Source: Bispira polyomma
Lineage: Eukaryota
Length of the DNA stretch: 64,000 nucleotides
Assembly: GCA_965649765.1 (NCBI GenBank)
Contig: OZ287757.1
Location: 23,188,001 to 23,252,000 of the forward strand
Direction: 5' to 3'
Under the pieces are notes generated by a model. It was not told the origin of the DNA and did no database searches. It saw nothing but the letters and a program-made list of their open reading frames with translations. Shown here piece by piece: positions 1 to 64,000 of the stretch (positions within the stretch are counted from its first letter, which is position 1; every line of letters begins with the position of its first letter). The position numbers and the translations under genes are program-made.

Positions 1-238
1 GACTAAGGACCCATTCTTAGCTGCGTGTATACGCAATAATTGGCTCATTTGCTCTATTCATGATATTACTATAAAAGTTCAACACATTCCAGGCAAGGAT
101 AATATATACGCTGACGTATTATCGCGTGTATATTCCACACGTCCTCCTGATCCACAAATCATGTTGGCTCTTAGTAAGCACACACGTAGAGATGTCCCCT
201 TACACTATCATAATTTAGATTTTAATATCTGATTACAG

Positions 239-1214
239 GTTCCACACAAGCATCATTGGCTCTGGGGGATCCTGCCATCAGGAGAATCCACACAGCTCTC
301 AGACCTTCCACCACTGCAGCTTATACTTCGCAGTTTAGAACATTTCTTTCTTTTCTGCATTATGTTAACATGCACCATATCTCTATCCACTCTATTTTGG
401 CCTTTTTGGAGTATTTGGCCCAGAATGGCCTTTCCCCTAAAGTTATTAAAAACTACCTGGCTGCTTTAAGGTTCATGACCCAGAAGTTTAATATCCTCCC
501 AGATATTTTCCATCACAATTCCATCTCTCTGTTTATTCGTAGTTTGTTACACAATTCTCACTTCAGGCCCTCCCCAAAGGGTTATTCTCCATCAAACACT
601 TGTCCTTCATTTCTCAGGCCTGTCATATATCACAGGACCCCATTCTTTTTAGATCCATTTTTCTTGTGGCCTTTTATGGCTTTTTAAGATTGTCCAATAT
701 CGCTCCCCACTCTAGGGCCAAGTTTGATCCCACCAGACACATTCTTAGACAGGATGTGGTCTTTGGTTCCCCTGGGGCCCACTTAATTATTAAGTGGTCC
801 AAGAATATGCAAGATAGGACCTCTACACATGTCATACAGCTTCCTTCCATCTCTGTCCCTCACATATGTCCAGTGCAGGCTCTTTCCGCACTCCTTTCCT
901 CTAGGGACCTACCCCCTTCTGCTCCACTGTTTGTTGTTTCTAAACCCCCTCATTTTCCCATCATTGATTCACATGTCAGATCTGCCCTTAGGCAAATTCT
1001 ACTCCATCTTGGAATTGATCCTTCATTCCATGGTTTTCATACTTTTCGCAGGTCTGGCACTACAGCAGCTTTTATTAATAACGTTTCCCTCCAAAATATT
1101 ATGGCCCATGGCGTTTGGCGTAGTTCCGCCGTGTGGTCTTACCTCCAATCCACCTCCCAAGCTGCTTCCATTGTTCCCAATACTTTCTCCTCCATTGTCT
1201 CTTCCTCCATTTAG
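239..1214 (+). pseudogene. Tyrosine recombinase of copy 1, one frameshift near 580 (ORFs 256-687 + 600-1214)
   Basis: YR motifs FYGFLRLSN, KWSK, HTFRRSG, HGVWRSSAVWSY; colinear with intact YR 35511-36487 after restoring one base in a G run (mutation or sequencing error). Confidence 0.85.
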
Positions 1215-1645
1215 TTGGGTTTGGGCTTATATTAAAATCTCATTTTATAACATTTTAATATACTTTTACCTACCCTGTACATATATACTAACCTGTACAG
1301 AATAAAATACCTCAAACCTTATTCTGGTTCTCACTTAGCTTTCACCATAACTTCTCCTCCACTTCAACCTTCACCTTTGGGAACTGTTTTATACTTATCC
1401 GCCCTGCAGAAAGTCATTATGATTCCACTATGTGAATTAGGCAAGTCTTCTCTGTGCACATACAAACACTTTTCTTAGCAGCGGTATCTATTTACAAACT
1501 CAAACTGCCCTTATATAATGATTGAGAGGAAAGAATTTGAAGAAAGTCTTGAGTAGGGGTGCTTGTTTGGTGGGGGATACCTTCCGGTATTTTGGGCTGC
1601 TGTCCCCCACCTAAAGTATGTAAATAATATCCAATAATGTATACA

Positions 1646-1783
1646 CTCATTAGTGTAAACCAATGTATATATTGTGTGTATATATTTTTCATGTATTTAA
1701 ATACTATAAACAATGCTCATTAGTGTAAACCAATGTATATATTGTGTGTATATATTTTTCAGGTAATTAAATACCATAAACAA
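1646..1783. repeat. Tandem duplication, 70-bp period, 2 copies
   Basis: ctcattagtgtaaaccaatgtatatattgtgtg.. starts at 1646 and 1716. Confidence 0.9.
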
Positions 1784-2504
1784 CCAGTGATTAGGTCTGT
1801 CAGTTTAATAAACTGGCTATTTCAATCCATCACAGTTGTTTCCTTTTGTTGATAACACTCTGGCGCAGGGTAGCTATAAACAAATATCACATTTATACTG
1901 ACAAGCCTGATGTTTTCCCCTTAGGTGTATGTCACTCATCCCTGGTCAGTGTGTGGGGAGGGAGCCTAACTTACCAGAGAAGCAACATTCATTTCTTATA
2001 TTCAGTTTGTTTTATCTACTCTCACCAAGCACATCATTAATCTGTATCTGTTATAAATTTGTGTGTGTTATTACAATTACTGAATGCTGTGCTATCAACA
2101 TTATAATTGTTGTTTGTAAACTATTTTGTACTTTTATGAATCTGTTGCGATTAGCATTTGCTTGTTTTTACTGCAACTGTTTGAGGATGAGATTGTAGCT
2201 ACTGGCAACAGAGCAACCACCCTAGGCAAAACTTTACAAAGCTAAAGCTAAATGGCTACATACCATATTAAAGATGAATATTTGTTCTAATGTTGCTTGA
2301 TGTGCGAATAATGCTTACATGCCAGCTTTAATTTATCATTTGTGTCCAGCTATTAGATTAATTATTACAAACTAAAAGAAAAGATGATTTTTGTTCTATA
2401 TTATTTATGACTTGTTGGATTTGTTAACCAATTTGCCAATGAAAGTGGCAGAAAACTCGGTCAAGAAAAAAGTGTATGGTTCTATGTGGCAGAATACTGA
2501 CAAC

Positions 2505-2642
2505 CATAAGCTACTGCTGGTTTCAGTGCAGAACCTTGATCAACTGTATGCAGTGTTTCCTCCAGCGTTTCCAACTACCTGTCCTAATATAACCTAAACA
2601 GGTACTGGAGTGGAAGTTAAATATCCAAATTCAAATTCAAAA
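2505..2642 (+). mobile_element. 5'-truncated tRNA-derived (MESC-like) SINE with (TTCAAA)n tail
   Basis: Reverse complement of the SINE body at 13251-13502 and 58003-58246. Confidence 0.8.
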
Positions 2643-4023
2643 CATCGGAACATGGACTAATGATGCTGATAGCTTTGAAATTTTAGGCTAAAAATAATTA
2701 AATTCAAATCTCTCTATCTTGTCAAGACATAATTATATATAATCAAGTAAGTCAACATATTTTGTACTACCTACAAATTCAATATTTTGGCACTGACAAC
2801 TCTCTAAATGAGAACATTATGTAAAATAACCACAACAAAATGTTAAATACATACAAGAGTCATGTTGATTTTATGAACACATCATGTGTCCATGTCTTTT
2901 AAACGTGACCAAAAAGAACCATTTAAATGCCAACTTTAAATATTTATCTTTCTGGGTTTGTGTATATCATCTTACATATGATGCTAACACTAGTCACCGA
3001 TATCTCATGGAGTCACTAAAATGACAAAAAGTGCCAATTTGGCAAAATGTGAGACCCTAAAAGAAAAAAGAAAAAAGACTGTCTTGGTAATAGATACAAA
3101 GGCAGTATTCCGTATCAGAGCATATCATTGTGAATAATTATTGTAATATTGTAAATATTAAGCAATAGTAAAGAATCATTGTAAGTGTTATCAATAGTAA
3201 ACAAGTTTGTGATGTTCTTTGTATCATTGGATATTACATCACCCACCCTTATTTAGAGAATATGTCATGACATCATATACTGCATAAGTACAAATTTTCA
3301 CACCTGGAAATAATTTTATCTATTTTAGTTAATGAGTTGGCAAAGTGAAAATTCATTCCCAGTAAAAATTAGAACTTGTAATGATATTTTAAACTAAAAA
3401 ATAGCCAAATAGTAAAAATTAATTCGCGTGAACTTCTCAAATATTTTTTAAAAGTGAGAGTTTTCTTTCAGCTTAAACTTTCCACTTATACAGTAGTTCT
3501 TTTAGCCAGAGGGGAAGTTACATGATAATATATTTCTCTAATTTCTCACGATAAAGCAGACTTGTGACACGAGACATTTGAAGAAGTTTTAATTTTTATA
3601 ACTAAAAAAATATATACTTTACGGACTAATTTGTGCTGAAGTAGTCTAACAAACAGATATCTTATATTACGTACATAAATGTTATTATGACTAGTATACA
3701 ACCATGCAAATATATATGGACAATGCTTTTAAAATGCCTAGGATGCAAGACAAGCGTTGAACAATAGTATTGGTATTGTTTCATACAGTTGATGATGAAT
3801 GAATTTATTACACAATAACAAATTCTCAGTAGAAGAGTTCTCATCGATCTCTTCAGGGAATCAAGTGGCTCATTTAAGATCAGCAAGTTCATGGCAATAC
3901 TTAAGAAATCGTAAACGTTTATTGCATCTAAAATTTTTATTTGTAGAGTGGATTCTGTGAGAGTTACCTAAGCAGAGACATAAACAGCAATAAATCTGGT
4001 GTTTGCAGTGTTCCATTACAGCA

Positions 4024-6755
4024 ATGGAAGCTGTATATTGTGCACTTTTCTGGATAGTAACATTGGTTACTAAAGGTGTATCTGGAGGTTTTAAGTCATC
4101 GTGTCATATGTGCATAGAATGCCTGCCTGGAACCAGTAGAGAAGATAACTGTAAGTGACTTTGTAACAAGAACGAGTATATGGCAAATCAAGACATCTAA
4201 GAGCTATATTAAGTACTGTTAATATTCCTATAAAAGTTAAAATTTGTATAATTTTTTAATTCCAAATGTTCACTTCAGCTGTTTATATATAAAGCCACAT
4301 TCCCATCTATTCTGCTCTCAGAATTATTAATTTTTCTGAAATGTAAAACCTTTGATTTTTAGCATTAACTTTGCCATTTAAAACACCAATTGTTTACATG
4401 ATCAAGCATCAGTTGACTTTTTCAGTAATTAAAACAATATCATCTGCATATAATACAATAAGAACAAGACAAGCACCTAATTGAACCCAAGTTCCATGCT
4501 TTGAGTTCAAGTAAACGATTATTTTTATAAATACTAAATAGCATTGGTGATAAATGATATCTTTGTCTAACACCTTGCAGCGTTGCTGAGTGGTTACTTC
4601 ACAGTTTCAAGAAGTCGTTTTGATTGTCCAACACAGGGATCACCTGAATACAGTCTAGTTAGACAACTGCTTTACCTGTATCAAAGTGATGATAGACAGC
4701 TGCCTTGTCAGGAAGGTGAGTGGTTACACAGACTAGTTAAAGGCTCATTTGAAAAAAAATTCGGAAGATTGAAGATCATAGTCCAATCTATAAATTCTAG
4801 GAATGGGTGATATTCAATCCATCTATTATCAGCTAAGGCATTCCTAAGCATATCAAAGTTTGATCTTGACATAGATCTATCTATGTCCTTGACAAAGTAT
4901 TTCAGTGTTTTGTATTGCAATAATCCATAATATGTTTACACCATTAAGTCTACCTTTAATATCCTTTTTGTAACCGCGGGGCAAACAGTTTCGTCAATTT
5001 TAGTCAGTATTTAATATCAAGATATATTTCTAGATTTTAAATAAACACTCCTATTCTCTTATCGCAGAATGCTCGCCTTGTACAGCCGATGTGACCACAC
5101 ATTGCCCAGACATTTTTCCTATAGAGCAGACTCCATGGATCACCATGTTCCACTCCATCTTCAGCCAAACAACCTCAATGTACATAGACATTCCTGGTAA
5201 TGTAAAGACAACCTCCAGCCAAACAACCTCCATGAACACAAACATACCTGGTAATGGGGAGAGTTCATGGCTGCCAGTCAGGGGCAAGAGAGACCTGTGT
5301 TGTTCAGACACGTGGGTGTAACTTCAATATTCAATAAATCCACCTATTATATTTTAAATAAAGTCACTACAAGAGAAATATATGTTATGTGTCATATAAG
5401 GCAACAATGAAAAGGCTATGGACAGCATAAATTGCTTTTCTCAGGAATAGATATAAGAGATTAGTCACTTAGTACAACTTTACCAGTAGCTCTTCTTATA
5501 TTTATAAGGAAAGTCTCAGCATAAGTCAGCAGCTGCTAAGCTTCTGTTGTATTTGTTATTTAGCTGACTATCCTATATAAAAATCTTCCAACTTAGAGTC
5601 AGAACGTATGATCAACTCTTCTAATCTGGTGAGGATCTTGCCATCAATAAGCTGTACCATAGACTCACTCGTGGTCAAGGTCAGTACAATGTCCATTGTT
5701 AAATATATTGTACCTAGTTTATTGCTACCACAAAAGCTGCTGAAGAACTCTTGAGTTTAACATATTGTTACATCAGCTGTACACTCTATACTTATAGTGT
5801 CACAGTAATACTTCCCTTCACAGACAATGTGACCCTGAGAGGAAAGACTTGGTACCCTGTGTGGTTCAGAGACATAGATGAGACTCTATCGGTGAACAGA
5901 CAGCTGTATGAGGAGGCCAGTTGTGCAGGGTGAGTTTGAATATGAATTGATTTAGGTTTTCATAACTTTCTGATGGCCAGATCCAGTATTCTCGGGAGAT
6001 TTCAATCTAAATCAGACTTAAACTCAAATCTGAAGTATAAATATATTCTGAGTGAATGTAAGTAAAAACTGACTGCAAATTTGAAACCTGTACCAAAAGC
6101 ACTATTAAAATGAATAGTGGCAAATATAGGTTATTTTATGTACAAGAATTTTCAGATATCCTTTGTTTTAGTTTAAGCGTGAGGTTCTTCAGAGGACACA
6201 GGCCCTGCTGTATTGGTGGAATAAACCAGTACTAAATGCACTGGAAACCACTGACCTCGGGCAAAGTACCTAGCAAATTGTCCCGCACAACAGAAGCAGT
6301 AAGAGTCAAATCCGTTGTCTTCAGATGTGAGAGGTTACTGATATTGAAGCAAAAATCCGAAATTAATACATTCACCCTTAATATACATATGTTTACAATT
6401 CATGAGGCAGTGAAGTCGATTCGGTTCATAGTTCAAGTTTGGAACATAGTGAAAAATATCGAATCTGAAATTAACTTTCTATAGAATACTTTCAGACTTG
6501 GTCCATATCTATTGAACTATATTATTGGCAGGGGGAGCAGGTAACGTTCATGTTATAATACATATAATTATCTTCTATTTCAGTATCTGTCTTCATTGTC
6601 ACACTGAACAAACAGTACACTTTGTGTTAATGACCACAAACCGACCATCGCCTAAATGGGGACATCTCTTCACACTCTTCAATAGTTTCATCCTGCAGAA
6701 CATCAAGTTTGTGCCTGTCTACAAGGATGGCTACTGTAAATGTTTCTCACCATAG
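4024..6755 (+). CDS. Secreted Spaetzle/cystine-knot-like precursor, copy A; exons 4024-4150, 4605-4715, 5068-5311, 5798-5929, 6584-6755 (261 aa)
   Basis: Hand-spliced with GT-AG introns in compatible phases (1,1,2,2), 786 nt open; hydrophobic N-terminus MEAVYCALFWIVTLVTKGVSG; RGKR then CC..C-x3-C-x2-C..CKC; exons 1,2,4,5 identical in length to copy C. An alternative in-frame exon-2 acceptor at 4581 is possible. Confidence 0.85.
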
Positions 6756-9456
6756 ACACTGCCTGGATTACCTTGCTCTACAGACTATGTACAGATAGTG
6801 CACTGACATGGCATCTTATTTAACTAATTTTTAGATAACTTTATTATACACAGAGATAATGCAGGGGTGTATTATGTGTAGAGTATTTGCTTCTAGAAGG
6901 TCTAATATTCTGTAAACAGGCTCCAAGGTGCATAGTTCAAACACATTGTCAAGTCTGTTATCATTGGAGCACCAAACTACCTAGACAAAGCAAATCAGTT
7001 TGAGGCTTACTTCTGAAAGATGACAGAATTGCAGTTGTCCAGTGATTTGAACATATATTTGTGAGAGGCCAATGATTATAAACACTGTTAACCAGAACAC
7101 AACCAGAGACCCTAGCTTTTGTGTAAGGTTTTTGACAAGAATTCTATTTTCTACTACAGGTGTTTATAGATATTATAATGACCTTAATCAACCATCTTAA
7201 ACTGATACTTAAATGCTTAAATTCATAAAGAAGATTTCCATATCAACCATCTTAAACTGATACTTAAATGCTTAAATTCATATATAAGATTTGCATATTA
7301 ATGTAAAAATATAGGCTGAACATGTTACTTTCTATGGAAAATAATAGACGCTACTTCTAATAAAAGAATTGTTTTAAACTATGATGGAAGCCATCCATTA
7401 TTTACCAAAAAAGTACAAATGTGTCACAGGATAAGTTTTGTTAATGTTATTTGATTTAAATTACTTTGTACAATATATATATATGCATTATCCTTTTTGA
7501 GTAAAACCTGGTGTACGCTTGCCACAGGTTCTCGTGAGCAAACATGGAGGATAATTTTACAGAAACCACAAAAAAAATCTAATATTAAATATTAAATATC
7601 CATGATAGGCATTCATTTAAGGTTGTCAAAAATACAATGAGATGTAGTTTTGACAAGCCGATTCTTGATTTTAGGGTATCATATCTTATTTTTTATATTG
7701 TCATGTCAGATTTACTATAGTAAACAACTCTGTCCTTGAGATGCATACCATTATAAAAATAAAAGCATCGGCGATGGACAGAAACTCAGTCGAACAGTAA
7801 ACGAGAGTCTTATTCACTAGTTGGTCTTGTGAAACATGCCATACATTGAATGCAACACAATCACTACTCAACGAGTTTATGTTTTTGCCCTATGTTTGTT
7901 TCAAGATTACACAAAAAAAAAAAAAAAAAAACAACTACTGAATTGATTTACATAAAAATTTTACAATTAAAATGTGTTTTATTCATTATTAACAAAATAT
8001 TCTTGCTTACTTTCAACACACGAAGAATTTTTTCACATTGGATTCAAATAGATATTCATAACCTCATACATGTTAATTCTTATTCTTTTTTTTTTAACTC
8101 TTATCAGGGGCAGCATTTGCATTCTCATAAGTTTTAAATCATCTCACTAGAAAGATGAGGAAAACTAGACCAGGTTTTCTGCTGGTATTTCTGGGATTTT
8201 TAAAGCTAAACTCTGTCTAGAGTGAAGTATGTGTTTCCATGTAGTATACGAATGACAACTTCTAGCTGAAGTGTGTTCTATCACTTTCTTTAGTTTGATA
8301 TAAAACGTTTTGATGTACCCAAAGACAACCATCGCCAGGCAAGGTAAGCACCAACAAAAAATAGTCTAAAATATTTTATTATTAACAAAAACTGACAAAA
8401 AAAAACACCTATACATGGTGAAAAATCAGCTATCGGGGGTTAAATTATTCTAAAGCTATTGTTCATCTCCTACATATAAACATAGATGCTAATGATGCTG
8501 ATAAGATTGTAACTTTAGTCAGTCTGCTACATAGGGACATAGCTTAATGATGCTGATGGGATTGTAATTTTAGTCAGTCTATTAAATTAGAATATAAACT
8601 AATGATGCTGATAGGATTGTAATTTTAGTCTACAAATAATTAAAAGTTCTCTATCTTGTCAAGACATAATGATATATATATATATTCAACGTATTTTTGT
8701 ACTGCCAATAAATTCAATCTTTGAAGCTGATAACCACAACAAAATGTTTTAAACACATCTGCAAGAGTGATGCTAATTTACATACACGTTTTTTTTTAAA
8801 ACGACAAATACATATCTATGTCTTTTCACGGTAAGAAATATTCCCTAAAGTACCATTTTAAATGCCAACTTCGAATGTTTATCATCTTGCATAAGATGAT
8901 TGAGAAAACCAGTCAGAGATATTTCACGGCATCACTAAGTTGACAAAAAAAGTCCCAATTTTGGCAAAATGTTAGACATCAAAAGGAACAACAACAAAAA
9001 GAAACATAAAAACCTGTATGGAATATTATAATATTCATTCTCGTATACATGAAACATAATACAAAAAAAAAAAAAAAATAAATAAATAAAAACACAATTT
9101 ACAATTTAAACAGAAAAGTAGAAAGAAATAGTATATATTAACTGACACCGATTACAATTTAAACAGATGGAAACATCTATGACTAAACATTATTATTATT
9201 CCGTATAGACACAGAAGATCATTTTATTTGTCCCATACAAAGTAGGCATAGTGCTTTCTTGAGAAATAAAAATAGTAGATACATTAACTGAATTTAATCA
9301 ACAAACCCTAATTGATCCTTTCTAAGGTTATATTTACTACCATTTAATGCTAAGAAATAACAAGATGAGACACATATATTATCACTTTTTAGAACACTCT
9401 GTAAAAAATTCAAAAACACCTATCTAACTGAACATCATCAGGAAAGTCTTCACATA

Positions 9457-9891
9457 TCAGCGGTAACAACCCAGAGTGAGGTAACTTCCATATTTTTCTG
9501 ACACATTGTTTGCATCCTGGACTAGATAGCTTAGTTGTACAGACTCTCTGGATATATACATTTTGTGTTTGTGGACACCGAACGAATAACAGGATACAGA
9601 CATTGTGTGGACACCGAGCGGATCTCGAGACAGATTGCTGGACAGAGTGGACAAACTTGTTTATTGTTATTTATGTGGACAGGACTGTGGTCAGGTCAGA
9701 TCGGTTTCATTATTGTATTATTGTATGAACTATTAAGAGTATCTCAGTTGACTGTAATTCTGTAATTGTATAATTGTGTAATTTTATTTTATTTGTTAAA
9801 TAAATTTGTTAAGTGAAACTTTTTGTCTTTTCCTGTTACAACTTAAAAGCAACCGGTAATTGCTACCGCGCTTGCTCCCGTGACCGTAACA
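9457..9891 (+). mobile_element. Possible degenerate solo LTR
   Basis: Absent from the paralogous region near 3100-3180; internal gtggaca repeats, AATAAA, ends CCGTAACA; no clear 5' TG or TSD. Confidence 0.3.
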
Positions 9892-10937
9892 AAGTGTTAT
9901 CAATAGTAAACAATTTCGTGACGGTCCCTGTATCATTAGATATTACATCACACACCCTTATTTAGAGAATATGTCATGACATCATATACTGCATAAGTAC
10001 AAATTTTCACACCTGTCAATAATTTTACCTATTTTAGTTAATGAGTTGGTATAGTGAAAATTCATTCCCAGTAAAAATTAGATCTTGCATTGATATTTTC
10101 AACTGAAGAAACAGTCATTTAGTTAAAATTTATTAGAGTAATCTTTTCAAAATATTTTGAAAAGTGACAAATTTATTTTTGTTTAACTTTTCTACATATA
10201 CAGTATTCCTCAGTTATTTTATCCACAGGGGAAAAAGATCTAATTTACATAATAATGCATTTCTGTAATTTCTCACGGTTAAAGCAGACTTGCGACACAA
10301 TATATTTGAAGTAGGTTTAATACACAGGTCATAAGTAGACCATGTTTTCTTTGAATGGTGTGCGTGCGTGTGCACAGTGAAGACATGATTTTGGGAAATA
10401 TAATATAAATAGAAAAGTTCTTCCATATTCGAGTGGTAGATCATGGAATAAAATATACTAAGAGAAAATAAAGGATGTATAGATTCCTAAGACATGGCTA
10501 ACACATAATTTTGAAGAAATAGTTGGTTTGTAAAACAATTTGAAATTTCCTCTCTTTGAAAATGAAGTAAAGTTTGCTGTTTTTGGGTACAAACTAAGTA
10601 CAGGTGTACTATTGGGAGGGTCAGTTCTGTGTTGGTCATTTAGTGAATCAAAATGTTGTTTTGTGATGTAAAAACCCATATAGGGTAAAAAGTTTCATGT
10701 GTGTGACAGGTAAACTTAGGCTATAAAAACATTTTTTTTTCAATCTTGAATATGCTTTTGTCAGACCTGTTGAACAATGAATGAACGTTGCCTATTCTAT
10801 TTGGTATACTCAGTCATCTGTGGGTTTAAAACAGAGACATTATTTCAATCTTGAAAAGGGTTTTGTAACCTGTGGGATACTGAATGTTTTCTGTCCTCGA
10901 CGATGTTTTGATTGACTGACTCTAGACAGGACGACGA

Positions 10938-11170
10938 ACAGATATGTTACCAGAAGCAAAAGTCAACAAATCTCACATGGCAATTCACTATATACTAGAC
11001 AACGGGAAATATACGTCAATAGTTTAAAATAATCATATAAGTTATAATGTTGTGTACAACGCTAATGTATTAATCAATATACAACCACAGACTAGATAAA
11101 AAGATAACAGTTTGTCTGTTAAAAGTGCCGGGTCAGATTTGTTGACTTTTGCTTATGGTCACCACTCTGT
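10938..11170. mobile_element. MITE with ~50-bp imperfect terminal inverted repeats
   Basis: accagaagcaaaagtcaacaaatctcacatggca (left) vs tgccgggtcagatttgttgacttttgcttatggt (right). Confidence 0.75.
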
Positions 11171-11516
11171 CGGTATCAGCTGCACATCAGTAAAACACGG
11201 TTGTTTCAGCAGCAGGGAACTAGGTCTAGGTGATAAGTAGACAGGAATTAACAAAGAATAATTCAATTCTTAAATTCGTTTTCTTAATGAGCTTGGATTT
11301 AAATAAAAATTCTCAGTGATTGGGTTTAAATTTTTTATCAATCTCTTCAGTGAATAAAGTTGCTCTTTCAGGATCAGGAAATTTATGCCAATACCCAATA
11401 AATTGTAAACGTTTACTACAGCTAAAATTTCCATTGGTACACTAAACTGAGAGTTTACCGTGTATAGACAGTTGACATAATCTACAAGAAATTTAGTGCT
11501 TGCATTCAGTACTTTA

Positions 11517-12380
11517 ATTGAAGCTGTACATTGTGCACTTTTTTGACAGTAATATTGGTTACTACAGATTTATATGGAGGTTTCAAGTTATTGTGTCATC
11601 TTTGCATAGAATGCCTGCCTGGAACCAGTAGTTTTATGAAGTCTTTTCGATTGTCCCACACTGATCATAGTCCAAGCTATGGATTATAGAAATGGGGTAT
11701 ATTCAATCCATCTGTTTACAGGTGAGGCATTCATATATATCAAAGTTTGATCTGAGACAATGTGACCACTCACTGCTCTGTCATATTTCCTATAGTGCAG
11801 GCCCCATGGACTACCATGTTACACTCCATCTTCATCCAAGCAGTCTCTATGCACACAGACATACCTGGTAATGGAGAGTCAACCTCCAGCCAAACAACCT
11901 CCATGAACACAGGCATGCCTCGTAATAGAGAGAGTTCAACATGGCTGGCAGTCAGGGGCAAGAAAGGCCTGTGTAACTTTTAATAGTTTCTACTTTACCT
12001 GTACCAATTTTTGTTTACGTGGGATTTCATTGTAAATTAAAGTTAAAAGACATTTAAAATCTTGAGGGTTCATTGGAAACTTAATTAGAAACAATAAAGG
12101 GGGTTTGAATGGACATTTCTCCCTATTTATACTAAATTTACTTTATGTAATCACGTATTTGTTGTATGCAAAATCTTGTACCGACAAAGCTCCGTTATTA
12201 ATTCAATAACTATCAATTTTATTTTATATAAAGTCAATACTAGAGATATATATATGTTGTCATGTGTCATATAAGTCAACAATGACAAGTCTATGGACAG
12301 TATAAATTGCTTTTCTCCAGAATAGATAAACAATAGATGTCTCAACTCTAAATATACTACATTTCCAGTAGCTCTCCTTA
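11517..12380 (+). pseudogene. Collapsed pseudogene (copy B) of the Spaetzle-like gene
   Basis: Exon 1 with ATG>ATT and TGG>TGA, fused by deletions to pieces of exon 2, intron 2, exon 3 (ORF 11762-11983) and intron 3; RGKR changed to RGKK; truncated by an L2 fragment. Confidence 0.85.
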
Positions 12381-12389
12381 TATTGATTG

Positions 12390-13240
12390 AGTCCTAGATT
12401 GGATTAGATCCTATCTGAATGACAGAACCCCAAAACAAACTGGATGGTCACTTTTCATCCTCATTCAGTCTTCCTTTTTGGATACCCTAGGAGTTGGTCC
12501 TCGGGCCTCTACTTTTTACAATCTAAACACATCCCCTTGGTACAGTTATCAATAATAACAATATTAAACACCACATGTATGCTGACGACACTCAGTACAG
12601 TACACTGTCTTTCCTCAGTACAGGGTTGGATGAATTACTCCAAATTGAATTTAAATCCTGACAAAACTGAATTTATTCTCATTGGTAGTAAGAAACACAG
12701 TGAGTAATTGAGATCATTATTCCCCATTATGCTATTAGGCAATGATACACATCCCTCTGATAAAGTCAAGAATCTTGTCACCCTTGACTTTGCTTTCTCA
12801 TCTGATACACACATCAGCAACATTTGTCGCTCTTGTTACTATGACATTTGTGATATCAAAAAAAAAATCAGAAATCACTTGGATACTGCCATCATTGTGG
12901 CTAACTCTCTTGTTAGCAGCCATCTAGACTACTACAATTTCATTCTGCGTAGAAAAGTGTCACATAAATAAGTCACAGTCTATTCAGAACTATCTGTGTC
13001 GAGTCATTGTTCGACTGGGGATTAGCACTGATGTCTCTCCATAACTCAAAAGACTACATTGGCTTACAATTCATTATAGTATTTTGTTTCAAATCTATGT
13101 AGTACTTATCTCTCAACAGCCATTCTACCCTGCCGCTCGCCTTTCTCTTAGTAACCTTAAAAGTGGCAAGAGACTTTCTGTTTCTTCTGGTATACCTACA
13201 CAGAGGGCTTTCTCTGTCACTGCCCCTGTGTTAGGAAATA
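12390..13240 (+). mobile_element. Degenerate L2/CR1-group LINE, RT C-terminal half
   Basis: Frameshifted motifs HMYADDTQ, WMNYSKLNLNPDKTEFILIG, LVSSHLDYYN, LKRLHWL, RAFSVTAP. Confidence 0.85.
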
Positions 13241-13250
13241 GTCTAGAGAG

Positions 13251-13502
13251 TTTGAATTTGAATTGGGATATTTAACGTCCACTCTAGTACCTCTTTAGGT
13301 TATATTGGGATGGGTAGTTGGAAACGCTGGAGGAAACATTGCATACAGTTGATCAAGGTTCTGCACAGAAACCAACGGCCCATAGTAAGGAACTACCACC
13401 TTTCCCACATAGGCATCGATGGGATTCAAACACACGCCACCCAGAGGTGAAAGACCAGTGATTGTAAAGCGCAATGCTAACCACTAGGCCACCACGGCCC
13501 CG
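13251..13502 (-). mobile_element. Full-length tRNA-derived MESC-like SINE with 14-bp TSD
   Basis: Minus strand begins GGGGCCGTGGTGGCCTAGTGG (A box), GTTTGAATCC (B box), core TGTGGGAAAGGTGGTAGTTCCTTAC, (TTCAAA)n tail; TSD aatagtctagagag at 13237-13250 and 13503-13516. Confidence 0.9.
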
Positions 13503-14244
13503 AATAGTCTAGAGAGACAAAGGCAGTAAAACAAGTGAGAGGAAAGAGCAATATTTGAAGAAAGAAGGCAGGTAACGAGATATACAGAAAGAGTGGCAGA
13601 ATGTGGGGTGGAAGGGAGAACGGGTGGTTGGAGAGAGTGAGGGATTAAACAAGTAAATGAGTTGGGACTGTGAGAAAGAACACTGAAGTGGTGGCTGGAG
13701 AGAGTGGGAAAGAAAACAAGGAGAGTGGCTCGAGATATTGAAGAAACATGCACTTCTGCTCATTTCTCTCAAACTCAGAACGTAAAATCATCACAAACTT
13801 TAATTGTATCAGTAGTACATCTTGAATACATCTAAGATAATAGGTGACCAAAGAGGGCTGTAGCATCTGCGCTTAACAAACCTTCTTTGCTTTTGAACCA
13901 AAATATGCGGAACCGTCAATAAATAAAGTTTCACTGTTTTACGAGAGTTTTATTATTGCAAAAAATGTATTTAGCTAGACATTTAACTATTTGTTCTCCA
14001 AAGGAGTGATTATCATTTGTCCATAAACGAGCAGAATTCACAGTTTAGTGCAATACTGAGAATGCTTCATGTGATGATAGGTTTAAACTAGAAGTCAGCA
14101 GGTTTTTCTGGGGGAGGGGGCTGCCCGATTGAGAGAAATGAGCAGAAGTGCATTACTAAGTAGCATGTTTGCCAACATTGTGCCAAAAAAAATATTTATA
14201 TAGTAAAGTCTGGTTTAAATTGGTCAACGTGTACATGCCACCTG

Positions 14245-15700
14245 TTACATGGCCAATTTTGTGATTAATTCCACATAAGCTTTGGATAAAAACCAACGTG
14301 ATACACCGTCAGCCTGTTTGTTGTCTACTCCATATATATGTGAATATGATGTATATATGTGAATTTTGGACAGCAATATGATGTATATATGTGAATTTTG
14401 GACAGCAATATGATGTATATATGTGAATATTGGACAGTAATAAGATGTATATATGTTAATATTGGACAGCAATATGATGTATATATGTGAATATTGGACA
14501 GCAATATGATATATATATGTGAATATTAGACAGTAATAAGATGTATATATGTTAATATTGGACAGCAATGTCATATTTAGCTGTCATGGCCCATAGAGTA
14601 CGGACAATGCCATGAGATATGCAACTTCCATTTTCTCAGAATTAGGTACATTAACAACTGCCAAGTTGTCATACCAGACCTGGATTTTCTTGTGTTGAAA
14701 AAAATGAGCCCAAGTTTGTGATGCAATTACAAGAATTTTTAGATGGACGATTGTTAGTCCCTGCACTTTGTGAACTGGATATGGTGCAGTATTTTCGTTT
14801 TCCTCCTATATGGCACCTATGCCAGTGAGCGACACGTCGACATAAAGATGTTGTTGAGGTTGAATGTGATTATAGACAATTTTGCCATTATAATAGACCA
14901 AAAAAAAATAATAAACCATTCCATGTTTTGAAAGAAATTTTTATGCAAGAGGGTTTTCACATGCTTTGGCATTTGCTTCAACATATGGAGAATACGATTG
15001 ACAAATAGCCTCGCACGATAGATGCATTTATGCATGTATATGAGTCTTCCTATCAAGCTTTGTAATTGTGTGCGTGAATCTGCTAAATATTAATTATACC
15101 CATACATATACACAGACACTTGATCTGGATTAATGGGGAGTTAACGTTGTAAAAGCCTTTTGACATCTATTATCCGATTATATCAGCGATGTAATTCCAA
15201 ACGTGGAATCCATGTGACGTCATGACATTTGTTGTTCTTTGAAATAACACACTGCCAACTTAAGACCAAACGTAACGCTAACATCAATATATGTATGGCC
15301 CCCATGTCAGACGCCGATGACGTTATAGTCTTTTAAGTCTAGGCACAGATTGTGAAAGGCTCGACTGACTTCAGCCTTATATAAATGTACATCAGGTCCA
15401 GCCTCTGCAATTCTATTAACTATGTCATTTAATGTGGGAATGATATCATGTAGGAGTATAACTTTGGCCATCATATATGCCATTTTGTATATTAGTATTG
15501 ACTGAATTACCATGAAGCCAATTTAAGTCAACTATTACTCTCCTAGATGTGTTTGGTATAAGTCTAGATAACATGGGTGATAAGTATGTATAACAGTGTC
15601 ATCATCAGGACCAAATATTGCCCTGTGTTTAAGTTCCTTTTCTATATATTTATATCAGCCCAAATTTGGGAATGGTTATAAAATAAGATGAAAATACAAG
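14245..15700 (-). mobile_element. Decayed Ngaro/DIRS RT-RNase H fragment
   Basis: Broken ORFs with PTLNDIV..LYKAEVSRAFHNL, IGRLIYMHKCIYRARLFVNRIL, YDNLAVV, HIYGVDNKQADGVSRW, homologous to pol 33078-35504. Confidence 0.85.
14345..14572. repeat. 32-bp minisatellite, ~7 copies
   Basis: Unit atattggacagcaatatgatgtatatatgtga. Confidence 0.9.
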
Positions 15701-15861
15701 ATGTAGATTGAAATGGCCAGTTTATTCAACTGACAAAGAGTGTATATATTAAACCAAGCATACAAGGTATTTACATTGGATTACATAACACAAGTGACGT
15801 ATATATAGATTATTTATTAACATAAATGTGGTGAGGGACAATAAGGGAAAGAAATTTATAG

Positions 15862-18631
15862 AAACAAAAAAAACAAAAAAAACATAAAGAAATGGTTATA
15901 CAGAAAAGGGTGACATATATGCAGATTTGAGAATGGAGGCTGTGGTTGAAGGGGTTATCTTTTCCACTAGTATTATTTCACAAAAGGGAAGAACAATTCT
16001 TCGTCACTGCCACGAAGTAGCATGGCTAGTCAGCCGCAGAAATGCTATACTTTACTGTATTTCTATTTTCAAACTACTTGCTTATCACAGTCACTCCTCA
16101 CCCCAATGCTGCATTCAGATAACACTCCCTCTACTCTCCTCGGCATTTCCCGCCTTTCTTATATTCTCACTGATAAGTCAGAAGACAAATCCTTCTTACT
16201 CTCCCCAGCACTTTGGCGCCCTTTCTAGGATAAGCTCATTATTAAGTCAGAAATCAAACTAACAACATCAAAAATCTTAAGCTTTCAACAGCCATATTGG
16301 AAATTTTTATACATTATCACTAAAAATCCAATTGCCTTCTTAAGTGTTTATTATTTTACAAAATTACAACAAGTTTCACACAGAGGATAATATTGTGCAT
16401 CTTTTAAGTTAATTTGTGTGGATATTAGTTAAAAATGGGTAGAGGAAAAAAAACTCGTGTACTAGATGTACTAAATGTGAAATCTTTCACACACGACCAG
16501 TAGGAAATCGTTGCAAACGAACCACAGACACAAGAGATGATGATCTTCTCCAGCCTAGCCTTAATAGTGATGATCAAAGCAGTATTTCTGAAGCAAGTGG
16601 CCAAGTTAGCAGTGAAAAATTCTATCATGAGGCATACTCCACACAGCAGAATATGATGGAAACCCTGTTATCTACAGTCTCCAAGCTACAAGAAGACATC
16701 TCAGATCTCAAATTTGGAAAGATGGAGACCAACCGTGTGTCGCCTCATAACGCACCCCGAGATCCTCACACTTCACTAGGACTTCATGACAATCAGAGAG
16801 ATCACACTTCCAGCTCGTTTGCGACACATCCTCTCGCTACAGATTCTCCCTCATGTCACCTCACTAGTTCACAGAGCCGGTATGACCACGAAGCCACTCA
16901 ACGAGCTTTCAAAGATACCATTCTCCCGACTCCCGAAGTGCTGAAGCAGTCATCCCTCATACAGAACGAGGTCTCCCAACGACTAGCGAGATATGAAGCC
17001 TGGGCCACAGATGAGAGCATTCAAGGTAAGCTCACTACCAAGCAAAAATCTGGCCGTTATAATACCTCCGAGTTATGTGTATCTGACCACATGAAGCGGT
17101 GGCCAAATGAGGCCTGCTTATCTGGTATTAACAAAAAGCGTGTCTCTTTTGATGAATTGTCAGTCTCACAGTTCGCTGCTGGCCAGATCCAAAATATTCT
17201 TGAGGTTAAGAATCCTGATATTTCACGAGCCATGCTCTCTCAACTAGCAGACACCCTCAAAGATGCCTCCAACATCTCCTGGGAGATTGCTCGTGGAGCA
17301 TATGCCAGTAATATGCATGATATTGAAGAGGGTCGTTTGAGTTGGATAAATGACACAAAATGAAATATGAATCGGCTTTCTTATTCTCAAGCCCTCATAT
17401 CCAGTACTACCACACCTTTGACCAGTTCGTTTTCTGCTTCATCTTCAAGCAAAAATGAAATGCCTTGCAGGCGTTACCAAAATAATGACTGTCAACACCA
17501 GAAAGATCATGAGGGCAATAACATTACATTTCGACATATCTGTGCCAACTGTTTCCGTCTCAACAAGAAAATGAACCCACATCCCGAGTCGAAATGCTTC
17601 AAGTTACACGGCCGCCCAAATGCGCCCACGAACGCCCCTCAATAGGGACGCGGACTGCCAGCAGACACCACAGCTACTCACCTTAAGTCCACTTCTGATG
17701 TCGTTATTAACCATTGTGTGCTGACAGGAAATTGTGATTCAACCAGTGGTACTAATAAGCAAATTTGTAAGAAAACCAGTTTCAAGAATGATTTCATAAA
17801 TAATTTTAGTTGTCAACTCAATGAGTCAATTACTCAATTGAGTTATAGAGATGCCAGTAAGACATCTCAAGCATTACCTGGCAGTGTTTCCCTTAATGAC
17901 TTATGTTGGCAAGAATTGCCTGTTAAATTGAACGTTATGAACTCTGTTCAGTGTGATAATAATGGTCAAAAACCATCAGCTGTCTTTCATACAGTAGACG
18001 TTTATATTAGCACCAGTATTTTTAAGTCTGATTGTCTAACTTATTGCTATATTGTTTGTCATGATGAGTCATGTATTTCAGGTGTATACAAATGGACTTA
18101 TGGCCTAAATATGTGGTACTTACAACAAACCCCCTATACTCTGGATCACATATGGCCATTATCCTATGTGAACACCACTTGTGCCACAACACTACATCAC
18201 ACTCAACCAAATCAGTCAAAAAACTGTGCAAAACATAATGTGGCACATACACACACAAAAATTGGACAAACTTTCTATTATACAGATAGCATTGACAAGA
18301 TTTGCAAATCAAATTTTCAACACCAGAGCAATTCAGATTGTAACCATCAAGCTCACTTACCCCTTGAGCATCAAATTAATCAAGGTAATGCACTAGTGCA
18401 TAATGACAAGGGTATGAGTCAAAAACCTATATTACTGCATAATGAAACTTCTAGGATTCAAAAACCTATATTAGTGCACCACTGACTCAATGAAACAAAA
18501 CAAAAAAAAAACAAAACATAAAGAAATGGTTATACAGAAAAGGGTGACATATATGCAGATTTGAGAGTGGAGACTGTGGTGGAAGGGGCTATCTTTTCCA
18601 CTAGTATTATTTCACAAAAGGGAAGAACAAT
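15862..18631. repeat. ~135-bp direct repeats (15862-15997 and ~18494-18631) flanking the plus-strand Ngaro copy 2 fragment
   Basis: aaacataaagaaatggttatacagaaaagggtgacatatatgcagatttgag..gggaagaacaat occurs twice with few mismatches. Confidence 0.85.
16436..18485 (+). mobile_element. Ngaro copy 2: disrupted gag (16436-17645) plus in-frame N-terminal part of pol, 3'-truncated
   Basis: QGK..KSGRYN..WPNE..KRVSFDELS..EEGRLSW and Cys/His knuckles (CRRYQNNDC, HICANC..HPESKC) align with gag 31356-32720; premature stop at 17361-17363. Confidence 0.9.
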
Positions 18632-19849
18632 ATAATTATATATATGTGTGTCAGTGAAGAGAAACCCTTGAACTGGCCTACACACAGGTTTTTTAACACA
18701 ATGTTTAATCTCTACCCACAGCTAGGAAATATGAGTGATGGACTAAGCCTTACATACAAAGCTAGACTTCCTTTGGTGATATAAATGTATATTTGATATA
18801 ATCATTATTTATATCACTCCAAATTTAGGAATAGTTATAAAATATCCATGTATTTTGTAACACTTGCTGTTGAGAATTCATGACACTAACTATTAAAGCT
18901 ATGAATGAAAGCATGTTGCTTTTCCTGCTTTGTTACATTTATTTCATTATTGTCTATATGTTGCTGTAAAAGCCTAGAGGTATAAGTACCTCTGCTGGTA
19001 TGTATAAGTACCATGGTTGAATACCCGTTAACATTATTAGGGCTAAGGTTCGAATTGTCCAAGTATGTGTGTACTGAATGAACATGTTGACCCCATTCCT
19101 TATTACTACACATAAGAGTGCAAAATGTATTATAAGGTAACTACCTTTTGTGGCTGAGTGCATCCAGAATATCATGAGTAAAATTTACTATATGTTGAGT
19201 TGATACCACAGTAACCAGCTGTCAGTAACCTAAATAAATAGACACGAGAAAGTTAACTAAATGCTAGATATTGCTTATAACTTTTAATGAATTAAGAAAT
19301 TTAATACTTTTTAATTTTACTAAACATTCCTTTTTTATGTTTGTACAAAATATAGTTTATATGCTATCTGGCAATGTAAATTACGCAGACAGAGTAAATA
19401 GACAACGGAAAAGTCACTGAATGCTAACAATTAAATGCAATTTTAATTAGGATCTTATCATATTTTTTTATATTATGTTCGATTTCATATAAAATCTCAA
19501 GTTTTCAATTTTAATCCAATCTCAAGTTTGGCTAGTTTTGCTGACCTATCAGAAGTTGACGATAGCCTGTCTTAAAATTGGTCAAATCTAAAGTTGGGCT
19601 TGCACTTATATATATATATAATCTTTGTGATGCAGATGGCACTATAATAAATCAATTTCCCCTCTCTCTTTCTTCCTTTATAGTTAGGGGTCCAGTGGAA
19701 CATATGTTAGGATAATAACTTCTTTCTAATACATTGTAAAATTTTAGTACAGCTGAAATTTCTATTTGTAGAGTGGAGAGTTAACTCTGTGAGAGTTAAC
19801 TGTGTATGAATTAACAGCAACAACTACAGTGCTTGCATTCAATACCACA

Positions 19850-22800
19850 ATGGAAGCTGAACATTGTGCACTTGTTTGGTTAGTAATATTAGTTACTACA
19901 GATGTATCTGGATGTTTCAAGCTATCATGTCATCTATGCATCAAATGCCTACCTGGAACAAGCACAGAGGATAAATGTAAGTGACTTTGTAACAGGAATG
20001 AGTATCTGGTAAATCAAGACATCTAAGAGCTATATTAAGTACTGTTAATGTTCCTGCAAAAGTTACAATTTATATTAAATTTAAATTTCAAATGACCAAT
20101 AGTGAAAATTGATTATTGAGTATAATGAAATACTGTATTGCTTTTTTTTTCTTTATGTTAAAATGTCTACTTATGATCTACCCCTCTGTATTGATAACTG
20201 TTGGCACTTATGTATATAGGCTTGATTATATCCTGTATATCTTGTCATCAGTTTTGCGTGTTCAAGTTTACTTTAAATATCTTGTACATGTCTCATTTCT
20301 TTTGTCTAATCAAGTTTCGCTTCAGTTCACAGTCTCTGTTAGAGTTAATAACTGTGAGCTCTTGCACGAATGTCTTAAAGGGTAATTCCAGCATGTCTCT
20401 TTTTAGCTGAGCTAACACCAGGATCTTATAGTACCATATATATGACTAGTGTCCCTTGAGTTTTTAAGTTAATAAACAGCTTAGATACTGTGTAAATAAG
20501 CCTTCAGTTTCCCCCATAAAATTCAAATTCTCCACTTTCTCCTTCGGCTCTTTTTATCAGTCATGTGGTACAAACTCATCAGAGATGTCTCAGGATGTAA
20601 ATAAACAACTAGGGATTTGTACTCTTTACTGTATGTGTATGCATTCTTGTTTTAGTTTGGCAGGGTGTGTGCAGGTTGATAATTAAAAATAAAATATATA
20701 GATAATAAAAAATGGTTCACTGTGTTGTATTTGGTTGTAAAAATAGAAGTAATAACCAAAAACCTGGTCAAAAGGTACATTTATGCGCCTTTACAAGGGA
20801 TGAAGCTGTGAAAGTGATTTGGATTAAATGTTTAAAGAAAGAAAAGTATCAATGGAAAGTAGGGCACAGATTGTGCTCTGATCACTTTGACAGAAGTCAG
20901 TTTGAAGTAGATCCTATAAGAATGGCTGAGTTGGGATATCCAAATGCTAGAACCAAGCTTAAACCTGAAGCATTGCCATCATTCACTTATAAAACTGTCA
21001 GCAAAAAAACTCTCAGTACTTTAATAAAATAATGGAATTAAAAAACTTATAGTTTCTCAGTGAATACCTCTCACAGCAGCGAACACCCCAACAAACATGT
21101 TTAGGCATATTTATTGTTATATTAATTGCCATGGGGTAAAATTGATACAGTATTGTCTTATTTTTCTCTTATATCTTTTGAATTGATTGATTGGGGTTTA
21201 ACGATGCTTTCAGCACATTGTATAGGTAATATCAGTTCATACTAGTTTGTTGGTAAGTATTCTACACTGTAAACCACTTGACATCAGCAAGTAACTGCCA
21301 ACATTCCCACATAAAGTCACGGCCAAGATACAAACCCATGACCTTGGAGGTGGGAGGTGAGTGTGTTAACCACAATGCCAACGAGCCCTCTTGTAAAATA
21401 AGGTTCATAAATATGATTAAATATGATTAAACATGATTAATAAATTCAGAAAAAAAGAACCGTGCCAAATACTGTTTGTATACCATCATATACTACAGCA
21501 TAAAATTAGAATAAAATAAATACAGCATTTCTACTATTAACAGCTTTATTGAAACTTTGGGTTGTTTTTGTTTTTTGGAGATCTTTAGTGAATGAATAGC
21601 ATTTATTGTTGAATAATTTGTCAACACACAAAGTGAATTTTCTTACATGAAAAGTTTTTTTTCCCAGTGTCATGGGCCACAATTGTTAAACTAACACCAA
21701 TTATTGCAACAGTTTGTATTACAACTGTTTGTGTCAAGCTTACAACATATTATTGTTTAAAGTAAGAGCTGTGAATATAGTTCTGGAGTAAATTTTAGCA
21801 TAAGTATGCACACATAGATCTATCTAATGAGGGGGAATAGGATATTTAACTCTGGTGTGTGTTTGCAAAGACTTTCTATGTGCTGTGTAGTGAGAATTAC
21901 AATCTAGTTAAACATCTCTGACGTCACACAGAGACCTACATGTGGAGGCCTGCACTCGGCAAGTTCCGACACTTGTCTTCGTGAGGCCCAAAGTAATTAA
22001 TTTACAGTGCTGATTATATGGGATTGGGATCTTTATTAGAGTGTATGTGTGGAGTTATACTTATGTTTATTATTGTTCTGCCATATACTATTAAAATATA
22101 GAACATTTTTTACGTGCTAAAAATACCCTTTAAGACTAAGGTTTCCTGGTCTATTAAACTAAGAAAATAGATTGGCTAAGCTATTCATTGATTTGCAGTA
22201 ACAAAGATCTCGCTAGTCTTATTGTTCAGAATATTATCCTATAATTATACTTCTATCACCAATAAATCAGGAAAGCAATTTAAATTTTAAAAAGTTAATT
22301 TCAAATTATCAACAGTGAAAATTATTTCTAGAGACTTTCTTAAAAATAGTAGAATAAATAAATTTTCTTCCAGCTAAAATTTTGACTTCCACTGTATATA
22401 TATATATATAACTAAAACTGTGTACTGACCCATGAGAGAGTAATATCATCAGTAAGTGACTATTACAGTACAATGCCACATTTCTGTGTGAGTGTTGTGA
22501 GTTTTAGGCAGCCAAAGCAGTCATTGATACAGTTTATTGGGTATCAATCATTAACCATGAATCAACAATTTTCTATATCGATTTTCCGGGACATGAATTA
22601 TCATCATACATGAAAATTTTTGTTAGGATAATGGTTCATGCTGGGCAGCTGAAAAGATCATACATGGCAAAATGTTACTAAGCATAGCTTGCTGTAATAC
22701 AATCTAGTTTCTACGTGTAAATCGCCTAATTGAACCCCAAGTTCCTTGCTTTATAGTTCATATGGAAGATTATTTTCATAAATACTAAATAGCATTGGTG

Positions 22801-25800
22801 ATAAATGATGTATTTACTTAACACCTTGCAGCGTTGCACACCAAATAGTTACCAAGTGGTTACTTTACAGTTTCAGGTAATCCCTATAACTGTCCCACAC
22901 AGGGGTCACCCGAGTACAGTCTGGTGAGACAACTGCTTTACTTTTATCAAAGTAATAACACACAGCTGCCTTGTCAGGAAGGTGAGTCATACACACCAGT
23001 TTGGTGTATAGGTTGGGGTTATTGTGGGGTTCTCACTATACCGGTATGGAGAAGCTGTAAGAGGCATTAGAAAAATCGTCGTGCTGGAAACCTTAACTTT
23101 AGGTACCTTTTTTAACCTTCTACAGCCGGCCATGAGGCGGAAGTTTTGGACAGTGTTTAAACTTCCACCTGGCAGAAAAAAGAAGGAAAAATGCTTCCGC
23201 TAATTTTTGACAATTTCGGAGTATTAGAATTATAGATATATTAAGTAAACAATTTTGATTCATGGGGATGAACCATTATATGCTTAAAATGTATGGTATT
23301 ATGTATCAAATTGTGAAAGTACACATATCCTCCAAATGTCAAGATGAACAGGTAAATGCCTTGGTAACAATGCCTGAAGGCGAGTTATACCTATCTCCAG
23401 TTATGTTTTAGTGCTGCTCCTGGTGAAGGTGGTGGTGGTTGGGGGGTGGGATATAATTATAGAGGGAGATGTATTACATAATTCAATACATAATGTTACA
23501 ATTTGCCATCAGCCCTGTACATTTCATCATCTATAGTATCTTTCAGGAGGAAACAGAAGTTATGAACATTTACCATGCATCCCCTTTTTATACAAACATA
23601 TATGTACCACTTGGTACATGCGAGAATACAATACAATACATCACATGTTGTACTTATTATCGCAGGATATACCTAACAATACTTGAGGATGGTGCCATTG
23701 TATTCCGTTTGGAAGGCTTGAGTGTTACAACTGATAATGTATCAAAAACAAATAATGTATCAACTAACCCTGTATGCATGCTCCATCTGGAATGTTTGCT
23801 CCTATAGTTTCATATACACCTGTTTTCATGCCCACAATGACCCAATATGCTAGCTAAATGTATTATTAGCTTGATATTGATATCTATGGCAGTTTGTGCA
23901 ATAAATGGCTATGGTATGAGGTCAATGTAAAAAACAACATATGACACCATTGTAGTCATAAGAAATTAATTAACAAATTAATTCCACACAAAGTGTTAGA
24001 TAGAACCGTAGAAAAGTGTGCTGCATTTGTTTAATTCTACAGGAATAAGGACCGTTATAGACTCGATGATGATGGTAAAACATTTCTACGTGATGGAAAA
24101 AGGTCATGGTACCTGAGTCCATTGGAAAAATAGTAAATAAACATTGATAATCTCAAACCTGTATACAACTTAAATAAAAAATATTAATCAAATATAGCAA
24201 TCCAAAGCATAAAGTTCCCCACAAATACCATGTAATTGACAGTACCATAAAGATGCTAAATTTAAGATTGTCTTCGTATAAAGTAGAGTTTAAATTACAA
24301 GAACAAGAACAACAACCAAGTACAAGAAAAATAATGACAAATTTGTTTACTGTTATAAAATCAATTAACCAAAACAATCATCTAATAATATTAGCAGGGC
24401 CTTCACAAACATAACAAATCATAGCAAATAGAATACATTTAGAGAAGAAAAGAAAGTGTACACATTAATATGTACATGTATGAATATCCAGCCCCTTCCC
24501 ACTCAGTGCTCACACACCTTCAAACCATCCTAATTAGCCACCCCTCCCCCCCCCCCAAACACACACCACTTATTCCACCAATCCAGCTACCAACGCAAAA
24601 CTCAAATCAATGCTATATATTAAATAATAGTGTAGATGTGATCAGTTGTTTTCCTTGCAAAAAAAAAAAAAAAACCTTACAAATGCCTTGAAACAAAAAT
24701 CTGGGTTCTTGCCATGGCAAAAGGTCGGAACAGTGAATTTAGCCCATGAACATTGTCTATCAAGTTTTTAGCAATACCAAAAAATACGCAAATATTGGTG
24801 AACATAGGGTCGGTACATTTCCTTTAAAAGGCCCAGAAATGAAAATTCAGATTGTTGTCATGGCAGCAGGGCAGATTTGAGATTCAGGCAAAAACTAATC
24901 CCAAGCAAGGTATAACCAAGACCAGCTCATATATTAAATTATAATTTGACATTCATTAAATATGTAAGCAATATTTTCCTTGATTCACTACCGATACATT
25001 ATTTGTTAATGTGTTGATACATTATTGGCGAGGTGATAATACATTATCAGTCAAGTGTTGTAACGTTATTGGGTTGGTGAATTGATACATTATTGGTCAA
25101 ATATGATACGTTATTGGTTGTTGATACGTTATTGGTCAACTTGTGATACGTTATTGGCGAGGTTGATACATTATTGGTTTTTGATACATTATCAGTTTTA
25201 ACACGAGCTATTAGTAGTTGAATATTTCTTCAGACGGAATCCATTGTAGTACAGACTTAGTCAAAGTGTTCAATAGTGTTTAGTACTAAGCATTCTTCAC
25301 AAAGAGGACTTTCAACTTGTTTCCACAGATATAGATTATAGTCACCTTGTGATAATCTGTGCAGAAAATTTATAGATTATAGTCACAATTTTACTGGAAG
25401 CTCTGTAATGGAGGTTTATTTAAATTCAATTTGGGTGGATTAAAGACTCTCCATGCTATTGATTCTAGGAATGGATCATATTCAATCCATTTATTTGTAG
25501 ATGAGACATTCATAAATATTTAAGTTTGATATTGATGTAGATCCATCTCTGTCTTTGACAAAGTCTTTCCATTTTTTGGTATTGCAATAATCTATAATAT
25601 GTTTTCACCAGTAAGTCTACCTTTAATATCTCCTTCCTTTCTGTAACCACAGGTTAAACAGTTTCGTCAATTTCGATCAGTACTAAATATTAAGATATAC
25701 CTCCAGATTTTCAGTTGACACAAATCGTTAGCCTTTTAGTAACAACAGTGACAAAACATCTTTTTTTGATCTAACGATGTATTTTGTTTTTAAATGATCA

Positions 25801-28104
25801 AATATACAATAGTATACACTTGTATTTCCTTATCACAGAATGCTGGTCTTGTACAGACAATGTTATTACACACTGCCCTGACATCTTTCCTATAGAGCAG
25901 ACCCCATGGACCACCATGTTCCAGTCCATCTTCAGCCAAACAACTTCGATGTACACAGACATACCTGGCAGTGGAGAGACAACCTCCGGTAAAACAACCT
26001 CCACAAGCACATACATACCTGGCAATGGAGAGACAACCTCCAGCAAAACAACCTCCATGAAAGCAAACATACCTGCTAATGTAGACACAACCTCCAGCCA
26101 AACAACCTCCATGAAAACAACCATACCTGTTTATGGGGAGACAACCTCTAGTCAAACAACCTCCATGAAAAACACCATACCTGTTAATGGGGAGAAAACC
26201 TCCAGGCAAACAACCTCGATGAACACAGACATACTTGGTAATGGAGAGACAACCTTCAGTCAAACAATCTCGATGAACACAGACATACTTGGTAATGGAG
26301 AGACAACCTCCAGCCAAACAGCCTCGATGAACACAAACATACCTGGTAATGGAGAGACAACCTCCAGGCAAACAACCTCCATGATCAAAGAGATACTTGG
26401 TAATAGGGAGCCAACCTCCAGCCAAACCCAAACAACCTCTGTGACAACAAACATACCTGATAATGGAGAGACAACCTTCAGTCAAACAAACTCCATGATA
26501 ACAACCATACCTGGTACTGTAATGACAACCTTCAGTCAAACAACCTCTACGAAAACAGACATACCTGGTAATACAGACGTGCCTCGTAATAGGGAGAGTT
26601 CATGGCGGCCAGTCAGGGGCAAGAGAGCCGTCTGTTGTTCAGACACGTGGGTGTAACTTCAATATTGAATAACTCTACTTATTATATTTCATAGAAAGTC
26701 ACCACTGGAGAAATATTTGTTATATAAGTCAACATTGAAAAGTCTATGGACAGCATAAATTGCTTTTCTCCAGATTAGGTAAAAGAGATTAGTCACTTAA
26801 CTTTCCCAGTAGCTCTTCGTATATTTATAAGTAACATCTTATTGGATAAGCTCCTGTTGTATTTGTTATTCAGCTGACTACCCTATATAAAAATCTTCCC
26901 AGTTATAGTCAGACTTGTTTTATGATCAATTCTTCTAATCTGGTGTGTATCTGGCCATCAATAAGCTGTACCATAGATTTATAGATTTAACCGTGGTCAA
27001 GGTCAGCACATTGTCCAATGTGAAATATATTGTACCTAGTTCAGTGCTACCACAAAATCTGCTGAAGAGCTGTTGAGATTAACATATTGTTACATCAGCT
27101 GTGCAATCTATATTTTTCAGGTTCACAGTAAAACTTCCCTTCACAGACAAGGTAACCCTGAGGGGAAAGGCTTGGTACCCTGTGTGGTTCAGAGACATAC
27201 ATAAGACTCTACTGGTTAACAGACAGCTGTATGAGGAGGCCAGCTGTGCAGGGTAAGTTTTGAATATGAATTGATTTGGGTTGTACATCATTTTCTGATG
27301 GCCAAATCCAGTATTCTAGCAAGATTTTAATCTAAGTCAGAGTTAAGCTCAAATCTGAAGTATAAAAATAGTTATATGTGACTGCATATTTAAAATCTGC
27401 ACCAAAAGCACTATTAAAATGAATGACGACAGCTATAGGTTATTTTATGTACACAAATTTCCACATAGCCTTGGTTTGAACTTAGGCATGAGGTTCTTAA
27501 GAGGACACAGGCCCTGCTTTATAAATGGAGTAAACCAGTAGTAAATGTACTAGAAACCACTGACCTCGGTAAAGTGTTTGGCACATTGTCTCACACAAAG
27601 AAAGCAGTAAGAGTCAAATCCCTAGTCTTCAGATGTGAGAGGTTGAAAAAAATACATTTACCCATAATAAATGTATGTTTACAATTCATGAGGCAGTGAA
27701 CTTAATTCGCTTCATGGTTCAAGTTTGGAACATAGTAGAAAATACGGAATATGGATTGCTCCTTTGGGAGAGATAAAATAATTTTTTTTATATGATATGG
27801 ACCAAGTCTGAAAGTGCTCTATAACACTTTTAGAGTTTGTACATATCTAGTGAACTATGATTTTATTAGAGGAAGTAGTTTTATAGTTTTAGTCTTTTAT
27901 GTTAGAATACAAATAAGTATCTTTTATTTCAGTATCTGTCCCCACTGTCATACTGAACAGACAGTACACTTTGTGCTAATGACCGCAAACCGACCCCATC
28001 CTAAATGGGGACATCTCTTCACACTCTTCAATAGTTTCATCCTGCAGAACCTCAAGTTTGTGGCTGTCTACAAAAATGGCTACTGTAAGTGTTTCTCACC
28101 ATAG
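19850..28104 (+). CDS. Secreted Spaetzle/cystine-knot-like precursor with expanded mucin-like repeats, copy C; exons 19850-19976, 22871-22981, 25839-26646, 27121-27252, 27933-28104 (449 aa)
   Basis: Same exon phases as copy A; 1350 nt open; RGKR and all seven C-terminal Cys conserved; exon 3 is 564 nt longer through in-frame repeats. Confidence 0.85.
20712..21032 (+). CDS. THAP zinc-finger ORF (transposon-derived)
   Basis: MVHCVVFGC..W..RLCSDHF..F..LKPEALPS matches the C2CH THAP signature with an AVPT-like box. Confidence 0.85.
   Translation: MVHCVVFGCKNRSNNQKPGQKVHLCAFTRDEAVKVIWIKCLKKEKYQWKVGHRLCSDHFDRSQFEVDPIRMAELGYPNARTKLKPEALPSFTYKTVSKKTLSTLIK
21180..21390 (-). mobile_element. Divergent tRNA-derived SINE (second MESC-like family) inside the Kolobok
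   Basis: Minus strand has a tRNA-like head, a TGTGGGAATGTTGGCAGTTACTTGC core and a (CAAT)n tail. Confidence 0.55.
23723..25203. mobile_element. Non-autonomous TIR element with TGT..ACA ends and 4-bp TSD (Ginger-like) in intron 2 of copy C
   Basis: TIR tgtta(c/a)aactgataatgtatcaaaaac; flanks tgag / cgag; about ten subterminal gatac(a/g)ttattgg repeats at 24988-25200. Confidence 0.65.
25961..26560 (+). repeat. Coding 54-bp tandem repeat, 11 units (consensus IPGNGETTSSQTTSMNTD)
   Basis: Read from ORF 25784-26656; 11x54+6 = 600 nt. Confidence 0.95.
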
Positions 28105-28496
28105 CCACTGCGTGGATTACCATGCTCGACAGACTATATATAGATAGTGCACTGACATGTACGCAGAGATACTGTAGGGGTGTATTATGCGTAGTGTATT
28201 TGCTTGTAGAGGGCCTAATACTCTGTAAATGTTTTTCAAGGATAACAGTCCAAAAACATTGTCAAGTCTGTAATCATTGGGACACCAACCTATCTCACTA
28301 AAACAAATCAGTTACTTTCTGAAGGATGACAGAATTTCAGTTGTCCAGTGATTTGAACAGTGTAAGGTTTTTGACAAGAATTTTATCTTATTGATACAGG
28401 TGTTTATAGATTTATAATAATCTGAATTAACGATCTGAAACTCATACTTAAATGATGTCCATGTTAAAATGATGAAATATATATATATATATATAT

Positions 28497-29348
28497 CCAC
28501 ATGTTTTCACTTTTTGACCATGTGAAGGAGATATGTAGTCTACAAGGTATTCTACTTATTTCTAAAGCTTAGTGTTACAATTAAATCAAGCCATTGTGGT
28601 CAGGCAAGCATATTTTACAATATAGCTATTACACACAAATAAGACATGTCTGGTGTCACACAGATGGACTGACCATTGATGTGGTATGAATTTGATCTAG
28701 AAAAAAAAACTTTATATATATATATATATATTGTACTTAATAACTGAATATTATGACACTAAATGACATATTCAATCCATTGCTAATCATGTGTACAATC
28801 TTACAAGTCAATATAATCAAAGTGTATCTTGATATATATTTGTCAAAGCCAACGTGTAAAAAATGTGACTGAGTTTTGTGCCAAAAGTTATATTTAAATT
28901 ACTGGTATCATGTCTGATTTTAAGTGACAATAATGTAATGTGATGCAAGGAACTGGGAATTGTGTTATATATCTATGATTATGGAACACATAAAATAATT
29001 GTTAAGTAGTCCCAGTAAATGCATACATTATGTCACATATTATATACAATATGCTACTGTCAGCAGCTTGAAGAATGTTCGTGAATATATATTTTGTAGT
29101 TAATGCCAAACACTTAATTCCCATAATATAAGTTGAATATATAAGCCTAAATGTCTTAAAATATTGGCTAAAGTTTTTTTTCTAGATCAAATTCATACCA
29201 CATATTTGTGTGTAATAGCTATATTGTAAAATATGCTTGCCTGACCACAATGGCTTGATTTAATCGTAACACTAAGCTTTAGAAATAAGTAGAATACATT
29301 GTAGACTACATTATCTCCTTCACATGGTCAAAAAGTGAAAACATGTGG
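28497..29348. repeat. Inverted repeat, arms 28497-28714 and ~29170-29348
   Basis: ccacatgttttcactttttgaccatgtgaagg.. and its reverse complement; right arm lacks a ~40-bp internal piece. Confidence 0.9.
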
Positions 29349-31355
29349 CTCATCATCACCAAATTTCATGTAAAGTAAATTTAGTACTTATTTTGCAATA
29401 GTGATGTTAAACAAACTAACCAAAAGATAACCTAAAACATAACATTGGTACATCTTTGTAGTTGAGTATGGGATTTGCTAAGCTAACTTCTGATTTATCT
29501 ATAAATGAGTGTTTTGCATTCAGCTCAGAAGTTAGTGCTAGATGAGCTTCTTATGCAAACTTTTATCGGTCTAGTTATGTGACTGTATGCTCTGTAAATA
29601 TATGATAAACTATTCTACAACATAGGCAATTCATCATTCATCAGTGGGCTTTCTGATCACCAGGCCAACCGCCTAACCAAGAAAACCATTGGCAACTTTC
29701 GTCATATAAAATGTATTACTTTCCCTTAAATATGATTATCTGCCATCGTATAGTGGTACACATACCTGTCAGTAATCACCTGGACTTCTCCAACTCCCTC
29801 TAAGACGATGTCACTAAGGCCAGTCTTCTCAATCTCCAGGCAAAATTGCCTCTGTCGCATTGCTTATTAAGTTCAATACCAAAGATGCAACACCCCTCTT
29901 TTCCAAGAATACCTGAATGAATATGTTGTATAATTAATTTATCAAAAGGGATAATAGATATCGAAAAGGAATGACCTTGAATTAAATATATAAGTGATGG
30001 TAAGATACTAGTTTGTGTGAATTTGAGTATAATAGTACCTCTTAAATTTACAATACTTGACTACTATGGTCTGGCGCAATAACAAAACCTTGGTGGACAA
30101 TAATTTGGTCAACAAATGTACATAATGAAATTAAAACTGCTGATTGCGTCTCCCAAATGGGACACAATCAGTCCAATTGATCAAGAATCATGACCTGAAA
30201 TAGGAACTAAAGAACCTTCCGTCCTCACTTAATCCCTGGATTGACCTGTTTCTATTCCTAGTGTGTTTGTAATTGGGAAAAAAATATTCCTAAGAACACT
30301 TTTGAAAACGAACAACACCTATTTCTTTGCACTAAAACATCACTGTTTTAGACACAACTTTCAAGCTGGATTGGTTAAATTCTTAATATTACATTCAAAT
30401 TTGATGTATTTTGATTTTTTTAATATTACTCCGAATATGATACTTGTATAATAGCAAGAGTGAGAATAAATCTATATTCTACTGTTTATTTGAACTAAAA
30501 AAAAAACAAAACAGAAGCTCCATACAACCTCTACAAGTATGAATGTGGTAATAATAAGTTAGTGGAAACCTTAAGCCACACTTTGATTTTATTCTACATT
30601 TCTATTTTATTGTAAGACTCACACTTCTTTTTAAAAAATACTATGCAATTATATAAGAATTGGTATGAAGTTGATACAAAATGTTATTTGTTATTGTTTT
30701 TTAGTTTCTTTTTCTTAGAAACTTACATTCATTTATAAGACGGTCAATTCCTTCTCTTATATAACTGGTGTATTTTATCTCTTGAGATATTTTACATCTT
30801 TCTCATAAAACATTTTTGCATTACTAGCTTGTAATTTGTCTTCTAATGACATAAGTTTACATGTGACATCATTCTTATAATCTTTGGTTTCATAACACTC
30901 TATTGTTACTACAAAAAAATGGACTATTTTAAGAAATCCACTAGGTATAAATTCAATGGGTACAAAGGTGTGAATACCAGTAGCCTGATCCTAATTTTGG
31001 CAAAAGAACACCCTTTTTGGGGCTATTGTGATTTGAGATGTTGCACAACACGACTACTATAGGGGTCTGTTAGTTCAGTCCAACATAAGATTAATTCAAC
31101 CTTAAACACCATAGATTATACCTACTTTTTATTTTCTTGTTTATTGGGTAACAACCAATTAAATTCAAACCCATCCACCCATGACCGCTCCCCTCCACTT
31201 TCCACCATTATTAACTCGAGACTTGAACGAGCAACAACATATATTGCAAAAACGACTGGAATGTACATAGAATTTTATTTTGGTTTGATTTTAGTTTGTT
31301 TTTACATTATACATTCAGTCTGACAATATATATACACTTTATATGAACTAAGAAG

Positions 31356-32720
31356 ATGGGGAAGACGGCGAAGAAGCCTCCTGTTACGCGGTCTACTACT
31401 ACAAAGGTGAGGGGGAAGAAAACTAAGGGTGTTCCGACAGACGACGGTTCACAGGTAACTGATATCATAGCCTCAGAAGTACATGCCCAGCTCACCGCTC
31501 TAGCCTCTAGAGCTTCGGATCTTTCTTCAGATGCACTATCATCGATCATAACTACGTCCGGAGCTACTTATGTTCAGGCCACACCTCCACGTGCGCCTTT
31601 GAGTACAAGCGTTGTACCAGAAGTCGGGCTCTCTCTACCATTTAATTTCCAAACGCTTGGTAAAGATTCGGCTTATGGCGGGATCACACCACCACGTTGC
31701 CAGACTTTACACACAGATCAACAACTCCCTTCGGGTAGCGGGTCGACTTCAGACAACTCTTCACAAATGCTAGCCATTTTAAAGCGACTTGAGACTTCAA
31801 ACGCCGAACTCGGCAAACGTATCGAACGGGTCGAGACTGCTCAGACTCAACAAGCACTTCTCAATAGGCAGGTAGCAGACGTCGCCGCAACTCAGCTCTT
31901 CACGGCGAATCCCAGTACTTCAGCAGTGGCTTCGGCGGGAGCGAACCCTGGCTTGGTTCACCAACTTCCGGTTCAACACGAATTCGGCCGTGATGGAGTG
32001 GTTCCACAACTAGATACACTGAGGGCAATTCCAGCCATCCAAGCAGCTATAGCCAGACAGTTGGCTGGGTATGATGCGAATATACAGCGGGACATTTTGC
32101 AAGGTAAGCCAGTAAAACAAAAATCTGGTCGTTACAACAGTGCTGATATTTCAACAGCAGACCCCAAGTTTAGATGGCCGAATGAGGGGTGGGTCGGAGC
32201 GAATGCAAAACGTAAACCTACATTTGATGAACTTTCTTTGGCCCAATGGGCAGCAGGGCAAGTAAACAACGCTCTTTTAGTGACAGACTCGGTCGTGATG
32301 AAAGGTATGCTTCAACAGATAGTACATACACTCAGGGACGCGGCCGCTCTCCCCTGGCCGGTCGTCCGCACGGCATACGGACACAGTATGCAAGAGGTAG
32401 AGGAAGGACGTCTCACGTGGGACAATCAAACGCAGTGGGCGCTAAATAGACTTAGCGCATCACAGACGGCATTAGTAAGCAGCAATACTAACAATGTCAC
32501 TGGGGATTCGAGCAAGGGGAAACAAAGTAATGAATTCAAGACGATCTGTAAATTGTATAATAATGGGAAGTGTTCTTATAAAGCTGACCATGCAAATTAC
32601 CGTCACATTTGTTGGCATTGTTCAAAGACATTAGGTAAGGATGCTGTGCATCCAGAGTTTAAATGCTTCAAATTTCAATCCAATTTGAACAAGAATCCAG
32701 AACTTAGTACGAATCGCTAG
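31356..32720 (+). CDS. gag: Gag-like ORF1 (454 aa)
   Basis: Basic N-terminus, coiled coil, C-terminal CKLYNNGKC..H and HICWHC..H..C knuckles; homologues in three other copies here. Confidence 0.9.
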   Translation: MGKTAKKPPVTRSTTTKVRGKKTKGVPTDDGSQVTDIIASEVHAQLTALASRASDLSSDALSSIITTSGATYVQATPPRAPLSTSVVPEVGLSLPFNFQTLGKDSAYGGITPPRCQTLHTDQQLPSGSGSTSDNSSQMLAILKRLETSNAELGKRIERVETAQTQQALLNRQVADVAATQLFTANPSTSAVASAGANPGLVHQLPVQHEFGRDGVVPQLDTLRAIPAIQAAIARQLAGYDANIQRDILQGKPVKQKSGRYNSADISTADPKFRWPNEGWVGANAKRKPTFDELSLAQWAAGQVNNALLVTDSVVMKGMLQQIVHTLRDAAALPWPVVRTAYGHSMQEVEEGRLTWDNQTQWALNRLSASQTALVSSNTNNVTGDSSKGKQSNEFKTICKLYNNGKCSYKADHANYRHICWHCSKTLGKDAVHPEFKCFKFQSNLNKNPELSTNR

Positions 32721-35504
32721 GGACAATACCGTCAGCCAATCAGCGGAAATAGCAAGTTTAAAGGTAAGCAGAGTAATGATATTAACCAATTTATTAACAT
32801 TGAGAATAATGTTCCAAAACTCAATAAATGTAGGTATACAAAATTAAATTCTAACAATGCCAATAACGGTGATGTTGAAGGTATAAACAACTCTGAATGT
32901 TTACATTATGAGAACATTGGAAAAAATAAAAATGTCAGCATTCAGGCAACCAAGGAGTTTGAATGGGGGCATTATGATAATTATGATATAGAATATAAAA
33001 ATGTCGTAGACACTGTTGAGAAGAATGGTGTAATAGATATAATTCAATGTGATCAGAATATTACAGACAATCTGAATATGGGAAAACCAAATGGCATGAA
33101 TTGTAATGATAAAAAGGTGATTATAAATGAACTTTGGCAGAATGTTGTTAGCCAACTTGACATGGTTAGTAAAGTTAAAATTTCAGTCACGAATTGGTAT
33201 GCAATTTCTACATACGGGGGTGTTATGGCACCTGTAGTGTATATGTCTAGTGTAAGTAGTCAACATTTTGACAACGGCTTTTATTGTATATGTCATTCTG
33301 ATACTGATAATTGTATGATCTATTCACCTACTGCCATAACCTTTACAGATAAATTGCAGATCATAGATTGTTATGAGACTGAGATTTGGTTGAATCACAG
33401 TATAAGCAATGATGTAACACCACATAGTATGGTCATGCATTCTCACACTGATAAGCAACAGTCGGTCAATGACCATTACAATTATACTAAAGATCTGCAA
33501 TGCTGGGAGCGTTATGGCTATGATTATACTTCATACATTGAAAACATTATTGACACATTAATGTTGCAATCTGAGGTGTCAGATTATAGTTCAGGTTTAG
33601 TAAATGATGATTCAATAAACTTAACTGACAGTACTACCAGGCAACAGCAGGTGAGTAATAACGACGTACCAGGAAAAGACGCATCCCTCTTCTTCGAAAA
33701 TTGTGACAGTACATATATACATGAACTTAAGGAAGTTACCAGTTCTGGTGACATTGACATTAATGATCCAGATAAGAAAAAAGGCTTTCTTGCACTTTCT
33801 AATACAAAATTTGAGTTCAATGGCCCTGATAGACAACCAGTGAACATTGATTCCATTGATGAGATGATTAGAATAGGCAAGGTAATTAGTGACACTCAAC
33901 TTCCTAATTACAAACAAGCTAGATTTCCTATTGGTTCGGGGTTGAACCCAACTGCTTGGGAAGACATATTTCATGATTACCCTGATCAATTGATAATACA
34001 ATACATTAAGTTTGGCTTTCCTCTAAGTCTTACAAATCATAATAAGTTAAAGAACACAGAAATACACAATCATTTCTCTGCTTTACAATATACCAAAGAA
34101 GTTGGTCAATACCTGGAGAAAGAAAAGAGTAAGGGAGCTATGTTGGGCCCAGTCAGAGCAATAAATTCCTCTCAACTTCATTGTTCTCCATTGTTAACTC
34201 GTCCCAAAGATATTGATAAAAGACGGATAATCTTGAATCTCTCATATCCTGATGGAAATTTGTTGAATGACAATGTTGATAAAATACACTTTCACGGTGT
34301 AAAATTTAAATTAAAATTTCGTACTATTGATGACATCACACAGGCAATTATTAATACTGAAGAACCAACTCTATTCAAAATTGATATTTCGTGCGCGTTT
34401 CGTAACCTCAGAGTCGACCCAGCTGAGGCCATTAAGTTGGGCATACTCTGGAATGACAACTTGTACCTTGATCCGGCAATTCCCTTCGGCTGGGTACATG
34501 GAAGCGGGGCATTTCAGCATTGTTCAGACGCAGTCGCTTACTTTATGAGAAAATCCGGTTTTAACTTATTATGCTACATCGATGATTATATATGTATAGT
34601 ACCTAAATCCAAGGCTCAGCAGGGTTTTGAAATTCTTATAGATCTCTTGACAAAACTAGGTCTACCCATGAATAGTGAAAAACTCACTCCTCCCACCTGT
34701 AACATTACATGTCTAGGTATAGACATAGACGTGCAGGAAGGTACTATTTCTATAACTAAGGAAAAAATTACTCAAATTTGGAACCTTTGTTTAGAAATAT
34801 ATAACAAAAAATTCATTTCCAAAAATAAATTTCAATCCCTTTTAGGCAGTTTACTTTACATACATAAATGTGTCAAACCAGCGCGTACTTTTATAAATAG
34901 ACTGTTAATGGCGTTTAGAGGTAATACAGACAAACGTATAAAGATCGATACTGCTATGAAAAACGATTTACAATGGTTTCTAACATTTCTCCCAGTTTAT
35001 AATGGCATCACATATATTCAGCCTACCATCATTCAACACGCGAACGAACTGCATCTTGACGCTTGCCTTACAGGCTGCGGAGGAATCTGGGGTGAACAGA
35101 TATACGCAACCCCTATTCATAACCTTTACAACAGAGATCTCAACATAGCACATTTAGAAATGTTGAATATCATTATTGCAGTAAGAATATGGGCTAATGA
35201 CTGGGCCCACAGCAAACTTAATATTCATTGTGACAATATGGCTGTAGTATTGGTTGTCGGATCACAGAAAACCAGAGACGACTTTTTGGCATTCTGCTTA
35301 AGAAATTTATGGCTGATAGCAGCAACATTCGACATAACACTCACCATCGAACACATCCCTGGTAAGCAAAACGTTATAGCTGACGCTCTTTCAAGGATTT
35401 ACTCAGCTCATCCACCTCCTTTGGAAATGTTAAATACACTCAATAACAAATTCCAGTGGAAACAAGTCACACTGGAACACTTTAATCTCAATTTATTTGT
35501 TTAA
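32721..35504 (+). CDS. pol: Pol: reverse transcriptase + RNase H, open in the gag frame from the gag TAG onward (first ATG 33078)
   Basis: KIDISCAFRNL, PFG, CYIDDY, LGIDID, LDACLTG, HCDN, HIPGKQNVIADALSR; no stop between 32721 and 33078. Confidence 0.95.
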   Translation, partial: GQYRQPISGNSKFKGKQSNDINQFINIENNVPKLNKCRYTKLNSNNANNGDVEGINNSECLHYENIGKNKNVSIQATKEFEWGHYDNYDIEYKNVVDTVEKNGVIDIIQCDQNITDNLNMGKPNGMNCNDKKVIINELWQNVVSQLDMVSKVKISVTNWYAISTYGGVMAPVVYMSSVSSQHFDNGFYCICHSDTDNCMIYSPTAITFTDKLQIIDCYETEIWLNHSISNDVTPHSMVMHSHTDKQQSVNDHYNYTKDLQCWERYGYDYTSYIENIIDTLMLQSEVSDYSSGLVNDDSINLTDSTTRQQQVSNNDVPGKDASLFFENCDSTYIHELKEVTSSGDIDINDPDKKKGFLALSNTKFEFNGPDRQPVNIDSIDEMIRIGKVISDTQLPNYKQARFPIGSGLNPTAWEDIFHDYPDQLIIQYIKFGFPLSLTNHNKLKNTEIHNHFSALQYTKEVGQYLEKEKSKGAMLGPVRAINSSQLHCSPLLTRPKDIDKRRIILNLSYPDGNLLNDNVDKIHFHGVKFKLKFRTIDDITQAIINTEEPTLFKIDISCAFRNLRVDPAEAIKLGILWNDNLYLDPAIPFGWVHGSGAFQHCSDAVAYFMRKSGFNLLCYIDDYICIVPKSKAQQGFEILIDLLTKLGLPMNSEKLTPPTCNITCLGIDIDVQEGTISITKEKITQIWNLCLEIYNKKFISKNKFQSLLGSLLYIHKCVKPARTFINRLLMAFRGNTDKRIKIDTAMKNDLQWFLTFLPVYNGITYIQPTIIQHANELHLDACLTGCGGIWGEQIYATPIHNLYNRDLNIAHLEMLNIIIAVRIWANDWAHSKLNIHCDNMAVVLVVGSQKTRDDFLAFCLRNLWLIAATFDITLTIEHIPGKQNVIADALSRIYSAHPPPLEMLNTLNNKFQWKQVTLEHFNLNLFV

Positions 35505-35510
35505 TTGTAG

Positions 35511-36487
35511 GTTCTACCAACATCAGCAGCAGCTTTATACCCTCTGCTTGGGCCAGGATTGATACAGCCATCAGGCCGAAGACTGCTAGCACATATAAAG
35601 CACAATTTAATAATTTCCTGTCCTTTAATCACTTTGTGGGCATTTCTGAGGTAACAGTTCATTCAGTGTTAGTATTTCTAGAATATCTGGTTCAGGCAGG
35701 GTTATCACCTGGTGCAATAAACAACTATGTAGCAGCTATTAAATACATGACACAAAAATTCCAACTAGATACCACTCCTTTATCTCATAAGTACATACAG
35801 CTTTTCTTGAGAAGTTTGACTCATAATTCAACTTTCAAGCCTAAACATAAAGGCATTTTCAGCATACAACAGTTAGCCAGCATATCTAAAGCATGTGACA
35901 TTTTACACGATCCACCACTATTTAGGGCCATTTTTCTGCTGGCATTTTTTGCCTTCTTAAGGCTTTCTAATATAGCATCACATTCTAGGGCTTCATTTGA
36001 TCCTACAAGACAATTCCTCAGACAGGATCTATTGTTTATTCTACCTGGAGCCCATATTACATTAAAATGGGCAAAAAATCTACAGAATAGATCTGATACA
36101 CACAACATACAGATTCCTCAATTGCAGAACTTGGTGTTATGTCCAGTCCTGGCTTTGAGGAAACTACTAGCTTCCAGGGATTTACCTCCTCATGCACCTT
36201 TATTTGCATCAGCTACTCCACCTTTTTACCCAATAGTGGATTCTCACGTGAGGGCAGCCCTTCAAAAAATATTACAACACATTGGGATAGAATACAAATT
36301 TCATGGATTTCACACATTCAGGCGATCAGGCGCCACATACGCATTCAATAATAATGTTTCACTACAGAATATTATGTCACACGGCTTATGGAGATCCTCA
36401 GCAGTGTGGACTTATCTACAACAAACTTCAGAAGCAGCTTCTGTAGTTCCCCTCACGTTCGCTTCCACCATTCCTTCTTTCTCTTAG
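35511..36487 (+). CDS. Tyrosine recombinase with no N-terminal ATG; probably a spliced exon starting at 35511
   Basis: Catalytic motifs FLRLSN, KWAK, HTFRRSG, HGLWRSSAVWTY; homology to copy-1 YR extends to the AG at 35509-35510. Confidence 0.9.
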
Positions 36488-37291
36488 TTGAGCTTGGGTG
36501 TCAAAATTTCAAAGTAAACTTTTTAAAATTTTTACTTTTATTTCATTATCTGTATTTGTATATATATATACTAACGTGTAAAATAAAATCCTCAAACAAG
36601 AGTTTTACTGTCTTGTCAAATTTACAACTTTCCATCCCCTTTAAGAATTATTTGGGAAAGAATTATAACTTATTAGCTTCACATCTTATAGAACTGGACT
36701 GTGCACAACACGACTACTATAGGGGTCTGTTAGTTCAGTCCAACATAAGATGAATTCAACCTTAAACACCATAGGTTATACCTACTTTTTATTTTCTTGT
36801 TTATTGGGTAACAACCAATTAAATTCAAACCCATCCACTCATGACCGCTCCCCTCCACTTTCCACCATTATTAACTCGAGACTTGAACGAGCAACAACAT
36901 ATATTGCAAAACCCACCACCTCCCCTTACCACAGCAAGAAATAGGGCTAGTTCTAGGATACGAGTGGCTTGGGTTGGGGAGAATCTATACCGTGTCGCGT
37001 TCGGTTCCTGCTTCCATAAACTTGCCCTTGGCGTGGCTGCTAAGGGAATTCGGAGCTCTGCGAGCAGGGACCGACCGAGGCTAGGCGTGTTGGTGCCGTA
37101 GGTCGGGTTCTTTCCTTTCCAGGACATTGTAAAAATTTCATGTGTTAGGGTATATAGGAATATTATATACTTTTTCTTTGAAGAATTCAGTTTCTCATAG
37201 GGATTTTGCTTGAATTCCCATTGATATTAAGATCTGTGACCCATTACATGATCTTTGACAGATTAAGGTATAATTAGTAGTTAGTTAATGT

Positions 37292-37765
37292 AACCAGTTA
37301 TATTACAATCTTCTCCTTTAAGTAATCTTCCTCCTACAGTGTAGTGTAATATAGACGGTTTTAAGGGAAGCTGGGCACCCTTGAGCTGTCGCCAATGTTA
37401 GAAACTGTGGCTTCACAAATACTAGTAATTATGTGCAGTATTATATGTAAAATTGAATATTTAGCGTACCACAAGACGGTCACATATGTGTGTTACATTG
37501 TTGATAATGCAACAAAATTTAATTATGATAATCCAGTTATATTACAATCTTCCTCTAAGTAACCTTCCTCCTACAGGGTAGTGTAATATAGACGGTTTCA
37601 GGGGTAGCTGGGCACCCTTGAGCTGTCGCCAACGTTAGAAGCTTAGCTTCAGAAATACTAGTAATTATGGGTAATATTTACATGTAAAATTTATACTTAG
37701 TGTACCACAAGACGGTCACATGTATGTGTTATATTGTTGATAGTGCAACGAATTATAATTATATA
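37292..37765. repeat. ~240-bp tandem duplication in the Ngaro A2-B2 spacer
   Basis: ccagttatattacaatctt.. starts at ~37294 and ~37533. Confidence 0.85.
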
Positions 37766-39588
37766 TGCATTTATGACGTGTTTATGATGTGTTTATGGCC
37801 CAATACAGGGGTAATGCATTATTCTAATGACAGGTTTATGCCAAAAAAAAAAATGTAATGGACGTGTACTGTGTTAGAAACTAGTTTACTAGTAAATGTC
37901 AGGGGAAAGATTTGGTCAGAGGCACAAGTGTACTTTGCTGAATAGTTAACACACCCTATTGCTCTATATTAGGTTCAAATCAGTTAATAATTGAACTAGT
38001 TAGTAAAAGTTTGTTTTAATAATTTTAGTCAACTTCTATTAATATTTAGATGCAACGATAAATTACATTATCGTATTTGTGTATACTATGATCTCTATTG
38101 GATCGATAGAAATTCAGTTATTGATACTTCTTTTATTATATGTATTATATATGTTGGTAGACACTGATAGGGGTGTCAAAATTTCAAAGTAAACTTTTTA
38201 AAATTTTTACTTTTATTTCATTATCTGTATTTGTATATATATATACTAACGTGTAAAATAAAATCCTCAAACAAGAGTTTTACTGTCTTGTCAAATTTAC
38301 AACTTTCCATCCCCTTTAAGAATTATTTGGGAAAGAATTATAACTTATTAGCTTCACATCTTATAGAACTGGACTGACATTATTGGCAGTGTTTTTCTCC
38401 CCATGTTTTCTACAATTTTCCCATTTGATATGTCTACTTTTACTCTACAATTTTTGCTGCTGTTATTAACATTATGATCTATATTTTTTTAGATCGTTAG
38501 CGCTATCAGATCTGTAATACTGAACTTTGCAGTCCTCGTCTGCTTCTAGTCTGCCCATCTTGAGTCCATTTCGTCTCGTATCTGGACTATCTGTGACAAT
38601 AACATAATAGCTCATATTAACCTTGTTTTCAAAATTAACTGTATTATAATTTTCTGACAATTTTGTTACAGGCTTTATAATCACTTCGTCAGTTACATTT
38701 TTATTAACTGTGTTCACACATGTGTTATTATTCTTAATGGCATATAGCTGCTGCTGTTCATAAGTAATTTCAAATTTTGTAGCAGTTACATGACTGTTCT
38801 TTTTGTTCTCACATTTTAACTCACTGTTTACAGACTGTGGTTGTGCTAGCCGAATGGCCCCTTATCTGTTACCTACTGTATTCTTAGCTTGTTTGTTGGC
38901 GTTATATAATTAGTATATTGGGTGGGAAGATAGCAGTAACAGTGGGTTCACAAATTTGACGTCATAGACCACGTGACCACCCGTAGGAGAGATCCCCCCT
39001 CCCCCCCTGTGACCCCCCAGAGGGGGGATGCCCCCCCCCTCCGGTAATGGCTTATTGTCACCCCCTTCTTTGTCAATCCATTAACTAGTGTAGAATGACC
39101 AGGTGGCCGCAGGTGTTTAATCAGTTCATGTGACACCCCCCCACTCCCCTTGCCATTCCATTTGGAACAGATGGCTCATTGTTACAGCTTCTTTGACAAT
39201 CCATTACCAAGTGTGAATGAGCAGGTGGCCGCAGGTGATTATCAACATTATTTATTGCTGAATGACAGATGGCGCATTGTTATCCAATTCATTTAAACTG
39301 CATTTAATTTAAAAAAAAATTGCTTGATAATGAGTATAATGTAGAATGAGCAGGTGGCTGCAGTACATGGGCCCTTGTCATCAAACCCATTTATCAATCC
39401 ATTTGAAGGCCTTTTAATTAAATTCTTTGACAAAAGAAGTGGTATAAAATGAACAGATGCCCCAAACCCCTTGAAGTATTTGTCCATTAAATATTCAATT
39501 AAAAAATGAGAAATGGCACTAAAGGGTATAATTCTGCCAATTCATCTTTATTTGAAAAAATTTATAAAATTGGGCCATCATCATAGGT

Positions 39589-39819
39589 TTGAATTCCATA
39601 AGCCCAAACATTGGCCCGAAGTCTCACGCTATTCGTCCAGAGCATTTAGCGGCTGGGGAGTTCAACTATAAACATCTGGGAGATAGAGTTCATTGTCACT
39701 GGTGCGATCTTATACTCTCTCAGTACGAACCGTTTGACAACGTACTCGAACGACACAAAAAAAACATTCTGAAAAGACTTGCGATTTTCTTAGAATATTG
39801 TTTTCCTCCAAAACTTTGA
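39589..39819 (+). pseudogene. Stand-alone BIR (inhibitor of apoptosis) domain, probably frameshifted at the 3' end
   Basis: LAAGEFNYKHLGDRVHCHWCDLILSQYEPFDNVLERHKK fits BIR LAxxGF..DxVxCxxC..W/Y..D..H. Confidence 0.75.
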
Positions 39820-39862
39820 AGAAATGAATACTTAAGAAATAGATGCTACAGATGAGAAGAAG

Positions 39863-40363
39863 GTGAAAGTGCATTCCGTCGGTCTTTCAGGAAATGGCGA
39901 ACTGTTTGTATTTCTGATACACAAGGAAGGAGAAATAGTCTTATGCAGCGACCTACTGAAACAACTAAGGAAACACACAGACTCTTTGAGCGAAGGGCTG
40001 CTAAAAATCTGTCTCAAGAAGAAACAGACGGAGTACAATGTTCATCTGAACAAAAACGTTTACGCTTACGCAAAAGCTCCCTACCGATGTGTCCAGATTC
40101 GTCAGTTCGAAGAAGTCGATGGAATCCTACTGCCCACCAAAGAAGGGATTTCTCTGAAACGGGTTCAATGGTTCACCCTTCTTGATATCTTTGAAGAAAT
40201 AGATACTGACTTTTTAACTCCGAACAAGAGAATCTGTCCAGAGTTCCACAGTAACCAAGAGGACTTCATGACTTGTCCTAACTGCTGTCTGCCTAAGAGG
40301 AACGAGCGAGAAGAAAAGTACAAACCGTTGAAGAAGAGGCTGTTCGACTCGGAGAAAGACTAA
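39863..40363 (+). CDS. PC4/Sub1-like ssDNA-binding protein with C-terminal C..HxNQ..CxxC motif
   Basis: VQIRQFEEVDGILLPTKEGISLKRVQW matches the PC4 core (DIR..G..P.KKGISL..QW); start codon uncertain. Confidence 0.75.
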   Translation: MKVHSVGLSGNGELFVFLIHKEGEIVLCSDLLKQLRKHTDSLSEGLLKICLKKKQTEYNVHLNKNVYAYAKAPYRCVQIRQFEEVDGILLPTKEGISLKRVQWFTLLDIFEEIDTDFLTPNKRICPEFHSNQEDFMTCPNCCLPKRNEREEKYKPLKKRLFDSEKD

Positions 40364-42124
40364 TTTCCTATTCGTTCTTTTCACTGACAATAATCTGTGT
40401 TTTTTTTTCTAATTTTTTTTTTTTTTTTTTGTAAAACGGTAATACGTTTTTATTTTGTAAAGAGAACCCTTAGTATATAAAATATAAGTATTAATTCTTG
40501 CAATGTCTATTATTAAAAAAAAAAAAAAAAAAACTCTCAAGCTTTGTTCGTGTAAACTTGTGTACTTAAAAGTGATTAAAATTTGTGTGAATTATCATTT
40601 GTTGTTTTGACTCGAAAGCGTTCACATGGCTTTGTTAAAGTTTGAATCCCCCTCTACTGCAGTGCAAGGAAATTTAGACATAGATTTGTAAGAGAGCCTC
40701 TAAGCGAGCCTCTTCGGTGATACCGACAGCAACCAAGTAGTATGATTAAGCCGGCTAAATTGTTAATGTTGGTTAACAGTTCGAACTATCGAAGTATCCA
40801 TGTATTCAACTTTAAAAAAATATATATGACTCATCACGAAATAATATACACAAAATAATTAGAAAAATGCATTTTATTACCACTATGATTGTAATAAAAT
40901 TACAGAAATACAATGAAATTTTATGGAAAATACATGCAACTAAAAATCATACTCAAAACGGAAGTCAATGTTCAAATCTACATGTAATTTCTGAAATAGG
41001 AGAAACTGCTTGATACAACAAAAGTTAAATACATGCCAAAGCTCACAACAAATTTAATACAGTTGTTTATGTTTCTTCTTTACTGGTCTCATCTGAATCT
41101 GTTTGTTTCTCACTTGTCTCTTCTAAATCTGTTTGTTTCTCACTTGTCTCTTCCGAATCTGTTTCTTGCTCACTCGAACTGTTGTCACTTGATTCGTCCT
41201 CCTTTTGAGGAACATATAATTATTTTTTGCCAAAACCCAGCAAATCACCTTGTCTTTATCCTTTTGTATCGATGATAAGTCTTGGATTTCATCCCAAATC
41301 AACTGTAGGAGTGACTGGGATTTGAACAGCCTTGGTATGTTGGAGACAGATCTCATCCCTTTAGAGGTGCTTATAGGGGAAGCTATTGGAGAGGAGGGGG
41401 AGGTGATGGAGCAGGACTTGTTGCGGGAGGCAGAACAGCCCCAAGCTGAGGACGAACAGGCTTATGGTAACGATGAGCAGAGCCAACAGGGGTCTTTTGA
41501 GCAGCAGCAGCAGCCCCAACTCGACGACGACCACAGCGATCACTCCCAGCAGCAGCAGTAGCAGCAGCCACAACTCGAAGATGACCACAGCGATCACTCC
41601 CAGCAGCAGCCGCTCCCACCTGCAATAATTCAACCGCAGTATTTATCATGTGGTCTATGTATGGAGCTGGACTATGTCACTGAAACAATAGTCTTTTCAC
41701 ATACCGCACCGTATGTAAGACTCTACAGGGATCAGTGTCAAGTACTGTGGAACCATCGCCGGGAAATAGAGCTGTCTCTAAATAATGCCAACCGTGAAAT
41801 TAGGGTCTGCTACCTTAACTATTGTGTAAGCGTCAACGATATTTACCAACAGCTTCGAATCAAGAAACATTCATTCGACGAATGTCAAGGAGACAGAATA
41901 TATTTTTTAGGATGTGAATGCACAATCTCGCAGGTAAATTTTCACATATCATACTCAAAACGGAAGTCAATGTTCAAACCACGTCATCGACCATTAAGCA
42001 ATTTTGTATCGTACGTGTGCAGAGGCTGCAAACCTCTATCCTGAGGCTTAGGCTGAGACAGCCTAAGGAGGCTAAGCCTAAGAGAGCCTCTAAGCGAGGA
42101 AGGGAAAGGAGGGGGATGACCAAA

Positions 42125-42460
42125 TGACTGGCTCATTGTTCCTGCTTCTTTGTCAATCCATTACCAAGTGTAGAATGAGCAGGTGGCCGCAGGTGATTAT
42201 CAACTTTATTTATTGCTGAATGGCAGATGGCACATTGTCATCAAATCCATTTGAACTGCATTTAATTGATGGAATGGGGGGAGCAATGGAAAGGAAAAAG
42301 AAGGGGAGGGAGGGATGACCACGTGATGACTCATTGTTTCCGCTTCTTTGTCAATCCATTACCAAGTGTAGAATGAGCAGGTAGCCGCAGATGATTATCA
42401 ACTTTATTTATTGCCGAATGGCAGATGACGCTATGCCATCAAATCCATTTGAACTGCATT
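42125..42460 (+). repeat. Two internal copies of the ~140-bp TIR sub-repeat
   Basis: ctcattgtt..cttctttgtcaatccattaccaagtgtagaatgagcagg.. matches 39170-39305. Confidence 0.9.
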
Positions 42461-42573
42461 ATACCAATTCATCTTTATTTAAAACATTTATAAAATTGGG
42501 TCATCATCATCAGTGGATTTTCTCGCTGTCCAAGAAAACCAGCACTATTAACTCTAAAGGACTCTAAATTTTC

Positions 42574-42856
42574 ATGGAGATTTGTTTAACGCTAGCCAAT
42601 CTTCCAACTAAGAACCAAGCCATTATTACAGGCATAAGCGACTTACAGAGACTGGCCAAAAAGTCACCCACTGTCTCCACTAACTTTAGCTAAAGTGGGA
42701 CTTTACCATACCGGCAACGAAGACCGATCCACTTGCGTCTGGTGAGATACCACTTTACACAACTGGGAATCCTATGACAACTGCTTTGAAGCACATAAGA
42801 GACATGCAAAAGACAGATTCTGTCTATATCTGTTGTATACCTACCCGTCGGCCTAA
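42574..42856 (+). pseudogene. Second BIR domain, inactivated (not in the ORF track)
   Basis: From 42686: LAKVGLYHTGNEDRSTCVW*DTTLHNWESYDNCFEAHKRHAKDRFC; TGA at 42743-42745 replaces the second Zn-ligand Cys. Confidence 0.8.
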
Positions 42857-43404
42857 ACAGAGCTATAACATTGGACTAAAATTTAGACAAAACTATAACT
42901 CTTGTGCTTGTTACACACACGAATATTATACATGAAATTTGCTTTATCCCTATATCGAAAAAGGATTACTTATAAAAGACGGCATGACCATTACCCCGCA
43001 AATATCCTAAGCGATGTACGAGCTGTATTTCGAACTTTTCTACGTTCATAGAGAAGATGCTCCTTCCTTACAGGAAATTTGTTTGAGGAAAATATACTAC
43101 TTCAACTATTATTTGCTACCTATAATGCTGCAAAAAATTTACAGAACGTGCTAGACTTCCAGTAAAGACTTAAAATGATGGGGTCATAAAATGTCTATTG
43201 CTTATTTTTGCATAGACTATTAATCTAAGTAATACAATCCATTGACCTTTCGATTGAGCACGCAATCTGATTGGTGTGGTTATTTACCAAGGTAGTTTAA
43301 CATTGCAGTAGGTAGAATCATATATAAAGTTATCCGATTATAAAATCACTGGTAACAGGGGCTACAACATCAATAGCAGATAAATACTCAATAGTAGTCG
43401 AGAA

Positions 43405-45017
43405 ATGGAAAATCCGGAGTCATTCAAATGTATGTCATGTGAAAAATCATACAAGTGGAAATGCGACCTTAAAAGGCATTTTTTGTTAAAACATCAAGAA
43501 GAGACACATTACAACAACGATATCCCACAAGAAGAACAAAATAGTGTGACATACCTACCTACTGGTGAACTGCAATTAATAAAAAATGAAAATTTTGAAT
43601 TTCTACACCCATTTACTATGAATGTGAGTGGTCCAACCGGATGTGGCAAAACATTTTTCATCCTTCTTTCAACTTCTTGAAAATTGTAAATCACATCCCC
43701 GTCCTGAGAGAATTCTGTACCTATACAAAAGATGGCAGCCACAGTATGACATATTACAGAAACAAGTAGAACCAAGGATAGAATCCGTCAGCGGTATGCC
43801 ACAGGATTTTGATCAAGATTCATTTTTTAATGTGGATAAAAATAACCTTATTATATTAGATAATATGATGGATCAAGCAAGCAGTGACAAAGCTGTATCT
43901 GACCTCTTTACAGAAGGGTCTCATCACAGAAATTTGAGTGTCATTAATTTGACCCAGTCACTTTTCCCCAAAGGTAAAAATAGTGCGACTCAAAGAAGGA
44001 ATACTCAATACCTTATCATATTCAAATCACCGATGTGTCAAGATCAAGTTAGAGTACTAGGACGGTACATGTTCTCCCGGGATTTCAACAGCTTTATGAA
44101 AGTATACTCTGAGGCAACAAAGCAGCCTTACGGGTATCTTATCATTGATGGAAAGATACAAACACCTACATCTGACCGACTCATCACAAATATTATGCCA
44201 AAAGAAATCTGCACGAAGGCACTTGTCCTAAATTGTAACCAAAGCAACAGCGAAAGATCTGATATTAAAAGACAAGTAGGTCATGGTACAAATGATGGCT
44301 ATGAAGATATATCAATGTCCATTGTACCACCGCCGGGTATACCCAATAAAACAATCGCCCAAAGCCCATCGGGTATAAAAAGGAGGTCAGGAAATAAAAA
44401 AGACTATTTCACACATCTACAGCAATCAGAGCACCTCAATATGGATTTACACGAGGCAACGCCGTGTAAATACTGTGGCATAGTGTTTGAGGATACAGAC
44501 AGGTTACAGGATCATCTGGTTAATGGCTGTGTTCGTGCCACAAAGAAGGAGACTGCATATAAATCTTCTGCATCGCTTAAAGACGATTGTACTGAGCCAG
44601 CATTGAAGAAACAAAAGCTGTCACATGCTATCAAAGACGATATTTCTGAAAATCACGTTTTCAATAGACTTTACAGACAATCTAAAGATGCGTACAATGA
44701 TGAATGGAACCAAACTCGTAAAGAGTATATCGAAGATGGGACAGAAGAACGAGCAGCTGAAATGGAAGCAGACAGAGAGCTACTGCCAGATTACAAAAAC
44801 AATTTTTTAAAGCGTACAAAATGCTTCTAAAGTCAATAAAAATAAATATATGTTCACAGATGTGTTTCAAGGAGATCAAAAGGAGGACGAATCAAGTGAC
44901 GACAAATCGAGTGAGCAAGAAACAGATTCGGAAGAGACAAACGAGAAACAAACAGATTCGGAAGATACAAGTGAGAAACAAACAGATTCGGATGAGACCA
45001 GTAAAGAAGAAGCATAA
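43405..45017 (+). pseudogene. Maverick A32/FtsK-like packaging ATPase with C2H2-type fingers and acidic tail; frameshifted
   Basis: CMSCEKSY..LKRHFLLKH finger; Walker A GPTGCGKT in ORF 43405-43680; Walker B LIILDNMM, LFTEGSHHRNLSVINLTQ and PYGYLIID in ORF 43628-44830. Confidence 0.9.
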
Positions 45018-45692
45018 ACAACTGTGCCAAATTTGTTGTGAGCTTTGGCATGTATTTAACGTTTGTTGTATCAAGCAGTTTCTCCTATTTCAGAAATTAC
45101 ATGTAGATTTGAACATTGACTTCTGTTTTGAGTATGATTTTTAGTTGCATGTATTTGCCATAAAATTTCATTGTATTTCTGTATACAATTTCATTGTATT
45201 TTTATTACAATCATAGTGGTAATAAAATGCATTTTTCTAATAATTTTGTGTATATTATTTTGTGATGAGTCATATATATTTTTTTAAAGTTGAATACATG
45301 GATACTTCGATAGTTCAAACTGTTAACCAACATTAACAATTTAGCCGGCTTAATCATACTACTTGGTTGCTGTCGGTATCACCGAAGAGGCTCGCTTAGA
45401 GGCTCTCTTAGGCTCAGCCCCCTGAGGCTGTCTCAGCCTAAGCTTTAGGATAGATGTTTGCAGCCTCTGCACACGTACGATATAAAATTGCTCAATGGTC
45501 GATGAAGTGGTTTGAACTGGATTTCCTGACTAGAAATATTATTTACAAACCTCGTCGATCCCTTAAAGCAGAATTCTTATTTTATCTTTCATTCACCATA
45601 AGATTTGTCTTACCTGTATTGTTAAAGCAGGAACTATGTTCCTTTTTTTACTTTGGTAAATTTGCTAATGCAAGAGGCTTTATAATATTCAC

Positions 45693-45968
45693 AAACAAGA
45701 GCACCAACCTCTTTCGAGGCTATTTTGACCTCTTACTTTGATCCCCTTAGGGGGGATATAGATTTGATCTAGTTAAACTGGATTCCCCCCGATACCAAAA
45801 AAACAACAACAACAAATATTTCTCTAGCCATACCTTATCACTACACAAAGTTTGGTGAAAATTGATTGCGCATAGTTATTTGTGTGATCTTGCTAACAAA
45901 CGAACAAACTAACATACCATGAAACGTAAATGCACAGGTGAAAACATAACCTCCTAGGTAGAGGTTAT
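45693..45968 (+). mobile_element. Probable Helentron-associated non-autonomous element (HINE-like)
   Basis: Begins aaacaagag, contains caaagtttggtgaaaatt, ends with terminal hairpin aacctc-ctaggta-gaggtt. Confidence 0.45.
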
Positions 45969-46762
45969 TAACCAAATAATGGATTAATGTGAATTCAGTT
46001 ATTTTGACCGGGAGCTCTGAAGTCATACTGGTGGACTTGCGGTAAACTCTCCCCAACTTGTTGGATAATAAGGTTTGTTTTATACTGCAATTAATCGGTT
46101 CTATTATATATATAGTTAGCCATAAAGGTATATATACCGAGAGAAGTAGCAGATATAAGGGTGAGAGTGGGGGTTAGGGGGAAGGTCTTATTTGGTAACA
46201 GGATGATTTTCATCAAATACATATGACATATACATATTTATATCTATATATATAATTTGTGATCTGATAAACACACCAGCCAATAAGATTTCTCTAATCT
46301 ACACCCACCCCACCCCTCCAATATGTGTGTTCAAAGTAGAAGGTGTGGTATGTGTCTTTAAAGTACTATAATATATGTGTACTAAGATGTTGATCAATAC
46401 ACCCTTATATGATGTATATACACACACATATATATCATATGTGCACTGAAAACAGACCAGTCAATGACACTTCCCCATATGTTATATTGTCGGTGGTTGA
46501 CAATGCTAAATCTTACTGGTGTCAGTCTAAATTTTATTTTACATGTGTAAGAGTACTTACAGGCAGGGCCTTTCATAGGCGTCCTCAGTGGAGTCGGTGA
46601 TTGATGTATTCGGACGCTTGTTGCTTCAAACAAGATTGAATATTTAACGGACAAATGCTTCAAAGGGTTTGGGGCATCTGTTCATTCTACGCCGCTCCTT
46701 TTGTCAAAGAATTTAATTAAAAGCCCTTCAAATGGATTAATACATGGGTTTGATGACAAGGG

Positions 46763-46892
46763 TTTTGAAGTTGGATATTTAACGTCCACTCTAGTACCTT
46801 TTAGTAGGTTATATTGGGACGGGTAGTTGGAAGCGCTGGGGGCAACACTGCATACAGTCGGTCAAGGTTCTGCAGAGAAACCAGCGGCCCAC
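46763..46892 (-). mobile_element. 5'-truncated MESC-like SINE inserted in the right Maverick TIR
   Basis: TSD tttgatgacaaggg at 46749-46762 and 46893-46906; absent from the left TIR. Confidence 0.9.
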
Positions 46893-49800
46893 TTTGATGA
46901 CAAGGGGTCATGTACTGCAGCCACCTGGTCGTTATACATAATACTCATTAAATGCAGTTCAAATGGATTGGATGACAATGCTCCATCTGCCCTTCAGCAA
47001 TAAATACAGTTGATAATCACCTGCGGCCATCTGCTCATTCTACACATGGTAATGGATTGACGAAGAAGTTGGAACAATGAGCCATCTGTTCCAAATTGAT
47101 TAGCAAGGGGGGGGGGGGGTGTCACATGAATTCATTAATCACCTGCTGCCACCTGGTCATTCTACACTAGTCAATGGATTGACAAAGAAGGGGGTTACAA
47201 TGAGCCATTACCGGGGGGGGGGGGGCATCGTGGTCTATGACGTCAAATTTGTGCACCCGCTGTTACTGCTATCTTCCCACCCTATATACTACTTATATAG
47301 TACTTAAATTAAGGATGGTTTTGCTATTTGCCTAACACTCTACTGCAATAGCAATAATCATGTGTACCATTATCTGATTTGTTGGAGCATTTACCATTAT
47401 TTATTGAGGAGCTTACATATTGCCTTAGCCTCATTATAATTTATCCCTTGGTTGAGATTAGCACTATGACTGTGGCCGCTGTCAGCCGTTGAGAGGCCAC
47501 TGTATCTTTTCCTTCCAGGACAACTGACCCTCTTCTACCTCTTGCATATTAAAGGCCCACGCTGTCCTGACGACTGGCCATGGCAAAAAAGCGGCATCTT
47601 GTGACGTGTACACCAATTGGTACATCATGCTGTGTTATGGGACCTGTTGCAGCTGAGTCGCGCCTAACCCTGAGTGTAGTGGCAGTTGCATTTGATTTTG
47701 AATTGGATCAGTGTGTGTTCCACCTAACCCAAACTGGTTCGATCCCTAAGTGTGAGTTTGCCAATAGATGAACATCCCACCAAGTCACTGTTCATAGCTG
47801 GCGGAGTTTGAGATAGCATCGGTTGTGTGTGAGTACCGCCTAAGCCTGTGTTTGGTAGTTGAGGCCGTTGAACGAATTCTGCTGCCGGGTCATTGGGTAA
47901 ATTCGACAGTGTCATACTGAAGAACGTTTTAGCTTCTACCCTCTCTATACGTTGTGATAAGGAGATACTAGATGACTTGAGTCTTTTCAAAGTTGACAAC
48001 ATCTAGTCAGAGCCTGAACTAGAGGCCGTGGATTGACCGTGAGCAAGATTGGTGCTCCCAGCGCCATCTCAAAGTGATAGGTTCTGTCTCTAAACAATAT
48101 ACTAGTAGACTGGCTTTCTAAATTTCTGGAATTAGAATTGGATATCTGATCACCTGTGTCCTCTTTAGCTTTAAACACCTTGGTTTGACAAGTTGTTTCT
48201 TAGTCTTGATTACATTGCATAGAGTCGCTTTCGTAGCTTTTCCCATAATGGATGTATAACACTCTGTACTAGACGTATAACACAATATATCATGTATGTG
48301 TGTAAAGTTTTTAAAAATAACATATAAAAAAAAGAAAACTTAAAAATACGTTGTTTTTTCAAATTTAAAATTAATATGGTGTCCTTAAGTTTTTGCCGGT
48401 AGAAGGGTGGCATTCTAGTAATTCTATTGGTTCGTCTAGAAATGGGCAGTTGTAACAATAATGCATGTCGTAGCAAAACTAAATCTCAAAGTGGAACAAA
48501 CAAATGGGGTTGTGGACTGAAGTAGCAGTCACCTAAAGCTGTCATGCTAACCAAGCGAGTTATCGATAACTCAGAAACAAGGAATCATTACATTGGTGCC
48601 TAAACCAGGTAAATCAAGACTATTTCTCAAGAATTGGCGTTCCATTCCATTAGTTAATGTCGACTTTAAGTTTATATCAAGTGTACTTGCCTTAAGAATG
48701 ACAGAAATGCTACACAAAATTAAAAGTAACAATCAAAAAGGCTCCTTGAAAACCAAGATATTGGCGAAAATATAAGGACTATATGATTTTATGATATTAT
48801 CCATTTTTTTCAAATAACAACAAATAGCTGGCTTACTTTTGCTCATAGATTTTTAAAAGGCCTTTGATTCTCTAGAATGGGTTTACATCAGAAAAGTTTT
48901 GTATGCATATAAGTTTGGACAACCAGTGCCTAGGGTTTCAGAAGTTTTAATTGTCACAACACAGAGATAAATAGTATTGCGGTTAAATATTTATTATTGA
49001 CTAGGTTATATCTAATAGCTTGCTATGCACAGTTAAGATATTTGCGGGCTTAAGGTCACCATAACACTGGTGTCAATGCACCTTAAGGTGACCCTAAGGT
49101 CACCATACAAAATTTTAAGGTCACCATAACTTAAGTTGAAAATCTAGGATTTGAGATAAAGGTGACCTTAAAGATTTTAGACTGAGGTCACCATAAATTG
49201 AGTTTAAGCAAAGAGGTAACAGGAAGTGATTGAGACTGAGGTTACGATTAATTAAGTTCAGGTTTATAGGAATTAATAAACAAAGGTGACCCTAATGAAT
49301 TTTGAGATTGAAATTTATTTATAACATTTTGACTATTATTAATTTCAGCATGAGTACATTATGTACTCTGTTCATAAAGTGACCTTATGCCCAACAAGAC
49401 AGTAAACTTGTATTTACTGTTACAGTATATTAATTCTATCTTTTTATCTACTAATTTGTTACTGACCTGACACATTTTAAGTGCGGAGCCACCAAACACC
49501 ATATTTTATGTAGGGAGTAGTGCATTTCGGAAACAGTCGGCTACATTAGAACCTGCATGTGCAGAGTCTGTAATGTAGCGCCATACACAGTCCGACGTCC
49601 AGGTGCCATGCCTCTGTATGTCTTGTAAGGGGACATTATTGTTGAAAGCAAAGATGGCACCTGAACCTCGGAAGGCATGGAATGTTAGTTCACTCTTGTT
49701 CAAGCCAAGCATTTGCAGAACGTTTTTGAGGTGCCGTCTGACTCTCGTGTCTGTCATTGGGAAGATTTTTCCCAGCCGGGGTAATACTCAGAACATTTTT

Positions 49801-51581
49801 GATAGCAGTGACCGGGCACAGGTCAGATCCAGGTAAAACGGGAAGGGTTAATAACTTAACCACGTCATTTGTTTGTGGAGTTTTGGACCATTTTACCACT
49901 AACACTGCATAGCCTGGCTTGAACATTGTGTCAGCTCTTGCCAGTTGCTTTAGTGGTGAGTAAGCACTAACAGAATGAGGACACAAATTGGACAGACGTA
50001 AAAGACTGAAAAAGCTTGTTAGATAAATTCCTTTGAAAATCAGCCCCATATAGATTGCTTCACATTTCTTTACCAATTGTTTGAGCAGAGGTACATCAAA
50101 CAGAGATTTGTAGAACGCTTACCACTGCTTGATTGTCACATTTGACCAGAATTTTTTTACCTTGCCATTTCTTGGCCCATATTTTGAGGGCTACTACAAT
50201 GTTTAGCATCTCTAAGTATGCAATGTTATCATTGTGCATATGGTCTGGTAATTTAAGCTGGTATACTTGATTAGCATGGATGCCCCCCACTCCTGTGAGG
50301 CATGCATCTAATTCGATTTCACCAGTTATGAGTTTATGGTCAAAGAAAGAGACACCGTTAAACTGGTCTATAAATGTCTGGAACCAATTCAGATCACGTC
50401 TCAATTCAGTGATTATTTTGAACCTTTTTTTGCTGTGGTTATCTCTCAGTAATTTGAGCATTCTATTTAGAAACACCCGAGAATATTTGATACACTTTGC
50501 AACGAATAACAAAAGGCCCAGCAACGATTGTAGTTCACGTTTAGTGCAGTGAGTTTTTACTTCCCAGAGTTTACACAATTTTTTAATCTCGCCCAATAAT
50601 TGTTTAAATACTGTTTCCACTTGCTTTCATGCAATTGTGACTGAATGGGAATTTGTAAACCAGCATAGTTATGTCTACCATCAGCACGAAGGTGTGCATG
50701 AGCCTTTAGCATATTAGCTTCTATTTTATTTCTATTTTTGTCTTTGATTTGTTTTCCTAACCCAGAAAGGGGGGTAAACCCATACTGGAATTCACTTTGC
50801 TCTCACCATTTAACAAAGGTGCTATTATTCTGTGCTTTTACAAGGAGCTCGGCCCTGTTGCGTTTCTGCTTTAACACCCCACTATACTTATCACCCTGAA
50901 CAATGCACTCATTGTAATCTGTTTGGTTTTCCCGTTCACCTTTTAGTTCTAAGTGAGGCCGTGGGTTGGTGTTATTCACACCTCCTTCTTTTGACCTATT
51001 GTTCTTATTTTGCATTGTCTCACTAGTTTTAGGTTTGGTGTTGTTCACACCTCCCTCCCTGTGGTTATTGTCTCTAATTTTGTCAATAGTTTGTGTGGGT
51101 TGACGTGTCACATTGTTTTCACACATTTCCTCCCTAGTGTTCACTTCGGTTAAACTTTCAAACCTGTTGTGAAGTGGTATTTCTAGGCATTGTTGTGTAT
51201 ACTTGTTAGCACTATTGAGAACAGATTTTGCATATTGTTTGGCCATTCTGTTGTCATTCATGCTACTTTCCTTATTTTGTCCATTGGACTGTTTATGCAC
51301 CCTGTTGGGGATTGTAACATTACATTGACCTTCAGTTACAGTCTTTTGTTTAAAAGCCTTCTTCCCAGTACTACCATCAACACGTGTACTTTGACCTTGG
51401 TGACTTTTACACCCATTTTGGCTTTTACTTTTAACCATTTCACAATAACTAATGTCACCTATTGTGACCTTCATGTATGAACACATTTTATGTACAACAT
51501 TTTTATTAAACAAATGAAAATCCTGGAAATCAGAATGAAAAACTACTCTACTGACAACATTTTCCATTTCTATTAGTCTTA

Positions 51582-51615
51582 CCACTGCGTTGTCGCAGTG
51601 GCCCCCTAGTTTTTT
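51582..51615 (-). promoter_or_regulatory. Programmed -1 ribosomal frameshift signal at the gag-pol junction
   Basis: Minus strand A AAA AAC (51615-51609) in the gag frame, 7-nt spacer, hairpin CCACTGCG-ACAA-CGCAGTGG; pol ORF is in the -1 frame. Confidence 0.8.
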
Positions 51616-52652
51616 GTCACTTTTTTACTACATGAACTTGTTTTATGTACTCCTTCACATGTCTCACACTTGTGTTTATAAAATTTGTCCCCTGTTTTGT
51701 GACCCTTTGAAAATCTATAGTTTCCCTCTTGAAAAAACCGACATGTCACTGAGTTTAATTTACCATTGTTCTTTTTGGTTATATTTGCACTACGTGTACC
51801 ATTATCAGCTGAAGCCCCAGTACTAGGTATATGATGTTGGGCACGAGCCCTGCGAACCCTGTCCACGTTTTCGATATCGAGCCATCCCAATTTGTCTATC
51901 TCCATGTTAGTTAAAAGGACTGAATGGGAAGCCTTAGCCGCTTCCCAGGAAAAATCCTGGGCGTCTTCCATAAGGCTTCCCTTGTAGTCCAACATGGCAC
52001 CTTTAACTTCAATACTCTTTTCGTCTTGGATAATACGTGTGAATCCACACACCCATTGCACTAAGGTCAAGTCGTCATAACTGGGTCTAGATTTAGCACT
52101 TCCGGATAAGACATGATTTTGAGGCCAATCAACCGACTTTTTTACTAGAGCTTCGGAGCCACCTCCTCGTTGGGATTTCACACTACCTTTGGTAGGACTC
52201 TCATTGATATTTTTAAGTTCCTTGAGCCTTTGCTCGACTTGAATTTCAACATTGTGCTTAAGGAATTCGACCCCAGGGACAATTGTATTATTATCGCTAC
52301 CCTTGTGGCCTTCGTCGAGGTTTACTGGACTAGAGTTTATAATTGGATTAGATACAGTTATACCAGCCTGCTCAGATGTGTTCATTCTGACCAATGCCTC
52401 CTCGGTTGCCTGCACCCGCCTGTCCATTTTCTCCATCATGTTGTTCATTGACTGTAATTGTGTCAGCATGGCTTGTGCCAATGCAGCCTGACCATCTGGA
52501 ATGGATTCAGGCTGGGAGCTGGAACCAGAAACAATACTAGGACCTGAAACAACTTCTGTTAACACGGCTGTACAATTCCTGCCCGCAGGCCTTTCGTGTT
52601 GTTTTAAACACCGACTACAATTCACCACTTTTCTAGTAGTTATGCGAGACAT
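51606..52652 (-). CDS. gag: Gag-like ORF1 of copy 4 (348 aa, open)
   Basis: N-terminal CSRC..H..C, coiled coil, central region homologous to 31356-32720, C-terminal Cys/His knuckles. Confidence 0.85.
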   Translation of the reverse strand: MSRITTRKVVNCSRCLKQHERPAGRNCTAVLTEVVSGPSIVSGSSSQPESIPDGQAALAQAMLTQLQSMNNMMEKMDRRVQATEEALVRMNTSEQAGITVSNPIINSSPVNLDEGHKGSDNNTIVPGVEFLKHNVEIQVEQRLKELKNINESPTKGSVKSQRGGGSEALVKKSVDWPQNHVLSGSAKSRPSYDDLTLVQWVCGFTRIIQDEKSIEVKGAMLDYKGSLMEDAQDFSWEAAKASHSVLLTNMEIDKLGWLDIENVDRVRRARAQHHIPSTGASADNGTRSANITKKNNGKLNSVTCRFFQEGNYRFSKGHKTGDKFYKHKCETCEGVHKTSSCSKKVTKN

Positions 52653-54127
52653 GACTGAAGCAAGTTATAAAGATAAAACACTGAAAATTTTCTTATTAAA
52701 AACACATAAACTCCAATTATGCCTCGTTTTAATTTTAAACTCTTTCTCCTGAAACCTCGAACGCAAATGGCGGCTAAATTTGGAGGAAAAATGCCTTTTA
52801 TACTCACACCCAGGCCCCTTCCATATTCTTTAGTCTGGTCCCCCAGCACTGAGGCCGCTATCACCTGTGGCGTTACCTCACAATTTCAAAAAATGGTATA
52901 ACCTTCTCTATACAAATTCCTGTAGCTGTGTTGTTAATAATGGCTTCTTCTCTAAATTCATTGAGAAGAAGCACTCTCTTTAGAGCTTAAGCGAAAACTC
53001 CATCAAAGTGAATCCTTATTACAGGAAATTAATTAATTTTAAAGATGCTATCATTAAGATTGAAAAACTTTTATTTCAGTATAAGAAATATCATTTATCC
53101 CTGATAGGAAAAGTCACTGTGATCAAAACACTTGTTCTTCCAAAAATAGTTTATCCACTGACTATTCTTCCAGCTCCCTCAGAAGATATATTTAAAAGGC
53201 TTTTTAAGGGGTTTTCAATGTGCATTACAACTATCATGAATAAAGAGAATAATAGAGTCTGATGATACATGGCAAACATAAATTGTATCACAAAGTTAGG
53301 TCACGTTAAACATAAACTTTTAAAAAAAAATGTATTAAAAATGTCAAAAGTTTGCAATGGCATATATTGAAAAATTATTAGAAACATTAACGTAGAAAGG
53401 TCCAATATTTCAAAATGGGCAGCTATCATTAATGAAACATTTGACCCTGAAAGCATGAGTGTGTTTTATAATACAAACTACAGATGCACGATGGAAACTA
53501 GAATGAGGGATTTTCTGTATAAAATTATTCAAAGAGTTGTTCCAATGAATAGCTTTTTGAAGCTTTGCAAATTTAAAGATACAAACAGCTGTTATTTCTG
53601 TAATAGTGAAGTTGGAAACATAGAATATTTGTTTCTGGTATTGATTTAATCATTTGTGTCTCATGGTTCACATGACAATAGTCTAAAGCCCAGATGAATA
53701 AAATTATTACTAAACAGGGCAATAGAAGAGTAAGATTAACAGCTTTTTAATAAATACAATGTATGTCATTTCATTTAGTTTTACAAGTTTATGTTGAATG
53801 TCCCTTTCAATACCAGGTAACTGGTGAAGGAAGTACAGCAATCGATCAGTAACTTTCCCACATAAACACTCTTGCTATTTATACCCACAATGGTCAATGT
53901 TGAAGGTGAGCTTTAGAAGTTTGTTTGTAAGGATATTTGCTTGTTTAAAAAACACACTGTACACACCACATCAGTTTTTTATTGACAGTTAAATGAATTT
54001 TGACATTTTTAGCATCAATAGATTCTGAAAGAAAGAACAAAAGCAGTAAAACCCTAAAATTGTTCCATCTCTTTCTGATGTTGCACCTGTGAGGCATTCC
54101 CAGGAACTCTCATGAAGCACCTGCTGT

Positions 54128-57100
54128 CTATACGCAAGCTATCCAGTTGAAGGTGTAATACCCATGATAAGCATACATGTCATATTCAGCAAACCCTACA
54201 CCAATGTCAAATCCGCTTGTTGTGATCATGCTCTTGTCTGCCCAATACCAAAAACCCTCTGTGATTAGTTGTCCAAATGCTGGAAGCAAAACAGAATGTT
54301 AAACTGAATGCATCCTCTGCAGAGTTAAAAAATTAAATATGCAAAGTAAATTTTTAAGAATTATTGCACAAATCATTGTAACATAAAAATTGATTAATGA
54401 TTTGCTGTTGTAAAAACAAACTGTATAAAGCAACATCTTACCACAATCGAAAGGTAAAATGATATCTTTCCCTGAATTTTTAGGCATATGTAAAAGTAAA
54501 ATTAAAATCTATAGAACAATTTATTTGACTACAGACGAAGGAATTCAAAATGAAATGTTTCAGATTTTAGAAAAAATAAATTTTTCACAAGATTGATGCA
54601 ACTTGAACACTTTTTTCTATGTTACACGTAATTGAACATGATAATTAAATGCTTTACTCTGGTGACACTTTCGGTAATGTAATGTCTTCTTTTTTTTTCT
54701 TTTTTTCTTGCAGCGTTTTGTGAAATTGTATTTGTGGTGATGTGTTTAATACATAGTCTGAAAACTGAAGTGAAAATTTAAAATGGTGTTGTTTTTTTGT
54801 CATTGTCCTTGTATTTGTTAATCGCCTGTGAATAATGTTTGTAATGTTATTTTTGTAGTTAGTGACTTATGTCATAGTAATTGTGAGTTATGTTATAGTA
54901 ATGGTTTGCTGCGCATATGTATAATATATAAACTGATTACCAAGTACATTGAACTGTAATATGTTAATTTGGTATCGTCTTTTGTCATTGTAATATGTTA
55001 ATTATGTATGGTCTTTTGTCATTGTAATATGATAATTATGTATGGTCTTTTGTCATTGTAAAGTCTACATGTATTTGCTTACTGTCTGTGTGAATAATGT
55101 ATGAACAAAAAAATAAAAATAAAAAAAAAACCAAAAAAAAAAAACATCTTACCAGTAATTTGTTGTGTCAATTTGAATTAACCTAATTTTTGAATCTTTA
55201 TTGAAGTATTACAATAGTTTTACCTAGTTATTACACTAAATGCATTGGGTAAAGGTATGTTAAATAAATGTTAACTATTACTGATGAAAAAGTTGAGTGG
55301 TAGAAAACGATAAGTCATGTTTTATGCCAAAATAAGTATATTCTGCAGGACTAATAAATTTCTCTCCCCACGCCCCAAACAGTAGACCATTCCCCAACTG
55401 GTTCTTCAGCCCACCACTAGATATAGAACAGTACTCATTGTCATTTACTTGGTCTTGGTCATCTCACCTACTATGTATTGTTGAATGTAAAAGGATGGTT
55501 AAAGCTGCCATGCAGTTCAAGTCTTCTTGATTCAAGTATGTGGGGAAATATTGCCTGAGGAAAATGTCAGACATATTGTCTTTATATTTATTTTATAATA
55601 CCGTCTCTACATTCCTATTATATCTATACAAGACTTGCGGTGGGCTGACGCCTTGGTGTCAGCCCCCTCATTTCTGGTACTAGGTCACTGGGGGGCCAAT
55701 TAGGCCACCAGGGGTCAGGGAAGCCATATTGTCTTTATATTTATTTTATAATACCGTCTCTATATTCCTATTTTATCCATACAAGACTTGGTGGTGTAAA
55801 ATAGATTTTTTAAAATTATGTTACATTATGTTGCTTACATAGTAAATACAACCAGTTATAAGACACAATATTTGGTTGTGAATTACAGCTGGTTATGAAT
55901 ACACCAGAATCTATGCTTTAAACAATTAGATAACATAATCAGTATGGTTGTTTTTAAATATATATAAACTTGCATTTGTAACCTCTCTCAAATGACAATG
56001 CGAGATGAAAACATTAAGTTTCCTTACCACTATTAAATAATGAAAGCCAATACAGATTGCTATGTATTTAAAAAAAAAAGTTTTTGTACTTTTCCTACTT
56101 CATTTAACAATGACTGCCAGTTACAGCGAGGGTTGTATAAATCAACTGACACCTAGAAACAACTATTTTGGGTAATTTTAAATGATGGGTGCGTTAGTGT
56201 ACTTTCTCATTTGCATAAACAGGTGGCACTGTGAATGTGTGAGAATTTCAGTCTCTATACGTATATGCCTATATAAGTTTACGTAGACAAAAATATTAAA
56301 TTCAAACACACAATGCTATTTTTCTGCCATACACTATTCACTTTCTGTGCACAAGAAAGAAACAAGTTTTCTTTTGATGAGTTGATTACTTATTACTATG
56401 CTCTAGCACAACCCTGTGTTTTATAGTTTAATTTTAGGGGTTCGAGGTTGTCTAGTTTTAAGAAGTGTTCATAATCACTGTCATTTCACTGATGTTGTCT
56501 TAACTGCCATTTGTTCTATTAAGTGGAAAAGTTTGTCAGGTACTTGCCGGTAGGTCAAGGTTTACCGTGCCTCAGCACTAGCTTGCTTAACACTTAAATG
56601 TTGTGATTATATCGATGTTGAAATCAATGCAAGCGCCAACTAAATTCAAATACAGTGTAATTCTATTTACGGTAGATTCCTGCATTTTTCACTGCAGACA
56701 TGCTCAACACAGGCACTGCACTAAAGGCTTGCTGGAAAGTCATGGCAAAGTGCATCTCATTGCTGGCCCTAAGTATACAATCATCGCCAAATGGATACAT
56801 ATAGCAACAGCCAGGTTCACAGAACAGTTGCATAGTCCCACTCTCACCTGAAAAAAAGAAATATAACTCCTTTACCTACATTAACACTAACCTGCTTCCC
56901 AAAGTTGTTTTGATATTGTTTGATGGTCATGTCAGACACGCTGATATGTTCTGAATCTGAGGCAGAATGAATCTAAGGTAAGATCTGTCCTGATGCAGTA
57001 AGGTAAACTATCAAAATAAATTTTTCACCTGTGTATCCTAAATCTATAAATATTAACCTCAAATAATTTATTGTGTTGATTTATTCTCCTGGCATTAATT

Positions 57101-60100
57101 AACACCATACTTGTAGTATTTTTAGCATGGATTGGAGTAAGCAGCCAGACCAAAAGTCAAGATAAATAGGCGGATAGTAACTAAAAGCAAGCTTACACCT
57201 CTTGACGTGGCTTTCCATCACTGTCGCTATGTTATTAGTATTGGTGAGAACGGCCTCATTGATTCCCATGATTTGAACACTCAGTACATCTATCATGGAG
57301 GTGAGTGTACTCACTGCCTCATCAAACTCCTCCCCTGTGACGACTGAAGAAATAAAACAAAAAAATGCAAAAATAAAGTAGTATTTCCACATATGTGAGT
57401 ACACATCATCTGTACCCATCAAACATATCCCTTATGGTGATAGATTTTTAAGCATATCCTTTTTATTTGTGATATGATTTTAGAATCTACGTCCTAATAC
57501 GAAAATGTTAAGGCATTAATAACGTAAACATGAAAAACGATCGCCGCTAGACCATGTTATGAAAGACATACCATTTTCAGGCACAGACGACTTTGTTACA
57601 AAGGCCTTAAGTCAGTTTTTTAACAAGCATTTTTATTTTCTGACAAGTGAAATTAATAAATGAGGAACTAAATAACAATTCAAGATCAATCTTATTAATT
57701 TTATTTTTTATAAAAACAGATTATCAACCACAAATATTACATATAGCAAGGCGTAAAATTAACCAAAAATGTCAATATTTGTTCATGTACACCCTTGCCA
57801 AACGTGACACAATACCCCTGTAAAGAAAGAATCAATACTACCATATTGTATAACACAGCATAGAGAAAGACTTTAGCATCATTTTGCCAGATTTACTTTT
57901 TCAACAAAATTCGATAAACTCTGTTAATTTTAGGAAATACATAAAGTTAATATATTACAAATTTAATATTGAGTTGTATTCATGTTTTTCATCAGGTGTG
58001 ACTTTGAATTTGAATTTGGCTATTTAACGTCCACTGTAGTACCTTTTAATAGGTTATTTTGGGACGGGTAGTTGGAAACGCTGGAGGAAACACTGCATAC
58101 AGTCGGTCAAGGTTCTGCAGAGAAACCAGCGGCCCACAGTAAGGAACTACCACCTTTCCCACATAGGTATTGACGGGATTCGAACTCACGCCGCCCAGAG
58201 GTGAGAGACCAGTGATTGTGAAGCGCAATGCTTGCTAACCACTAGGTTCATCAGGTGTGACAACATATTTAAAAAAAAAAAGTCATTCAAAATAATATAC
58301 ACTTTTTGTAACGTTGTATAGCATATATAATGTGGTCATATATGGTGGATCAATACTCGTATTGCGTCAAAACAGAACGGCTCCTTCTTAAGATTTGTTT
58401 ACAAATATGACGTTCCCGCATGGATTTCAAATTGTGTGACGTCACAATACAGGAATTATTATATGGCTGTTTTAATCACTTTGCAAAGACATATTAAAGT
58501 TTTAAATTGTATTTGCATATAAAAATGGTTAAAACGGTCACCAAAGACACATTTTAAGGCTGCCAGAGTGGGTAGTTATGGTTAAAATATTTTCATAAGT
58601 GCAGAGTAATTTACGGCCGCACTTTTGAATGTTTACTTTACTAAAGCCTTATACCAAATACAATTTCGGGCAACTCTTTCCATCTGTATCTGTACAGAAT
58701 TATTCCTAGCAATGCAGACATATACACATAGTTTAATCATTTTATTGGAACGCACCAAAAGTGGAAATATTTTAACCTGCTTCTGTGACATGTCTGGAAG
58801 GCTGTACTTGTGTATGAAAACAGGCCAGTTGATTTTTTATGTATTTATATTGGGCAGAAATCATACACAAGGTATGACATATATAATATATAGACGTTAT
58901 GACAATGTTACAGTGTAAAAACCTATTTCATAAATATGGATTTTAAGTTAAATATATATAGTAATAATTATGTACCTCTTTTGCTACATTTCTTTGTTTG
59001 CACCATTATGTAATTACCTATTTGTTTACATTAAATGTGTTATGTAATTATTGATGGGCAACCCATATAACCTTTACTAGTTTTAGCTATTTTATGTTGT
59101 AATAAACATATTTTAATGTACTAAAGGTAATCCATGACAAGAACCACTAATTTCTTTGTCTCTCATGCTCGCATGTTATAAGCGTTTACAAATGTATTAT
59201 ACTTTTTTTATCCCTGAAAGACCAATAATTTTACATCATACAGTAAAGAAGTTGACAATTGCAGTAAACTAACCCTCATGCTGTAAATCGTAATATTCAG
59301 AAATGTAAATTTTCCTATGTTCATATCTCTTTGATTATGTGCGCATGCATGTAAAATTTCTATAAAACACTCTGTTTTTAAAATTCAGTAAGTGGCAATT
59401 TGATAATATTTTTTTCAGGTCTAAAAACAAAGTCATTGCATAGATGTTCTAAATCTTTATACAGTGCAGGTTACTAAGTTTAACATTTATTGTGTTGTAA
59501 TGGATAAAGGTATAATATCTAATATTTTTGATCTCTTGCAGATGACACAAAATAATAATGTATTTATCGATGTTAAACAAACAAAATATGATGCTACCAT
59601 GATGATTTGCATTTGAGTTTGGATTGACCTGGATATGTTTGAAGAATATGGCCACTGAACCCAAAAAGAATAATTTAAAAAGTTGTATAATAGATGTAAA
59701 TCTAATATGCTCACAATCCTCCTCTTGTCTTGCAGTCTTTGTTTTATCATTTGCAGCTGCGACCCTACAAATAATGTCAGTTGTTGTTATACTTATTTAC
59801 TAGATGTACAAACAACATATACCAACATATACTTGCAATAAGTCCATAGGTCCAAATGCATGCAATACGGCAAACATAATATGATAATGTAAAGATTACA
59901 ATGTACTGAATCTCAAATAATGACAAATTCTGCAACAAACCTGTCACCTAATATGCAGTTGAAATGTTCATTGATTGTGTATTGATTTAGCTTAATGAAC
60001 TAAAATTGTTACCAAAGAACCGACTAAAATTGATTACTTCCTTCAGAGAATGGTCTTTAGAAGTGATTAAATAGTAAAATTCAAGTCAATCTAAAGCCTT

Positions 60101-60809
60101 CTAACCCTACAATATACCTGGAATTAACTATTATAGGTAACACCATCAATACAGTGAAAAATATTCTTTAACATTGACAAAAATTATGTCAGATAAAGGG
60201 ACCGCTGGCTAATCACAGGTTAATAAGTAACTGGCATGACCGGTTCAGAAGCTTTGAAATTTAGAGCACTTTTATCAGTTAAATATTTTTATGTGAAAAA
60301 CCTTCATCGCAGTAAACATATTGCCATGATTCACTTTGGTCTACATTTAATATCAAGTGAATAACAAGAATAGCCTGTCTCTGGCATGGTGGCAGTGTGG
60401 TTACCAATGTGGGTTGAATCATGGTTGTCCCTTTATGTGAGAAAGATTGTCAGGTAAATAATGCAGGTTGGTGACTGACACTGTTCCAGCACCGCTTTTT
60501 TCCACCATATAATCTAGCAATTGTGATATGTCCTGAAGCATAGAAATGGGCTTATTACATGATTGTTTCACACTGTACATCAGATCTAACACAAACTCTA
60601 AACAAACTATTCTGTTGTGACAGCTCTAACACAAACTCTAAACAAACTATTCTGTTGTGACAGCTCTAACACAAACTCTTAAGGTTGTTCGCTACCTTTT
60701 TTTTTACCCCACAGAATTACACCCTGCTAGACGCACAACACGTTGAAAATGTATAATATGAAACTTACTGCCATTTCTCCAGTATGTGGTTCTTTATCCA
60801 TTCTTGTCC
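54128..60809 (-). CDS. Host gene, 3' exons 60809-60769, 59764-59715, 57343-57197, 56847-56671, 54279-54128: coiled coil + H-type-lectin-like domain; 5' end not found
   Basis: GT-AG exons splice open (phases 2,1,1,1) to ..EEFDEAVSTLTSMIDVLSVQI..KRCESG..FAMTFQQAFSAVPVL..ITTSGFDI..FNWIACV*; last three exons solid, first two less certain. Confidence 0.7.
55572..55790. repeat. 66-bp direct repeat bracketing a short GC-rich insert
   Basis: catattgtctttatatttattttataataccgtctcta..caagacttg at 55572-55637 and 55725-55790. Confidence 0.85.
58003..58246 (-). mobile_element. Near full-length MESC-like SINE with 15-bp TSD
   Basis: B box GTTCGAATCC; TSD ttcatcaggtgtgac at 57988-58002 and 58247-58261. 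Confidence 0.9.
60585..60680. repeat. 40-bp tandem repeat, ~2.4 copies
   Basis: tctaacacaaactctaaacaaactattctgttgtgacagc. Confidence 0.85.
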
Positions 60810-61004
60810 CTAAATAAAAAAAGCAAAAGTATGAAATATATATTCTTCAACTCAGGACAAATGCTATACAATAACTTTTTTTTTTCTAATTTTAACTCCA
60901 CTAAGACAGATATGTTTCTGCCACTGTGAAATACTTATCTGTTGGTGGTAGACTCAATAACCTGGTCACATTGATATATGGTCATCCTCAAGTCTTTTTA
61001 TCAT

Positions 61005-63700
61005 TTAATGTTAATGGTTTTACTTTTATACCACCATCCTCTGTGGCGCTTGTCCCAGTCAGTGTGCAAAAGGATAGTCCAGTAGACGGAAAAAGGTTGT
61101 GATCAGAGATTCAGTCGTGACCATCAGATGAATGCTTGGCGGGAAAGCGAGCTGATACAGATGTGTCTTTAGCTTCTGAACCCTGTGATGCTTGTCTCTG
61201 TCTGCAGACTGGGACGGAGGCTATTCTACTCAGCCGGTGCTACGACTAAGAATGATTTTGAACCAGCTGATTTTTGGGGTAGAAACCAGAGGTGGAGGGA
61301 CAATTGCCTCTGGTGAGATTACTGAGAGACAGCATGGATGGTAAGTCAGCAGGTTGATGTACATGGACTGTCTTAAAAATGAAAACAATTACCTTAATTT
61401 GATACGAGACTCACATAGGTAGCCAATGTAATTGCTTAAGCAGGGGAGTTGTGTGAGAGAGACGGCCAGCATGGCTTACTATTCTGCACAGGTTATTTTG
61501 AATTTTCTCTAGCTTGTGTATTTGGCCTTGCCCAATTCCACATAGTAGTGAGTTCGATAATCTAGTTGACTTGATACCAGGGCATTTGCCACTGCAATGG
61601 TATTTTCTTGGGTTAAATCCCGTCGAATCCTGCGAAAGTCACGGATGTTGCAGTAGCAGGAACAACAGATATTCGAGACATGTTTTTTGAAGGAAAAGCC
61701 AGAGTCAAAAGTAACTTCTAGGTTCTTCGCACTGTCAGCAGGAACAGTGCTATTACCAAGGAGAGTAGTAGGAAAGAAGTCAAGAACCTTTCCCCTCTGA
61801 TGTTTGAGCCAATAAGTAGGAATTCTGTTTTGTCAGGATTGAGTTTCAATTTTGAATTACTCATCAAAGATTCAATCGAAGACAAGCATCTAGAAAGCTG
61901 TTCCAGGACCTGGGAACAATTTTTGGGAGTGAGCAGTAGATCTGTGTGGCATCTGCATAGAAGTGATAGTTGATATTGTGGTGTGGGGATATTATACTTG
62001 CAAGGGTAGTAGTTTACAGTGAAAACAGAAGGGGCCCTAGGACAAAACCTTGAGGGACACCGAATGGGTGATTAAAGGGAGATGACTTAGCTCCATTGAC
62101 CCTGATGATTTGATCATGGCATTTGAGATAGGATTCAATCCATTGAAGAACCAAGTCAGATAGCCCAAACCAAGAATTAAGTCATTGAGAAAGTATATTG
62201 TGGTCAATTGTGTCAAATGCAGCAGACCAATCGAGATAGGTAGGGGTAACTACACCACCCCTATCTATAATTATATTGATGTCACTGCCGATTTTTAAAA
62301 TTGCTCTTCAAGTTGAATGGAATTTTCTGTAGGCTGACTGGTGTGTATTTCCCATATGTTTGGTGTACAGGTGTTCATTTATTTGGAGAGCAATAGCTTT
62401 CTCAATCAATTTTGAGACAAAGTTTAGATTTGATACTGGTCTGTCATTTTTAAGGTTATAATTGTCTAGATTTGGCTTTTTGAGTATGGGGCTTACATTG
62501 GTAGTTCTGAACGATTTTGTGAAGCAGCCCTCTTGAAGTAAGTAGTTTATAATGTTTGTAATTAGAGGCTATCTATATAGTCCATAAGTAAAAAAGGTGG
62601 GATAGGGTCTACGTCACATTGTTTGGAAGGGGATGGAGTAATTATTTTGAAGACTTCAACTCTGCTGGGTATTCTGAAATTAGCTGGTTTGTATGGTAGA
62701 GTTAGGGTGTTGAGACAGGTGGATGCTTTCAAAGCCATGAAAATTTTATCAATCTTCGCTGAGAAAAATTTTTCAAACATATTTGCAGCTTCAAAAAAGT
62801 TGTTACATTCCGGTAGAACCAGATCTGTAACTTTATGAAGTATCTTTTTCACAGATTGCCAATTTCCTTGAGTCTGTGCAACTTTTGTGAGATGAGAGAG
62901 TCATAGTGATTTTTTTTAGCTTTTGACAGGAGCCTGTTGTGATGATTGACAACCGTTTTGTAGTGTGACCTATCAACCCTGGATTTAGTATGGTGCCATA
63001 TTTTCTCCAGGAAGCTGTTCCGCTTCTTGGAAGTGACAATTTTTGGGGTGATCCAGTTATTGTCTAGGTGGGACGAAACATTTTTTTCCCAAAGGGGGGC
63101 ATGATTGTCTATGATATCTCCCAGAACAGTTTTGTATTGAGAAGTTTGCAGCAATCTGATGTCACTTTTAAACTTGTTGATTTTATTAATATTTTTAAAC
63201 TTGGCAGTTTTACCCATTGTGTATGTGTGAGGAAATTTAATGTAGAGGCCAACAGTAAAATGGTCAAAAATACACTCGGCCTCCAATGATTTAATGAAGT
63301 TGGGGAGTCATTATTACCAAGTCTAAAATGTGACCATGAAGGTGGGTTGGTTTGGTAGTTCTGTGAAGTCTGTAGATCAGCTTTCACCTTTGTCCATATG
63401 GATGTTGAAATCACCTGTTATTAACGTTTTAGGAGATCTAATATTAATTATGTCCATGAGATCGGTCCAGCCAGAGGCAACAGATGATTTGAGAGACATT
63501 GTGGCCTATAAACCATCAAGAGGCAAAAGTAATGAGAACCATGAGTAATTTTCAGGTAGATGGATTCGAATGAAGTGAAATTAGGAAAATTGATTTCAGT
63601 GACATTGAAAATCTTTTTCACAGACGCCGACTCCACCGCCTATCCTGTCTCTGCGGGGCTTTTGAAAGAAATTGTAAGCAGGGGAGGGGGGGGGGGGGGG
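61005..63700 (-). mobile_element. Decayed L2-group LINE ORF2 (APE endonuclease + RT) and 3' tail
   Basis: Minus-strand motifs FESIYL, VYRP, GDFNIHMD, DHF, CDVDPIP, AFDTIDH, GVPQGFVLGP, YADATQ, LKLNPDKTE; many stops. Confidence 0.85.
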
Positions 63701-64000
63701 GATGCTAGCTATAAAAGAGTCATTTTTTCCAATTTCTGTCTCAGTGATACTGGCTACGTCAAGTTAGTTGCTGAGTATACTGTCCACAGCTGAAGGAGAG
63801 AGTGACAGTTACTGGTGTTGGTTGCCTGTATTTGGCAAGTCAATAAAAGGTTAATTAGAACATTGACTACCATATAAAGGTAGTTAAATGCAGAAAAACC
63901 TGTAATAATGTGAATGCAAAAAAATGTATGGTAGTGTGTCATTGGCAGATTTAGTATATTGTGGCTGTTAAATATCATTAACAGTTAATGGGGCGTTAAT

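Follow-up and report, generated by a model that had tools for sequence, protein, structure and literature searches.

Three neighboring copies of a five-exon gene

The window, i.e., the entire stretch of 64,000 nucleotides that was analyzed, contains three neighboring copies of an unrecognized animal gene, one of them intact, one doubtful, and one dead. Copy 1 comprises five exons, all with GT-AG ends, which join to 269 codons without an internal stop. The features of the locus, all located on the + strand, are as follows.

4024..4150, +, copy 1 exon 1: ATG, signal-peptide-like stretch, C-x2-C-x2-C
4581..4715, +, copy 1 exon 2: pro-region; additional in-frame acceptor at 4605
5068..5311, +, copy 1 exon 3: last part of the Cys-rich pro-region, then the Ser/Thr stalk, RGKR (5280-5291), and the opening residues of the mature domain, two consecutive Cys among them
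5319..5362, +, start of copy 1 intron 3: in-frame TAA (5319-5321), then AATAAA at 5333 and 5357
5798..5929, +, copy 1 exon 4: N-terminal half of the mature domain, its last residue being the first Cys of C-x-G-x-C
6584..6755, +, copy 1 exon 5: C-terminal half of the mature domain with four Cys and C-K-C, then TAG; includes a hydrophobic, fully conserved stretch (51 identical nt, 6651-6701)
9892..10321, +, block upstream of copy 2: 82% identity to 3183-3593 upstream of copy 1
11337..12387, +, copy 2, pseudogene: ATT for ATG, frameshift, internal deletions, RGKK, without exons 4 and 5
19850..19976, +, copy 3 exon 1
22832..22981, +, copy 3 exon 2: enlarged by a net 15 nt through insertion, with an in-frame TAG at 22846-22848
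25839..26646, +, copy 3 exon 3: enlarged Ser/Thr repeat with a unit of 54 bp (18 aa) (25933-26572), RGKR (26615-26626)
27121..27252, +, copy 3 exon 4
27933..28104, +, copy 3 exon 5

The five-exon splicing proposed in the first-pass annotation was borne out in copy 1, whose product consists of a signal-like stretch, a Cys-rich pro-region, a Ser/Thr stalk, RGKR, and 107 residues with seven Cys. In copy 3, the frame of exon 2 is open only from a downstream acceptor, e.g., 22871 or 22877; the acceptor orthologous to that of copy 1 (22832) leads into the in-frame TAG, and therefore only copy 1 can be regarded as safely intact. Of the two intact paralogues and one dead copy counted previously, intact copy 1 and dead copy 2 stand, whereas the status of copy 3 had to be lowered. 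In copy 2, the expected start codon is replaced by ATT (11517-11519), a 1-nt frameshift is present, exon 2 is mostly gone, exons 4 and 5 are entirely gone, and RGKK is found instead of RGKR. Three copies, one or two of them decaying, agree with the birth-and-death evolution suggested earlier, but a single window cannot prove it. A tblastn search of the window revealed no copy beyond these three, and no Rfam match was found.

Comparison of copies 1 and 3 indicates purifying selection, with a dN/dS of 0.25 over 224 codons. The ratio was 0.32 for exon 1 (p = 0.026), 0.18 over the 36 codons of exon 2 (p = 0.0014), and 0.18 for exon 5 (p = 0.0011); exon 4 alone gave 0.31, which is not significant (p = 0.22). 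For exons 4 and 5 together (90 codons), the value was 0.23 (p = 0.0005); shifting the frame gave 0.72 and 1.23 for the two alternatives. The genes form a real family, and they code for a probably secreted precursor.

The junction of exons 3 and 4

The exon 3-4 junction is ambiguous rather than unique, and we infer its exact position: 19 donor-acceptor pairs in copy 1 and 21 in copy 3 reach the frame of exon 4. The donor at 5312/26647 has two orthologous partners, the acceptor at 5798/27121, which is used throughout this description, and a GAG acceptor at 5840/27163. In a rival model, the two exons are bridged by a micro-exon.

5663..5679, +, candidate micro-exon of copy 1 (17 nt): paired with acceptor 5824; its own acceptor is weak (7/15 pyrimidines)
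26985..27001, +, candidate counterpart in copy 3: closely preceded by an out-of-frame AG that an 8-nt insertion brings in

Combined with the acceptor at 5824/27147, the micro-exon results in an open frame in both copies and a mature domain of 104 aa. The same acceptor used alone was rejected, as the frame is then shifted (six stops for 5824). Possible bridging micro-exons numbered 39 and 30, of which the 17-nt one alone was followed. We rank this model second because its acceptor is weak, the codons that differ change residues, and copy 3 carries the out-of-frame AG 8 nt upstream. The nine disputed junction codons display no synonymous and two nonsynonymous changes, and the selection signal is absent there.

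Precursor and mature domain

The N-terminal hydrophobic stretch reaches Kyte-Doolittle values of up to 2.3 (copy 1) and 2.84 (copy 3) over 11 residues; judged by hydropathy alone, the profile is signal-peptide-like, yet the n-region is devoid of basic residues. A membrane anchor was not apparent by hydropathy, as no later 19-residue window exceeds 1.3. The pro-region contains eight Cys and is followed by the Ser/Thr stalk, which spans 39 aa in copy 1; the stalk of copy 3, formed by 11.7 copies of the 54-bp repeat, has a length of 227 aa. RGKR occupies residues 159 to 162 of the copy 1 precursor, leaving 107 aa behind it. Both proteins possess exactly one R-x-K/R-R site, positioned immediately before the Cys domain; such a site occurred anywhere in 1,354 of 50,000 shuffled sequences. 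As judged from these sequence features, the precursor is probably secreted and furin-processed. Because the pro-region and the mature exons are under purifying selection and the single R-x-K/R-R site is conserved right before the Cys domain, we read the protein as a ligand precursor.

The mature domains of copies 1 and 3 share 92 of 107 residues, including all seven Cys, which are located at mature positions 3, 4, 49, 53, 56, 102, and 104 in both copies; the C-K-C motif ends three residues short of the C terminus. In both copies C-x-G-x-C is followed, in this order, by a C-terminal C-x-C, i.e., the growth-factor cystine-knot signature is present. With patterns that were picked after seeing the sequence, the two motifs appeared in order in 230 of 200,000 shuffles, and the full Cys layout appeared in 11 of 200,000. 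The spacings between the knot Cys are 44-45, 3, 2, 45, and 1, so that Cys53 and Cys56 are only two residues apart; we know of no III-IV loop as short as this. A Gln resides at mature position 42 (39 in the micro-exon model), seven residues before Cys49. C-x-G-x-C plus C-x-C is a published signature of growth-factor knots (PMC12203953; PMC3224965), and in a small conotoxin knot the III-IV loop measures nine residues (PMC12203953).

The mature domain is probably a divergent growth-factor cystine knot. This assignment is drawn from the published signature and its rarity in shuffles, from the retention of all seven Cys between the copies, from the Gln at mature position 42, which parallels a conserved Gln of neurotrophins and Spaetzle (PMC2586362), and from an AlphaFold model of exon 4 alone, in which a β-hairpin sits in the first loop, the place of the Trp-loop of Spaetzle (PMC9427763).

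On balance, we lean towards a family of secreted pre-pro-proteins, restricted to one lineage, from which the C-terminal domain would be released as such a divergent knot and would act as an extracellular ligand. Splicing of the five exons, with the exon 3-4 junction placed as above, would yield the 269-aa precursor, which the N-terminal hydrophobic stretch may direct into the secretory pathway. The eight Cys of the pro-region would form four disulfides, and a Ser/Thr stalk, O-glycosylated and variable in length, would tie this region to the mature domain until a furin-type convertase cuts after RGKR. Going by the spacing, a disulfide between Cys3 or Cys4 and Cys56 might thread a ring made of Cys49-Cys102 and Cys53-Cys104, while the spare N-terminal Cys might join two chains. 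The dimer would then signal via a surface receptor, and we would guess that the family is a rapidly evolving side branch of the neurotrophin/Spaetzle group that works locally, as cytokine or growth factor; this last step is the weakest one.

Known families and alternative readings

None of the single-exon searches returned a true homologue, which upholds the earlier description of the family as uncharacterized; exon 1 was compared with Pfam only and exon 2 with Pfam and PDB only. A Pfam scan of eight single-exon translations produced five matches, all weak, below the cutoff, and outside the knot families. The Spaetzle, NGF, and other cystine-knot models of Pfam matched 0 of 8 translations at an E value of ≤10, single exons giving this comparison little power. 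A word-index search of a 5.8-billion set, covering longer proteins only, yielded no candidate for exon 5 or for residues 1 to 45 of exon 3, and four candidates for the two-copy alignment of exon 4, none at an E value of ≤10. Three phmmer matches of exon 5 among 1.84 billion cluster representatives were rejected as spurious, being long tandem-repeat proteins that sum 10 to 11 weak stretches; the best of them matched no Cys. The best ESM Atlas results (0.78 for exon 5 and 0.86 for exon 4) were to unrelated retrotransposon-type clusters. Among PDB sequences, exons 5, 4, and 2 had no match, and the exon 4 profile had two chance matches. Since such ligands are usually found via similarity to a few families, a divergent multi-exon cystine-knot ligand would be invisible. 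The family appears to be new and lineage-restricted and is probably of the cystine-knot ligand type.

The partly helical, low-confidence models of single exons count against a knot. In the AlphaFold model of exon 4, residues 26 to 42 form a helix where strand 2 should be (pLDDT of about 60 to 70), and exon 5 alone was modeled with a helix and no strands (mean pLDDT of 49.6); the helical hydrophobic moment of mature residues 29 to 55 exceeds the strand moment. A Foldseek search with the exon 4 model gave no match at an E value of ≤0.001 and 19 at E values of 6.7 to 9.7, none of them meaningful. These features would suit a secreted disulfide-rich protein of another, partly helical fold, i.e., a defense, matrix, or mucus effector whose knot-like spacing is coincidental, and so would the very short III-IV spacing, the hydrophobic, fully conserved stretch of exon 5, the lack of a knot family match for single exons, and the tandem gain and loss seen here, which is common in effector genes. 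We nevertheless consider this reading unlikely: the fragment models were computed without disulfide partners from one or two sequences and are of low confidence, and C-x-G-x-C with a terminal C-x-C in the right order is rare by chance. Should the fold turn out to be something else than a knot, the genes would represent an orphan secreted family.

That the protein is a true Spaetzle member activating a Toll-like receptor strikes us as improbable, although the overall layout and size are the same. Like the secreted pro-proteins Spz1-6 and DNT1/DNT2, it is a pro-protein, here probably secreted, with a mature domain of similar length (about 106 aa in Spaetzle, 107 here), seven Cys, and a presumed covalent dimer; Spz2 and Spz5 undergo furin-like cleavage (PMC9427763), and RGKR suggests it here. 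The Gln position is conserved as well, with the counterpart in DNT1 at position 539 and the knot starting at 499, and Cys patterns vary among the paralogues, Spz3/4 having two extra Cys and Spz6 two fewer (PMC2586362). One report (PMC7773633) names a single molluscan homologue, from the clam Paphia, which is untested in Toll signaling. The first-pass annotation had linked the domain to Spaetzle through its seven Cys; the number matches, but the position does not. In Spaetzle, a conserved Cys at about mature position 94 links the chains (PMC9427763), whereas here no Cys lies between mature positions 57 and 101 and the spare Cys is N-terminal (position 3 or 4). Further differences are the eight-residue C-x-G-x-C ring and the Cys-rich pro-region, that of Spaetzle being natively unstructured; moreover, no single exon matched the Spaetzle model of Pfam. 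A Toll-ligand role for the mature domain is unsupported by its sequence. We would give equally little credence to a new knot family in which a neurotrophin/Spaetzle-type first finger is combined with an eight-residue ring, a III-IV link of minimal length, and a dedicated 8-Cys pro-domain and whose members act as endogenous, protease-released ligands of Toll-like receptors in an invertebrate lineage thought to be without Spaetzle.

The neurotrophins (NGF/BDNF/NT-3 and invertebrate NTs) show a similar succession of signal, pro-region, basic site, and Cys domain of about 105 to 120 aa ending in C-x-C, as well as a long first loop, but their ring is larger than the eight residues found here. The Gln that precedes the second Cys of the knot (PMC2586362) corresponds by position, not by alignment. 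Around Cys49, four of the first five positions of the neurotrophin motif match, but the full consensus [GSRE]-C-[KRL]-G-[LIVT]-[DE]-x3-[YW]-x-S-x-C (PMC2772990) fails, with 4 of 9 specified positions. The NGF family has knot Cys only (PMC4079206), whereas a seventh is present here. The 45 residues between Cys IV and V, the 8-Cys pro-region, and the mucin-like stalk likewise set the protein apart.

Trunk/PTTH proteins and invertebrate IL-17 resemble it in combining a signal, an N-terminal domain, a cleavage site, and a Cys-rich mature peptide. PTTH may share with it a spare Cys adjoining Cys I and a long last hairpin, but Trunk/PTTH proteins have a wider ring and a short I-II loop of about 23 residues, compared with the C-x-G-x-C ring and a first loop of 44-45 residues, about double, in our case. 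Single exons had no Pfam match to either group. Trunk/PTTH-type proteins are present in bivalves (PMC8398477), and six-Cys types of IL-17 occur in invertebrates (PMC11087794).

We consider it very unlikely that the protein belongs, as a degenerate member or as a decoy, to the eight-residue-ring families (TGF-β/BMP, PDGF/VEGF, glycoprotein hormones, and the DAN family) and acts on or sequesters their ligands. The furin site after a pro-region corresponds to the TGF-β layout; however, in TGF-β about 30 residues including a helix lie between III and IV, and the spare (dimer) Cys stands beside IV, whereas here two residues separate Cys53 from Cys56 and the spare Cys is N-terminal. To our knowledge, these loop lengths and this spare-Cys position match no eight-residue-ring family, and Pfam matches of single exons to these families were absent. 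The ring type is nonetheless theirs, as C-x-G-x-C plus C-x-C is shared with all of them and with conotoxin σS-GVIIIA (PMC12203953; PMC3224965), and BMP-7 likewise has seven Cys, one of them for the dimer (PMC3224965).

Were the preferred knot to be confirmed, its neurotrophin-like first loop, eight-residue ring, and two-residue III-IV link would extend the range of variation known for this fold and inform the relation of the neurotrophin/Spaetzle branch to the eight-residue-ring families, and the protein would become a concrete candidate for endogenous Toll ligands in non-arthropod invertebrates.

It is highly improbable that transcripts end after exon 3, giving the pro-region plus a nine-residue peptide behind RGKR and leaving exons 4 and 5 unjoined: the in-frame TAA reported earlier is present just beyond the donor in both copies (5319-5321 and 26654-26656), copy 1 carries the two AATAAA motifs, and the exon 3-4 junction is ambiguous, but exons 4 and 5, read in the spliced frame, show purifying selection and lie within the same duplicated block, and intron 3 of copy 3 contains neither AATAAA nor ATTAAA. 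In copy 1 only, a minor short isoform ending in intron 3 is possible.

Gene copies, coding status, and splicing

Self-comparison of the window, which is AT-rich animal-type DNA (GC content of 31 to 42% in 2-kb blocks, GT-AG introns) with abundant retroelement remains, revealed three gene copies on one strand, all located between 3.2 and 28.5 kb and sharing approximately 77 to 89% identity in common blocks, introns and flanks included. A tblastn search with the spliced product as query found no fourth copy in the window. For copy 1, the numbers given in the first-pass annotation were reproduced, with five exons that yield a 269-aa open frame.

Exons of copy 1
4024-4150, + strand, exon 1
4581-4715, + strand, exon 2
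5068-5311, + strand, exon 3
5798-5929, + strand, exon 4
6584-6755, + strand, exon 5

The copy 1 precursor starts with a hydrophobic stretch, and its hydropathy profile displays no membrane-like segment further on. The pro-region contains eight Cys residues (positions 27, 30, 33, 58, 85, 89, 92, and 100) and is followed by a 39-aa stalk (36% Ser plus Thr) and a single RGKR site (residues 159 to 162), behind which the 107-residue mature domain carries seven Cys residues at positions 3, 4, 49, 53, 56, 102, and 104, counted from the cleavage point. That this is a genuine gene for a secreted precursor is very probable.

The gene family codes for protein. Comparison of copies 1 and 3 yielded a pN of 0.089, a pS of 0.297, and a dN/dS ratio of 0.25 (224 codons); the ratio was 0.23 both for the pro-region without the repeat (117 codons) and for exons 4 and 5 (90 codons; Fisher P = 0.0005), for which two shifted frames gave 0.72 and 1.23. 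The values for exon 4 by itself (0.31; P = 0.22) and for the final 17 codons of exon 3 (0.87) were not significant. As exons 4 and 5 are under selection, it is unlikely that all transcripts end at the TAA after exon 3. Copy 1 may produce a short isoform; its intron 3 contains AATAAA at 5333 and 5357, and no such poly(A) signal was found in intron 3 of copy 3.

Direct joining of the donor at 5312 (copy 1) or 26647 (copy 3) to the acceptor at 5824 or 27147 is out of frame. In both copies the frame is kept either by the acceptor of the first-pass annotation (5798/27121; 10 of 15 pyrimidines in each) or by a candidate 17-nt micro-exon (5663-5679/26985-27001), whose own acceptor is weaker, combined with the acceptor at 5824/27147. 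We prefer the former junction; the choice leaves the set of Cys residues unaffected and alters only the first loop of the mature domain (44 or 41 residues). The end of intron 3 (5680-5780) matches copy 3 without gaps at 91 of 101 positions, more than intron 4 (82%) and comparable to the exons, which perhaps reflects splicing control near the ambiguous junction.

The earlier description was largely right, with the junction uncertain and the second of its "two intact paralogues" not established: one copy is safely intact. The mature domain of copy 3 is identical to that of copy 1 at 92 of 107 positions, with every Cys kept, and its stalk is enlarged to 227 aa by 11.7 copies of a 54-bp repeat. 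Use of the exon 2 acceptor at 22832, which is orthologous to that of copy 1 and shares its AG-free tract of 39 nt, places an in-frame TAG (22846-22848) in the exon, within a net insertion of 15 nt. Because the frame stays open only from downstream acceptors at 22871 (counterpart at 4605 in copy 1; three AGs within the 40 nt upstream) or 22877, copy 3 is either rescued via another acceptor or recently inactivated. In exon 5, a 51-nt stretch encoding hydrophobic residues (6651-6701 and its counterpart in 27933-28104) does not differ between copy 1 and copy 3 even at synonymous sites, which may reflect gene conversion or additional constraint. Copy 2 has ATT for ATG, a 1-nt deletion in exon 1, and RGKK at the cleavage site, and it lacks most of exon 2, the start of exon 3, and all of exons 4 and 5.

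Fold of the mature domain

The growth-factor cystine knot signature combines C-x-G-x-C with C-x-C in an eight-residue ring (PMC12203953 and PMC3224965), and the spacing of the mature domain is C-C-x44-C-x-G-x-C-x2-C-x45-C-x-C-x3. The full layout turned up in 11 of 200,000 shuffled domains, the two motifs in the right order in 230, and a looser layout that allows any ring in 1,434; these counts flatter the knot, as the patterns were set after the sequence was seen. In the simplest pairing, knot cysteines I to VI would be Cys3 or Cys4, followed by Cys49, Cys53, Cys56, Cys102, and Cys104, leaving one spare Cys for a dimer. The domain is probably a growth-factor knot of some kind, and its mode of action is most likely that of a cystine-knot-like ligand.

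Several observations count against a knot. The AlphaFold model of exon 4 (two sequences; mean pLDDT of 60) places a helix across the would-be second strand, and that of exon 5 (one sequence; pLDDT of 49.6) features a helix and no strands. These single-exon models are weak evidence, because they represent fragments without disulfide partners, yet they give the knot reading no help. For mature residues 29 to 55 the helical moment exceeds the strand moment. The III-IV gap is very tight, comprising only two residues; that of a small conotoxin knot spans nine (PMC12203953).

Placement among known families

The ring type (II-V plus III-VI) is shared with TGF-beta, PDGF, and the glycoprotein hormones; to our knowledge, the loop lengths of none of these fit the mature domain. 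PTTH possesses a spare Cys next to Cys I, as does the mature domain, a likeness that the literature search did not confirm. The long first loop, with a hairpin predicted there, is neurotrophin/Spaetzle-like; Gln at mature position 42 lies near a conserved Gln of DNT1 (PMC2586362), and a furin-type site is shared with Spz2 and Spz5 (PMC9427763). The proposed tie to Spaetzle is not borne out by Cys position, since the interchain Cys of Spaetzle lies near position 94 (PMC9427763), whereas positions 57 to 101 are Cys-free here. The neurotrophin motif (PMC2772990) is matched at four of nine positions, and the seventh Cys is extra. A Paphia spaetzle is cited in PMC7773633. Membership in the Spaetzle family together with a role as a Toll ligand is improbable, and the mature domain cannot be filed under any named family.

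For the exons tried, no relative was found in Pfam, by word-index searches among longer proteins, or in the ESM Atlas, PDB sequences, and Foldseek. A phmmer search with exon 5 against 1.84 billion representatives yielded three matches and no true relative, all three being rejected as tandem-repeat artefacts. As the queries were single exons of 43 to 56 aa, a length at which distant relatives escape, this shows only that these exons have no close relative in the sets searched. Full-text searches by word, which are blind to sequence and liable to overlook Spaetzle when it is spelled with its accent, returned no paper that could be tied to the gene family.

Other features of the window

Rfam gave no match in the window, the SINE-like repeat included.

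Repeats and further open frames
226-1305; 49690-52664 (- strand), degenerate DIRS-type elements or parts
16443-18485, degenerate DIRS-type element or part between copies 2 and 3, assigned by eye, without Pfam match
12400-13200, + strand, decayed non-LTR retrotransposon (RT) fragment after the copy 2 truncation point, assigned by eye
61400-63550, - strand, decayed non-LTR retrotransposon (RT) fragment
2516-2641, 13248-13488, 46764-46892, 58000-58246, SINE-like dispersed repeat (copies 88 to 94% identical)
31042-38376, retroelement of DIRS (tyrosine recombinase) type, young and apparently intact, with gag-like, RT/RNase H, and recombinase ORFs
39836-45144, region with a PC4-domain ORF (Pfam PF02229)
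43628-44830, 400-aa ORF without Pfam match
57197-57392, - strand, candidate exon without Pfam match

The split direct repeats of the young DIRS-type element (31042-31251 with 36702-36911, 207/210 identical; 36496-36701 with 38171-38376, 206/206) have what we take to be the Ngaro/PAT layout; the last repeat lies 1.26 kb past the third, and the interval holds a tandem duplication (37294-37762). The 400-aa ORF resembles, by motif, a Maverick/Polinton packaging ATPase, and nested inverted repeats surround the ORFs of 39836-45144 (38903-39499 versus 46635-47299; 40689-41208 versus 44876-45410). The segment 57197-57392, with an ATG at 57392, a hydrophobic leader, a coiled-coil-like stretch, and a GTAAG donor after 57197, is probably exon 1 of a further gene for a secreted protein.

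Follow-up and report, generated by a model that had tools for sequence, protein, structure and literature searches.

A candidate stop codon readthrough junction between gag and pol in a Ngaro-type retrotransposon of Bispira polyomma

The element and its gag-pol junction

Within the window, the 64,000-nucleotide stretch of Bispira polyomma DNA analysed here, positions 31042-38376 are occupied by what is, judged from its repeat order, its set of ORFs and its lack of a methyltransferase, a Ngaro-type retrotransposon of the order DIRS (Table 1). The gag-like, RT/RNase H and tyrosine recombinase ORFs all lie on one strand, with neither a DDE integrase nor a protease, and the repeats follow the Ngaro order A1-ORFs-B1-A2-B2; the 1254-nt spacer between A2 and B2 is atypical, and probably belongs to the element family, which is apparently young and present in many copies. 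Pfam places PF00589 in the recombinase and, weakly, PF13456 in the element, and the pol homologues carry PF00078. The gag-like ORF has no Pfam match, and its profile search reached 1622 representatives at E<=0.001; no Rfam family matched across 30900-39000. No methyltransferase was matched by Pfam in pol, which ends about 35 residues past the RNase H match, and absence of this domain sets Ngaro apart from PAT and DIRS1 by the definition in the available text of PMC4157794 and PMC3266345, with the qualification that some PAT lineages have lost it (PMC4157794).

Table 1. Features of the element and related junctions (positions in the window)
Feature	Position	Strand	Remarks
Split direct repeat A1, 215 nt	31042..31256	+	98% identical to 36702-36916
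Gag-like ORF1, 454 codons from ATG 31356, C-terminal Cys/His finger, TAG end	31356..32720	+	ORF 31347-32720; 26 homologues
Predicted phase-1 donor for gag-recombinase mRNA, cut 32103/32104	32101..32109	+	rank 2/79 GT sites, rough matrix
Single in-frame stop UAG-GGA, type III context, candidate readthrough site	32718..32723	+	kept in deepest contig
119 stop-free codons ahead of first in-frame ATG; start of hypervariable pol linker	32721..33077	+	0/5000 shuffles stop-free
Pol frame: linker, RT (YIDD), RNase H	32721..35504	+	927 codons
Extended stem, possible but not robust (arms 32726-32745, 32867-32884)	32726..32884	+	4/500 shuffles with the window's letters
Tyrosine recombinase ORF, start-less frame	35486..36487	+	PF00589 and integrase SAM-like matches
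Predicted phase-1 acceptor ahead of start-less recombinase frame, cut 35510/35511	35490..35511	+	rank 3/328 AG sites
Repeat B1, 206 nt	36496..36701	+	100% identical to 38171-38376
Repeat A2	36702..36916	+	98% identical to A1
A2-B2 spacer, 1.25 kb	36917..38170	.	contig depth similar to ORFs; no Rfam match
Repeat B2	38171..38376	+	100% identical to B1
Junction of the decayed copy 2: TAG-GGA followed by 279 open codons	17643..18485	+	gag 38% identical
Sister element cassette: A_AAA_AAC, 6-nt spacer UAGGGG, 9-bp hairpin; pol in -1 frame	51581..51615	-	stop at 51608

Gag terminates at TAG 32718-32720 and the same frame then stays open into RT/RNase H, as a sequence-only reading of this DNA had proposed. 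The -1 frame shuts 10 codons after the stop and the +1 frame after 41, leaving frame 0 alone open, and no slippery heptamer that could serve a -1 frameshift at 32718 occurs in the last 20 gag codons. A lone in-frame UAG here separates two ORFs, the downstream one without a usable start of its own; the RT domain begins about 350-355 codons past the stop, and the linker between is hypervariable. The first in-frame ATG is codon 120 after the stop (33078). The codons ahead of it (31% GC) hold 0, 8 and 25 stops in the three forward frames, and their shuffles contain 9.9 stops on average. Earlier description of this interval as 119 ATG-free codons holds for its own frame alone, since 14 out-of-frame ATGs lie within it.

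Those 14 ATGs would trap ribosomes scanning toward 33078, and they weigh against a separate start of pol. In that account, suggested or kept open for Candida Tca2, ribosomes would reach ATG 33078 or a near-cognate codon by way of an internal promoter, of reinitiation after termination or of some other non-canonical bypass. In a reporter assay the Tca2 junction contained a minor promoter and directed no local readthrough (PMC2194720); in the present element the context of ATG 33078 is fair (A at -3, G at +4), and a stimulatory structure is not established at the junction. A separate start would nevertheless leave the stop-free stretches before the ATG, 119 codons here and 97 in copy 2, unexplained. 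Nor do the pol homologues share an N-terminal methionine: their starts form a continuum, and relative to a marker found 396 codons past the stop in this element, 44 of 116 are called with at least 330 residues ahead of it. We consider a separate start improbable.

Is the stop a property of the family or an accident of one copy? The contigs compared come from three sequencing runs (at most two samples, one study), which may include the window's own source. The deepest, X2 record 9 (32712-33239; depth 295 versus 13-15 for the divergent X1/X2 records), keeps the TAG, with 0 gaps and 4 differing letters all away from the stop, so this copy is not alone in having the stop. Among 100 gag-like proteins with a recognisable finger, 81 (26 non-redundant) end 13-18 residues past it, and TAG, which also closes the recombinase ORF, is found at 0 of 1705 sense codons. 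Although the database does hold gag-pol relatives that lack the stop, these observations largely refute the ideas that a nonsense mutation split a formerly fused ORF here, or that a different genetic code reads TAG as sense, and we give them almost no credence.

Two such relatives lead from gag into pol without a change of frame. P0352 has gag, Gln at the stop position, Gly, the linker and the RT entry in a single frame; P0301 has Tyr-Gly at that position, and its tail matches the N-terminus of the pol protein P0040 (E 6e-16). A further extended relative, P0263, has Trp there. These are gene-called proteins, in which Gln or Trp may stand for a stop that was translated with a different code. 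The tails of four other extended proteins (P0015/P0386, P0285, P0263 and P0226) end early or have no pol match, and the similarity of the post-stop peptide of this element to that of P0352 is not significant. A search for longer proteins, itself a weak one, gave no gag-pol fusion between 801 and 2285 aa, and the best 150 gag profile matches are all 434 aa or shorter.

The UAG triplet is a favoured ADAR context, and the Trp of P0263 is what A-to-I editing of the stop in RNA would give, with the ribosome then not misreading anything. Gln or Tyr at the stop position in other relatives, together with the lack of any stable duplex covering the stop (z +0.14), makes editing very unlikely.

Predicted splicing and the other junctions

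The recombinase frame has no start, and it is probably expressed by splicing gag to it. The predicted donor (Table 1) recurs at the same site in copy 2 and in L001, the whole element that, with an RT fragment left out of the analysis (L002), was the yield of eight collection scans for DNA relatives; in L001 it lies at position 511, again in phase 1. Joining donor and acceptor in silico gives one open frame of 574 aa, and L001 has an equivalent acceptor and an open join. All splice scores come from our own rough matrix, and among the 15 contig joints listed there is no GT..AG joint fitting the predicted splices. At the donor site the gag proteins have Gly in 27 of 27, followed by Lys/Arg in 27 of 27. 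Such a pattern could stem from protein constraint.

With a gag-recombinase splice probable in this element, splicing is also the main rival account of pol: a phase-0 donor at 31406/31407 or 31454/31455 would be joined to TAG/G, or to an acceptor just past it, and the stop would be the last three bases of an intron. TAG/G does match the acceptor core, 31406/31407 outranks every other donor ahead of the stop (rank 1/79) and is in phase, and pol splicing would account for the open interval as well; moreover, strong phase-0 acceptors follow the stops of L001 and of the element at 51608, by 150 and 86 nt, respectively. But TAG/G is a poor acceptor: its score is -3.7 (rank 96/328), that of the recombinase acceptor is +4.9, and every AG within the following 360 nt scores 0 or less. 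The last gag residues in 26 non-redundant tails are T-poor (0.08 versus a background of 0.19), whereas pol ends before the recombinase acceptor reach 0.35. Only 6 of 22 full-length gag proteins show a Val-led phase-0 donor pattern in their first 30 residues, and no phase-0 donor of copy 2 scores above 0.3. We judge pol splicing unlikely, albeit the strongest competitor.

How far does the sequence around the stop extend to other junctions? The sequence-only reading had described a conserved GG context. Copy 2 carries the TAG-GGA-C it reported at 17643, with in-frame continuation; its first ATG is at codon 98 (a stop-free interval of that kind arises in 10 of 5000 shuffles), its gag has a premature stop, and RT is absent downstream. 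The "copy 5" of that reading does have TAA GGG at 38864 (minus strand) followed by 129 open codons (5 of 5000 shuffles), but its membership is unproven: it has no tblastn match to any gag or pol protein compared, and another repeat starts at 38903, just upstream of its stop, for which reasons it is left out as support. L001, a metagenome relative, has an in-frame TGA-TAT instead. TAG-GG at 47284 (minus strand) was considered as a sixth junction and rejected; it lies 6 residues past a gag finger, at the edge of a repeat common to 38903-39300. In-frame UAG-GGA is found at just two DNA junctions, those of this element and copy 2.

The sister element at 51608 (minus strand) is likely to carry a -1 programmed frameshift cassette. 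It combines a slippery heptamer with an open -1 frame, which matches residues 12-361 of the pol protein P0145 (E 1e-23), and its hairpin is far more stable than shuffles (z -4.6 to -5.2; 0 of 200). Here UAG-GG would serve as the frameshift spacer, so that a GG context is not specific to readthrough.

Probable readthrough of the gag stop

How, then, would pol be made? We think it probable, if well short of certain, that gag and pol of this Ngaro-type element are joined by UAG readthrough. Readthrough is the best-supported account because frame 0 alone is open, the stop extends beyond this copy, stop-less relatives run gag into pol, and the context is type III. The stop hexamer of this element and copy 2, UAGGGA, fits the class UAGGGV, UAGGUA or UAGGAU that makes up the type III readthrough hexamers, and is that of MoMLV (PMC13517186). 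Against these points, the attribution of readthrough to the lineage lacks an established stimulatory structure, and a type III context alone is weak, downstream structure normally being needed (PMC13517186).

Over the first 80-140 nt after the stop, folding is no better than in shuffles (z +0.84, +1.25), in agreement with the weak stem first seen there; a pseudoknot prediction, suggested at the same time, gave an H-type score downstream of the stop that 28 of 100 shuffles equalled. Element-wide pairing was equalled by 18 of 30 shuffles. The possible extended stem at 32726-32884 is matched in 72 of 500 shuffles once the letter read by the sequencing runs is used at one position, and it has no counterpart in four other junctions. 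Another stem, with its arms on either side of the stop (32603-32622 and 32853-32872; z -3.0, 1 of 200), came from a window picked after viewing and is not claimed; copy 2 has no counterpart of it (z +0.74).

Under readthrough, a small share of ribosomes would insert an amino acid at the UAG and continue through the linker and RT to RNase H, giving a fusion with Gag predicted at about 1380 residues, and most would release Gag there, so that a single RNA would yield much Gag and little Pol, as is usual. Expression of the recombinase would be separate, with the first 250 gag codons spliced onto its start-less frame. What the sequences show directly is how the frames are arranged, that the interval is free of stops, that copy 2 and the deepest contig have the stop, and that stop-less relatives continue in frame; readthrough itself, how much of it takes place, any stimulator and the splice to the recombinase are inferred. 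A bolder proposal is that one genome holds two recoding routes at UAG-GG, readthrough in a lineage apparently without a compact stimulator and -1 frameshifting at A_AAA_AAC in its sister, both elements splicing the recombinase from gag. We hold this only tentatively and rather doubt it; were it true, three proteins would arise by three mechanisms from one RNA, and this would be the first DIRS-order readthrough. With a frameshift-type element close by, the evolution of gag-pol recoding can be compared inside one genome, and a family of many copies allows a test of whether type III readthrough works without a compact pseudoknot.

Comparison with known systems

Little has been written on how DIRS-order elements produce RT. 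The available portions of PMC3783388, PMC8547959, PMC4157794 and PMC9210276 contain no description of Ngaro pol translation, and no report of stop readthrough in DIRS-order elements was found in the literature searched, which lay mostly outside subscription reviews and Repbase. Stop readthrough itself is a well-known mechanism; its use here would be new for the DIRS order, as far as that literature goes. The element resembles Ngaro in its A1-ORFs-B1-A2-B2 layout, its gag / RT-RH / YR order and the lack of a methyltransferase (PMC3783388, PMC8547959, PMC4157794, PMC9210276), and differs in its 1.25-kb A2-B2 spacer. Its gag and pol abut in frame, whereas Xenopus Ngaro ORFs all overlap (PMC9210276).

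The junction is reminiscent of Tca2 of Candida albicans, a retrotransposon with one in-frame stop between gag and pol (PMC2194720). Unlike the element described here, Tca2 has UGA with a predicted pseudoknot and is of the LTR type with an integrase (PMC2194720). In yeast, the sequence around its stop did not direct readthrough and the bypass mechanism was left open, so a junction with gag, stop and pol in one frame can lack a readthrough signal nearby (PMC2194720).

The closer likeness is to the gag-UAG-pol junction of MoMLV, in which a terminal Cys/His finger is likewise followed at a short distance by one in-frame UAG in the hexamer UAGGGA, with RT downstream (PMC13517186, PMC3159437). Unlike in MoMLV, no protease follows the stop and about 350 hypervariable codons precede RT (PMC13517186, PMC3159437); a MoMLV-like pseudoknot at +12 was not found in this element, which has split direct repeats and integrates by a tyrosine recombinase. 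If our reading of the junction is right, retrovirus-style UAG-G readthrough reaches a group of retroelements that has neither protease nor integrase.

The intact element and its open gag-pol junction

The main element (31042-38376, plus strand) is an intact tyrosine-recombinase retrotransposon. Ngaro elements are defined by such a repeat and ORF layout without a methyltransferase in the available portions of PMC4157794, PMC3266345, PMC8547959 and PMC3783388, and the main element fits Ngaro on both counts, the class being assigned from layout rather than phylogeny. The 1.25-kb spacer separating A2 and B2 (36917-38170) is GC-richer in its first 200 nt, holds an internal 236-nt duplication (37294-37526/37533-37762) and is covered at family depth in the sequencing contigs.

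Features of the main element and its relatives (splice sites are predictions, ranked by a rough home-made scoring matrix)
Feature	Position	Strand	Remark
Split direct repeat A1	31042-31256	+	
Split direct repeat B1	36496-36701	+	
Split direct repeat A2	36702-36916	+	
Split direct repeat B2	38171-38376	+	
Gag-like ORF	ATG 31356 to TAG 32720	+	
RT/RNase H frame (pol)	32721-35504	+	
Recombinase frame	35486-36487	+	PF00589
Predicted recombinase acceptor	35510/35511	+	rank 3/328
Predicted gag donor	32103/32104	+	rank 2/79; in phase with recombinase acceptor
Equivalent sites, metagenome relative L001	donor 510/511, acceptor 3951/3952		
Equivalent donor, copy 2	17025/17026		
Frameshift-type cassette, sister element	51581-51615	minus	A_AAA_AAC abutting TAG, 6-nt spacer UAGGGG, 9-bp hairpin

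Past the gag TAG (32718-32720) 927 codons of frame 0 pass without a stop; the -1 frame runs on for 10 codons and the +1 frame for 41. The host DNA is AT-rich (29-45% GC per kb), and the 119 codons upstream of ATG 33078 (31% GC) contain no stops, where shuffles averaged 9.9 and none of 5000 was stop-free. The in-frame open junction is a real, non-chance feature, and the sequence-only reading had correctly described an open stretch, free of ATGs in its own frame, leading to the RT, which itself starts about 355 codons past the TAG, beyond a hypervariable linker. Separate initiation of pol is distinctly unlikely: internal initiation has been raised for Tca2 (PMC2194720, in the part available), but it leaves the open interval upstream of ATG 33078 unexplained, and scanning to that ATG is unlikely because 14 out-of-frame ATGs intervene. 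Among 116 pol homologues no common start position was found, and 44 have at least 330 residues before a marker that lies 396 codons past the stop in the main element.

The stop in other copies and relatives

The main element is covered by contigs of three sequencing runs from two samples of one study, which may include the source of the window itself. One contig (32712-33239, depth 295) is gapless, its four differing letters all lying away from the stop, and divergent relatives have depths of 13-15, a pattern that fits a young many-copy family, depth itself being no copy number. None of the five variant letters listed in 32721-33150 creates a stop. A terminal finger could be recognised in 100 of the 228 gag-like proteins analysed; 81 of these terminate 13-18 residues past it (26 non-redundant tails), and no TAG occurs among 1705 sense codons. 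Because the stop is shared and TAG is not used as sense, a private nonsense mutation and another genetic code both fit poorly and are exceedingly improbable; editing of the stop is very improbable.

Thirteen of the 100 gag proteins extend beyond the usual end. P0352 runs in one frame from gag via Gln-Gly at the stop position through the linker to RT entry, P0347, which clusters with it, also has Gln-Gly, and P0301 has Tyr-Gly and a tail matching the N-terminus of pol protein P0040 (E 6e-16). The tails of P0263 (Trp-Gly), P0285 (Tyr-Asp) and P0015/P0386 (Tyr-Glu) finish within 46 residues, and that of P0226 (Gln-Arg) has no pol match. Codons for Gln, Tyr and Trp are each a single base away from TAG, and the following codon begins with G in 5/6 clusters of extended proteins. 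Where Gln or Trp stands, the gene caller may have translated a stop under another table; whichever table was used, P0352 and P0301 establish that the in-frame gag-pol layout exists in other families.

The decayed copy 2 (gag identity to the main element 38%) bears out the earlier claim of a shared context, with TAG-GGA-C at 17643 followed by 279 open codons, the first ATG coming after 97 (10/5000 shuffles); RT is not present downstream. For copy 5 the TAA-GGG and an open frame of 129 codons were confirmed, but not its membership in an element: none of the gag or pol proteins retrieved matches it, and it adjoins another repeat, so it is not counted as support. These AT-rich codons (38472-38864, minus strand, 95 nt from B2) are possibly an orphan pol linker. 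A TAG-GG at 47284 was rejected as a further junction, since it belongs to the repeat adjoining copy 5. In the whole metagenome relative L001 (RT identity 39%), gag and pol are in frame across a single stop, with 113 codons before the first ATG (5/5000); it is ambiguous because that stop is TGA-TAT and a strong phase-0 acceptor follows 150 nt downstream.

Related-element fragments lie at 1-1317 (plus strand; pol end and recombinase, 66% identical to the main element), 14368-15651 (minus; decayed RT/RNase H) and 47300-48032 (minus; decayed gag). Elsewhere, an ORF at 39836-40363 (plus) with a PC4 domain match (PF02229, E 3.6e-6) lies near large inverted repeats (40689-41208/44876-45410) enclosing a 400-codon ORF (43628-44830); the region may be a DNA transposon or a polinton-like fragment. 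Arrays of a 54-nt tandem repeat (25876-26577, 5042-5314, 11713-11985) lie within a larger repeat occurring three times.

Splicing and frameshifting as other routes to pol

Does the main element splice? It probably does, from gag to recombinase at the predicted sites, because the recombinase lacks a start (first ATG at residue 88), the in-phase sites are good, the in-silico join is a single open frame in both the main element and L001, with the first 250 codons of gag leading into the recombinase, and the donor-encoded Gly-Lys/Arg is kept in 27/27 gag proteins. A T-rich tract and acceptor-like AG shortly 5' of the gag ATG (31295-31319), like those ahead of gag in the sister element (52654) and L001 (52), hint at a spliced leader exon. 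Such splicing lends some credit to the main rival for pol, in which TAG/G would be the acceptor for a phase-0 donor at 31406/31407. This is nevertheless unlikely, for the TAG/G ranks, by the same rough matrix, 96/328 in the main element and 19/143 in copy 2, T is scarce in gag tails at the expected pyrimidine tract (0.08 versus 0.19; pol ends 0.35), and the early donor pattern is present in only 6/22 full-length gags.

The decayed sister element (about 49500-52650, minus strand) is unlike the main element in junction type. Frame 0 lasts 8 codons; the -1 frame stays open for 267 and matches pol protein P0145 (E 1e-23). The hairpin has z -4.6 to -5.2, matched by 0/200 shuffles, and A_AAA_AAC ranks among the heptamers most prone to shift (PMC5009743, in the part available). 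The cassette is thus likely a -1 ribosomal frameshift site, although the offset of pol may have arisen through a decay indel, or pol may be reached by splicing to 51522, a strong phase-0 acceptor. Since the spacer is UAGGGG, UAG-GG is common to the in-frame and the likely frameshift types.

Readthrough context and known systems

Judged from sequence, expression of pol in the main element through UAG readthrough of the gag stop is the probable reading. Of the earlier proposal that this Ngaro lineage uses readthrough, the in-frame junction and the type III context (the UAG-G class) stood, whereas a compact stem or pseudoknot was no better than in shuffles. No compact stem was found downstream of the stop (z +0.84 to +1.25), in keeping with the weak stem first noted; the pseudoknot prediction suggested there gave a score matched by 28/100 shuffles, and for element-wide pairing with the junction 18/30 were as good. 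An extended stem in a 280-nt fold (32726-32745 with 32867-32884) was matched by 1/300 and 4/500 shuffles in a test picked after the fold had been viewed; it weakens to 72/500 with the letter read by all three runs at 32877, and is absent at the other four junctions. A 20-nt inverted repeat flanking the stop (32603-32622/32853-32872), with no counterpart in copy 2, overlaps the post-stop stem with its 3' arm, and the two could be alternative folds, or chance.

A report of readthrough for DIRS-order elements was found neither by literature searches nor in the available portions of the DIRS/Ngaro papers PMC8547959, PMC9210276, PMC6681497, PMC3783388, PMC3266345, PMC4157794 and PMC7192593, nor in those of PMC5009743, PMC13517186 and PMC12440569; subscription reviews, Repbase entries or supplementary tables may mention some. 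According to the available parts of PMC13517186 and PMC3159437, a type III context alone is weak and a downstream structure, sometimes kilobases off, is usually needed, and UAGGGA is the type III readthrough hexamer of MoMLV. The gag-stop-pol arrangement itself is already known from gammaretroviruses and Tca2; the hexamer at the main-element stop is identical to that of MoMLV, and the candidate extended stem past it resembles the alphavirus type.
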